From Antedon mediterranea (Eukaryota; Animalia; Echinodermata), in the NCBI RefSeq assembly GCF_964355755.1, contig NC_092670.1, forward strand, positions 7,120,201-7,184,200: 64,000 bases of DNA. The letters run 5' to 3'. A model generated the notes under the pieces. It did no database searches. It was not told the DNA's origin and saw nothing but the letters and a program-made list of their open reading frames with translations. A program made the translations under genes and the position numbers. This document shows positions 1-64,000 of the stretch, in pieces; the stretch's first letter is position 1, and each line of letters opens with the position of its first letter.

Positions 1-307
1 ATTAGTTTAGGCAATGCTTCATCTGTTACATTTTGAAACCATCATTATACCAATATTTAATCATTGGGCCGCATCTTTGTACGCAATGGGAAATGATAAA
101 ATATGCTTTATTTATTACAACTACTTTAAACCACAGGACATATCAAACCATTAACATTAATATTCAAAGAAGGGAAAAAGTGGTGAAAAAAAAAATTATG
201 AAACAAATGATGCAAAATTCTAGTAGTAATACAGTTGGTTTTTAATATGTAATGATGACTGTTTGTTAATTATAGTTTATATAGCTTTTATAATGTATTG
301 ATTACAG

Positions 308-377
308 GTCTACCATCTGTGATTGTTGCGATAACTGTTGGTGTTGACGTCGACAATTATGCCAATACAAAGCATTA
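308..377 (+). CDS. Adhesion/class B GPCR gene 1, penultimate coding exon (TM4 end/ECL2)
   Basis: ttacag acceptor; reads GLPSVIVAITVGVDVDNYANTKH; phase-2 donor TA|gtaagt joins in frame to the exon at 667. Confidence 0.8.
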
Positions 378-666
378 GTAAGTGACAAGACCATTTAAAA
401 AAGAATCCCTCTTTATTCTTCTTAATTCAAGCTTCTAACTGTGCTTATTCATGCTTTGCATCTCTAGTATTTATTATGATCAAGGCTCATTTGACGGATT
501 TCCTTTACGGTTTTATATTATATATGTTTTCATTGTCTTATATTGTAACTTTATAGTTGCCTCCAAATAAATATTGTTGTTTGTAGGAATATGCAGTACT
601 ATATTCTTTAATGTACTACAATACAGAATAAACCACTTTTATTTATATCCACAATTTTTTTTTCAG

Positions 667-1249
667 TTGCTTTCTTGTTGTAACCCGTATGTATTACAGC
701 GTAGCATTACCTATTGCCATCTTATTACTCTTCAACGTGGTTGTATTTATTATGGTAATGTACAGTCTAAGCAAACTTGGTAACGTTGCAAAACAAGCTC
801 ACCGAATTCGGAAAAAAAACAATGGCATGCATTTACTACAGAATGCTGTGTGTATATCGGTAGTGATGGGAATGACGTGGCTTATTGGATTCTTTGCAAT
901 TGGTAGTGCCTCCGAGATGATCCAGATACTCTTCTGTATTTTGAATTCCTTTCAAGGATTTTTTATATTTCTTATGTATTGTTTAAGAAGTAAAGATATT
1001 CGTAAATTTTGGGTAGAAAAAACTCGTAATAGATTGAAATCAATGTCGTCAACTTTTAAAGGAACCAAAAACAGCACCCTGTATTCCAGTGGACGTAAAA
1101 GTAATTCAACGGGTTTGAACACATCTAAAAAAGTTCCTGAGTTTTCATCGAACCAAACAAGTTCAGATTTTAGAAATTATACAAATAGCAACCAGGTATC
1201 CTTTGGCAAATCTTCAAATGTTTCTAATGACTTAAGTTATCGGAGATAA
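667..1249 (+). CDS. Adhesion/class B GPCR gene 1, last coding exon (TM5-TM7 plus Ser-rich C-tail)
   Basis: tttcag acceptor; CFLVV..YYSVALPIAILLLFNVVVF, ISVVMGMTWLIGFF and LFCILNSFQGFFIFLMYCLRSKDIR are 7tm_2-type TM5/6/7 motifs; ends at TAA. Confidence 0.9.
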
Positions 1250-2744
1250 CAATTCAACACATACAAACAAAAACCTGTTTTCACCCCTTCCTTCCCTTCA
1301 GATACCTGATAACCGCAATTTTACTCCTTTTAAAGTATTGTTAATGTTTTTATAAAGCCGTTTTTGTTTTAATAGCCTCCATTCTTTCTCCGTAATAATT
1401 TTAATGATATTTATAATTGAAAATTCCTCATTTTCTTCCTCAAATATTCCTCATTAATTATAATAGATAATAATCAATGTGTTTAGCTTTTCTAAAAAAT
1501 ATAATGAACATTTGTATAATATGTGCACTTATTACGTTATTATTACTATTGTAATGTATTATGATATAAATATATAAACATTATCTTCCAATGTATAATA
1601 TTTTAGTTAAATTATATATTGGTATCATTATTATGTCTTATTTTAATAGTGCTTTTGCGCTTCACATTATTACTCGGAATCACATAATGTATATTGACAT
1701 GCTCCTAAGTATAATTATATATCTGTATATACAATTACTATAAAACGATATTTTACCAAAAATGTTTAAGTTACATTATTCAGATTTTATAATTATTATA
1801 TTGTACCAACATTTTATTAATAACTTACTATTCTGTATTACATATACGCTATTTTTGATAATCAGTTTTAATTAGAATTATAGAATGCTGTTTCACCTGA
1901 TAACAAACCTCCTAAAGACATGTTTGTTGTTTTTGCTTTTTTAATGAATTTTAAGATATATATATATATGAGATATTAAGACATGGATTAGACAGACATG
2001 TACAAGGAAATACTGTATAACAATGTAGGCCTACTATACAACAATGTACTATATAGCAATGTACCGTAATAATCTATTTTTGTTCGACACCAAATATATG
2101 CTCCAGTTTGACATATTCTAAAATACACCGTACAATCACCTTCCCCTTCATAATACGTCATTAAAATATCTAAAGCAATTTAACTTCGAATTTCAGTGTA
2201 TGATTTTGTTTTAATTTTAAGAATTGCATACTCGGATCGTTTGCATTTTGTAGTAATCGCGTGAACGTTGTTTTTATATTGGTTTTTTTAATAATTATTA
2301 TTCGATTTATGCTGGTACCGTTTCGTACTTTTGTTATTTTTGTAATCGTTTACGTTGCTGTTTTTGTGCTGTTGATATTTCCGATTTTGTTTTGTAGTCA
2401 TTTTGTACTTGTCTCGTTCGTAACACCTGAAATAAATTTAGCGCCGAGGGTAACTAACCAATCGTAGCATTGTATGTAAATGATTACGTATTAAGCCAGC
2501 TGCACTGTACGTGAAACATGTCACCGTACATACGCAAATTACAGACACGAATTACATATTCTTTTTTTCCTATTGGAAGGTACTACTGAAGGTGAGAATT
2601 CATGTTTTATTTGTGCAATGTGATGTTTCAATCAATCGTAGGGTGACGATTAGGGAGACATTACCAGTGTCCAAATCGTACTCGACGTGTATGTCATGTT
2701 TAACTTTCTATCTCATAAGTCGCCCACAACTGATAAACCAGTCC

Positions 2745-2880
2745 ATCGGTGAGCGAATTAAGACAGTGGACTCCATCGTCATCAAACCTGGAAGGGTTCG
2801 AGGTCCACTCGCTTATTTTATGGTTCTGGTAATAACGTTTTCTCGGATAAGGACTAAACTATAGGTCTATTTGCACGCAC
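2745..2880 (+). mobile_element. Degenerate tRNA-derived DeuSINE fragment
   Basis: ttaagacagtgga, ggttcgagg and ttctcggataaggact match the SINE at 28409. Confidence 0.6.
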
Positions 2881-4210
2881 AATGTTCGCTGAACAAAAAA
2901 AAAACATAGTACATTTTTCAAAACGAGTAGGTAACTAGCTACTGTAGTGGTGGTTCACATGCAGCCACTGTCGTGGACAGAGGCGAGGACGTCATAAGAG
3001 CAGAATAAATAAAGAAGAATACACCCAAATGCTATATTGTATAGTTTGCTTTGGTGGAGTAATATAACAACTTTTATTTGGAATCAACACATTGGTAATA
3101 ATAAAAAAGCTCTTGCTGGTCTTCATTAAAGAAAGAAAAAATTGTATCATTATCCAAATACATACAATCATTGATTATTGTTTATAAATACATTGCTCCC
3201 CTTTGATTATTGTAATGTTATATGTAAAGTAACCAAACAGAAAAAAATCGATGTGTTAAAATCACAGCAATTAATTACAAGATATGTTTCAAGTTATATA
3301 GCAATGTAGTAAAAACTAAACTGGATCTATTTCAACATAAAATTACTTTGACAGGTCTATTGATATTTTTACAGTTTGTAAAGAAAGTACTGAATAATAG
3401 AAAAATTTGTGGAATTTTGTTATTATCGTTTCCTAATTGTACTGCATACGGCAGTTACACAGTAAATGTCACGGTTACTTTTAAATCATCGTATCGGAGA
3501 AATGGTAACAAAATATCAAGCAGAATGTGCAAAGGTATAAAACTACATAATAATATTCATACATCAATATCTCAATCATTTGAGGTACTGTATAGTGAAC
3601 TATGAACCACGATGAAAGCTACTTTAAAAACAAACAATTCTCTGTACAGTGTCTAGATTTCTCCGGTATTATAGAAGTTTTTTGGTAATATAGCATCACA
3701 TTTGTTTTAAATGTATATCCTAGTATTCTACCATGACCTTACCATTTTCATGACACTGAGCATCGAGTATTTAAAAAAGGCATTTGATAGAATAGGTAAC
3801 TCCGAGTAACCCTTCTAAACATATTGTTGCATGACTTCCTTGTACCTATCGACCTGGTATTTTCTAGTTTATGATGTTTTCTAGAGAATATTCAAAAGAA
3901 ACTCACTATAGAATAAACAAGGAAGCTACAGGTAGTTCATAAAGCAGTAATAGGTTTATATTTATTTAGTATTTCTTGGTTCAAATTCAATCGATCCTAC
4001 TAATCAGTACTATTCCTTTGTAGATACACAATGTCACCCCTTGAGCATATTGATCATTTGAACCCCCTGGTACTAGTTAAACAAATCAAATCAAGCATTT
4101 ATAGGCCTAAAGCATTATACATTTATCAATTATTTCCTGGTTCAAACAACGTTCTGTTCATCCCAAAAGAGTCAAACTATGAGACATTATCTTCTTTGCA
4201 TTTATATGAA

Positions 4211-4268
4211 ATGTTACTAACATTTCTGATTTTGATATTTGGAATTTTTAATTCTGTCAATTCCCAAA
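4211..4268 (+). CDS. Signal-peptide exon, copy 1 (MLLTFLILIFGIFNSVNSQ)
   Basis: ATG, hydrophobic core, phase-1 donor A|gtgagt. Confidence 0.65.
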
Positions 4269-4910
4269 GTGAGTATTTTTCTTTCTTAAGCTTTTATTTC
4301 GGAATGTCTGGAGTCATAGAAAATAAATATAATACGCTCGCCTACCATCTAGGTCGTGTCCACAGCTGACGGTTCTCATCTATTAATGGGATATATATTG
4401 GGACCCAACAAATTGTCACAGGATAGGGTTTTTAGCAGAAAAATAATATAACAAAATGATAAATAATCGATCCGGACTCAAGAAATTGAGAACAATTGAA
4501 CATTTGGCAACCAACTCGGTATCACTCACAGCTTATATTTATTTAGTATTTCGTGGTTGAAATAGAATCCTACATTATTCAAAGGTGTTTTGAAAGGCTA
4601 CGATTCAAAATAAATACGTCACAATGTATTGCAAACTATAATGCATTATTCTTTATATCTACAACTGTCTACGTTCGTCTACAAAACACCAATATAAAAC
4701 CATTTGAGCATATTAATCTTTTGAACCTCCTGGTACCTTATTCAACATATCAGAGCAAGATAAACGTATATAAAATTAGTTCCTGGTACACACAACTTTG
4801 TATACTTTCAACTTTTTAAAACCATGTTGAAGATATTGTTTTGAATAAAACATTTTTAGTTGTGATCAGACGATTAGTGTGCCTACCTTGTGTTTACATT
4901 TAAAAGGAAA

Positions 4911-4968
4911 ATGTTACTAACATTTCTGATTTTGATACTTGGAATTTCTAATCTTGTCAATTCACAAA
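4911..4968 (+). CDS. Signal-peptide exon, copy 2 (MLLTFLILILGISNLVNSQ)
   Basis: Near-identical duplicate 700 bp downstream with intact ATG and A|gtgagt donor. Confidence 0.65.
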
Positions 4969-7266
4969 GTGAGTATTTTCTTCCAAGTTAGACTTTAATC
5001 AATATCTGGATCTGGTCGTGAGCATTTTTATGTCTGTAGTCAAGTTCCAGAAGACTTTATAAGGTTTTATTGACACATTTGTAATGCAAAGTCAAAATCA
5101 ATTACATGTAACCATTCTACACGTAACACGAAAGAAATACAGCATCAACTTAGTCAGTGGGGTTGATGGCTGAAGACAGATAATAATAGAGAGTGTAAAT
5201 TAAATAGTTGGCTTATAATCGATATGTTACTATCATTCCTATTAACGTTGGAATACGAATCAAATAATAAACTTAGTTTGTTGAAAACTGGCAGTAGTCG
5301 AGCCTCTTGGGTGTAGTAACTCAGTCTGAAGTTGGGCACTTTGTTGATTCCCTCAACTGGCTGTGGACTTATAACACACAGATTCAAAATTGGTCAATCT
5401 TCCTTCAACCCGAATTGAATAGATTTGAAATTAAGTTGTATCTAAATCTGAAATACCTGAATTTGTTGAGCAAGAATAAGTTTAAATACAATTTATTTCG
5501 GAACGTACAAAGAGGACCTGCCTGCTCTTAATAGGTTTAGAGTAAGTCAAGTCAAGTCAAATAAATGTATAGTCTTGAAATGAATTGAATTGTTTTGGCT
5601 AACAACAAATAAATAGAACTTAAACTACATGGTGAACCAGCCTCACAATAATTAACTCATATTTATAGTATGCAGATGGTTAGCAATTTCGGAATGATAG
5701 TGACTCGGTAAAACGGTTTTAGAAGGACGTTCTAGTTTCGAAGTTTTCGGTTACCATTTTTGAAATACTTGAAAAAACTAAACCTACTCTGTTTCACAGT
5801 GTCTCAGATGATTAATAACATTTTAAAGTATAGTGTTTATTGTTTGGTAGGGCCCGTATATGGCGGAGGTGGGGAGGCGGAGTTCATTTGAGGGAGGTGC
5901 TTATTCGAGGATACGTTTAATTTTTTAGTTTGAATAATAGGGTAACATTTAACAATCAAATCGAATCTTTTAATAGATATGAAAGTGGTAAAAAGAATAA
6001 CAAATGCTTGGTAAATTGTAAATAACAGTCCGATGAATTCTATAGTATAATTGTGTTATAAATATAATACAATATTGTGTTTTTGTTGTGTGTAAAAATG
6101 TGGATGGGCGGTTCTAAGTGATATTTTATTGGAGAGGTGTTGGCTGTTTATTCAAATAAATACCATCCTAATTGGTATAATTAAAACATTATTTAGTTAG
6201 TTAGAAACTAACTTCCGCGGCACAGTGAGCCGTTTCGTTTCGGCCTAAGAAAGTAGACGTTAAACGGCTTGTAATGGGGGAGGGGCGTACGCGCGAAAGA
6301 GGGGTGGGTTTGGGAGGGGGTGGGTTTGGGAGTGGTTGTCCCCCCCCCCATCGTGTCCCCCTCCCGAGCCTTAGAAAATTTTGAAAAAAATAGATGCTTA
6401 CACACTGTTTAATAGGCTAGAGCAACTGTTTCTATTACATTTAATAACAATGTCACATAATGTAAATTTAAATAAATCCTTCCTAAATACTCTAATACGG
6501 ATATTTTTTCGACGAACTAATAATAAACTTTGATCGAAAAACACTTCATTTGGTAATGCGGCACTCCGAAAATGCCTCGATAGTGCATGTGTTTAGTGTA
6601 CGACTGTGCTTTGGTGGTCTGTTTAACCTCAGATATATACCCTATAGCCGGGTGAATAACTCAATGTAATTTAGTATACAATGATTGCCGTAATCGCCGT
6701 GTCTATAACACAAATCAATAAAATGCCAAATACGCCACACACGTTTTTTTCAGCCGTGTACATAGAACAAGACATTTCATGTTCATGTTATGCCTATGAA
6801 TTAATAATAGAAGGTTTCCCCGACGGGGGGGGGGGCAGCTTTCCCCGACGGAGGAGGCCCTTCTACTGTACCTTCACATGCGCAGTCCGAAAATAAACAA
6901 AAAACTTAACTGGCTATCGCTATCAACGGCAAACTTAAAACCAGGAAATTGCAAGGTGATGACTCAACGTGAACCCGGAAATGACTTCTACCATGTACGG
7001 TTGAAAATGTACCGATGAAATCAGAAATGTTGTTTTAAAACATGTTATAATATCTTCCTAAGATAGAAATGTCGTAATAGTGAGAACTAATGTTATCAAA
7101 TCTACGTTTCGCAGTACATCTGATATAGATGAGGTAGGTAACCTAGACGGACATTTGTCCCGAAGTTTTTCCGTTACAGTAGTGGTCTGGTACCAAAAAG
7201 CAGATTGTTCTTCATTTTCTCTTACTTTCTTTGTGTTAATTCTGTTTTTCCTTTTTTTGTTATTAG

Positions 7267-7545
7267 ATAATGAACGTTCAATTATTGACTGCCCCACAAA
7301 TGTCACTTCAAATAATTACATCGGAGGAGTATCTGGACTAATAAATATCCAAACCGATCAAAAAAGTCCAAATGCAACAGTCACGTGGGATCCTCCTGTG
7401 ACAAGTGGCAATGGAACAGTGACTGTGGTGTCATCACCATATGAGTCAGGTGACATGATTCCAATTGGAACTCACACAATCACCTTTACAGCAACTGATC
7501 TCTTTGGCAATAATGGAACATGTGACTTTGTTATCAAGGTGGAAG
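7267..7545 (+). CDS. HYR domain exon (type A)
   Basis: ttag acceptor, G|gtaaat donor, 279 nt; IDCPTNVT..VTWDPP..IGTHTITFTATDLFGNNGTCDFVIKVE. Confidence 0.85.
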
Positions 7546-7729
7546 GTAAATTATTAAAAACCTATAAAAGTATTTATCGTAATATCAAACAAAAATAGTA
7601 ATACAAGATAAACTAAACATCAATTATAAATGTGATTAAACCACGATAATACAGTTTTTTTTATAACCTAATAACAATGTTACTATGTAAACATTAAATG
7701 GAAAAATAACATATAACATTAATATACAG

Positions 7730-9741
7730 ACAGAAAGTTGTAAGATTATGTCATTAAACGCTTCTGTTTTCCATACTTCAGGAGGTATTGGCCGGCCGGC
7801 AGCCTTGTTCGTTTTAAGGCCTTTAAGAACTATTTTGAGTTCAGCTTCTATGAAGTTTCCTAGTTTTATTTGGAGGTTTTCTTGTATGATCATTTTGATT
7901 GGTTCGTCTGACACTGTAGGAGTTTTGCCAAGGAGATTAGAGAAATATGTCTTCCATTTATCAAGGCGTTCCTGTTGACTATCTGCTTTGAGTTTTGCTT
8001 TATTTGATTTCTTTCTTCCACTAATGTCGTTTATTATTTTCCAAACCAAGGAGGATTGTCTATTTGCATGGGCATTGTTTATATCGTCGATTCTATCTTG
8101 GACATATTTAGATTGTTCAGATTCGTAAGTGTCAACAAGGTCTTTTTGAGCATCAGCAAAAGACTTTTCGCTAGCCCTCGTCGGGAAGGCGTTTTTTTCT
8201 GACGTTGCGTTTTTCAGTAATTGCATTGGTTTCCCAGGGAACCTTACGTTTCAATTTCGGCTTCAGTGGAAGAGCAATTTTAGAAGCATGGTCATGTGCT
8301 TCGATCAAACTTTCATACACAGAGTTTGCTGATGCTGATGTTGATTCGCGTACCAATTGAAGAGCATCGAAGCGGTTCCTCACGGCAACTGTGTAGATGT
8401 CTCGAGTATTTTGGTTGGATAGAACTGACCAGTCGTAAGATGGTGATATTGATTTTGTTGCTTTTTTAGCTAAGACTAAGGCGTATTTTTGTTGAAACAA
8501 TCCTGTGATCTGAGCTCACTCCTTCAAACGTATTATATGCCTCACTATTGACGATGCTGTTAATCCATTTCTTATTTACAAGCATATCATCGAGTTGGGC
8601 TTTCATTCCGTGAGGGTATGTATGTGTCCACAGCTTTGATGGTTTCTTTTTCAAAATTGGTGTTTAGACAGATGAGATCATTTTCATCGGCGAAGTCTTG
8701 TAGATATTGACCGTTTCGATTTGTTTCATGGTGGTAAGTAAACAGATGATTTTCTTTTCCAAGTTTTACATTCATAACACCTCCCATTACCAAAACATTA
8801 TGTTTAGGGATATTTCGAACAAGTGAAGAGAGGGCTTTGTAAAAGTCCTCAACATCATCCTCAAGGCTAGTGTTGGTTGGACTGTAGCACAAAATAACGG
8901 TTGTTGCAGGATTTCCGTTAAAAGAAGCAATGATTATTCGAGGGAGGATCATTTCGATATTACTCAAAGATCTCTGGGCGTTGGGACTTAGCAGGATTGC
9001 AACACCACCGATGGAAGCATTCATATTGTTCTTCCAAGGAGAAGCTGAGATAAATGTCCAGCCTTTGCCAACATCGAGGTTTTTAAGTGTCAAGTCATCG
9101 AGAAAGAAGCGGTGTTCCTGTATGCAGAAAATTTCGATGTTGAAAAGAATTGCAGAGGCAACGAGTTCATGAAGTTGATTTATGGTGTTCAGAGTTCGAA
9201 CGTTGAACTTTGAGAAGGTTGTCGTTCTCTTACATTTTATAAAGTGTTATTGTGACTTTGTAGTTGATTTTTCGAGCACTGAGTAAAAGTCGTACAATCA
9301 GTAGAACGCGCCCCCTGGTAACCCGCGCGACGGGCGATGCGGTATGTTGTGGGGTTTCGAGTACGAGTCATCAGATTACTTTCGGTGGCTATGTACTACT
9401 AGGATACGCCAGGTCTCTAGCAGTGCAGTACTTCCTTTACAAAGTTGTTTTGCTTTTGCCATTGTGCATGAAGCATCCTCCGCCAACGCAAAATGGAAAC
9501 TTTGCCAGAATAAGTATTTGTTGTTATCTGCCAAAAGAATCCAACCCTCATCCTGCGGCCAATGACTTCACATTAACCCTGACAGGGCAGCTGCCGGGTG
9601 CTACGCCTTTCTGAAGGGCAACCCGTGATTTTCTCCGGGACTGCTTATCTAATATTCGCAGCTAACCTCCATATCTGAAGTCCGTAATCTTCAATCCGCA
9701 ACCTGGGGACCCGGTGGATGGGAGTCGTCTCCGCACCACAA
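7730..9741 (-). mobile_element. RTE-clade LINE, frameshifted, 5' portion only (5' UTR, AP endonuclease, tether, start of RT)
   Basis: ORF pieces with CYSPTN, TNRNG, SDH and LKTNKAAG..IPPEVWK; 5' UTR motif CAGATATGGAGGTTAGCTGCGAATAT resembles RTE elements (from recall). Confidence 0.8.
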
Positions 9742-10341
9742 ATAATAATATGTTGGTGCTAATTTATGTCTATTTTGTGCCTTATAGTATATCCATATAA
9801 TACTGTATATATCTACAGTGTAGCATAGTTGAAATTACTGGACCCACCTTTTATTCAAATTTTTTAAAGAACAGTTTCCGAAGATAATTGTTTACCAACA
9901 ACACATTAAAATGTTTAAGGAATTCTGATACATAGTATCTAGATGCGCGCTCTTTTAAATGTGATGAACTATGACGTAAAAGATGAAAATCCGACTTTTT
10001 TTTAATATTAAACTGGCCATATGATGACGTCACAACATCCGATTGGTAAAAATGTTTACATGAATTCTACAATTCAGCAGCTTCCAGAAGACTATCACTT
10101 TTTATTCTGACAAGTTAAAACATGTTGAAATTTACTGTAAATATGAAAATAAGTGATCCACGTTATTCAATGCTAGTATTTAAGCATATATCCACAAACT
10201 TTATTAAGATTAGGCCTATTTTTAAGAATATTTGCTACATTTTGTTTTCTCTCTTGTAAGATTGATATGATTTATGCTACGGTAGACCTAAGGTAAAATA
10301 AGCTTTCGTCATTGACATGAATATCCTAAATTTAATTGTAG

Positions 10342-10392
10342 ATGCAACAGCAGAATTACAATCAGAGACTACTAACTCAACGATGGAAAATG
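10342..10392 (+). CDS. Ser/Thr-rich linker microexon (DATAELQSETTNSTMEN)
   Basis: tgtag acceptor, G|gtaagt donor, 51 nt, phase 1-1; paralog at 13690. Confidence 0.6.
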
Positions 10393-10458
10393 GTAAGTAC
10401 AATCCTACAGCATTTGTATATTTCATAAATTAATCACATTAGTGTCATGATTTTCAAT

Positions 10459-10967
10459 AGAGAGGTTTTGCAATCTTACGAATACGATAACGAAAACGGA
10501 TACGTCACGCACACGTATTCGTTTTCGTAAGCCATAAAAAAATCTGTTTCGCATGGCAACAAAATATTGAGGCGCGTCCAAAATATGACTGCGGTAAATT
10601 TGAGCGAAGCGCAGGTACGTGTTGCTTGGTGCTTGGCTGCCTAGGCCTAGCGTAACATCAAAGCGAGTGAGGACTTTAAAAAACTGCTATTTATCTAAAT
10701 TGACCTGGCATTTTAGTAAATTACTTTAGTAAATTACTTTCAATAAATCTATAATTATATTATAATCATGAATCATTCCTAATTCAAATGCAAAATGTGC
10801 AAAATAGATCAAAAACTATACTCGTTTTGTAGTTACGAATATGACTGGTGATATTCGACAACACGAATATGCTTTACAAATATGAAATGGGGATCAGCTC
10901 AAAAGTTTCACAAATGTATGACGTGTCCGTTTTCGTTATCGTATTCGTAAGGTTGCGAAACCTCCCT
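10459..10967. mobile_element. TIR MITE copy 1 (Harbinger/ISL2EU-like, family tentative)
   Basis: About 50-bp imperfect TIRs: AGRGAGGTTTYGCAA..TACGAATACGATAACGAAAACGGA. Confidence 0.7.
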
Positions 10968-10980
10968 ATTGTGTGTTAAT

Positions 10981-11323
10981 AGGGAGGTTTCGCAACACTA
11001 CGAATACGATAACGAAAACGGAAACGTCACGCACACGTATTCGTTTTTGTAGGCCAGTAAAAATCTGTTTCGCATGGCAACGAATATTGAGGGCGCCGTT
11101 CAAATATTATGACTGCGGTAAATTTGAACGAAGCGCATGTACATGTTTCTTGACTGCCTAGGCCTAGCGTAACATCAAAGCGTAGTAGTTACCAATATGA
11201 CTACTGATATTCGTCAACACGAACACGCTTTACGAATATGAAATGGGGATCAGCTCAAAAGTTTCACAAATGTGTGACGTATCCGTTTTCGTTATCATAT
11301 TCGTAAGCTTGCGAATCCTCCCT
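10981..11323. mobile_element. TIR MITE copy 2 (internally deleted tandem copy)
   Basis: Same TIRs as 10459-10967, flanked by aat/aat. Confidence 0.7.
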
Positions 11324-11439
11324 AATAACATTACCAAACGTATATATAAACTTTCTATACCATTAATTAAACATTTTAGAAGTTAACAACCGATTTACCG
11401 AAATGTGTTTTTTATATATTGATACGTTTCTATTTGAAG

Positions 11440-11544
11440 GTAGCTGTTTAGGAAAATGTGGTGGAAGGGACAAAAGCTGTTATTGCGATAACATCTGTGA
11501 AGAATTTACCGACTGTTGTCCCGACTATCTATTGCTGTGTCAAA
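11440..11544 (+). CDS. Somatomedin B domain exon 1
   Basis: GSCLGKCGGRDKSCYCDNICEEFTDCCPDYLLLCQ, 8-Cys SMB pattern; 105 nt, phase 1-1. Confidence 0.85.
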
Positions 11545-11751
11545 GTAAGATTTAAATTGTTCAAACAATTTTCTTATTTTAAATTACTTGTAATTGCCCG
11601 GTACCGTACCGTTTATATCTAAACTATAGTTATTATTTATATATCGTTATATAATGTAATATATAAATTATTTCATTAAATTTTAAACCGTCCGGTGATA
11701 TAGTGAATATTAATTAATTATTCAATTTGAAACGATAAGAAAACTACAGTT

Positions 11752-13066
11752 TCTATATATAAATTTACGTAAGGGCAAAATTCGGTAAATCGCGCGTTAT
11801 TTCTAGAATGTTTACTCGATGGTATATAAAGTTGGTTCGTACTTTCGGTACTGATTTTAACCACCTGATGTAACCCTGTTTACTAATTAAATTGAGTTCG
11901 ATAATTAGTTATTGACGATTAAAACGAATTTAGGTTCAACGATTTGCCACAAATAGGGGTGTTTTTCGATGGTGGTATACACTGTCTAATGGATGTCCGT
12001 CTTGAAAAATACCCGCAGACAATAATACGAGGATGCTTCGCATTTTCCTATCTCCTCCTACGATAATTGTTTTTAATGGCTGAAAACCGGTTGAACAGCT
12101 CGAGTATAGCATCATAATGTTGAAGACAGGCCGATTTTCTTTAAAAAATACTATTTTGATAGATTTAATATACGTTTATACAAATGTATTGATTTGCGAT
12201 GAATGGAACATTCCAATCTCTGTTCCACAAGTGTCTATTCCCTCAGGCGTCGTAAAGGCAAGTACAGGTACTGTATACTCATAACAGAAATTCGGTTGGA
12301 TATAAATTTTTTTTAAACGGATAATGAGCTAGCGTTTTCACTCGCCGTATATTATGTACACAACTTTGGTGGGTAGGGGGTGGGTAGGGTAGGAACCAAC
12401 TTAAGTATGAATTTGCTCTAAGAACCAATTGAAAACCATTAGGCCTACTAATTAAGTTGAGTTAGATAATTTAATATTTATTGACGATTAAATCGAATTT
12501 ATGATTTTCGCCGAATAGAGGTGGTTTTCACGAATCGTTTTACATTATATAAACATATATACGTCGTAGTGATGTATCGTTACATGTACTGTACTATTTC
12601 AATCGACTATGACGGTGATAGTTTCAAAAAAGTATTAAATCGCAATGTTTTACTGTGTTTAGTGGTATATTATTTGTAAAACATGAAAACAATTAATATT
12701 TCGTTAATAAATGGGTAAAGAATATATTTAAAAATTGTTCCTCTTTGCACCCATCCTCTTCCCCATCCCTCAACCCAAATGTTACATACAACACACAATT
12801 TAAGTTCGTTTAAATTTGACTTAAACAATTGGTCTCATTTTGTGACAAGTTTCTCTTTCGGAAGTAATTCCCAGGGTACTAATTTTACAGTACATAAATC
12901 ACAGTGTCTATTTATTCGTTCCTGTAAACGACATGTATTATTGTCCTGCGGTATACGTATAAATTTGAAATCGCCAGTTTTTTTAACGCTGAAATTATTA
13001 TGTATTCGAGAACCATCTGTGGGCACGACCTAGATGGTACGCGAGCGAAGCGAGCGTACCATCTAG
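11752..13066 (+). mobile_element. Non-autonomous Helitron (family X)
   Basis: 5' TC, 3' hairpin ending CTAG, no TSD; five related copies in the window. Confidence 0.8.
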
Positions 13067-13453
13067 TTAATATAATTATGTTAACGTCCCTTGCTAAAAA
13101 CTGGATATAATATGGACAACTCATTAAATTATTATATGTTAGATTAAATAAATATAAACAAATATGAAATCAATTTACATTAACTTTAATCGATTGTCTA
13201 TAAGTAAATTGTTTAAATAATTACTATTTTAATTTTCTAATGGAATTACAAACATACCATAATAATATATCGACTACGATAGGTGGTACGTTAACTTAAA
13301 GTCAAATCCATGTTTTTTTAATACTGAAACCTTTTGAAGTATAGTAGGTTGGTTTAATGCTATTCTTAATCTAATCATGAAGATTAGTAGTTGTTTTTTC
13401 CCGTAGATTATTTTGCTTACTACATTTGTTGTTTATCACCCTTTTTACTTTAG

Positions 13454-13501
13454 ATATTTCTTTGGGCACAGATAAAGTAACTGAATGGGTTACCATAACC
13501 G
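13454..13501 (+). CDS. Linker microexon (ISLGTDKVTEWVTIT)
   Basis: Pyrimidine-rich tttag acceptor, G|gtaagt donor, 48 nt, open, phase 1-1. Confidence 0.5.
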
Positions 13502-13689
13502 GTAAGTTTAATTGTCTTTAACGTCATATCAAAATGCTAGTATTTAAGCATATATCCACAAAATGTATTAAAATTAGGCCTATGTTTAAGAATTTTGTAT
13601 TCTCTCTTGTAAGATTGATATAATTTTTGCTACGGTAGACCTAAAGTAAAAATGACATCACTTACATGATATCATTAATTTAATTGTAG

Positions 13690-13740
13690 ATGCAACAACG
13701 GACTTTCAAAAAGAGAGTAGTATCTCAACGATAGTAAATG
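13690..13740 (+). CDS. Linker microexon (DATTDFQKESSISTIVN)
   Basis: Paralog of 10342-10392 including intronic flanks; 51 nt, phase 1-1. Confidence 0.6.
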
Positions 13741-13833
13741 GTAGGTACAATCATACAGCATGACATTTTAAACATTTCTTTAAAAATATATTTTATTTAA
13801 TAAAGTATCTATATATTAATGTTATTGTTTTAG

Positions 13834-13887
13834 ACCAAAATGAGGGAACAATCAAAGAGAGTATATTATTAAAAACCAGATACAATG
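13834..13887 (+). CDS. Possible linker microexon (DQNEGTIKESILLKTRYN)
   Basis: ttttag acceptor, G|gtaata donor, 54 nt, phase 1-1. Confidence 0.4.
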
Positions 13888-14162
13888 GTAATACTATCAA
13901 TCTAAATAAGTTAAGGTATAAAGTTAACTTATTGTGATTACATTACTAGAAATGCGACTGACTATTTTAGCAATATACTATAACAATTTAATCAGCTTCA
14001 TTACACAACATAGAGATGCACCGAAAAGCTATAAAAAAACAGGTGTAACTAGCCTAATACTACTACTACCAATAATTAGCAATATCCACATAAGCTTACA
14101 GCTATATATTATTTTTAATTATTGCTTAATCAGTAACAAATCTTGTCTTATTACCTCACCAG

Positions 14163-14495
14163 ATTGTGTTGAAAATATTTATCTAAACAGTAATGATGTT
14201 ATCAACATAACTTCTCCAAATTATCCTGACAACTACGATAACAATGAAAACTGCGAATGGATCGTAGAAAGCCCTCAAAATACTGGAATTCTACTCACGT
14301 TTTATGATATAGAGCTCGAGAGCTGTTGTGACTTTTTTATTATAACGTATGTTGACGTCAATGGCGATACATTACTTATAGAGTGGAATAGTAACAACTC
14401 TATTCTGGTAACAACACACTTGAATATAACTTTTCAAACCGACTTGTCAGTTGTTAACAGAGGGTTTGCTCTAGGACTGAAGGTTATTGACATAG
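14163..14495 (+). CDS. CUB domain exon 1
   Basis: ITSPNYPDNYDNNENCEWIV..LESCCDF..FQTDLSVVNRGF; 333 nt, phase 1-1. Confidence 0.88.
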
Positions 14496-16827
14496 GTATG
14501 TTTACATTTTTTATTCAAGTATTTTATGCAATTTCTCAACTTAGAATTAACTGTTGATATTGAACAAATATTGATATGTTTATTTTTAAATATAAATAGA
14601 AAATGTAGAATATTCTTGCTTTACTCGAAAAACTGATATCCATACAAATTGATATTTTACTGATTATGTGTTTTGTATTAAGGAAAGATGAGTTTCAAAA
14701 CTGTCTTCAAAACATTTTATGTAATAAGAAAGATTTTCATTTAAAATTTTTAACTTGTTTATATACTACTTTTGAAAATGGATTAAATAATTTGTTTGAA
14801 GAGAAAACACGATGGATAACCCCACCGTAGATCTGACCAGCTTTATGTTGACTAAGATTGAAGAACGTGCTTGTATTGACTGGAGGAGTGATCTTGCATT
14901 AAAATATTCTCTTTTAGACTATCAAATTATTAAAGAAACCCCCTGCCTAGCAGTGGTGGCGCCATGATCTTTCCGACGTGGGGGCTAAATTCCCCGACGG
15001 AGGGGCTATACGAGCGAAGCGAGCATCGCTAGGCTGGGGGCAGGGGCCGCCGAGGGCCCCCGATGGAGGTGGTCCAGGGGCGACGCCCCCGGAAGCAACG
15101 CGTTATAGCGTAATTTGAGGCCGTTTTAATCAGATTTAGGGTAGCCAACTTTTTCCATTTTGTATGGTATACAGATAAGATACTGTGCGACAAAAAACAT
15201 AGCACGAGATCCGATGCGATGACTGTGTAAATCCATCCTTTCAATTTTAAAAATGAAGTTCATGATGCCTATCATAGAAAATATACGCGAACATAAAACT
15301 TCCCACGGGCCAAGATGTATATATCGTTATATTCGCAGAGGCGTAGGCAGGTTGCTGTCTGGTGGGGTGCGAAAATTGTAAGTGCGCGAGACTAACACCC
15401 ATGGGCTGATCTGTAAGAACATTTTGACAAATAGAGCTGCTAGGTCTCCGGAAATTGCAATTATACATTGATATATGAAAAGAAATTACAAGTCTACCAG
15501 AGAACTAGCCCACCGAGGTTGAGATAGAGCTAAGAACATTTTAAACAAGTAGAGTTGTTAGGTCCCCGGAAATTGGATTATAGTATTTCGAAAAAAAAAG
15601 AAACAAAATATATACGTCTAGTCTCCAGGACCAGGTGGTTGAGCTGCTAAGAAAATTGTGAAAAACAGAACTGCCAGGTACCTGGAAATTGCACTTGAAA
15701 TTGCCCATATTGATAAATGAAACAAAATTTTAAGTCTACAGGACCAGCCCGCCATGGATGGTTGGGTGGAGCTAAGAACATTTTGAAAAATAGAGCTGCT
15801 AGGTCCCTGCAAAACATTGAAATATGAAACGAAATTATAGGTCTACAGGACCAGTCCACCATGGTTTTGGGTTGGAGCTAAGAACATTTTGAACTAGAAA
15901 GCCACTCCGAGAGTGCATACCTCCGCCTACTGTAAAATTCTCCTACATAAGATTTGTCCGGTAAAAAAAATATATGTATTTTTAGTCTTAATGCTGTTTG
16001 TGATTTAGGCTAATTTCATTACAAGCATGTGTATGCGAGTTTGGTGTAATGGTTATGTAACAAGCCTTTCAATTAACAATAGCTTCAGTTGACTAACAAT
16101 AGAACAGCAACGCGAAAATCAAACGAGTGAATTTGAAAAGAAATAGGTTTTTTTAAACTACTCGCATAAAAAAACGTGCACATTAAATCAAATTATGTTT
16201 TAAAATTACAAATCAAAACTTATAACTCTTGCCTCTTGTTCAAAAATGAAGTTTTTTGGACAAGTAGTTCTCGAGAAAATGCAATTTCAGTTTACTTGTT
16301 ACTTTAAGACTGCTCGCCGGCTTTTGAAAAATTCTGTCCTATTTTTTAACACTAGCAGGTCTGAAAAAGTATACTAAAAAGTGGTCCAGAATTGGGACTG
16401 TCGTCCCAAATGGTCCCAAAAGTTAATGGAATGGTCCTTGACCACATATCTATCTGTCTATTCATTTTGGTAAAGATCTTGTAAATACTTTCCTGCTAAC
16501 AAACAAACAAACAAACTAGCCTTCGCGCATAGCGCGATACTTGGCCCAATCAAAATTGGCCTAATGACCTTGACCCGATTTTTACCAAAAGTGTGTGTCT
16601 TGTGCTGTGTGATTTAGGCTAAATCCACTACAATCATGTGTATACGAGTTTGGTGTAAAGGTTATGTAACAAGCCTTTCAATTAACAATAGCTTCAGAGG
16701 ACTAACAAAATAAAACAGCAACGCGAAAAACACACGGGTGAATTTGAAAAGAAATAGGTTTTTAAACTATTCGCATCAAAAAACCTGTATATTAAATCTA
16801 ATTCAGTTTTAAAATTACAAATCACAA

Positions 16828-19707
16828 ACTAGAATTTAATTCGTCACTTTGACGAATTATAGGTGATCATTTTTATCATTTTAATAAAATTAACATTTTT
16901 TAAACATGCATGTACGTTAACATACGATCGTTAAAAGTTGATGTACGCCATCCTATGACATGATGCGTTATACACTTATAGTATTGAGTTCTACCTATTA
17001 TGTGTCATACAATATGTACAGTATATACTGTATATCTATATACAGTGTAGCATAGGTGAAATTACGGGACACATATCGTGTTCTAATTTTTTGGTATGAT
17101 GGAATTTTCAAAATAAACTCGAAGATGACAATTTCGAAAGATAATGAATTGAACAAATAAATATAAGGATTGGAAGAAAATTTTACACGTAGAAGCGCAA
17201 TGCGCGGTCTTTGAAATTTGTATAACTTTGACTAAAGAAATTTAAAAACTACTTTTTAACTTCAACTGGCCATATGATAACATCACAACATCCGATAGGC
17301 TTAATTTTAATATGAATTCATATCTACATTTCATCAGCTTTCATAATAAGTTATAATCTTTAAGGTCACCTTTAATTCTGAAGAGCTATAAGATATTCAA
17401 ATGTATGGTGTAGCTGAAATTACACGACCTAGGTTATTCAAGTTTTTACGCGTGATGACGTCATCAAAATAAAAATGTTGACAACTCATTAGAAGAATAA
17501 TTAAGCAAGCACCTACTAAAAGTTGTGCAAAAATCGGGCTCAAATAACGGAGATGCGCTCTATTGAATGTGATAACCCACACAAAAAGAAAAAAATTCCT
17601 AATTTTTAAATTCAAGTGGCCATTTGATGACGTCATACCATTTTGTACGTCTAATGTGTATATACATTTGTATCTACAACTTATTGGCTTCCATAATAAG
17701 TTAAAAAAATTTGGGGTCATCTACAATTCTGAAGAGTTATATTCATTTTAAAAAGTCCTTATTTTTTACCATTTTTAGCACTTTTGTACAATTAGTGTGA
17801 GCATTTTGTCATTTTTAACGTGCTCGTATAGCGTTATTTTAAGTCGGAATGGACTCAAAATTGGTGAATGTACTAAGGATTGTGAGTAGAATGTGATTTA
17901 TACATCAAATTTTATTTTTTACGCATTTTAAGAATCGTGCGCACAAAAACGCATTTTTGCGCAGTAATTTTTTGAAACGCGCAAATGGCCTAATTCATGC
18001 TCTAAATTGATCAAAACCTAATTTTGCGCGTTTTAAATTTTTAACGCGCGATTTCACGTGCATGACCTTGAAACGCGCAACTTTTTATTTTTTAATATTT
18101 TTACCCTTGACCTCAAGTTTACCTGTAGTGAATTTCATTAATATGTCATAATGAATTATGGAGATATGATTGATAATGTGATTTCACAAAATGGCGTATA
18201 AATGACGTCACGGATGAGTGATCACGCTGGAAAGCATAATATTAGGATTAAGTTATATTATTTGAAAGATATTCTGAAATTTTGGTAATCATTGACATTA
18301 AACTTTTTGAGATAATTGTTACACAAAATAGTGTACAGAAACAATAAAAAGAAAAAAAATAACTAGACATGAAACTCGTCACTTGAGGACAAGTTTGGTT
18401 ATCCGCCCGCAACAAAACGTATCTTGCGCATTCAAGTACTTTTCAGTTATGGCTTTTCCAAAAAGTAGCCTATTCGAAATTAAAACTGCCTTTTCAGTGT
18501 AACAACCAAATAAATCCTTTTATTAAATTGTTTTCCCGTGACGGGACTCGATCCCGGTACCTCTGATACCAAAGTCGGTGGCACTACACATCGAGCCATA
18601 TGAGCACCTGCTGAAGAAAATCCGACGAAAGTTTACTCGTTCATTCGGTATGTCGTGAACCACTCGATGCAAATAGATTATTACTTATCAAACTAAATCA
18701 TAGTTTTTACTATGAAGAAATCTTCACAAATTTTAAACAGTGACATATTATAAAAGTGCATACTTTTAAGTTTTATATATTAACATGTGAAGAAAAAAGA
18801 TAAACGTTATGTTTATTATTTTGCTATTTGAAAATATTTATGTTTGATTGATGATAAAAATTTCAAAATTTATATTTAATATGCAAATAATGTAGCCACC
18901 AAACACGTTTTAACATTCAACATTATAATAAATCAGACCTATGATTCATACACTGGAAGAAAATAAAATAAAAAATGGGGGTAACCTTGCATTCTGATGA
19001 ACTGTATCATTTTTAAAAGTATACATATTTTGCAACATTTTCAAATTTTTTTAACATTTTACGTGCGCAACCAGTCATGTTTAACGTGCTCGTAGAACGT
19101 CATTTCAAGTTGAATTGTGATTAAAATAACGTAAAATTGTTAACCGAAGATTGAAAAACACAACTCGTGCAAAAGAAATGCTCATACGTGTTCCCTGCGC
19201 CGTGCGCACGTAAAAATGTGCGCACCTGGTGGCAATTTTTCAAACCCTTAAAATGACCTGAATCGTGTTCTAATTTAATCAGAAATTGATTTGGAGCATT
19301 TTAAAATTTCAAAAGCCGTTTACGCGCGCACTTTCCAATGTTACAAATGTCGGTAGCGATAAAAAAGTTAGCAATTGATGTAAAGCAAACGTGGCTGGAA
19401 ATTACGTTAAAAAATAACTTAAGATTTTCAGAAATTCGCGCGTAACTTACGCTACGCGGATCTGACAGCGTCCAAAAGCTTCGCTGCACAACTTCAGTTA
19501 AATGTCGAAATGTTTACAAAGTTACAACATGTTATGTTAACACGTTGCAGAGAAAAGTTGAACACAAAAAGTGTTGGAAATATGGAAGAATAATAAAAAA
19601 AAGAAACACTACAATTCCAAGAGCTTATCCGCCTTGAGGCGGATAACCAATGATAAAGATTTCATACAATAACAATAGGTGATCATTTTATTCTAAATGA
19701 TCACCTA
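16828..19707 (-). mobile_element. HINE 'W' nested in Y1
   Basis: ACTAG, hairpin AATTCGTCACTTTGACGAATT, subTIR AGGTGATCATTT; far end hairpin AGGTGATCATTT..AAATGATCACCT; removal restores atcacaaattataac seen near 37546. Confidence 0.75.
18362..19650 (-). mobile_element. HINE 'V' nested in W
   Basis: ACTAG, imperfect hairpin, subTIR ggttatccgcc; far end hairpin TTATCCGCCTTGAGGCGGATAA. Confidence 0.7.
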
Positions 19708-20106
19708 ATTATAACTCTTGCCTCTTGTACAAAATGAAGTTTTTTGGACAAGTAGTTCCCGAGAAAATGCAATTTAAGTTTACTTGTTAATTTAAGACTG
19801 CTCACCGGCTTTTGATAATTCTGTCCTATCTTTTAACACTAGCAGGTCTGAAAATAATTTTTAAAAGTGGTCCAGAATTGGGACCGTGGTCCGGATTTTA
19901 ACCAAAATTGGGCAGTGTCGTCCTTGCACCAGGTGACATGTATGGTAGTAATTTGGAGTCATTCGAATCAAAATTGTGAGCGCTAGAGTGATGATAAACA
20001 AACAAACACACACACACACACATCCACAAACCGCACCAATCAACATACTTGGCCAATTTTAAATTTGGCCAAGTAACAAACACACAAACCAAACAGATCA
20101 AAAAAC

Positions 20107-21109
20107 TACGGTGGCCTATAAGTGTCACGGCAACTTTCTAAAAATATCACGGCAACTTTCAAAAAAAGCTACGGTAATTTGAAAAAAGCCACGGCAATTT
20201 GAAAAAAGCCACGGCAAATTAAAAATAAAACATCACGGCAAATTAAAAATAAAACATCGCGGCAATTTAACAAAAATACCACGGCAACTTAAAAATGAAA
20301 CACCACGGCCCGCACCACGGCAAATTAGTATTGAAACACCACGGCAAATTAGTAATGAAACATCACGGCAAATTACAGAATGCCACGGCGGAAGTGAGTT
20401 ACCACGGCGGAAGTGAAACCTTTGGAATCTTCGTTTTTTTCTGATGTAAGTAATTATTTGTGCATTGAAGTAAATATTATTATATTAATTTATTATATTT
20501 AACTGCAGCATTTTACGTGTTGATTGCACTAGGCCTAGCTATGCCTACTACTAGCCCTAGGCCTTAGGCCTACAGTAGTAGCTAGGTCTACTGTAAAAAC
20601 AACTTGTTATATAAAAAACAGATTACTGTAAATATATTAAAACATTGTAGAATGTTATAGGGCCTAGGCCTACCTTGTAATAAGGCCTATGGTCTAGCCC
20701 GGCCTAGAAAGTTTAAGAAAAGTGCAATAAACACGTAAACTGCTGCAGTTAAATAAATTAATATAATATTTACATCAATGCACAAATAATTACTTACCTC
20801 AGAAAAAATCGAAGATTCCAAAGGTTTCACTTCCGCCGTGGTAAATCACTTCCGCCGTGGCATTCTGTAAATTGCCGTGGTGTTTCACTATTAATTTGCC
20901 GTGGTGTTTCAATACTAATTTGCCTTGGTGTTTCATTTTTAAGTTGCCCTGGTATTTTTGTTAAATTGCCGCGATGTTTTATTTTTAATTTGCCGTGATG
21001 TTTTATTTTTAATTTGCCGTGGCTTTTTTCAAATTGCCGCCGTGGCTTTTTTTGAAAAAATTGCCGTGATATTTTTTGAAAGTTGCCGTGACACTTATAG
21101 GCCACCGTA
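20107..21109. mobile_element. IS3EU-like foldback MITE
   Basis: TACGGTGGCC..GGCCACCGTA termini, 6-bp TSD aaaaac, ~430-bp inverted arms made of CACGGCAA repeats. Confidence 0.75.
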
Positions 21110-23012
21110 AAAAACTTCTATATTAAATCTAATTCAGTTTTAAAATTACAAATCACACATTATAACACTTGCCTCTTGTACAAAAATGAAGTTTTTTGGA
21201 CAAGTAGTTCCCGAGAAAATGCAATTTAAGTTTACTTGTTAATTTACTAGATGGTACGCTCGCTTCGCTCGCGTACCATCTAGGTCGTGCCCATAGATGG
21301 TTCTCGAATACATAATAATTTCAGCGTTAAAAAATTGGCGATTTCAAATGCACGTACCGCAAGACAATAATACATGTCGTTTACAGGAACGAATAAATAG
21401 ACACTGTGATTTATGTACTGAACTAAAATTAGCACCCTGGGAATTACTTCCGAAAGAGAAACTTGTCACAAAATGAGACCAATATATTAAGTCAAATTTA
21501 AACAAACTTAATTTGTGTTTTGTATGCAACATTAGGGTTGAGGGATGGGAAAGAGGATGGGTGCAAAGAGGAACAATTTTTAAATATATTCTTTATCCAT
21601 GTAGTAACGAAATATTAATTGTTTTCATATAATATACCACTAAACACAGTAAAACATTGCGATGTAATACTTTGTTTAAACTATCACCGTCCTAGTCGAT
21701 TGAAATAGTATAGTACATGTAACGATACATCACTACGACGTGTATAATATGTTTATATAATGTAAAACAATTTGTGAAAACCACCCCTATTCGTGGCAAA
21801 CCATAAATTCGATTTAATCGTCAATAAATATTAAATCATCTAACTCAACTTAATTAGTAGGCCTAATGGTTTTCAATTGTTTCTTAGAGCCAATTCATAC
21901 TTAAGTTGGTTCCTAACCCTACCCACCAAAGTTGTTCTGCGTTTAGGGCATGTGATGCACAGTAGGCCTATCAGGCTCTATTATGGCTTTACAACGCTAC
22001 TCATGCGAGTGAGGGAAGGGTGATGATATGGGTGGTTTAACTGCAATAATAAAGATTTGTACATAATAAATATACGGCGACTGAAAACGCTAGCACCAGC
22101 TCATTATCCGTTTAAAAAAAATTATATCCAACCTCTGCAGCACAGATTGGAAAACAAATGGATCGAATTTCTGTTATGAGTATACAGTACTTTCCTTTAC
22201 GACGCCTGAGAGAATAGACACTTGTGGAACGACACAGAGATTGGAATGTTCCATTCATCGCAAATCAATACATTTGTATAAACGTATATTAAATTTATCA
22301 AAAAAGTATTTTTTTAAGAAAATCGGCCTGTCTTCAACATCATGATATTTTACTCGAGCTGTTCAACCGGTTTTCAGCTATTAAAAACAATTATCGTAGG
22401 AGGAGATAAGAAAATGCGAAGCCTCCTCGAATTTTTGTGGCGGGTATTTTTCAAGATTGACGTCCATTAGACAGTGTATACCACGATCGGAAAACACCCC
22501 TATTTGGGGCAAATCGTTGAACCTAAATTCGTTTTAATCGTCAATAACTAATTATCTAACTTAATTTAATTAGTAAACAGGGTTACATCAGGTGGTTAAA
22601 ATCAGTACCGAAAGTACGAACCAACTTTATATACCATCGAGTAAAAATTCTAAAAGTAAGGCGCGATTTACCGATTTTTGCCCTTACGTAAATTAATATA
22701 TAGAAGACTGCTCACCGGCTTTTGATAATTCTGTCCTATCTTTTAACACTAGCAGGTCTGAAAATAATTTTTAAAAGTGGTCCAGAATTAGGACCGTGGT
22801 CCCGATTTTAACCAAAATTGGGCAGTGTCGTCCTTGCACCAGGTGACATTGACATGTATGGTATTAATTTGGAGTCATTCGAATCAAAATTGTGAGCGCT
22901 AGAGTGATGACAAACAAACACACACACACACAAACACACACATCCACACACACACACACAAACAAACCGCACCAATCAACATACTTGGCCAATTTTAAAT
23001 TTGGCCAAGTAA
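21110..23012 (-). mobile_element. HINE 'Y2' (lacks its CTAG end; interrupted by a Helitron)
   Basis: Near-identical to Y1 over 19708-20076, with the same terminal hairpin at 22982-23011. Confidence 0.7.
21247..22704 (-). mobile_element. Non-autonomous Helitron (family X)
   Basis: CTAG hairpin at left, GA (TC on minus) at right; removal restores gttaatttaagactg as near 19786; no TSD. Confidence 0.85.
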
Positions 23013-23520
23013 CAAGCACCATACTATCGGTATTTTTTTAGATTAGTCAAAAGCATTTGACACCATAAATCATAACATTATTATTTCAGAGGCCTTCCAC
23101 TACTACTTTTAAAAGAATACTTATCATTTCGCTAACAATATACTTAATACACTCAACCAATTCTCAACTCTTGCATGTTACCTGTGGGGTCAAGGGTCAA
23201 TCATTGGCCCACTACTCTTTTTTTCTCTAAAGGCAATACCCATCATAAATAATTCATTTAAAACAAAATACAAACAAATACTTATTTCAAACTATTTAAA
23301 ACATTAGTACTTCACAATTGCCTTAAGACTGTTCTTTTCTTCCTTTTTTGTGCCCCTTTATTTAATTTCATTTGTCAATTTGATGAAAGAAAGAAGTAGT
23401 TTTTTTTTCTCTCACTTATTATAAATAACTAAATATATGTTTACTTACCTGGAGGACCAAACTTAAACTGTCACTGGATAATAACTTCTTTACTCTTTAA
23501 TTTTTTGTTATATTTTTCAG

Positions 23521-23859
23521 AATGCATAACAAATATATATCTTGAGGATGAGAATGTTTTATATTCATTTTCGTCTCCAAATTATCCGAATAATTACTAC
23601 AACAATTTAAATTGCGAATGGACAGTGTCCACCTCATCAGAGTTTGTCATTCTCCTTCAGTTCAAAGACTTTCAACTAGAGTATGGATGGGATTATCTGT
23701 ATGTTGGGTTTGAAGAAAATAGTTATGAGTATACTTTCACAGGTTCATCCACCATTCATTCTATAATTTCCGAAAACTCGACACTGTGGATACGTTTCTA
23801 CACGGACTCTAGTGTGACATATAGAGGATTCCATGCAACAGTAACAGCTTTAACAAATG
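23521..23859 (+). CDS. CUB domain exon 2
   Basis: FSSPNYPNNYYNNLNCEW..LEYGWDYLYV..FYTDSSVTYRGFHA; 339 nt, phase 1-1. Confidence 0.88.
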
Positions 23860-24200
23860 GTAATTGTGTGTGTCTTAACTTATGTTATCGCTTTTAAAAT
23901 GATCTTTATGTGGACCACAGACATGACATAAGCCTTCAACAACGTCCAAATAAAACCCAGTTATCATCCACAAAATAAATTACTCCCAATTACTTCCATT
24001 TAGCTTGGAATGCACTGTGATAATACTTATGTTCCATATTTTACATTATACCACAATTGTTCCACAAGGTAGGTTGTTGATTGTAAACACTATTGATGAC
24101 AGGTTAAATGCTGATTTCGAGCCTAGTGCGTCGAACACAAAATTGCGAACATTTGGATTTCTTAGATTTGCTTATAATCAAAATCTCATTTTGTCTTTAG

Positions 24201-24344
24201 CTATCGGTAATATAAAAACTGATTTCCAGACTGGTTTGAATAGTTGGACTCAAGAATTGGATGATAATTTTGATTGGACAAGGAGGTATGGCTCTACGCT
24301 ATCATTTAACACTGGACCGAGAAATGGTCATTCAGGATATGTAG
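24201..24344 (+). CDS. MAM domain exon a
   Basis: TDFQTGLNSWTQELDDNFDWTR..TGPRNGHS; 144 nt, phase 1-1. Confidence 0.8.
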
Positions 24345-24519
24345 GTACGTTATACGTATAAAATGTAGTTTAAAGTTTTTTACTAACTTTTATTCGTTAC
24401 TTTCATAGGCCTAGACAGTGTTACCTTCTTAATTAGTGTATATTTTTACTGCAAAATTTACCGATATATAAAGAATTACAATGTAAAATAATCACTTTTG
24501 TTTATTTCTACTTACACAG

Positions 24520-24849
24520 CTGATTATTATGTCTATATTGAAACATCACTAATCGGTTCTGGATTGACAGCTCGCATAAGAAGTCCATTGCTACCACAAA
24601 GTCAAAATATAACTTTATCATTTTACTATCATATGTACGGAGATACTATTGGAACACTCAATGTTTATAGAAAATCTAACGGGAATGATGAACTTTTATG
24701 GTCGAGATATGGTAACCAAGGAAATGTATGGCTTTATGGTGTAGTGCAATTATCGAATACTGGTTATGGCTATATCGTATTCGAAGGGATTTCGGGAAGT
24801 TCATTTACCGGTGACATTGCGATTGATGATATCTATATTAGTTATAATG
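24520..24849 (+). CDS. MAM domain exon b
   Basis: YVYIETS..ARIRSP..LSFYYHMYGDTIGTLNVY..GNQGNVW..GDIAIDDI; 330 nt. Confidence 0.9.
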
Positions 24850-25670
24850 GTATGTAATTTTTAATACAGAATATATGTTTTATTGAAATTGTCGAAGATA
24901 TGTCATTTGTATTAAAAAATGGTATTTAACTATCGAAAAAGTATACTTCGAGCTATGCTGCCCTAATTTGGTTTAACTACATTTTTTTAGATTGAAATTG
25001 TTGTCTTATTTGACTCTTGAGGGTATACTCTCACTTGTATTGACCATTTATACCAAAATATGGCTTTAAAAATGAAATGTAATAATTAATAATTGGGCTT
25101 ATCTACAAACACCCATAGAAATAATCTGACAAAATCATAATGAAATATAGGCCTATAATGAAGCAGATTATGCACTTTCATAATACATTTTTATTTTTAC
25201 AACTTGTTCAGCAAATTACCTAATCTAAATTACACTTTATTTCAACATTTAGATCAAAAAACAAACAAAATAACTGCAAAAGTGCCGCCCTGTTTTTTAA
25301 AGTATGTCGTGCCATTTCCAAGTACAAATAATTCGGAAAAAAGGCATTATCTGCAATTTGACCCCGCAAAATAAAAATAAAAATTGAAAAATATGTGAGC
25401 TATTTTTTTTAATGTAATGTATATACTCATTTGAAAATAAAATACAACTTGAACTGTTTGAAGAAAAAAACTCGCGTTGGTCAATTACCAATTAGAATTG
25501 TGTAGCTAAACCCTTTTCTTAAAGTAGTGCAGTATGCCATCCGTCATAAATACAACAGATTCTTTTGAAATTGGATTATGTATAATTTATAAGCGACAAT
25601 GTTGTATTGGTCAGTAGTTTCCTTTTTCGGTAGATTAATTGTGATTAATCTAATTATAATATTTATTTAG

Positions 25671-25808
25671 GGCTGTGTGATTATGTATGCGATTTAACTG
25701 GATTGTGTGTAAATAGTAGTCGCATCTGTGATGGTATAAATGATTGTCAAAATGGAGACGACGAAAATAGATGCGGAGCAACGCCATTTCCTACATCCTA
25801 TCCAAACG
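25671..25808 (+). CDS. LDL-receptor class A exon 1
   Basis: LCDYVCDLTGLCVNSSRICDGINDCQNGDDENRC; 138 nt, phase 1-1. Confidence 0.85.
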
Positions 25809-26772
25809 GTTTGTTATTTTAGTTTTAAAGGAGATATCCTATTCAGATACAATAGAGCCCCTTTCTCACAGAGCTGAGTGCCAGGAATATTGCGGGAATA
25901 TACCATTACCATGCCGGTATGGTTTTCTGTGAGAACGGGTCGTCTTGGCACCATGCCGGCATCGACATGACCTGCTTTAGACCTAGTAATATTCTAGGGA
26001 TATTCCCCGCAATGCCAGACGGGCATTCTGTGAGAACGTAACGCCGTTATATTCCGGGGTTCCCTGTCGAGGCTTCAGACACCTTGCGCGGTCAAGTGTA
26101 TCACTTTGGCGCCGATTCAATTCAATTAACAATAATAATGTCGAACTGGTGGGATAATGAGATAACAGAGCTGCTTAAAATAAGGGGACAAGAAGAAATT
26201 TGGGCGTTACTGCAGTTTCGCACCACACTGTTATATCTTCGATTTCTCGCTTAATTTTTTTCTCACACCCACATCATACAATTTTGGGCCATTATGTAAC
26301 ATGTTCCCATGATTTAGCCACCGTTAATTACCTTTATCATAACAAAAAATGCCTTTCAAAACAGCTCCTTTTTTCGCGAATACTTCGATCGAACTGTGGC
26401 CATTTTAGAATCAGAAAATTGCCAGAAATCAATGTATGTTTTATTTTCTGTTTTTATTTTTAAACTGCAAAGAGTGGTTTTTATAAAGAACCAGCTGTAC
26501 ATATCAAAAGGGCGACGATATGAGTCCGTACATAAAACATTGATAGGAACCATTAATATGAATAATAATACTAATAATGAAATATTAATTTAGCCTTTAT
26601 TATTTCGCCAGCTGAAAACATTTCTTGCTTTTCAATCGGATTTTATAACACTGCCCTCTATAGTTTCTATAATTTTTGGGGGAAAATGAAGCATAAATTC
26701 TGGCAATTAAGTGATAAATATAAGATGGCGAACATTTCGCAGTGTGTTGACAGCGAGTTCAGTATTGTTTAA

Positions 26773-29700
26773 AATGGATATGAAAGGGTTCCTAGCAATA
26801 TCATTTTATTGGCTCAACGTGTAGATCAATCAGTTTTAAGCTTGCCATAGTCATACTTAATGTTTTGGAGGACGACAACGCCCTCAAAACGCCCCTGAGA
26901 AACCTGTGAAAAACCTTTTGTGACGTCACTAAAAGTTATTTTTGTATTACAGAGATAGGAATTTAGCAGTAAATCATTGATTGATGCAAAAGCATGGTAG
27001 TAATTACTTATTGCTTTGATATTTTTATTCTTGGATAAGTATGTTAGCCTAATCGAATAAAATTAATTCATATTATCAACCAAGTTTTTTTTAAAACGGA
27101 TTTTCATTTCGTTTTTCAAGGCCATCTTTTACGAAATTCATAGCCAAATGCCTATCTTGCTGGGTACACGGAGTTATTTTGCGCATGCGTGAGAATCACA
27201 GAGTCGACCACCTTGGCCTCTCTCTCGACCCTCCGCCGAGCGATGTTTATTTCGCTATTTATAAATTATATTATACACGTATTATTGAAACATTCATTTT
27301 ATTATTATTTCGTTGTAATTAACTGAAATTGATGGAAATTCGTCCACATCGTCAGCTTGTTAACACGGGTGTTAACATCGTTTTGAAGAAACGGTTGGAC
27401 GAGTAAATGGTGTTTGACAATGCCATGGCCTGGAGCTAGCTAGGCCTAGGCCTAGGCCTTTTTAGTAGTGATGACTGCTGGATACGGTGTTTAGTCGCCC
27501 GGCCAGAGAGGTGAGCTGAGAGCGTATGCTCCTTGATGTATCGTTGAGGGTGTTAATGGTAGGCACAATTGTGTTACTGTATTATGTATATACACATTAT
27601 TTATAAGTACGTTTATTAATATTGTTGTGTGCTGTAGTGTCCTGACTAACGTATTATTAAAATATTTTTTTTTGTTATTACATGCCGCCCTACTAGCTAG
27701 TAGGCTAGGCAACACTGAATACTAAATATTATGATTCCTAATAAATAGAGTTGGATTTTCTCTAATGTAGTAATAAAGGTTATAACAGGCCAGGCCTAGT
27801 TAGGGTATTTCAGCTTGTATCATATACAGTACCATATACAGTACAGTATACAGTAAATAAACAATTCATTTGTATTTTTACCTACCTACAGGTCTATAAT
27901 TGGAGTGCAATTATGATAATTGATGGACGAGATAAGCAAATGTATTTATTGATTGGAATGGAAGCGCAAATGTTAGAGTAAAATTATAATATTAAGGTAA
28001 CAGATACTGAGCATTGCTATTTTAAACTGTTGATCAAACCTACATAATACATTATACTAAAATTATTATTTTGTTTTGAGGGCAGATAAACATGTGCTTA
28101 TTCATTTTCCTTTTTTCAGGTGAATAGAAAGATACCCAGAGTACTTTATAATAGATGCTACTTGGATCATGCTTGCACGATACATTTATGCAGTATACTA
28201 AGACACCAAGTATAGAATGAGCGCAGACAATTAAAATTACAGAACTAAATATTTATGAAGAATAGTAAAATATGCATAATAGAATTCTTTAGACGCGAGT
28301 GCTAGGGTTACAGTCATACTGTAACTATGGTAATGTACTACCAGACAGTACACTAGTAGCAGTGCATCATATAGTGTTTGTTTTTAACCATCTAAATGGG
28401 TCTGGGTGTGAGTGAGTGGCCGAGCGGTTAAGACAGTGGAACCGTAATCACGTAGCCATAACATCGGCAGGGGTTCGAGGCTCACTCACTCCGTGGTTCT
28501 GGTGGTAGAACGAGTCTTCTCGGATAAGGACTATAAACCGTAGGTCCAGTGTACACAACTTGCTCGTGTGCACTTTAAAGAACCTAGTACATCTTTCGAG
28601 ATGAGTAGGGGGTTACCCCGGTGTATTAGTACATCACAGCCACTGATCACCAACTGGGCCCTCTGGGAGATCAGTCTTTGACTGAAGAGGTCACCCAGTA
28701 TAAAGATAAAACAAACAAAAAACAAATAAAAACAAATACTGTATAAACAAATAAACCACTACTGTACTTCTTTTTTTATTTATTTAGCCAAATACTATGT
28801 ACAATGGACATTTATGAAAGAATCCATCTCTTGAATATGATGGAGCTGGCTGGTGGTGTTGATAGAATTAAAATGTATCACTCAGGTCTCAAAAGTAATT
28901 TATGTCCTGTTTGAAAAATCCTGCTTGTTCCAAACTCATTATGATACATTTGTTCAATAAAATTCATTCAACACACTATTTCTGCCATATAATTTGATGT
29001 TTACAATTTTATTACTAGTACTATTACAGTTCTTCAAAGCCATCTCATGTACTGTTGATTCCATAAATCTGCAAAGATAAGACCAATAAATGGATGGAAA
29101 TGTACTATTATTTTTATTCAATCCTACCTCTAGGCCCTATAGTATTATATTTTATGACTTGGTAACAAACAGAAAGAGGTTATTATTTAATTACACTACA
29201 GTTACTAACTACACTATAATAATCCTCTCGGCCTCACCTCCTCTGCTCTACTTTAATTATTAGTATTATCATATTACTATATTAGTCAATAACAAAAGTC
29301 AGAGCCAAAAACAAGTTCAACACAAGCTTACCTTTTTTATTTACGTCGCCTTTTACATACGTCTACGCCCGCGCCTTGTCCACTTCCTGGAGGTTCGTCG
29401 GTGGACCGGCGACTGCTACTCTCTTGTACTGTAGTAGGCCATGGAGTAACTCCATGTGTAGGCCTAGCCTACTACTAGCGAATTTAGAAGAAACTATAGT
29501 CTACTAGACCTAGCCTAATTTGTAGTCTGCGTGAGTGGTTTAGTGTGAGAAGTACAAATACACACTTTCTTCTTTTCACGTACAATCTTTGCAGACATAA
29601 CTTTTTATTGATTTGTGAAATATCGATATTTTCTACGACTGCAGCAACAGGGAGCTTGCAACACGCGAGTCTCGTGTAGCATGGGTTTGTTTATTTTGTT

Positions 29701-30037
29701 TACACCACACACAGTCCGCGAACGAGACAAGGCGGTGATTGGACTGTATTAAAATTCATTAACCATTCACAAAACGACTGCTGCCGTGGCTACAACCCCG
29801 GGTGTTTCAAACTCTAAATTTGACAATCTCGTACGTGCGTATAGAACGTTCATAAAAATTAAGATGGCGTGCCAGTTGGTCGGCCATTTTGCGGACGTTT
29901 TATACAAAAATTTAATTTGTTTATTTCTCAATTTCTACTAGGTATTTGAATCTAATTTTTTGTGTGCTGTTTATTAACATTAAAAGGATTCATACAAAGT
30001 CCTTTTTGTGAAATTTTAAAATCCTTTCATATCCATT
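26773..30037. mobile_element. Kolobok-like TIR element
   Basis: 15-bp TIR AATGGATATGAAAGG flanked by TTAA on both sides. Confidence 0.65.
28409..28735 (+). mobile_element. tRNA-derived DeuSINE, full length
   Basis: A box TGGCCGAGCGG, B box GGTTCGAG, Deu-like core (ctcggataaggactataaaccg..taaagaacc..agtagggggttaccccggtg), A-rich tail. Confidence 0.8.
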
Positions 30038-30735
30038 TTAAAATGTTTTGAAAAGTATTGTTATTTAAAAAAAATTACTTAGTAAGTGGTCGAATCGTAT
30101 AAACATGTTACATAATATTATGTTGCGAGTGTAAAAAACGAAAGTTTAGGTAAGAAATCGAAGATATAACGGTGTGGTGCGAAACTGCAGTAGCGCCGAA
30201 ATTTGTAGCATAATCTATAGCAGGCCTAGCCTAGGCCAGCTCTTTGTTAATGTTGGTGCCTAACTAGCCTGACCCTTCGTCGCCTTGTAAATTGTACAGC
30301 CTTCTAAGGTGTTTTACAGATTGCCGATTGACGGCTAATTAATTGCTGTACCTGTATAATATATGCACAATATACTGTACATAGCATGTATTGCATAAAT
30401 ATGCTATAAAGGAAGATAATAATCTGTAACCTAACATTCGCCGCCATATATCCCTAGACAAAAATAATAACAATAAAGGACGCCCTCAATAATTATTTTG
30501 TCAGAGACTTTTTATTGGCCGAATATGTCCGACTCCTTTCTCACAGAAAGCCGGTATATACCGGTTATATTTCCGGCACGATAGTCCGATGAGAATGGGT
30601 ATATGCCGGTAACGATACCGGCACGACGCCAGCACTGTACCGGTATATTGCAGACACATCTGTGAGAAAGGGGCTATGGAGATAAATATAGGAGATACAA
30701 ATTTTAAAAAAAATAAAATAAAAAATAAAATGCCA

Positions 30736-33700
30736 TAGTCCATGGGCTGGAGGGGGTTACCGTGCACCCCCCCCCCCCCACAGTTAAACTTCTTTGGTAT
30801 CATTTTCTTCTCACGGACATATAGAGTGAAAAAATCGATGTTAACAAGAAAAATATAGGGATGCATTGTATGTACTTGCGTCATTTGTAATGATCATCAG
30901 TGTTTTATCTTCAAATATTTGTTGGGGTAGGGGGTAACATTTATCCTAATAACCCAAGAATCCAACATCTAATTAGTATTATCTTAGTAACATTGTGTAG
31001 CATACATCTTTTAAAATCTTTTAAATTTAAATAAAATTAATCGGAAGATTATTAAGGTCAGTAGAGGTCAAAAGGTTATTGACCTTTTGCAAAATGCAAA
31101 TTTTTCCCAAAATATAGATAAATTTCAATATCGTATCTACAATTTTCAATATTTTTTATCTTAATTGGGTTTTACTTGTGCTTACTGACATATTGAATAA
31201 GAAAATATATGTTAACAAGATAAAAATTGCAGTTCATTATATACAAATTGTTATTTTTTATTGTTAAAAATTGCAATAAAAATACATTTTTTGGGGTAGG
31301 AGGTAACAATAATAGAAATAACCCAAGAATCAAATATCTAATTAGTATGATCTTGGTGTCGTTGTGTAGCATTTATGTTTTTTAATCACATAAAATTTAA
31401 ATAAAATTAATCGAACCATTTTTAAGGTCAGTAGAGGTCAAAAGGTCACTGACCTTTTTTCAAAATTGCAAATATTTGCCATAATGATATACATTTCAAA
31501 TCTCTAATTTTCAATATTTTTTATTTTAATTGTGTTTTACTTGTGTTTACTGACATATTGAATAACAAAATATGTGTTAACATGAAAAAAATTGCACTGC
31601 ATTAATACCAATTGTCATGTAATTTTGTTATTCTTCAAAATTACAATAAAAAGACATTTTTGGGGTAGGGGGTAACAATTATCCCAATAACCCAAGAATC
31701 CAACACCTAATTAGTATTATCTTGGTACCATTGTGTAGCATACATCTTTTAAAATCTTATAAATTTTAAATAAAATTAATCGGACTATTAGTAGGGTCAG
31801 TAGAGGTCAAAATGTCATTGATCTTTTACAAAAATGCACATTTTTGCCAAAATATAGATAAATTTCAAAATAGTATCTATAATTTTCAATATGTTTTATC
31901 TTAATTGTGTTTTACTTGTGCTTACTGACATATTGAATAAGAAAATATATGTTAACAAGATTAACATTGCAGTTCATTATACACAAGTTATCATTTTTTA
32001 TTCTTAAAAATTGTAATAAAAATACATTTTTTGGGTAGGGCGTAACATTAATAGCAATAACCCAAGAATCAAACATCTAATTAGTATGATCTTGGTGTCG
32101 TTGTGTAGAATTCGTTTTTTTTTAACCATATAGAATTTTAATAAAATTGATTGAACCATGTTTAAGGTCAGTAGAGGTCAAAAAGGTTACTGACCTTTTG
32201 CAAAATTGCAAATATTTGCCATTATGAGATACATTTCAATATCAAATCTCCAATTTGTTCAATACTTTTCATTTTAATTGTGTTTTACTTGTGTTTACTG
32301 ACATTGAATAACAAAATGTGTGTTAACATGAAAAAATTGCAGTGCATTAATACCATTGTCATGTAATTTTATTATTCTTCAAAATTGAAATAAAAAGACA
32401 TTTTTGGGGTAGGGGGTAGCATTAATACCAATAACCCAAGAATAAAACATCTAATTAGTACGATCTTGGTATCGATGTATAGCATATATGTTTTTGTAAT
32501 CATGTAGAATTTAAATGAAATTAATCGAACGATTATTAAGGTCAATGGAGGTAAAAATATAAATATTTCAATATCAGATCTCCAATTTTCGATATGTTTT
32601 TATTTGAATTGTCTTTTACTTGTGCTTACTAACATATTGAATAAGAAAACGTGTGTTAAGATAAAAAATGTCAGTACATTGTAATTTTGTAATTGTTAAA
32701 AATTGCAATAAAAAGACATTTTTGGGGTAGCGTAGTAACATTTATAAGAATAACCCAAGTATCAAACATCTAATTTGTATGTTCTTGGTATCGTTGTGTA
32801 GAAAAAATAAAAATTATGCAGAATTTAAATAAAATTAAACAAAATGCTACACAACGATACCAAGATCATACAAATTAGATGTTTGATTCTTGGGTTATTC
32901 TTCTTCTTATAAATGTTACCTGCTACCCCAAAAATGTCTTTTTATTGCAATTAAAAATTGACAATTTCTATACAATGTACTGCAATTTTTTATCTTAACA
33001 CAAATTTTCTATATTCAATATGTTAGTAAGCACAAGTAAAAGACAATTCAAATAAAAAAATATCGCGAATTGGAGATCTGATTTTGAAATATATCTCATT
33101 TTGCCAAAAAATTACATTTTTGCAAAAGGTCAGTGACCTTTTGACCTCTACTGACCTTAGTATCGTTCGATTAATTTCATTTAAATTCTACATGATTACA
33201 AAAATATATGCTACACATCGATACCAAGATCATACTAATTAGATGTTTGATCCTTGGGTTATTGGTATTAATGCTACCCCCTACCTCCAAAAATGTCTTT
33301 TTATTGCAATTTTGAAGAATAATAAAATTACATGACAATGGTATTATTGTACTGCAATTTTTTTCATGTTAACACACATTTTGTTATTCAATGTCAGTAA
33401 ACACAAGTCAAACACAATTAAAATAAAAGTATTGAAAAAATTGGAGATTTGATATTGAAATATATCTCATTATAGCAAATATTTGCAATTTTGCAAAAGG
33501 TCAGTGACCTTTTTGACCTCTACTGACCTTAAACATGGTTCAATTAATTTTATTAAAATTTTATATGATTAAAAAACACAAATGCTACACAACGACACCA
33601 AGATCATACTAATTAGATGTTTGATTCTTGGGTTATTGCTATTAATGGTACACCCTACCCCAAAAAATTTATTTTTATTGCAATTTTTAAGAATAAAAAA

Positions 33701-35715
33701 TGATAATTTGTGTATAATGAACTGCAATTTTAATCTTATTAACATATATTTTATTATTTAATTTGTCAGTAAGCACAAGTAAAACACAATTAAGATAAAA
33801 CATATTGAAAATTGTAGATACTATGTTAAAATTTATCTATATTTTGACAAAAATGTGCATTTTTGTAAAAGGTCAATGACCTTTTGACCTCTACTGACCC
33901 TACTAATAGTCCGAATAATTTTATTTAAATTTTATAAGATTTTAAAAGATGTATGCTACACAATGGTACCAAGATAATACTAATTAGGTGTTGGATTCTT
34001 GGGTTATTGGGATAATTGTTACCCCCTACCCCAAAAATGTCTTTTTATTGTAATTTTGAAGAATAACAAAATTACATGACAATTGGTATTAATGCAGTGC
34101 AATTGTTTTCATGTTAACACATATTTTGTTATTCAATATGTCAGTAAACACAAGTAAAACACAATTAAAATAAAAAATATTGAAAATTGGAGATTTGATA
34201 TTGAAATGTATCTCATTATGGCAAATATTTGCAATTTTGCAAAAGGTCAGTGACCTTTTGACCTCTACTGACCTTAAAAATGGTTCGATTAATTTAATTC
34301 AAACTTTATATGATTAAAAAACATGAATGCTACACAACGACACCAAGATAATACTAATTAGATGTTTTATTCTTGGGTTATTGCTATTATTGTTAACCCC
34401 TACCCCAAAAAATGTATTTTTATTGCAATTTTTAACAATAAAAAATAAGAATTTGTATATAATGAACTGCAATTTTTATCTTGTTAACATATATTTTCTT
34501 ATTCAATATGTCAGTAAGCACAAGTTAAACACAATTAAGATAAAAAATATTGAAAATTGTACATACGATATTGAAATTTATCTATATTATGGGAAAAGTT
34601 TGCATTTTGCAAAAGGTCAATGACCTTTTGACCTCTACTGACCTTAATAATCTTCCGATTAATTTTATTTAAATTTTAAAAGATTTTAAAAGATGTATGC
34701 TACACAATGTTACTAAGATAATACTAATTAGATGTTGGATTCTTGGGTTATTGGGATAATTGTTACCCCCTACCCCAAAAATGTCTTTTTATTGTAATTT
34801 TGAAGAATAACAAAATTACATGACAATTGGTATTAATGCAGTGCAATTGTTTTCATGTTAACACATATTTTGTTATTCAATATGTCAGTAAACACAAGTA
34901 AAACACAATTAAAATAAAAAATATTGAAAATTGGAGATTTGATATTGAAATGTATCTCATTATGGCAAATATTTGCAATTTTGCAAAAGATCAGTGACCT
35001 TTTGACCTCTACTGACCTTAAAAATGGTTCGATTAATTTTATTCAAATTTTATATGATTAAAAAACATGAATGCTACACAACGACACCAAGATCATACTA
35101 ATTAGATGTTTTATTCTTGGGTTATTGCTATTATTGTTAACCCCTACCCCAAAAAATGTATTTTTATTGCAATTTTTAACAATAAAAAATAACAATTTGT
35201 ATATAATGAACTGCAATTTTTATCTTGTTAACATATATTTTCTTATTCAATATGTCAGTAAGCACAAGTAAAACACAATTAAGATAAAAAATATTGAAAA
35301 TTGTACATACGATATTGAAATTTATCTATATTTTGGGAAAAATTTGCATTTTGCAAAAGGTCAATGACCTTTTGACCTCTACTGACCTTAATAATCTTCC
35401 GATTAATTTTATTTAAATTTTAAAAGATTTTAAAAGATGTATGCTACACAATGTTACTAAGATAATACTAATTAGATGTTGGATTCTTGGGTTATTAGGA
35501 TAAATGTTACCCCCTACCCCCAAAAAATATTTGAAGATAAAACACTGATGATCCTTACAAATGCCGCAAGTACATACAATGCATCCCTATATTTTTCTTG
35601 TTAACATCGATTTTTTCACTCTATATGTCCATGGGAAGAAAATCATACCAAAGAAGTTTAACTGTGGGGGGGGGGGGTGCACGGTAAACCCCTCCAGCCT
35701 CCAGCCCATGGACTA
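30736..35715. mobile_element. Academ-like 5-kb foldback element with arms made of ~370-bp tandem repeats
   Basis: TAGTCCATGGGCTGG..CCAGCCCATGGACTA termini; 3-bp TSD cca; whole element is an inverted repeat centred near 32825. Confidence 0.8.
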
Positions 35716-35829
35716 CCACTATTTAATTTGATTATTCCCATGAGCAACGAAGTTGTATTTATCAATAGTTTGTTTAAACATTAAATTAAACATATATAAT
35801 TGAATAAATAAATATTTACATTTAATTAG

Positions 35830-35970
35830 GCACGTGTGATTATGTTTGCATTTACACTGGAATGTGTATAAGCAGTAATCGTATCTGCGATGGTATAAGT
35901 GACTGCCTATATGGCGACGATGAATATGGATGTGGAGCAACACCATATCCTACATCTTATCCATCAAACG
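35830..35970 (+). CDS. LDL-receptor class A exon 2
   Basis: TCDYVCIYTGMCISSNRICDGISDCLYGDDEYGC; 141 nt; paralog of 25671. Confidence 0.85.
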
Positions 35971-36306
35971 GTTTGTTTTTCGCTTAGTGAACAATTTACT
36001 TATTGTATAATACAATACTATTAATTGTAAATGAACAAAGTCAAATAAGTACGCAAGTGCAACTGAAGATAGTGGCCTTCTTTTACAAAGTTACATCCAC
36101 AAAATGAATGAAAAACCATGTGAAAAAAAATACAGTATTAAAATAAAAAGGACGTCGTAGTAATATACAATACACATCTTCATTGACCACGACAGTGACA
36201 CAAAGTAATTATTAGGCTGTATAATGAATCTGTTTCATTGATAAAATGTGTACGTTTAAATGTATTTAAAGAAATATTTTTATTTATATCTAATTTTTTT
36301 TTTCAG

Positions 36307-36645
36307 AATGTAACATAACTGCAATTTATCTTCAGGATGCGAATGTTTCATATTCATTTACATCTCCAAATTATCCAAATAATTACCAGAACTATTTAAA
36401 TTGCGAATGGACAGTGTCCACCTCTTCAGAGTTTGTTATTCTTCTTCAGTTCAACGACTTTCAACTAGAGTATGGATATGATTATCTGTATGTTGGGTTT
36501 GAAGAAAATAGTTATGAGTATACTTTCACAGGTTCATCCATTCATTCTATAATTTCCGAAAACTCGACACTGTGGATCCGTTTCTACACGGACTACAGTG
36601 TGACATATAGAGGATTCAATGCAACAGTAACGGCTTTAACAAATG
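36307..36645 (+). CDS. CUB domain exon 3
   Basis: Close paralog of 23521-23859; open, 339 nt, phase 1-1. Confidence 0.88.
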
Positions 36646-37231
36646 GTAATTTGTGTATTTTTTTACTGGTTTTATTGTTTTTTTGAAATTCCTATGTATG
36701 TTGACCACAAGCAAGACAATACGTATGTAAAAAGCGTCCACATTAATTCACACTACTACATTATCAACAATATTCCACATTACATTAACAAGATATTTTC
36801 ATATTTTTAGCTTTGAAATGCACTCGTTATCGTTACATGGCATACCACTTGTAAACATTAAACAAATCACCGAATTTCACAGCAATACAATATAATTACT
36901 TTGTGTACGTGTACGTGTACATGATTGATTTTTATGAATGGAATAAAAACAAAACGCATTTGTTGTTTACCACAAACGGTACAGTACAATAATAAAAAAA
37001 AAAATAATAATAATTAAATCTTAGCGGACATTTAAATACAAAGAGCATCTTTTCTATTTTTGGAAATAATGTAAGAATTCAATTTTAAATTATAAATTGA
37101 GAAAAGCAATTACATTTTTTCACCATGTTCTCGTCTCCACTAATAATATCTGCATCTAGATAATATCACAGTTTCACAGATAATCGTAATAAAAATCTCG
37201 TTGAATTGGTTTATTTTGGTCTTAATATTAG

Positions 37232-37336
37232 ATTGTGACTTTTTTTGCCATGATGGTTTGTGCTTAGATGAGTCTCTCGTCTGTAACGGTAACAGCGAAT
37301 GTACAAATGGGGAAGACGAATTAAACTGTGTCAACG
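37232..37336 (+). CDS. LDL-receptor class A exon 3
   Basis: DCDFFCHDGLCLDESLVCNGNSECTNGEDELNC; 105 nt, phase 1-1. Confidence 0.82.
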
Positions 37337-37423
37337 GTATGCTTTATTTTTAACCTTTCCGGTTTTATCAGAAATTGTATTTGATATAGTTTTCAGTTGT
37401 TATTTATGTTGTCCACATACAAA

Positions 37424-37903
37424 TTGACTAACAATAGAACAGCAACGCGAAAAACACACGGGTGAATTTGAAAAGAAATAGGTTTTTTAAACTATTCGCA
37501 TAAAAAAACCTGTATATTGAATCAACTTTTGTTTTAAAATTACAAATCACAAATTATAACCCTTACCTCTTGTCCAAAAATGAGGTTTTTTGGACAAGTA
37601 GTTCTCGAGAAAATGTAATTTCAGTTTACTTGTTACTTTAAAACTGCTCACCGGCTTTTGAAAATTGTCTCCTATCTTTTAACACTAGCCGGTCTGAAAA
37701 TAATATCATTTTTGTTATTTGTGAAGTTATTAATAAACCAATTTTGTTGATTTTCAATAGGCGTGGTCTGAATGTATATACCTATCTACACCCAAAAATT
37801 CAGAATGATAACTTGAAAACTGTAGGCTCTATCGTGCTAACAAACAAACAAACACACAAACAAAGTGAATACTATACTTGGCAAAATTCTTTTTGCCAAG
37901 TAA
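37424..37903 (-). mobile_element. HINE 'Y3' (Y-related, lacks its CTAG end)
   Basis: Core shared with 16089-16380 and 16700-16827; terminal hairpin TACTTGGCAAAA..TTTTGCCAAGTA beside (aaac)n. Confidence 0.65.
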
Positions 37904-39214
37904 CAAACATACGCTACCGATTACATATACCTCCTTGGCGGAGGTAAAAAATAGAGTTGATAGGTCCCGGAAATTTAACGTATTATACTTCGAAGCATAA
38001 AAAAAAATATATACCGGTACGTCTCCAGAACCAACCCTACCATGGATATGGAAAAAAAATGAAAAAAAGAGAGCTCTATGTTCCCAGATAATGCACTAAC
38101 TGTATATTGTACATCGAAATATGAAACGAAATGTATAAGTATCCATGACCAGCTCTATAATTGGGGACGATTGAGCTAAGACAATTTTGAAAACTAGAGC
38201 TGCAGGTCTTCAAAAAGTACACTTATAACTTTAAAAAATTCAGGCCTAAAGGCCTAAAAACGTGACCCTTTTTACCTTTTATTTGTAGGGGAATGCATCC
38301 GCAAGCGTAGACCATTTTCCTTCGGGGAAAATCAGTTCATTTCCCAGATGTGAATCTGGAATTTCGATGTATGATGAGCAGTTCATGATAATATACAGGA
38401 CATTGGAAATGTAATAACTTAGCTATAATAAGATGTTGGAAAAATGTTTGTTTAGTGATGTAGGCGAGCCTACAGTGAAACGTCTATTTTAGGTACCCCA
38501 CGGTACAGGGTTAATCGTAAATAAAAAAAAAACAATAGATCGCGAACATAATTCGTACCCTTTTGCTGTAGAGCGTACGTCGATACACAGTACACACGTA
38601 ACGCTTCGGTAAAGTTCGCCTGGAAACTAACAGTACACATTCTGGTCCCTGGATGGAACATGATATCACGCGTAAACCGCAATGGTCCGGGCCCAATGTT
38701 AAACGTACAAATGGACACCGCCAGACAAGTGCGTACCTATTGTTTATTGGATCGCCGGCAATAATGCAGGCAAAAAAAGTGTAATAGCTCTCCGTCCGAC
38801 GTACTAAAAAATGGAACGTCGCGGTTTTCTAGGCGCTGAAGATACGAAGTGAACGCGAATGATTTTTACTGTATATTATATTCCCCGACGGGGGGGGGGC
38901 TAGGCTCCCCGACGAGGGGGCTAAATCCCCCGTAGCCCCCCCCCCCCGCTGGCGCCACCACTGCTGCCTAGAAACATATTTACTTGAGCCATTAGACTTC
39001 GAAAGCGCAACCATAAAATTTAAATTGTGACCTAATACGTTACCATTAAAGAGACGTACCTCAAGCTGGTCAGATAAAAGCAAAAATGACGGTCTATATA
39101 CCCTACGTAACTCTAAATCCACCAAAGATCTTAGGAATCATGTCCTGCGCTCCAGAATATTAGACTGAGTAATTGGCAATACTCGAGCAAAAGCTATCGA
39201 ATGCAATTGACGTT

Positions 39215-39272
39215 TGGAACCAATTTAATAATGGAACCAATTTAATAATGGAACCAATTTAATAATGGAACA
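39215..39272. repeat. 17-bp tandem repeat (tggaaccaatttaataa), about 3 copies
   Basis: Directly visible. Confidence 0.85.
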
Positions 39273-39449
39273 ATAGACCAAAAATTCATGTATGTTCTTC
39301 GTTCACCTGTACTTGATCTTCCTATAAATATTGAAGTTGCATTCGATAGATTTTGTAACGGTTTCACCAAACGGGCATGGAAAAAGAGAAGGGAAATCAA
39401 CAATGAAAATAATTAGTTCTTTGCTTTTTTAATCTTTTAAATTTTTTAA

Positions 39450-39740
39450 TCTTGACATAATTTATTTCAGGTTTCCGTGTACTGTAAATAAGCTTATTGT
39501 TATCATTTTTTTTAAACTTTTATTTTACTTACTGTATTATGGACGCACACTCATTCAAGAAGTGTGACACTGTTTCAAAACTATTACTTTTGTTAATGTT
39601 ATTTTTTTATAACATAATTTAATTTAAGTTTCCTTGTACTGTAAATAGGCCTATTGTTAAATAATTTTTTCCCACTAACTTTTATTTTACTTACTCTGGA
39701 CGCACCTACATTCAAGAAGAGTGCCACTGTTTCAAAAGTG
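39450..39740. repeat. Tandem duplication with ~155-bp unit, 2 copies
   Basis: gtttcc.tgtactgtaaata..ttcaagaag..cactgtttcaaaa occurs twice. Confidence 0.7.
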
Positions 39741-40033
39741 TAGCTTCCAAATAAATTATTATATGTTGGCATTTGTTTCCTACTAATTAGAAAAATAATT
39801 AATAAGGTTCGGTTTGCGATACATCATGTGTTTCCAAAAGTTAGAGGTGTCGGGCAACACTAGCCCTTCATCAGTGCAAGTGAAGGAATTTGGATAACGT
39901 CATAGTATAAGAACTGGCTGGGTGGACAGGAATAAAAGAAATACAACAAAAGGAGACAGGGTGGAGTCTGAATAAGAGTAGAAAACAAAGAAGGTAGCTT
40001 GGTAGAGATATAAACAATTTTGGAATGAAACTA

Positions 40034-42016
40034 AACAAGGCCATATAGATGGCTGCAGCCGCGTGCTCATTAGTGTTTACCGACCAACCTACCAACTGAC
40101 CGAATTTACTGTACATTTATATTTTTTTAATTTACACTTTTGACGTGCTCGTATAACGTAATTTCGAGTTGAAAAGTAAGTCAAGAAACAGAAATCGGGC
40201 AAATAGAGTGCGCAATAACATTTAACGCGCAGTGCGCGCGCAAAAATCTGCGCACTCATGGCAATTTTGTAAACGCTTAAAATTGCCTGGAACGTACTCT
40301 TATTTCATCTTTAAGCGCGTACGCATGCGTTACATGCGCTACGCATGTAATTGTATTGCCATATGATGATTTATGCCCTGAAATTTATGAGTACCAAATT
40401 TTATTTAACTAGATGGTACGCTCGCTTCGCTCGCGTACCATCTAGGTCGTGCCCACAGATGGTTCTCGAATACACAGTAATTTCAGCGTAACAAAACTGG
40501 CGATTTCAAATGTACGTACCGCAGGACTATAATACATTGTTGTTTACAGAAACGAATAAATAGACACGATGATTTATGCAGTCAACTAAAATTAGCACCC
40601 TGGGAATTACTTCCGAAGGAGAAACTTATCACAAAATGAGTCCAAACTTTTGATTTGGACTCATTTAAAGAAACCCAATTTGTGTTTTGTATGGGTTTTT
40701 TTATATTAGGGTTGAGGGACGGGAAAGCGGATAGGTACAAAGAGGAACAATTTTTAAATATATTCTTTATCCACTCAGTAACGAAATATTTGTTTCGTGT
40801 TTTATAGGCCTATAAATAATATACCTCTAAATACAGTAAAACATTTGCGATTTAATACTTTGTTAAAACTGTCACTGTTATAATCGATTGAAATATTAAA
40901 GTACATGTCACGATACACCACTACGACGTTTATTTTATTGGTAATTATTAATTAATAAAAACGTTGAGAAGTAACTGTCAGTATAAAGTTTATTTGTATA
41001 TAATAATGTGTTTATATATATAACAGTAGATCTTATCCACAATCTCAGTAATAAAGTTTATCTGTATATATTTTTATATTACATCTAACAGTACGAACAT
41101 TCACAGTAGGAAATGTTCGATTCAAATGAGGACTAAAAATATTTAATAGGTATTTACAGTATTGTCAAAGTATTGCAAGTTTATTCTCAAAGGGCCCATA
41201 TATTTACCTACCGTATGTGTTAAACCAAGGGCTCATAAATTTACCTACTTGTGTTAAACCAAACTCTGGCAGACTGAGAGATTGGGATGTTCCATTCATC
41301 GCAAATCAATACATTTGTATAATCGTATATTAAATCTATCAAAATAGTATTTTTTAAAGAAAATCGGCCTGTCGTCAACATTATGATGGTGTACTCTAGC
41401 TGTTCAACCGGTTTTCAGCTATTAAAAACAATTATCGTAGGAGGAGATAGGAAAATGCGAAGCCTCCTCGCATTTTTGTGGCGGGTATTTTTCAAGATGG
41501 ACATCCATTAGACAGTGTATACCACGATCGGAAAACACCCCTATTTGGGGCAAATCGTTGAACCTAAATTCGTTTTAATCGTCAATAACTAATTATCTAA
41601 CTTAATTTAATTAGTAAACAGGGTTACATCAGGTGGTTAAAATCAGTACCGAAAGTACGAACCAACTTTATATACCATCGAGTAAAAATTCTAGAAGTAA
41701 GGCGCGATTTACCGAATTTTGCCCTTACGTAAATTTATATATAGATTGTGATTCATGGTTGTGAAGATTACAAACGTGATTTAGTTAAATGGTGCGTAGA
41801 CCGCGTAATTATATATTGCGCACCGTGAAAACATACCCACATCGATTCCTGGCCATAAGGAATATACTGTGAAAAATTGACTTAGCTTGATTAAACTGAT
41901 ATCAAGATAAGGTCAGAAAGCGATAAAACGCATAGTGATACCGGACCGACAGACAGACCGACATACCGACCGACCAACCGACATAGTGAACTATAGAGTC
42001 GCGTCCACGCGACTAA
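40034..42016 (-). mobile_element. HINE 'U' with (GTCG/GTCT)n microsatellite, inserted in the Penelope 3' region
   Basis: Hairpin AGTCGCGTCCACGCGACT at 41997-42014, ccga/caga microsatellite, degenerate subTIR agccgcgtg and hairpin gccat-atag-atggc at 40040-40065. Confidence 0.6.
40409..41745 (-). mobile_element. Non-autonomous Helitron (family X, subtype 2)
   Basis: TC..hairpin-CTAG, inserted at an A|T site, no TSD. Confidence 0.85.
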
Positions 42017-42075
42017 AAACAGCTTAAATGGTGGTTAATATTGAAACTTAAATTTTGGTAGTCAATGGAATAATT

Positions 42076-43212
42076 TTAACGATCTGGGAGTATGTTCCTA
42101 ATGTTAAGTCCAAAAGGTTTTGTGGTTTTAAGTTGTAATTCCGAGTGGTTTTCTTTGTCTTTGCGAGTTTTGTCGCTCCATTTGACATCGTGGTCTATTG
42201 CAATAACTCTGAAATTTGCAATCGAGTGAATAGCTGAATTAAAATGTTTGGCTACAGGTTGATCAAGCTTTAATGTTTTGATAGCTGATCTGTGTTGTGT
42301 CATTCCCATACGGAGAGTGTTTTTTGTTTCCCCGACGTACTGTTTGCCACATATATTACAGTATATGAGATAAATGACGTTTTTGGTTAGACAATTAATT
42401 GATTGTCTTTTCCGAAAAATGCGGCCAGTTTGGTTGCTCTGAAATTTGTCAGTAGAATCAACCAATGAACAAGTTTTGCAAGATTTTGCTGTCATGAGAG
42501 TTAATTTCACTCTTAAATATGGATCTGACTAATATATCACGAAGGGTGGTTCTGGAAAAACAGTCCTGAGACGTTCTGTGGACTGTAGAATGGGCATATG
42601 TTTCTCAATAATAGCCCGTAATGGAGGCAACCTAGGGTGATAGGTTGTGACCAATGGCACTCTGGTCGAATTTGGCTGACGTGGTTTATACGTCAGTGTT
42701 TGACATCGAGGAATATCTTTTGCTTTCTTTATAGCAGTTTCGATGTTTTGCTTCTTGTAATGTCCGGTTAGTTCTTCGGTACGATTCTGAAAATCTAAAT
42801 CTGAAGAACAGATACGTCTGATACGTAATGCTTGACTGTACGGTATGTTTTTAGTACAGTGTCGGGGATGACAACTGCTAGGGAGCAGGTACATATTTTT
42901 ATCCGTGGGTTTACGGAATAGGTCAGTTTTGAGTTACCATTTTCTATGGTCACTATAGTGTCCAAAAAAACCAACGCTACTAGTGGATTTGGTAGCTGTA
43001 AATGTGATAGTTGGGTGCGCTGAATTAATATTGAGAAGAAAGATTCCAAATTATCTTCACCATGGGTCCAGGTCATGAAGAAAGATGTCGTCAATGTATC
43101 TAAACCAAACAAGTGGTTTATTAGGTTGGAGGGTCAGAAAATTGGCCTCAAATTGTCCCATAAATAAATTTGCAAAAGATGGCGCCATTTTTGTGCCCAT
43201 CGCTGTGCCATG
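42076..43212 (-). mobile_element. Penelope-like retroelement, 5'-truncated and frameshifted (RT plus GIY-YIG endonuclease)
   Basis: [69 protein letters not shown]. Confidence 0.9.
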
Positions 43213-43270
43213 AATTTGAAGGTAATGATCATATATATACTATATTATACAAATAATGTATATCCCACAG

Positions 43271-43525
43271 ATCAAGAAGCTCCAGATATTATCAATTGTC
43301 CAATGGATTTGACAGTTAACACGTCTGCTGTTGAGGCATTTGCAATCAATGTCACATGGGTTGAACCTACAGCTACTGATAACTCTGGAGAGACTCCGGT
43401 ACCAGTAGCAGACTACACTTCTGGTGATAATATGTTTGGAATTGGGAACACAACAATCCAGTACAATGTCACGGATTCAGCTGGTAACTTTAATGATAGC
43501 TGCAGTTTTGTTCTTTATGTTGAAG
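43271..43525 (+). CDS. HYR exon (type C)
   Basis: DQEAPDIINCP..VTWVEPTATDNSG..TDSAGNFNDSCSFVLYVE; 255 nt, phase 1-1. Confidence 0.85.
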
Positions 43526-44504
43526 GTAAGAGTGTACCTTATATGACAAAATTAGATTTTATTTTTTTATTTATTCAGGTATAAACACATTTACATTATA
43601 ATATGCAGCAACAGCTAAATCGGCTGGATTAAAATAACAAAAAACAAAGCATAAAACAGAGCAAATTACAAGATTCGTGCTAAGTACGGGATTGTTGATT
43701 TCCTATACCTTTCAGTACGGCATCTGCATCAATCCAATTGTGCAAGTATTGTTCCTTAATCTGAAATTCATATTAGACTTATATTGAGGTAACATATTAT
43801 CCCAAAATTGTACAGACTTTAAAAGGCTCTCTCCAAACGTGTGAAGAAGATTTTGTTGTCATTGTTGTGACAATAGAATATTGAAATATTCATTCACAAA
43901 CCATGAGTACATTAGTTTGTTAGTAATAATTTCATATTTAGTCTTAACTAACTTTTTATTATCATCAATCGAAAATATCTATATCCTTAATAATTCGTTT
44001 CCACTGAATTGGTATTGCCTTGATACACAAATAGGCCTACTCATTTTAACCAGTTTTACATTTCAATAGTATTTGGTTCGATGTTAAAAATGTGTTCTCA
44101 TTAACAATGCCATTAATACGAATAATGCCACTGGCAATCCAATGGTTGTAGAAAAACGTTTTTTTAGTTTAACGAAGTGCTTTCCCAAAAGGTGCTCATT
44201 CATTATTATAAGTTTCAAGTTATTTTTAGAGAATATATAATCTATGTAAGCGTTTATCATTTTTTTTTTGTAAAACAGTGGAATATCATCGGAATAAACA
44301 TAAATAATTCTAGAACATTAAATATTAAGTAAAATATTAACATCACATATTTTTTTTAAATAATAATACATTGAAATGCTTTTCCATTGAGCACCATCAT
44401 TGTTCCTAATTCTTTTTAACCAGCCATGTAGTGGATGGCTTGCCTTGTTACAATTTGAGCTACAGTAATGTGGTTAAGTCAAATGCAATTTATTTTGGTA
44501 ATAG

Positions 44505-47500
44505 ATTGACTGAACTGAACTGAACTTTTATTGTATCTCTTTTAAATCAGAGGCACAGTCTCAATGAGATGTGCAACAAGTTTACAGTGAAAAATAAAAC
44601 ATACACACTTAAATATAAATACAAAACAAGAAATTAGACATAAGAACAAAATTACAAAAAAAAAATTTAAGAAAACTGAGACAGATTAAATACTAAGAAA
44701 ATGAGTAAATTAAGTTTGAGAAGGAATTGTATTATATATATCATTTCGTGTGTTCCAAGCCATGGTCAGAAAAATTTTGCAATGTTTGTCGAAAATAATA
44801 CTTGCTGATTCGTATACATCATGGGTCAATTGATTTGGTGTAATTTTAAATTCATTATGGATTTCAAGATCATCAAAGAATAAGTGGTATTTAAGAGAGC
44901 TAGTAGTAAACAATTCCCAGAACATGGATAGATTTTTGTTGTTTAGCTCATCTTTAAGGTTCATGAGTATTTGTTGTCTAACGTACTCAAGTCGTTTGCA
45001 TTCAAATACGAAATGATATACAGCTTCCTTTTCATTACAATTACACAATAAACATATACCTGCATTTTGAGGTGACCATGCTTCTTTTCTACCTTCAAGT
45101 GGTAGAGAATTGGAGCGAATTTTAAATTTTAGGTTTGAAGCATGGTAGTTACACTTATCTAATAAGTATTTTTCTAGTTTTGGTTCATTTTTATACCTTA
45201 TATAATTACTTAGTGATGGTTTATTCTTATTTCATCTTATCTCTTATAGTGTTTTTTTCTTTGAAACCTTTAAGCCAATTATTAGCATATTCTAAGTTAA
45301 AATGTTTTTGTATATCACAGTTGATTAGAATAGATTTTATATTATGTAGCCAATTCCAATTTAAAGTGTTTTCAAGTGCAAAGAGCGCTCTTAGCAGAAC
45401 TTTTGGTAAACGACCTTCCTCCTTGTTTTTCAATCTTTTGAAGTAGGAAATTCCTCTATCCGATAGTATGGACTCAATCGATTGCCATCCAAGTTCACCA
45501 TAAAGGGCTTCCTTTGCAACATACCTTGTTGCTTTTAAAAGATATTTAGCCATTTGATATTGCATATTTTCAATTTTTTGGATAGATGTTTTGCTTTCAC
45601 AAAACCAAAAAACGCATGCATAGGTTATACTTGGTATTCCAATGCCTTTCCAAAGTATATTACCATACATAATTCTATTGAAATCATTTTGTTCATTTAT
45701 GATTGATTTTATATATGCAATAATTCTGTTTCCTTTTTTAATCGTTTCATCTATATGGCATGTATCTTTTAAATGTCTTGATTATGTGCATGCCTAGGTA
45801 TTTATACGTGTTGGCTTCAACTATAAATTTATTACCGATTGGCCATTTTCTATGTTTGTTAATGCGTTGGTTGGTTACAATTACATATGATTTTTCAAAA
45901 TTAAATACCATTTTAAATTTTGTTGCAAAGTCGTTTGCTGCTTTCAATAATAATTCTAGATCACTTTCACTATCTCCAATTAGGATTATATCGTCGGCCC
46001 AGAATAGGTTACCAATCTTTTTATCAAATATATTAATGCCTAAATCTCTGTCCTTACTAATTTTGTTAAGTTCATTTATGTATATATTAAATAGAATAGG
46101 AGAGAGTGGACAGCCTTGTTTGACACCTTCATCAATGTTGAAGATGTCAGTTTTGTATTCACCAAAGGAGACTTTTCCTTTTAAATTTTTATACAGATTT
46201 GTAATAATATTTAACATTTTTCCCTTAATACCCATGTTTTTACATGCATAAAACAACCCATCTCGCCAAACAGTGTCAAACGCTTTGCTGAAGTCCATAA
46301 ATGCAAGAAATCTCTTTTTTCCCTTCCGCTTAGCGACAAGCAATTATACTTTTTAATATAAAAATATGGTCTTCACACCTTTTATCTTTCCTAAACCCAC
46401 CCTGAACTTCCGATAACAAATTATGTTCTTCAATGAAGTTTGACACTGCTTGAGAACTAAGTTTATTATATATTTTAGATACAGTAGAGTTTAAGGTTAT
46501 GCCTCTGTAATTACTTAACTCTTTGCGATCTCCCTTTTTATGTATTGGTATAATCTTACCAATGTTCCATTCCTCGGGTATAGTTTCAAGTGTAGATAAT
46601 TTCTTAAATAACTTATATAATGCTTCTACAATTTCTGAACCTCCATTTTTCAATAGCTCATTGGTTATTGAGTCATCACCAGGACTCTTATTATTTTTAA
46701 ATTTTGATATAGCATATTCGATGTCTTCGTTAGAGAAAATAAATTGTTCTAATAATGGTGAGTTATCACCAATGGTATGTCGTAATAGAGGTTCATGATA
46801 AAGGTAATTATTGTTAGTACTTAATTTATGTTTATTAATACTACTAAAGTAAGTTTTTAATGAGTCTTTAATACAATTTCTATCAGAAGTAACATTTTTT
46901 GTACCTGGAATAAAGATAGAATTAGGTGTGACTACGGGTGTTTTATCTTTCAGCTCGGACCAAAAATCTTTGCATTGAGACCCCCCTTTATTCATAATTT
47001 CGGAACATCTATGTACTTTCTTTTGTAATATTTTTTGTTTTGTTAGTGATTTGCATTGTTTTCTTATTTCTTGGTAATCATCCCATAGAGAATCGCATAC
47101 CTCTTGTTTAAATGTATTAGTATTTTTAGTTTTTTGGTAGATTCTATGGGATCTACAAGCATCTTTCCTTTTTTTGATACAACTGTCAATTTCTTCATCA
47201 TACCAACAATTACGTTTTTTATTATTATTCTTACTCGCTTCGCTCGCGTACCATCTAGGTCGTGCCCACAGATGGTTCTCGAATACACAGTAATTTCAGC
47301 GTAACAAAACTGGCGATTTCAAATGTACGTATCGCAGGACTATAGGCCTATAGATTGTCGTTTACAGAAACGAATAAATAGACACGATGATTTATGTAGT
47401 CAACTAAAATTAGCACCCTGGGAATTACTTCCGAAGGAGAAACTTATCACAAAATGAGTCCAAGTTTTTGATTTGAACTCATTTAAAGAAACCCAATTTG

Positions 47501-49790
47501 TGTTTTGTATGTAACATTAGGGTTGAGGGATGGGAAAGCGGATAGGTACAAAGAGGAACAATTTTTAAATATATTCTTTATCCACTCAGTAACGAAATAT
47601 TTTTTTCATGTTTTATAGGCCTATAAATAATATACCTCTAAATACAGTAAAACATTTGCGATTTAATACTTTTTTTATTTTATTTATTTATTTATTTATT
47701 TTAAATATTCATTGTACACTAATTTTCCCCGTGTATGGCAAGAGATTCCTAATTATATTGGAGAACATTCTTTATTTAGTTTAGTTAAAACTGTCACTGT
47801 CATAATCGATTGAAATATTAAAGTACCATGTCACGATACACAACTACGACGTTTATATTTGGTAATTATTAATTAATACAAACGTTGAGAAAGAACTGTC
47901 AGTATAAAGTTTATTTGTATATAATAATGTGTTTATATATCTAACAGTAGAGCCTATCCACAATCTCGCAAGTTTATTCTCAAAGGGCCCATATATTTAC
48001 CTACCGTATGTGTTAAACCAAGGGCTCATAAATTTACCTACAGTACTTGTGTTAAACCAAACTCTGGCAGACTGAGAGATTGGGATGTTCCATTCATCGC
48101 AAATCAATAGATTTGTATAATCGTATATTAAATCTATCAAAATAGTATTTTTTAAAGAAAATCGGCCTGTCTTCAACATTATGATGGTGTACTCTAGCTG
48201 TTCAACCGGTTTTCAGATATTAAAAACAATTATCGTAGGAGGAGATAGGAAAATGCGAAGCCTCCTCGCATTTTTGTGGCGGGTATTTTTCAAGACGGAC
48301 ATCCATTATACAGTGTATACCACGGTCGGAAAACACCCCTATTTGGGGCAAATCTTGGAACCTAAATTCGTTTTAACCGTCAATAACTTATTATCTAACT
48401 TAATTTAATTAGTAAACAGGGTTACATCAGGTGGTTAAAATCAGTACCGAAAGTACGAACCAACTTTATATACCATCGAGTAAAAATTCTAGAAGTAAGG
48501 CGCGATTTACCGAATTTTGCCCTTACGTAAATTTATATATAGATGACCCAATGTGGTTTCAGCTACCGTAATTAAATTATTTTTCCATATCCTCCTTGCT
48601 TCATTTGCGTTTAGATTTGAGGTGTCCCAGTTTTCAAATTTGTTTTTAATTTCTTTCCTGAAAGGTTCCCAGTCAGTATTTTTATCTATATTCCAAGTAA
48701 CTTTATTGTTTTTAATCACCTTTTGTTTCTTATTGTTTATTTCTAAATTACTATCACCAATTAGTTCTAACAAATAGTACATTGTGGTCACTTCCTAAGT
48801 GGTACATATACAATTCATCTATAAACAGTCCTTTAGTAATTTCATAAACGGTTTCTGATACTAGAATGTAGTCTAAAATGCTGCATGAGTTACCGTTTAC
48901 CCAGGTAAATTTACCACTACATTTTGTGCTACTGTTTAATATAATAAGATTACTGTCCTCACTTAAATTCAACAGGCCTTTACCATTATTGTTTAGTAAC
49001 ACATCTCCTTGTAAAATGTTATTGCCAATTTTACCATTGAAGTCTCCTAGTACAATTAATTTTGAATTTTGGTCTTGGTTTTGAATTGAAAGTATCTCTG
49101 ATAGTAGTTGCGAATAGAGCTCAGATGATAATTGTCTATTTGTACCTTCACAAGGAAAGTATACTACACATAAGGAATATATAGAATCGGTATTACTGGT
49201 TAAATGAACTTTAATCCAAAGTCTTTCTAGATCATCTGACTTTGAGTCAAATAGGTTATCATTAATTATTTTAATGCTTTGTTTAAGGAGGAAGCCAATT
49301 CCACCCTGGCTTTTCTTTAATGCATTTAAACGATTTTTACCAATCCAGATAAAGTTAGGAATTTTTATATCTTCATTGTCTTTTAAAAAAGTTTCTGTTA
49401 TAATTCCAAATATTTCAATATCCTTATTGGTGTGCAAAAGCCTAGCTACCTCATATTTTTTTACTTTTATAACCTCTATTATTATTATATATTATTTTAA
49501 AATTTGATTTATTGACCCTGGATTTCTTCTTACTTCTCCTTATTTTTTTGAATTTTTTAGTTTTGTATCTTAATTGATTATTACAGATGTCATTCGGAGT
49601 TGTGTAAGTTTCATTGACTATAATCATATTGTGGTTGGTTGGTATATCTACTTTATAATCTAGAGTGATATTATTTTCATCAGGAAGGATATTGAATCTG
49701 TTGTTAATATTAATTACACTATCATTTACTTTTTTGTCTACGTTAGTTTGACAAACAATACCAATTATTTTTGGCATTCTCTTCTTTTCA
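44505..49790 (-). mobile_element. APE-RT non-LTR retrotransposon (possibly RTEX-like, clade uncertain), frameshifted and interrupted by a Helitron
   Basis: APE (TET, LGDFNG, LDYIL, SDH), RT (DFSKAFD, QGCPLSP, WADD), C-terminal C..E..HF..C motif, 3' (TTCAG)n tail at 44510-44525. Confidence 0.85.
47234..48543 (-). mobile_element. Helitron family X (subtype 2), 3' hairpin half deleted
   Basis: Colinear with 40409-41745; sits between LINE ORF fragments. Confidence 0.85.
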
Positions 49791-49874
49791 AAATATATTG
49801 AATGTTCAATCTTAGAAATTTAAAGTGGCAATCTTTGTTTAAGTAACTGTAACTTGTTTAATTTTTTTTATCAG

Positions 49875-50102
49875 ATAATGAAAATCCTGTTATAGACAAT
49901 TGTCCAAATGATACTTTAACTACTGAATTACAAGCTGCTAAATTGTCTTGGAAAGAACCCACAGCAATGGACAACTCTGGGATATGGAATCTTACAGTTT
50001 ATATGGAATCTAATTTCTCAATAGGTGATAACACGGTAACATACATTGCAGAAGACCCATCTGGTAACACAGCTACCTGTTTATTTACTATCACTGTAGG
50101 AG
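49875..50102 (+). CDS. HYR exon (short type)
   Basis: DNENPVIDNCP..SWKEPTAMDNSG..AEDPSGNTATCLFTITV; 228 nt, phase 1-1. Confidence 0.82.
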
Positions 50103-50498
50103 GTATGTTTAAAATACTAACTAAGGTATTATTTGTACCTACCTATAAGTGAAACATTAATATACAGTATTTAACCATTAACAATCATTAAGAAACGACC
50201 ATAGGCTATATCTTGAAAAATATATCTAGTAAAACTATACGTAATCAATCAAGTAGACCCAAACATAACAATGTAGTAAGTAAGGTGAAATTTTAGAAGT
50301 TAAGAATGTCATGACAATTATTTTATTTTAGTCTGTATTTTTTTTCTTTGGATTAATAAATGAAATGAAATATGAGACCTATTACAAATGTAATTTATGT
50401 TTGTTTGATTGTTGTAAAAACTGATTACAACTTAAATCTTTAAAATATTCCAAGAACTACTCAACTGCCAATGATACAACCTTGTTTTGATGTTAATT

Positions 50499-50864
50499 GA
50501 GTGAGTCATATGGCCGAGGGGTTAAGGCAGGGGCGCCGTTTACCGTACCTAAAGAGCCAACAACAACATTGGCAAGGGTTCGAGGCCGACTCGCTCCTAG
50601 TTCTGGTGGTGGAACAAGTCTTCTCGGATAAGGACTATAAACCGTAGGCCCAGTGTACACAGTTATAACCTGTGTGTACTTTAAAGAAACCCAGTTCATT
50701 ATTCGAAAAAGAGTAGGGGGTTACCCCGGTGAACTGGTTCACACAATAGCCCCTGTATCAGGGGGATTACCACCTATCTGATAGGACAGTGATTAATTCA
50801 CTATTGGTAATCCTTGGCCACATTGCCTAAAGACATGAAATAAAATAAATAAATAAATAAATAA
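50499..50864 (+). mobile_element. DeuSINE, related subfamily with a different 3' body
   Basis: A/B boxes, same Deu-like core, (aaat)n tail. Confidence 0.75.
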
Positions 50865-51397
50865 ACCCTGAATCTAGTTGAAAATTGTAATTGTGATGCT
50901 GTATAGTTATTTTGTATTCTCTCTTGTAAGATTGATATGATTTATGCTACGGTAGACCTAAGGCCTAGCGTAACATCAAAGCGAGTGAGGACTTTAAAAC
51001 TGCTATTTATCTAAATTGACCTGGCATTTTAGTAAATTACTTTAGTAAATTACTTTCAATAAATCTATAATTATATTATTATCATGAATCATTCCTAATT
51101 AAAATGCAAAATGTGCAAAATAGATCAAAAACTATACTCGTTTTGTAGTTACGAATGACTGGTGATATTCATCAACACGAATACGCTTTACAAATATGAA
51201 ATGGGGATCAGCTCAAAAGTTTCACAAATGTATGACGTATCCGTTTTTGTTATCGTATTCGTAAGGTTGCGAAACCTCCCTAATAACATTACCAAACGTA
51301 TATATAAACTTTCTATACCATTAAGTAAACATTTTAGAAGTTAATAACTGATTTACCGAAATGTGTCTTTTATATATTGATACGTTTCTATTTGAAG

Positions 51398-51502
51398 GTA
51401 GCTGTTTAGGCAAATGTGGTAGGTTGGACAAAAACTGTTATTGCGATAACGTCTGTGAAGAACTTAACGACTGTTGTCCGGACTATTTATTGCTGTGTCA
51501 AA
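51398..51502 (+). CDS. Somatomedin B exon 2
   Basis: GSCLGKCGRLDKNCYCDNVCEELNDCCPDYLLLCQ; splice sites intact. Confidence 0.75.
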
Positions 51503-51632
51503 GTAAGTTTTTATTATTTATATATCCTTATATAATGTAATATGTAAATTCTTTTATTAAATTTCAAACCGCCTGGCGATATAGTGAAAATTAATTAATT
51601 ATTCAATTTGAAACGATAAGTAAACTACTGTT

Positions 51633-53212
51633 TCTATATATAAATTTACGTAAGGGCAAAATTCGGTAAATCGCGCCTTACTTCTAGAATTTTTACTCGA
51701 TGGTATATAAAGTTGGTTCGTACTTTCGGTACTGATTTTAACCACCTGATGAAACCCTATTTACTGATTAAATTAAGTTAGATAATTAGTTATTGACGAT
51801 TAAAACGAATTTAGGTTCAACGATTTGCCCCAAATAGGGGTGTTTTCCGATCGTGGTATACACTGTCTAATGGATGTCCATCTTGAAAAATACCCGCCAC
51901 ATAAATGCGAGGAGGCTTCGCATTTTCCTATCTCCTCCTACGATAATTGTTTTTAATAGCTGAAAACCGGTTGAACAGCTAGAGTACAGCATCATAATGT
52001 TGAAGACAAGCCGATTTTACTAAAAAAAATACTATTTTGATAGATTTAATATACGATTATACAAATGTATTGATTGCGATGAATGGAACATCCCAATCTC
52101 TCAGTCTGGCAGAGTTTGGTTTAACACAAGTAGGTAAATTTATGAGCCCTTGGTTTAACACATACGGTAGGTAAATATATGGGCCCTTTGAGAATAAACT
52201 TGCAATACTTTGACAATACTGTAAATACCTATTAACTATTTTTGGTCCTCATTTGAATCGAGCATTTCTTACTGTGAATGTTCGTACTGTTAATGTAATA
52301 TAAAAATATATACAAATAAACTTTATTACTAAGATTGTGGATAGGCTTCACTGTTAAATATACAAATAAACTGTATACTGACAGTTCCTTCTCAACGTAT
52401 GTATTAATTAATAATTACCAATAATATAAACGTCGTAGTGGTGTATCGTGACATGTACTTTTACTAATTAAATTGAGTTAGATAATTAGTTATTGACGAT
52501 TAACACGAATTTAGGTTCAACGATTTGCCCCAAATAGGGGTGTTTTCCGATTGTGGTATACACTGTCTAATGGATGTCCATCTTGAAAAATACCCGCCAC
52601 AAAAATGGGAGGAGGCTTCGCATTTTCCTATCTCCTCCTACGATAATTGTTTTTAATAGCTGAAAACCGGTTGAACAGCTAGAGTACAGAATCATAATGT
52701 TGAAGACAGGCCGATTTTCTTTAAAAAAATACTATTTTGATAGATTTAATATACGATTATACAAATGTATTGATTGCGATGAATGGAACATCCCAATCTC
52801 TAAGTCTGGTAGAGTTTGGTTTAACACAAGTAGGTAAATTTATGAGCCCTTGGTTTAACACATACGGTAGGTAAATATATGGGCCCTTTGAGAATAAACT
52901 TGAACAATACTGTAAATACTATTTTTGGTCCTCATTTGAATCGAACATTTCTTACTGTGAATGTTCGTACTGTTAGATGTAATATAAAAAATATTTACAA
53001 ATAAACTTATTAATGAGATTGTGGATAGGCTCTACTGTTAGATATATAAACACATTATTATATACAAATAAACTTTATACTGACAGTTCCTTCTCAACGT
53101 TTGTATTAATTCATAATTACCAAAAATATAAACGTCGTAGTGGTGTATCGTGACTTTAATATTTCAATCAATGTGACAGTTTTACCAAAGTATTAAATCG
53201 CAAATGTTTTAC
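51633..53212 (+). mobile_element. Helitron family X, internally duplicated (restart near 52461), 3'-truncated
   Basis: 5' TCTATATATAAATTTACGTAAGGGC end; body repeated twice; no CTAG hairpin. Confidence 0.8.
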
Positions 53213-53342
53213 CTTTTGGAAGCGACTCTATAGTTCACTATGTCGGTCGGTCGGTCGGTCTATCGGTCTGTCGGTCTGTCGGTCTGTCGGTCCGGTATCA
53301 CTATGCGTTTTATCGCTTTCTGACCTTATCTTGATATCAGTT

Positions 53343-53622
53343 TAATGATGTTATCAACATAACTTCTCCAAATTATCCTGACAACTACGATAACAATGAA
53401 AACTGCGAATGGATCGTAGAAAGCCCTCAAAATACTGGAATTCTACTCACGTTTTATGATATAGAGCTAGAGAGCTGTTGCGACTTTTTGATTATAACCT
53501 ATGTTGACGTCAATGGCGAGACATTACTTATAGAGTGGAATAGTAACAACTCTCTTCTGGTTACAACACACTTGAATATAACTTTTCAAACTGACTTGTC
53601 AGTTGTTAACAGAGGGTTTGCT
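53343..53622 (+). pseudogene. CUB exon-1 copy lacking both original splice sites
   Basis: Near-identical to 14190-14472; fused to a HINE-U fragment on the left and a Penelope fragment on the right. Confidence 0.8.
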
Positions 53623-53859
53623 CATAGCTGGGAGCTGTGAAGGAGCAGGTTCATATTTTTATCCATGGATTTACGGAATAGGTCAGTTTTGAGTACCATT
53701 TTCTATGGTCACTATAGTGTCAAAAAATCAACGCTACTAGTGGATTTGGTAGCTGTAAATGTGATAGTTGGGTACGCTGAATTAATATTGAGAAGAAAAC
53801 ATTCCAAATTATCTTCTTCACCATGGGTTCAGATTATGAAGATGTCGTCAATGCATCTA

Positions 53860-54177
53860 TGATTGAAATTTGATTGAAATATATATTTATACTGGGTAAC
53901 CTCTTCAGTCAAAGACTGGTCTCCCAGAGGGCCCAGTTGGTGATCAGTGGCTGTGATGTACTAATACACCGGGGTAACCCCCTACTCGTCTCGAAAGATG
54001 TACTAGGTTCTTTAAAGTGCACACGAGCAAGTTGTGTACACTGGACCTACGGTTTATAGTCCTTATCCGAGAAGACTCGTTCTACCACCAGAACCATGGA
54101 GTGAGTGAGCCTCGAACCCCTGCCGATGTTATGGCTCGTGATTACGGTTCCACTGTCTTAACCGCTCGGCCACTCAC
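53860..54177 (-). mobile_element. DeuSINE inserted in the duplicated Penelope fragment
   Basis: Reverse complement of the 28409 SINE; absent at the paralogous site near 43100. Confidence 0.85.
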
Positions 54178-54348
54178 CTAAACCAAACAAGTGGTTTATT
54201 AGGTTGGAGGGTCAGAAAATTGGCCTCAAATTGTCCCATAAATAAATTTGCAAAAGATGGCGCCATTTTTGTGCCCATCGCTGTGCCATGAATTTGAAGG
54301 TAATGGTCATATATATACTATATTATACAAATAATGTATATCCCACAG

Positions 54349-54603
54349 ATCAAGAAGCTCCAGATATTATCAATTGTCCAATGGATTTGAGAGTTAACAC
54401 GTCTGCTGTTGAGGCATTTGCAATCAATGTCACATGGGTTGAACCTACAGCTACTGATAACTCTGGAGAGACTCCGGTACCAGTAGCAGACTACACTTCT
54501 GGTGATAATATGTTTGAAATTGGGAACACAACAATCCAGTACAATGTCACGGATTCAGCTGGTAACTTTAATGATAGCTGCAGTTTTGTTCTGTATGTTG
54601 AAG
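54349..54603 (+). CDS. HYR exon (type C), duplicate of 43271
   Basis: Two amino-acid differences (T>R, G>E); splice sites intact. Confidence 0.8.
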
Positions 54604-55599
54604 GTAAGAGTGTACCTTATATGACAAAATTAGATTTTATTTTTTTATTTATTCAGGTATAAACACATTTACATTATAATATGCAGCAACAGCTAAATCG
54701 GTTGGATTAAAATAACAAAAAACAAAGCATAAAACAGAGCAAATTATAAGATTCGTGCTAAGTACGGGATTGTTGATTTCCTATACCTTTCAGTACGGCA
54801 TCTGCATCAATCCAATTGTGCAAGTATTGTTCCTTAATCTGAAATTCATATTAGACTTATATTGAGGTAACATATTATCCCAAAATTGTACAGACTTTAA
54901 AAGGCTCTCTCCAAACTTGTGAAGAAGATTTTGTTGTCATTGTTGTGACAATAGAATATTGAAATATTCATTCACAAACCATGAGTACATTAGTTTGTTA
55001 GTAATAATTTCATATTTAGTCTTAACTAACTTTTTATTATCATCAATCGAAAATATCTATATCCTTAATAATTCGTTTCCACTGAATTGGTATTGCCTTG
55101 ATACACAAATAGGTCTACTCATTTTAACCAGTTTTACATTTCAATAGTATTTCGTTCGATGTTAAAAATGTGTTCTCATTAACAATGCCATTAATACGAA
55201 TAATGCCACTGGCAATCCAATGGTTGTAGAAAAACGTTTTTTTAGTTTAACGAAGTGCTTTCCCAAAAGGTGCTCATTCATTATTATAAGTTTCAAGTTA
55301 TTTTTAGAGAATATATAATCTATGTAAGAGTTTATCATACTTTTTTTGTAAAACAGTGGAATATCATCGGAATAAACATAAATAATTCTAGAACATTAAA
55401 TATTAAGTAAAATATTAACATCACATATTTTTTTTAAATAATAATACATTGAAATGGTTTTCCATTGAGCACCATCATTGTTCCTAATTCTTTTTAACCA
55501 GCCATGTAGTGGATGGCTAGCCTTGTTACAATTTGAGCTACAGTAATGTTGTTAAGTCAAATGCAATTTATTTTGGTAATAGATAAGATTCAGATTTAG

Positions 55600-55668
55600 A
55601 TTCAGAAAATCTGGATATTATAGAGTGTCCAATTGGTATGATTGTTAACACAACAACTGAAGAAAAGG
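55600..55668 (+). pseudogene. Truncated type-C HYR exon remnant
   Basis: DSENLDIIECPIGMIVNTTT fused directly to downstream intron sequence. Confidence 0.6.
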
Positions 55669-55729
55669 TACAGTTATATGGTTATGTCAAATTTAATTTC
55701 ATCATACCTTTTATTTATTTTGTGAACAG

Positions 55730-56014
55730 ATAATGAAAGTCCAACGATTGACTGCCCAGCAAATGTCACTTCTAACAATTACATCGGAGAAGGGTATGGA
55801 CTAGTAAATGTCAGCACAGATATAGGAAGTCCAAATGCCACTGTCACCTGGGATCCTCCTGTGACAAGTGACAATAGTGGTGGACTTGTTACTATAATGT
55901 CGTCATCTTTTGATTCTGGTGACATGATACCATATGGTACTCACACAATCACTTTTACAGCAACTGATCCTTATGGCAATAGTGACACCTGTGTCTTTGG
56001 CCTCAAGGTTGAAG
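55730..56014 (+). CDS. HYR exon (type A)
   Basis: 285 nt, open, phase 1-1. Confidence 0.85.
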
Positions 56015-56657
56015 GTAAATTATATATCTTTTAAATTTGAGCAATTAGAAATTCAGGACGAATTTTATTTCATTGTTATACTATTACATATCGTAAATGT
56101 AATTGTGAATTGTGAATAAATGTCTAACTGTTACCAATATCTACTTTTTTTTTAAACCAGGGTAGCCCAATCAGTCAAAACGACTCTTTTGCCTTTGGTT
56201 GTTATGTACAAACTAAGAGTACTAAACAGAAAGTGGTCTATATTTATTTACATTATGAAACTTACGTGTGCCGCTCTGTACAACATAAACATTCTTATTT
56301 ATTTTGATGTTCAATATAATAAAAGATGACAAGATTATATATATTTTTTTGTAATATTTGTTACCTTGATTTTCAGTGTTGCTCTTTTTATATGGTGACA
56401 TAATATACACCTATTTTTGTATCTGTTAAATTAATTGTTTCTCTGCAAAATTGTTTATTTATATGGAATATATAATATTACTATAAATGAATTTCAGCAT
56501 TAATTGTACTAAATACGTCAGTACTACACTAAGTTTTTTTTTTTTACATATAATAATATTTTTTCATGTATTCAACTCCCAACATGATAAATATGTTTAA
56601 TAAGATTTTCAATATTTATTAATTCTTGTATTTCATTTCCATTTTATTACTAAATAG

Positions 56658-56906
56658 ACAATGAGGATCCTGTCTTGGTTTGTCCACCTAATATTACAAC
56701 TACTACAGCAGATGGTTCAAATCAAGCACTCAATGTCAGCTGGACTGATCCAATAGTAATTGACAATTCTGGTGAAGATATAAAACCAACGTCCAAGTAC
56801 TATCCTGGAAATAATGAATTCGATATTGGTAGAACTGATGTTATATATGATTCATTTGATAGTTCACGCAATTCAGCAACTTGTACCTTTACTGTAACTG
56901 TTATTG
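56658..56906 (+). CDS. HYR exon (type B)
   Basis: DNEDPVLVCPPNIT..WTDPIVIDNSG; 249 nt, phase 1-1. Confidence 0.85.
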
Positions 56907-57041
56907 GTAAGTTTGACATGTATACTCCTAATGTAACTCGATTATCTGAATATGATTGTATATTATTACTAACTACTACTTGGTATTATTATATTATCAC
57001 TAAAATCATTATAAATTATATTTATTTTCTTCATCTTTTAG

Positions 57042-57296
57042 ATCCCGAAGCTCCAGATATTATAGGTTGTACAATTGGTATGATTTTTAACACAACAACT
57101 GGTGAGGCATTTGCAATCAATGTCACATGGATGGAACCAACAGCTATTGATAACTCTGGAGAGACTCCTGTCCCAGTAGCAGACTACAGTTCTGATGATA
57201 ATATGTTTCCAATTGGTGACACAACAGTCCAGTACAATGTCTCAGATTCAGCTGGTAACTTTAATGATAGCTGCAATTTTGTAATCATTGTTGAGG
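57042..57296 (+). CDS. HYR exon (type C)
   Basis: 255 nt, open, phase 1-1. Confidence 0.85.
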
Positions 57297-57387
57297 GTAA
57301 GTGGCTGTACTTTCTAGAAGAAAATGTACAGTTATGTGGTTATGTTAAATTTAATTTCATCATACCTTTTATTTATTTTGTGAATAG

Positions 57388-57672
57388 ATAATGAAAGTCC
57401 AATGATTGACTGCCCAACAAATGTCACTTCAAACAATTACATCGGAGTAGGGTATGAACTAGTAAATGTTAGCACAGATATAGGAAGTCCAAATGCCACT
57501 GTCACGTGGGATCCTCCTGAGACAAGTGACAATAGTGGTAGACTTGTGACTGTAATGTCTTCATCTTTCGAGTCTGGTGACATGATACCATATGGTACTC
57601 ACACAATCACTTTTACAGCAACTGATTCTTATGGAAATATTGACACCTGTGACTTTGGCCTCAATGTTGAAG
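57388..57672 (+). CDS. HYR exon (type A)
   Basis: 285 nt, open, phase 1-1. Confidence 0.85.
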
Positions 57673-58114
57673 GTAAATTAATAGAATCCTAACTTGAAAG
57701 TTGAATAATTTAGAAAACACAGGAATTAATTTGAAATACAACTTAAATGAACAACAGCCAATCAGTGATGATGCCTTGGCCTTACAATCATCATTAACGG
57801 ATGAACTCACAATCGTGCTCGTTAATAATTCTTCAGCAGTTTCAAAGAAAACTATAATTGTAATACGTATCATTAATTATTTTGTTTGTTTACACTTTTC
57901 ATATAGTAATTATGATAATAATGTAATGACTTGTTTAATTTTTCTTTATATAGTAATTTGAGAAAACGTATGCCAACATTGTTTTTCGCAACCAGGAATC
58001 AACTATATTATGTGGAAAGAAGGACATTTTTATTCCATTCTATAATTAAAAATATTATGTAATATGATTTTAGCATTAGTAATTATTGTTTATTTATATT
58101 TTATTATTAAATAG

Positions 58115-58363
58115 ATAATGAGGATCCAGTTTTGGTTTGTCCACCTAATATTACAACTATTACAGCAGATAGTTCAGATCAAGCAGTCAATGTTACCTGG
58201 ACTGACCCAATAGTAAATGACAATTCTGGTGAAGATATAACACCAACGTCCAAGTACAATCCTGGAAATAATGAATTTTATATTGGCATCATTGATGTTA
58301 TGTATGATGCAGTTGATAGTTCAGGCAATGCAGCAACATGTACCTTTACAATTTCAGTTACTG
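58115..58363 (+). CDS. HYR exon (type B)
   Basis: 249 nt, open, phase 1-1. Confidence 0.85.
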
Positions 58364-58532
58364 GTAAGTATACATTGTCTCTTCTTGCTCCCTTCTCCTT
58401 CCTGCTGAAGTATCAACACTTAATAATATGTTAATTATTGTATAATGCATTTTAACCATAATCTTCTTCAATCATTGGGTATCATTTTTACTATAGATAT
58501 AATTAATCATAATTATTATCTTCATGGTTTAG

Positions 58533-58600
58533 ATTCAGAAAATCTGGATATTATAGAGTGTCCAATTGGTATGATTGTTAACACAACAACTGAAGAAAAG
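58533..58600 (+). pseudogene. Truncated type-C HYR exon remnant
   Basis: Same deletion as the remnant at 55600. Confidence 0.6.
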
Positions 58601-58662
58601 GTACAGTTATATGGTTATGTCAAATTTAATTTCATCATACCTTTTATTTATTTTGTGAACAG

Positions 58663-58947
58663 ATAATGAAAGTCCAACGATTGACTGTCCAGCAAATGTC
58701 ACTTCTAACAATTACATCGGAGAAGGGTATGGACTAGTAAATGTCAGCACAGATATAGGAAGTCCAAATGCCACTGTCACCTGGGATCCTCTAGTGACAA
58801 GTGACAATAGTGGTGGACTTGTTACTGTAATGTCGTCATCTTTCGAGTCTGGTGACATGATACCATATGGAACTCACACTATCATATTTACAGCAAGTGA
58901 TTCTTTTGGCAATATTGACACATGCGACTTTGGTCTCCAAGTAGAAG
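58663..58947 (+). CDS. HYR exon (type A)
   Basis: 285 nt, open, phase 1-1. Confidence 0.85.
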
Positions 58948-59236
58948 GTAAATATAAACCTCATTATTTAGTTTGAACTACTTTTCTTGAACATCAGGAT
59001 TTGTATTATGGTAAATGTAATACAAAAGGTTTAATTTTGCATTTACAAATACATTATATTTTTTTTTGCAAATTACTTGCCTTTATAATGATATATAACT
59101 GTTACTATTCTGTATGTACAGCTGGCGCTGGAGTGGTTCTGTCCTACTCTAATAAAAGTGTAATGTTCTTAAATTATAATAATTACTAAGTATGATAAGC
59201 TTTAATTTGTGTGTGTTTTACTTAATTATTAAATAG

Positions 59237-59485
59237 ATAATGAGAATCCTGTCTTGGTCTGTCCACCTGATGTTACAAGTAATACAGCAGATGGTTCAAA
59301 TCATGCGTTATATGTCAACTGGACTTATCCAATAGTAATTGACAATTCTGGTGAAGATATAACACCAACGTCCAAGTACAATCCTGGAAATAATGAATTT
59401 GATATTGGCAGCACTTATGTTATATATGATTCAGTTGATAGTTCAGGCAATGCAGCAACATGTACCTTTATTGTTACTGTTACTG
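59237..59485 (+). CDS. HYR exon (type B)
   Basis: 249 nt, open, phase 1-1. Confidence 0.85.
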
Positions 59486-59663
59486 GTAATTATAACTAGT
59501 CTCTCCTCTTCCCTGCCACTGAGAAGTGTCAAATTTAACTCAATAATATTTAAATTATGGTATAAATACATGTTTTACCCCGATCTTCTTCACTGGGTAT
59601 TATTATTATCATTGTTAGGCATAACATAAATTATACATTTAAATTAATATCATCATGTTTTAG

Positions 59664-59918
59664 ATCCAGAAGCTCCAGGTATTATAGATTGTCCAATTGG
59701 TGGGATTGTTAATACAACAACTGGTGCGGCATTTGCCATCAATGTCACATGGGTGGAACCGACAGCTACTGATAACTCTGGAGAGACTCCTGTACCAGTA
59801 GCAGACTACACTTCTAGTGATAACATGTTTGCAATTGGCAAAACAACAGTCCAGTACAATGTCTCAGATTCAGCTGGTAACCTTAATGCTAGCTGCAGTT
59901 TTGTTATCACTGTTCAAG
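59664..59918 (+). CDS. HYR exon (type C)
   Basis: 255 nt, open, phase 1-1. Confidence 0.85.
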
Positions 59919-60911
59919 GTAAGAATGCACCTTATAATAATACTGCCCATATGGAACTATAGTAATAATTTAAAACATATGACTCGATAACTCATATAAT
60001 ATATAATGAACAATAGCATGCAGAAACTGATTTCTTTGTAAAATATTTTCTGATATTTATTTCAAAAACTATTACGTTGCTTATTTCTATTATTAACATA
60101 ATTAGTTATAAAATGTATGAACAGTTGTAGTTCTATTTACGATTATAAATTCTTGTTTTTGCTGTTGTATTTTGAAATATATAATGAGGATCTATTCTTT
60201 ATCTCTTTATATTAGGTCAGTACCTAATCCTAATTCACCATCACCATCATGTTTCATTGCCTGTCATATCCGAAAGTGTATTATTCTTCTACAAAGCATT
60301 GGCCTAAGACCGTCTAGACCAAAAGTGTATGGCTTTCGCTCTCTGCGGGTACAATCAATTATTCCAGGCTACGATTGTGTACTGCATAGTTTACGGGAGG
60401 TCTTTTGATATCCATATTTGATGCTTTCTAATAATATAGGAACTCGGTTTAGGAGAGCACGCGTCATCAAAACTACATTATGTTAGGCATTATAGATCTG
60501 CTCTAGTCATTATAGTTTAATCTGTATAATTTTAATGTTGTTTTAATCAAATAAATACATACATAAATACATTGACAGATCAATCAAGAAACTGCATAAA
60601 GGTGTGGTTTGAAATTAATCATTCTTTGTGTATGACATTTTTTTATTTTACATTATTCTCTTTTCACCTGTATTTGTTTGTTGACGAATCCAGACTACCT
60701 TTTGCATTTTGAATGTTCTATCATGTTGATATTAATTTATTTAATTAATTCTACCTCAATTTCCAGTTTCACGTCATACTGCGCGCGGTACATTCAGATA
60801 TTATATCATGGCTCTGGGACGATAGAGCATAAAGCATAGCACTAGAATACTTTTACGTTATAAGTTATACATATGAATATGAACAGTTACCACATGGTTT
60901 GTTTTCATTAG

Positions 60912-61154
60912 ATGTGCAAGATCCAGAATTCAAATTTTGTCCTGATAGCATTTTCACAGAAACTGGTCATAGGTCATCTACTGCACGTGTAAGTTGGAAA
61001 ACTCCAGAAATTGAAGATAACTCGGGTCAAGTGTCACTAGTTGCTTCAATGAGTCCTGGTAGTTCGTTTAATATTGGAACCACGTCTGTTGTATATACTG
61101 CTAGTGATAACAGCAATAACATGAACAAATGTGAATTTAATGTTACGGTGGAAG
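60912..61154 (+). CDS. HYR exon
   Basis: DVQDPEFKFCP..VSWKTPEIEDNSG..FNIGTTSVVYTASD..CEFNVTVE; 243 nt. Confidence 0.88.
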
Positions 61155-61555
61155 GTAACTTGGAATAATCAGTTTTTATTTATTTTTTTATTTGGTGTAT
61201 AATTAATAAAAGATTATAAGTAACTGTACTTAATAAATATTTATAATTACCTAATATTTAATCTGTCCAGCCTAAAATAAGATCTAGAATGCAAATAACT
61301 TTAGCAGATTAGTTTTGAATTGCAACAGTCATACAAGGACAACCTAACAACATCGCGCCAACTACTTTACCAACAATCTTTCCCTAAATAGACTGGAAAC
61401 AAATAATATAATGGAAGGCGTCGGTAGACGTAATATGTTAAGATACAATCAGTCCAATGGCTTTTAAATGTCTCAATCCCGTAGTAAATGTTGCAAATGT
61501 CTTTATAATATTCTTTTTCAGCCTCAGATGAAGATTTTTTTATAAATTTTTGTAG

Positions 61556-61795
61556 ATAAAGAATCACCGGTTTTAGAGTGTCCTGATGACATCATTGCTA
61601 TAGCACCTACCCCATCTGGAATTGCCATTGCTTGGCCAGACCCTAGGTATATTGATAATTCAGGAAAATCTGTTATATTAAGTTCAAAAAGTAATTCTGG
61701 AGATATATTTACTTTTGGGACGCATACCGTAATTTATACTGGATTTGACCAATCGGAAAACAGTGGTACATGTCAATTTGAAATAAAAATAGGAG
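61556..61795 (+). CDS. HYR exon with a GC donor
   Basis: DKESPVLECPDDI..WPDPRYIDNSG..FGTHTVIYTGFDQSENSGTCQFEIKIG; 240 nt; donor AG|GCAAGT. Confidence 0.8.
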
Positions 61796-61867
61796 GCAAG
61801 TATTTTTGTTAATGATTTATTTGATCATGAATGTGGAATGTATCAAACAATTGATTTTTGCAGAAAA

Positions 61868-61933
<66 letters not shown>
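61868..61933. repeat. (TAC)n microsatellite, about 22 units
   Basis: Directly visible. Confidence 0.95.
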
Positions 61934-61935
<2 letters not shown>

Positions 61936-62236
61936 AAAATTAACTATATTATACTATGTTTTCTCACTCTGCAATACAAATAGTATAGTATGTAGTATAG
62001 TATAGTATGGGTATTGTGTAACTAACCCAATTGGGAACAACACCCAGAAAAACTGGTGAAGAATGGAAATCAAAAGTTCTTTGTAATAAATAACTAAATG
62101 AATGTGTTGCTCGCGTAGAGCGTTTTGGCTAGCATTTACATTTGAATATAGTAACAAATCAGTAAAACATTAGGAGGTTGTCGACTAGGAGTACTACTAG
62201 CTGTACTGCACATATAACTTGTTTTTTTTATTACAG

Positions 62237-62350
62237 ATTCGTGTACTTCTTCACCATGTCAAAATGGAGGAACTTGTGTACAATTAGAAACGAGCTTTGC
62301 ATGTAACTGTCCTGTGTTATATGAAGGCAACTTATGTCAAATACTACCAG
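62237..62350 (+). CDS. EGF-like domain exon
   Basis: SCTSSPCQNGGTCVQLETSFACNCPVLYEGNLCQ; 114 nt, phase 1-1. Confidence 0.9.
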
Positions 62351-62497
62351 GTATTTAAACTGTGCATTTTGTTAATTTCTCAAAGGTCAGATCTTGGCTT
62401 ATTATTGGATTAGGACATGCAGGAATGATATAAATGATACAATTAATACATCGTTTGTACATTAATCATATTATATGTATTATACTTTATAATTTAG

Positions 62498-62764
62498 GTG
62501 AACCAACAGCAGAAATTCAACCTTTATCACTGAGTGCTAATTTAAAAAATACAGTCACTTTCCAATGTATTGTAACTTACTCAATTGATTGGCGTTGGTA
62601 TAAAGACGACGTCGAACTCCCATCTGAAACAAAAAGCCTAAAGTTCCTCACAATTAATGAAGTTGGTCTGGCAAACCAAGGCTATTATTATTGCAAAGCA
62701 TTTGGAGTATCGCCACATAATGACGTAACAGTCATATCAATGAAGGCAGCGCTTGTTGTTGCAG
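62498..62764 (+). CDS. Immunoglobulin (I-set-like) domain exon
   Basis: VTFQC..WRWYKD..LTINEV..NQGYYYC; 267 nt, phase 1-1. Confidence 0.88.
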
Positions 62765-63102
62765 GTAAACGTAATTCAATATTTATATGTAAACGAATAG
62801 TGATCCAAATGCAAAATAGGCACAGTTGGAATGGAATTAAAAGATCTTTAGACAAATTTTCTTAAAGTAAACTGCACTCAACTCAATTGAATTACTTTGG
62901 TATACTTCCATCTAATCGTTATGACCATGAAGAATGTATGACTAGTGCAGCTACTGTATCTGTATTCATTTCGTTGTGGTGTATTGAGGTCTAGACTTCG
63001 TATCAGAAAAACTGATATTGTATGTATGTGTATATGGAACATGCTGATTTCAATGTTACATTAAATAATTTATTATAATATTATGTTTCTATTAATCCAA
63101 AG

Positions 63103-63215
63103 ATGCGTTTACTGTACCAACAGTATTAACTTTCAAGAATTTACAATTTACGTCTGCATTAAACACCCCTTCCTCGGAAGAATTCAAAAACACTTCAACT
63201 GAAATTGAAAACTTG
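63103..63215 (+). CDS. SEA domain exon a
   Basis: LTFKNLQFTSALNTPSSEEFKNTSTEIENL; phase 1-0. Confidence 0.75.
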
Positions 63216-63488
63216 GTAGGTTTTGTTAAACAATTTAGAAAAGTCGTTATCTGTATTTTGACCATCCAACCCCACCTCCTCTTCTCTAAAAAAATCATAC
63301 AAATACTATGGTCTGTTGCTACCAACAGGCAATAACTATTTAAGTATTCATTTTGGACTGTGTAGTTTTGACATGATAAACACCTATAACCTTATTTTTC
63401 ACAGTAGTGGTGTAAACATAAATGCATAACCATTCCGAATTACAAAACAATTTTGTTTTATGAACTTATTATTTTTTCTTGTTTTCAG

Positions 63489-63690
63489 TTAACTGAGAGT
63501 ATAAGTATAACTGATATATTTGTTCAAGTTCGTACACTACGTTCTGGGAGTGTGATTGCTAACATCAACATATATAAACCAAGTGCAGACCAAAGTTACA
63601 ATAATTTCAGCAAAAGTTTATCAGGAGAATTTAAAATAATAGGAGATAAAGGAGTTATAGATGCTGATAATATTGTCATATTTAGCACGG
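63489..63690 (+). CDS. SEA domain exon b
   Basis: VQVRTLRSGSVIANINI carries the GSVV-type motif; phase 0-1. Confidence 0.8.
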
Positions 63691-63950
63691 GTAAAACATG
63701 TTTAAAAGAGATTTTAAATTACTTGACATGTGACTTCTCGTTTCCATTCTGATTCAGAATTGTTTCCCAATAGATGGATAGCATTTTATAAGATAAACAA
63801 AATATTATGATAACCTTTATTTCGTATCCTCTCCCTCGGTATCAACCATTTGTATAAATTAAACACTTACATTACTAATTGTTTATTTTAATGTTTTTTT
63901 AGATTATTTTAATCAATATTAAGCCTGTATACATTGTTTTTATTCATTAG

Positions 63951-64000
63951 AGAGTTGCAATGTACAGATAATAGATGGATTAACATTTGGGCCTGCTGAT
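63951..64000 (+). CDS. Start of next exon, possibly HormR/HRM domain (ESCNVQIIDGLTFGPAD...)
   Basis: cattag acceptor, phase 1, open to the window edge; domain call rests on 17 aa only. Confidence 0.45.

Follow-up and report, generated by a model that had tools for sequence, protein, structure and literature searches.

Seven cargo exons within nested hAT-type and HINE elements in a likely adhesion receptor gene of Antedon mediterranea

The window analyzed here, a 64,000-nucleotide stretch of the Antedon mediterranea genome, is the locus of RefSeq model XP_071942998.1 (P0113; 100% match). The last host exon before a nest of transposable elements (TEs) encodes a CUB domain (CUB0, 14163..14495, + strand; 94.5-95.5% identical to P0094, P0095, P0096 and P0102), and the first host exon after the nest encodes a HYR domain (HYR2, 43271..43525, + strand). 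Host-type proteins whose CUB matches CUB0 at 94% identity or more number four (P0094, P0095, P0096 and P0102, predicted proteins of paralogs). In all four, CUB was followed directly by HYR, with neither MAM nor LDLa between them. Since the window is the locus of P0113 itself, P0094-P0096 are paralogs of the same species, and the possibility that they are orthologs from another species was ruled out on the same ground. P0096 matches the host HYR-EGF-Ig-SEA region at 80-100%; GAIN/GPS and 7TM domains would fall beyond the window. In addition, the related protein P0099 carries PF00002 (7tm_2) and PF01825, which we take to be GPS. Judged from these domain matches, the host gene is likely an adhesion receptor.

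The nest is bounded by a hAT-type element. Its terminal inverted repeats (TIRs), at 14951 and 38963, match at 14/14 positions, and directly outside them lie two copies of CTGCCTAG (14943..14950 and 38964..38971, + strand), identical at 8/8 positions. These counts bear out the hAT-type TIRs and shared 8-bp target-site duplication (TSD) reported in a first-pass annotation of this DNA. Insertions of hAT elements produce 8-bp TSDs. The 8-mer occurs four times on the + strand of the window, and its probability at a fixed place, calculated from base composition, is 4.5e-6. The left arm (14951..15892) contains the 14-bp TIR and internal repeat units of ~115 bp, and the right arm spans 37947..38963. 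Once inserts are subtracted, the element is 1959 bp long and non-autonomous: no transposase was seen in it, and two ORFs in the right arm had no Pfam match. One could suppose that the nest was loaded elsewhere and that the whole 24 kb was then moved by hAT. The perfect TIRs and TSD agree with such a move, and multicopy Pack-TIRs are on record, although they make up just 4 of the 281 unique Pack-TIRs counted in the survey (PMC8277862). With no second loaded copy known and an element of 1959 bp in which no transposase was seen, we regard this scenario as quite improbable.

Within the hAT element lies HINE Z, on the - strand. Its 3′ part (15893..16514) comprises a CTAG end, a subTIR, the core and the start of an AAAC microsatellite, and its 5′ end (37903..37946) comprises the remainder of the microsatellite and a subTIR with an inverted repeat. 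The ends of Z are 15893 and 37946; the previously assigned right end, 37947, falls within the ambiguity of an A-run. When Z was removed, the rebuilt hAT stretch was 85.6% identical to neighboring hAT units over 202 columns, with the alignment crossing the join. The earlier view that Z splits one hAT internal repeat unit, which its removal restores, therefore holds with this refined right end. From the outside inward, the nest consists of the hAT, HINE Z and a 21.4-kb unit that has HINE termini of Y type and occupies a T|T site. The hAT and Z levels were as described before, but one level had been missed, namely a third element type that lies inside the microsatellite of Z and bounds the cargo. 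It is likely that HINE Z resided in the hAT of this same intron before the cargo came, and the hAT is probably a witness rather than a carrier.

The 21.4-kb unit (16515-37902) contains three Y-type HINEs, all on the - strand. Y1 (16515..20075; 681 bp net) is complete, with CTAG, a stem-loop and a subTIR at its 3′ end, and this 3′ terminator forms the left boundary of the unit. Y2 (21110..23011) is 97.8% identical to Y1 and has its 5′ end at a T|T site, and Y3 (37424..37902) contributes its 5′ terminus (subTIR and inverted repeat) as the right boundary. Both Y2 and Y3 lack a 3′ end. Across 16400-38000, a pattern search located a single 3′ terminator of Y type, at 16515. The outer cargo boundaries inside Z are thus HINE termini in one orientation that share an 8-bp subTIR core. 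The missing terminators of Y2 and Y3 provide the condition that read-through requires. Y1 is complete by itself and Y3 diverges from Y1/Y2 (90-93% identity), two features that count against read-through.

Further elements are nested in the unit: element W in Y1 (16828-19707) and element V in Y2 (about 21246-22706), and a palindromic MITE with a 6-bp TSD at the start of Y2 (20107..21109). The ends of W and V are CTAG hairpins that share the orientation of the unit. These ends belong to other families, and no terminator of the Y family was found between the start and end of the composite. The position of W and V inside the unit is a further point against read-through, which requires these elements to be younger than the unit or to have been ignored by the enzyme. 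Four nested insertions account for about 10.3 kb of the 21.4-kb unit and may be younger than it. Abrupt junctions occur at about 20097 and 37425.

Individually, Z, Y1, Y2 and Y3 have the subTIRs, hairpins and T|T target without TSD of HINEs, or non-autonomous HLE2 elements, whose structure, T-rich target and absence of TSD are defined in PMC4067079 and PMC11417382. The insertion sites of Z, Y and W are A|A on the + strand, i.e., a T|T target, with no TSD. Terminal hairpins folded better than shuffled sequences at four of five ends (Y1 3′, Y1 5′, Y3 5′ and Z 5′; z -3.3 to -7.8), and folding of the Z 3′ stem-loop was not above shuffles (z -0.26). The composite has a TT target on the strand of the element, and its removal leaves a 5-unit AAAC run. 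Removal of Y1 alone likewise leaves a TT target and a 5-unit run, so the phase of the microsatellite, with five AAAC units under each arrangement, was rejected as a means of distinguishing them. The subTIR pair formed by Y3 and Y1 includes 8 perfect bp and matches at 10/13 positions overall, and the pair of Y1 itself matches at 12/13 (mite HINE pairs span 12-15 bp). Given this pair, the TT target and the 5-unit run, Y1 could have inserted independently.

The cargo consists of seven exons on the + strand, with the Pfam order CUB, MAM (two exons), LDLa, LDLa, CUB and LDLa: CUB1 (23521-23859; 96.4% identical to the CUB of repeat 1 of the candidate donor P0002, described below), the N-terminal (24201-24344; 95.7% to P0002) and C-terminal (24520-24849; 94.5%) parts of MAM, LDL1 (25671-25808; 97.8%), LDL2 (35830-35970; 87.0%), CUB2 (36307-36645; 86.5% to the colinear donor repeat and 92.9% to repeat 3) and LDL3 (37232-37336; 93.9%). 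All seven have AG..GT flanks, a length divisible by 3 and phase 1-1, and together they amount to 1536 nt; the splice donors of LDL1 and LDL2 are weak (GTTTGT). Recomputation therefore returned the open exons, canonical splice sites, phases, total length and domain order of the first-pass annotation, with the MAM N-terminal exon and LDL2 scoring below the curated Pfam cut-off when taken alone. The seven exons had also been called intact, which their reading frames are. The copy as a whole is internally deleted: the donor LDLa and CUB exons are missing at 24054, leaving a 15-bp stump of the CUB exon (24054..24068, + strand) that reads IVPQ followed by a GT donor. Among the pieces listed, contigs from runs X5 and X6 cease to fit at 24054.

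The closest relative of the cassette is XP_071953545.1 (P0002), a CUB/MAM/LDLa protein with three similar repeats, at about 87-98% identity by exon. Its gene lies on a contig of 31,698,884 bp, and P0113 lies on a different contig of 41,379,608 bp. P0002 was the sole match above 70% identity among 93 in the search with the MAM exon and, the model of the locus itself aside, the sole match above 50% among 12 in the search with CUB1. The order of the cassette follows that of P0002 residues 306-965, with a gap at about 418-568. Given that LDL2 and CUB2 are just ~87% identical to the colinear repeat, P0002 may be a relative or an allele of the donor. In a CUB tree of 23 rows, the cassette CUBs fell in a starred 7-row clade whose other members were exclusively CUBs of P0002, and CUB0 of the host fell in a separate starred clade. 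An assembly misjoin at HINE repeats could in principle have brought donor-chromosome sequence into the nest, and no contig among those listed crosses 10500-27000. However, two misjoins that preserved three nesting levels would be needed, the shared repeats are shorter than 500 bp and 90-98% alike, the window contains no Ns, and the copy departs from annotated P0002 at every exon as well as in the two-exon deletion. A misjoin is accordingly a slim prospect.

That the cassette is foreign to the host gene, as had been proposed, is supported by these sequence comparisons: its nearest relative is on another contig, its CUBs are separated from CUB0 in the tree, and 4/4 host-type proteins lack these domains. 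Self-BLAST found no copies of cassette exons or exon flanks in the DNA around the hAT, and matches between inside and outside were repeats only, in line with the previous statement that the cassette is not a copy of hAT-flanking DNA. Native exons would call for tandem duplication of an intact nest followed by deletions that left half-nests on either side. The host locus does often duplicate and delete (10643-14471 and 43100-44506 are found again, 92-99% identical, at 50961-55584), yet at least three events would be required, the cassette CUBs are of another lineage, and MAM and LDLa are absent between CUB and HYR in all four close host-type proteins, leaving this the least probable of the origins considered.

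The proposal of TE-mediated arrival is partly supported: the anatomy fits involvement of TEs, but what bounds the cargo most closely is a pair of HINE termini of Y type, which belong to neither Z nor the hAT. We consider it about an even chance that the 21.4-kb composite moved into HINE Z in one rolling-circle read-through event. A terminator-less HINE (Y3) would have occupied the donor intron that follows LDL3. A Helentron transposase supplied in trans would have begun at the 5′ end of Y3, run through the exons and through Y2, which has no terminator, and halted at the hairpin and CTAG of Y1, and the product would have entered a T|T site in the microsatellite of Z without a TSD. Bypass of the Helitron 3′ end with transduction has been demonstrated experimentally (PMC4778049); the element in that assay was HLE1 and the cassette scored was 1.6 kb. 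Gene capture by HINEs is described as infrequent (PMC4067079).

A possible but rather unlikely alternative is that Y1 and Y3 inserted separately in the microsatellite of Z and that a subsequent break in the nest was mended with about 17 kb of donor-gene sequence, copied in during gap filling, by a template switch or through ectopic recombination between HINE cores. The nest offers four HINE cores that are 90-98% alike, 16700-16834 and 37426-37559 overlap at 91%, Y1 is self-complete, and the junctions at about 20097 and 37425 and the deletion at 24054 resemble template jumps. Moreover, gap filling is given as the source of most single-copy animal Pack-TIRs (PMC8277862), and DNAREP1 is found at breakpoints of young Drosophila duplicates, for which NAHR was favored (PMC2211543). 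Against such repair, Y elements would have had to insert twice, independently and within about 20 bp of each other, and Y3 would have had to lose its 3′ end, neither junction has a clean homologous crossover, and the gap-filled cargo of the Pack-TIR survey has a median of 224 bp and is mostly from the same chromosome (PMC8277862).

Because the cargo exons share the strand of the host gene and each is phase 1-1, in-frame splicing is possible, and a predicted 18-exon chain contains no stops. The predicted model P0113 includes the 37336>43271 join (LDL3 to HYR2); it begins inside LDL2, and the upstream exons are absent from it. Four of nine read runs, including X5 (presumed RNA), were compared with 10500-27000; the listings, dominated by TE-derived noise, covered 15 of the 610 joints, 24 of the 4119 loose ends and 32 of the 31695 pieces. 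No host-cassette joint, including 14495>23521, and no 23859>24201 joint was present among the 15 of 610 joints, a fraction small enough to make their absence uninformative. Over 505 residues, the cassette carries 11 or more private changes. Under neutrality, the probability that neither a stop nor a hit on a splice dinucleotide would have arisen is 0.31 at 1% divergence and 0.09 at 2%, with indels left out of the calculation. Intact frames were rejected as proof of selection, being compatible with neutrality. The exons are quite probably a young passenger rather than a spliced part of the receptor. It is unlikely that both parts apply, i.e., that read-through of a composite (Helentron-type) HINE carried a 21-kb stretch including the seven phase 1-1 exons from one chromosome to another, into an intron of an adhesion GPCR gene, and that the exons are spliced in frame. 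If both were true, this would be a new chimeric receptor observed at its origin, whose donor, vehicle and landing site can still be read from the sequence; if transcripts contain the exons, the receptor has a new architecture of recent origin with six added domains.

How symmetric phase 1-1 domain exons move between unrelated animal genes has mostly been deduced from ancient products or statistical patterns. At this locus, the nesting pinpoints one insertion point, a candidate donor lies on another contig of the same species, and predicted proteins of paralogs show the unloaded state. None of the titles listed in literature searches concerned this locus; supplementary data, such as the tables of the Pack-TIR survey, could hold larger or exon-rich cases. 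Animal Pack-TIRs (Tan et al. 2021, PMC8277862) resemble it in that host-gene sequence is enclosed by the TIRs of a single hAT-type element flanked by a TSD, seemingly in single copy, within a gene and on its strand. They differ in size: their median is 224 bp, the search for them was capped at 5,000 bp, and the largest one reported in human measures 3,585 bp, compared with about 21 kb and seven coding exons here; in addition, the present cargo is directly bounded by HINE termini instead of hAT, and the donor-like gene is on another contig. Non-TE sequence does lie between the ends of one TIR element, but the survey's ranges of 100-5,000 bp internal sequence and 80-120% of parental length are exceeded or broken by about 22 kb between the hAT arms and the internal deletion. 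The survey also asks for a unique parental copy at 90% DNA identity or more and free of flanking TEs; the candidate parent here is identified at the protein level. We therefore do not count the locus as a Pack-TIR despite the similar outer anatomy. Since its size and HINE-type boundaries fall outside the filters of that survey, such events may be undercounted.

Helitron read-through (Grabundzija et al. 2016, PMC4778049) offers a parallel in that a lost terminator leads to use of a downstream one, with natural examples of borrowed 3′ ends. That system involves HLE1 with TC...CTAG ends and an A|T target, whereas this locus has HINE/HLE2-type subTIRs, a T|T target, a far longer span and a mobilization that is inferred. 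In Drosophila, HINE-type elements (DINE-1/DNAREP1/HINE) likewise occur at breakpoints of dispersed duplicates, where the choice between transposition and recombination is also unsettled; among the chimeras described in the parts of these reports considered here, none fused two genic sequences (PMC4067079, PMC2211543). In contrast, the exons of one gene lie here in phase in the intron of another, and the nest fixes a single insertion point. Fish texim genes in Helitrons (PMC4021074) are also animal host genes captured and moved by a rolling-circle element, but they are whole, multicopy and old, and insertion into the reading frame of another gene is not described in the portion of that report considered. 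Finally, shuffling of phase 1-1 domain exons in lancelets (PMC4284660) shares with this locus translocated symmetric exons with TE fragments enriched nearby, and was seen also between haplotypes. The lancelet evidence is statistical, whereas the crinoid locus presents a single event with base-level boundaries and a candidate donor.

The gene crossing the window is the locus of RefSeq model P0113 (XP_071942998.1, Antedon mediterranea, 41,379,608-bp contig), since ten exons, LDL2 (from residue 11), CUB2, LDL3, HYR2, HYR3, SMB2, HYR2b, HYR4, HYR7 and HYR9, are 100% identical to this protein. Its host exons encode HYR, somatomedin B, CUB, many HYR, EGF, Ig and SEA domains. Matches to the database protein P0096 and, more distantly, to P0099 and P0103, both continuing into a 7TM region, suggest that the host gene is likely an adhesion GPCR, whose GAIN and 7TM regions would lie beyond the window. 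At 632-1246 lies the tail of a preceding 7tm_2 receptor gene, about 62% identical to P0099/P0103, so that these receptors form a tandem cluster here. Host introns also harbor two broken LINE-like elements with endonuclease and RT fragments (7639-9246 and 44713-49819, minus strand) and, at 42079-43133 (minus strand), a presumably Penelope-like piece that gives a weak GIY-YIG match.

Seven cassette exons (CUB1, MAMa, MAMb, LDL1, LDL2, CUB2 and LDL3; 23521-37336, plus strand) lie between host exons CUB0 (14163-14495) and HYR2 (43271-43525). As described in the first-pass annotation, all are open, with AG..GT sites and phase 1-1, and encode CUB-MAM-LDLa-LDLa-CUB-LDLa in 1536 nt; self-comparison of the window likewise did not find them to be copies of the flanks of the surrounding hAT-type element. 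The proposal that the cassette is foreign to this position was supported by protein searches. The CUB0 search yielded eight proteins, and P0102 was added from a cluster look-up; 4/4 proteins at least 94% identical to CUB0 (P0094, P0095, P0096 and P0102, all on the same contig, P0095 and P0102 being one cluster) have HYR2 right after it. MAM and CUB1 searches both led to P0002 (XP_071953545.1, partial), encoded on another contig (31,698,884 bp), which has a signal-peptide-like N-terminus followed by repeats of CUB-LDLa-CUB-MAM-LDLa-LDLa. At the protein level, with donor and unloaded paralogs represented by predicted proteins, the cassette exons were, in order, 96.4, 95.7, 94.5, 97.8, 87.0, 86.5 (92.9 to repeat 3) and 93.9% identical to P0002. 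In a 23-row CUB tree, cassette CUBs grouped with P0002 CUBs (95/91) and CUB0 with host paralogs (99/95); long branches meet near the root, leaving both clades unaffected. P0002 could itself be an allele, or a sister, of the gene that actually served as donor. The cassette is very probably a real foreign insertion, and native exons combined with duplication and deletion are an extremely improbable alternative.

The host block (SMB, CUB, HYR2) recurs once at 50961-55584 with 92-99% identity. There the CUB is truncated on either side, and the sequence passes directly from the counterpart of 14471 to that of 42882, so neither nest nor cassette is there now, which is compatible with past presence or absence. 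In addition, P0107 (2578 aa), encoded on the 31.7-Mb contig that also carries the donor-like gene and sharing a cluster with serine protease P0097, has five CUB modules, each 64% identical to CUB0; an LDLa match precedes four of them. The resemblance hints at earlier module traffic between donor-like and host loci.

Self-comparison revealed inverted repeats that match 14/14 at 14951 and 38963, with an identical 8-mer directly outside each (chance of the flanking 8-mer at a fixed place, 4.5e-6), confirming the annotated hAT anatomy. The claim that a single repeat unit inside this element is interrupted by HINE Z, here placed at 15893 to 37946, was borne out: after Z removal, the rejoined unit aligned to neighbouring units at 85.6%, across the join. 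Z's AAAC microsatellite is in turn interrupted at a T|T site, with no duplication, by an insert whose left edge (16515) is the 3' terminus of one Y-type HINE and whose right edge (37902) is the 5' terminus of a second, similarly oriented one. The nesting order is hAT (1959 bp) > Z (666 bp) > a unit of 21,388 bp; the annotated outer levels stand, and the innermost cargo bounds are Y-type termini, one level deeper than had been placed. From established TE behaviour, the TSD, split repeat unit and split microsatellite each indicate two halves that were formerly adjacent, in support of the suggested adjacency of the TSD copies. Misassembly at these junctions is very improbable, and a hAT that moved already loaded with its cargo is only slightly less so.

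The inner unit contains a complete Y1 with W nested inside, a MITE, Y2 (3' end absent, 97.8% to Y1, V nested inside), the cassette exons, and Y3 (3' end absent). W, MITE, V and a satellite foldback total 10,297 bp. Z, Y1, Y2, Y3, W and V (15893-37946) all share one orientation. As Z's microsatellite received Y, Y1 received W and Y2 received V, it appears that HINE-like elements target their own kind. The MITE (20107-21109) is palindromic, bears subterminal tandem repeats of 20-24 bp and has a 6-bp TSD; the 5-kb foldback in the LDL1-LDL2 intron (30745-35699) is built from a ~370-bp satellite unit, arrayed in 4.4 copies in one arm and, inverted, in 7.2 copies in the other. A ~297-bp element, which by eye seems tRNA-derived, occurs inside the cargo (28412-28708) and, inverted with 98% identity, outside it (53882-54177).

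The boundaries, donor-like gene and unloaded paralogs (predicted proteins) are observed features, from which we infer the route of movement. A single HINE read-through event would account both for cargo limits that coincide precisely with HINE termini and for the missing terminators of Y2 and Y3; we give this route an even chance. Read-through has been demonstrated experimentally in HLE1 Helitrons (PMC4778049). However, Y1 is self-complete, pairing 12/13 with its own 5' end versus 10/13 for the composite, and removing Y1 alone restores Z as well as composite removal does; both observations count against read-through. Repair or recombination among HINE cores, which are 90-98% alike in the nest, is a possible but less probable source of the cassette; it is the explanation taken by default for Pack-TIRs present in single copy (PMC8277862) and was favoured for DNAREP1-flanked duplicates (PMC2211543). 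A loaded hAT, misassembly and native exons are less likely than either read-through or repair.

Two donor exons are absent between CUB1 and MAM; of the lost CUB exon, 24054-24068 retains the final residues (IVPQ) and the GT donor. Contigs from two sequencing runs diverge at 24054: one from X5 matches 23830-24054, followed by 110 unlike letters, and in one from X6 the match begins at 24054, preceded by 28 unlike letters. The cassette is therefore a deleted copy of a longer gene. All cysteines are retained, and at least 11/505 residues depart from a state common to every donor repeat compared, one of them by a Pro to Leu replacement in MAM. Under neutrality, intact frames have a probability of 0.31 to 0.09 at 1-2% divergence.

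Translation of the window gave an 18-exon chain, from signal peptide through cassette to HYR2b, of 1101 codons with 0 stops; thus, in-frame inclusion is possible. P0113, a predicted model with a Met start inside LDL2 and intron-derived residues at its end, contains the LDL3>HYR2 join. A word-limited protein search (about 190-2000 aa) found no protein identical to the CUB0, CUB1 or MAM exon. Contigs of X5, by our guess RNA, show splicing between cassette-type exons: 3 join MAMa>MAMb and one reads LDL1>LDL2>CUB2. In the latter, the LDL1 part has 0 differences in 137 letters, the LDL2 part shares window LDL2's 25 differences from LDL1, and the CUB part departs from CUB1 by 17 differences, the window's CUB2 by 15; by sequence, it could be the window copy or a donor allele alike. 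Recruitment of the cassette into the receptor is doubtful, and it is unlikely that both read-through and in-frame splicing are true.

Among the matches listed, there was no literature on this locus. This is a real multi-exon capture between unlinked loci, unusually legible, and a novel form of gene-fragment movement associated with TEs. In lancelets, phase 1-1 shuffling near TEs has statistical evidence (PMC4284660), and gene capture by HINE elements is described as infrequent (PMC4067079). The structural features tested from the HINE definition (PMC4067079, PMC11417382) are present in Z and the Y copies. The nest shares its outer anatomy with Pack-TIRs, but it falls outside the size criteria of the Pack-TIR survey (median 224 bp, cap 5,000 bp; PMC8277862), and for this reason we do not class it as a Pack-TIR.
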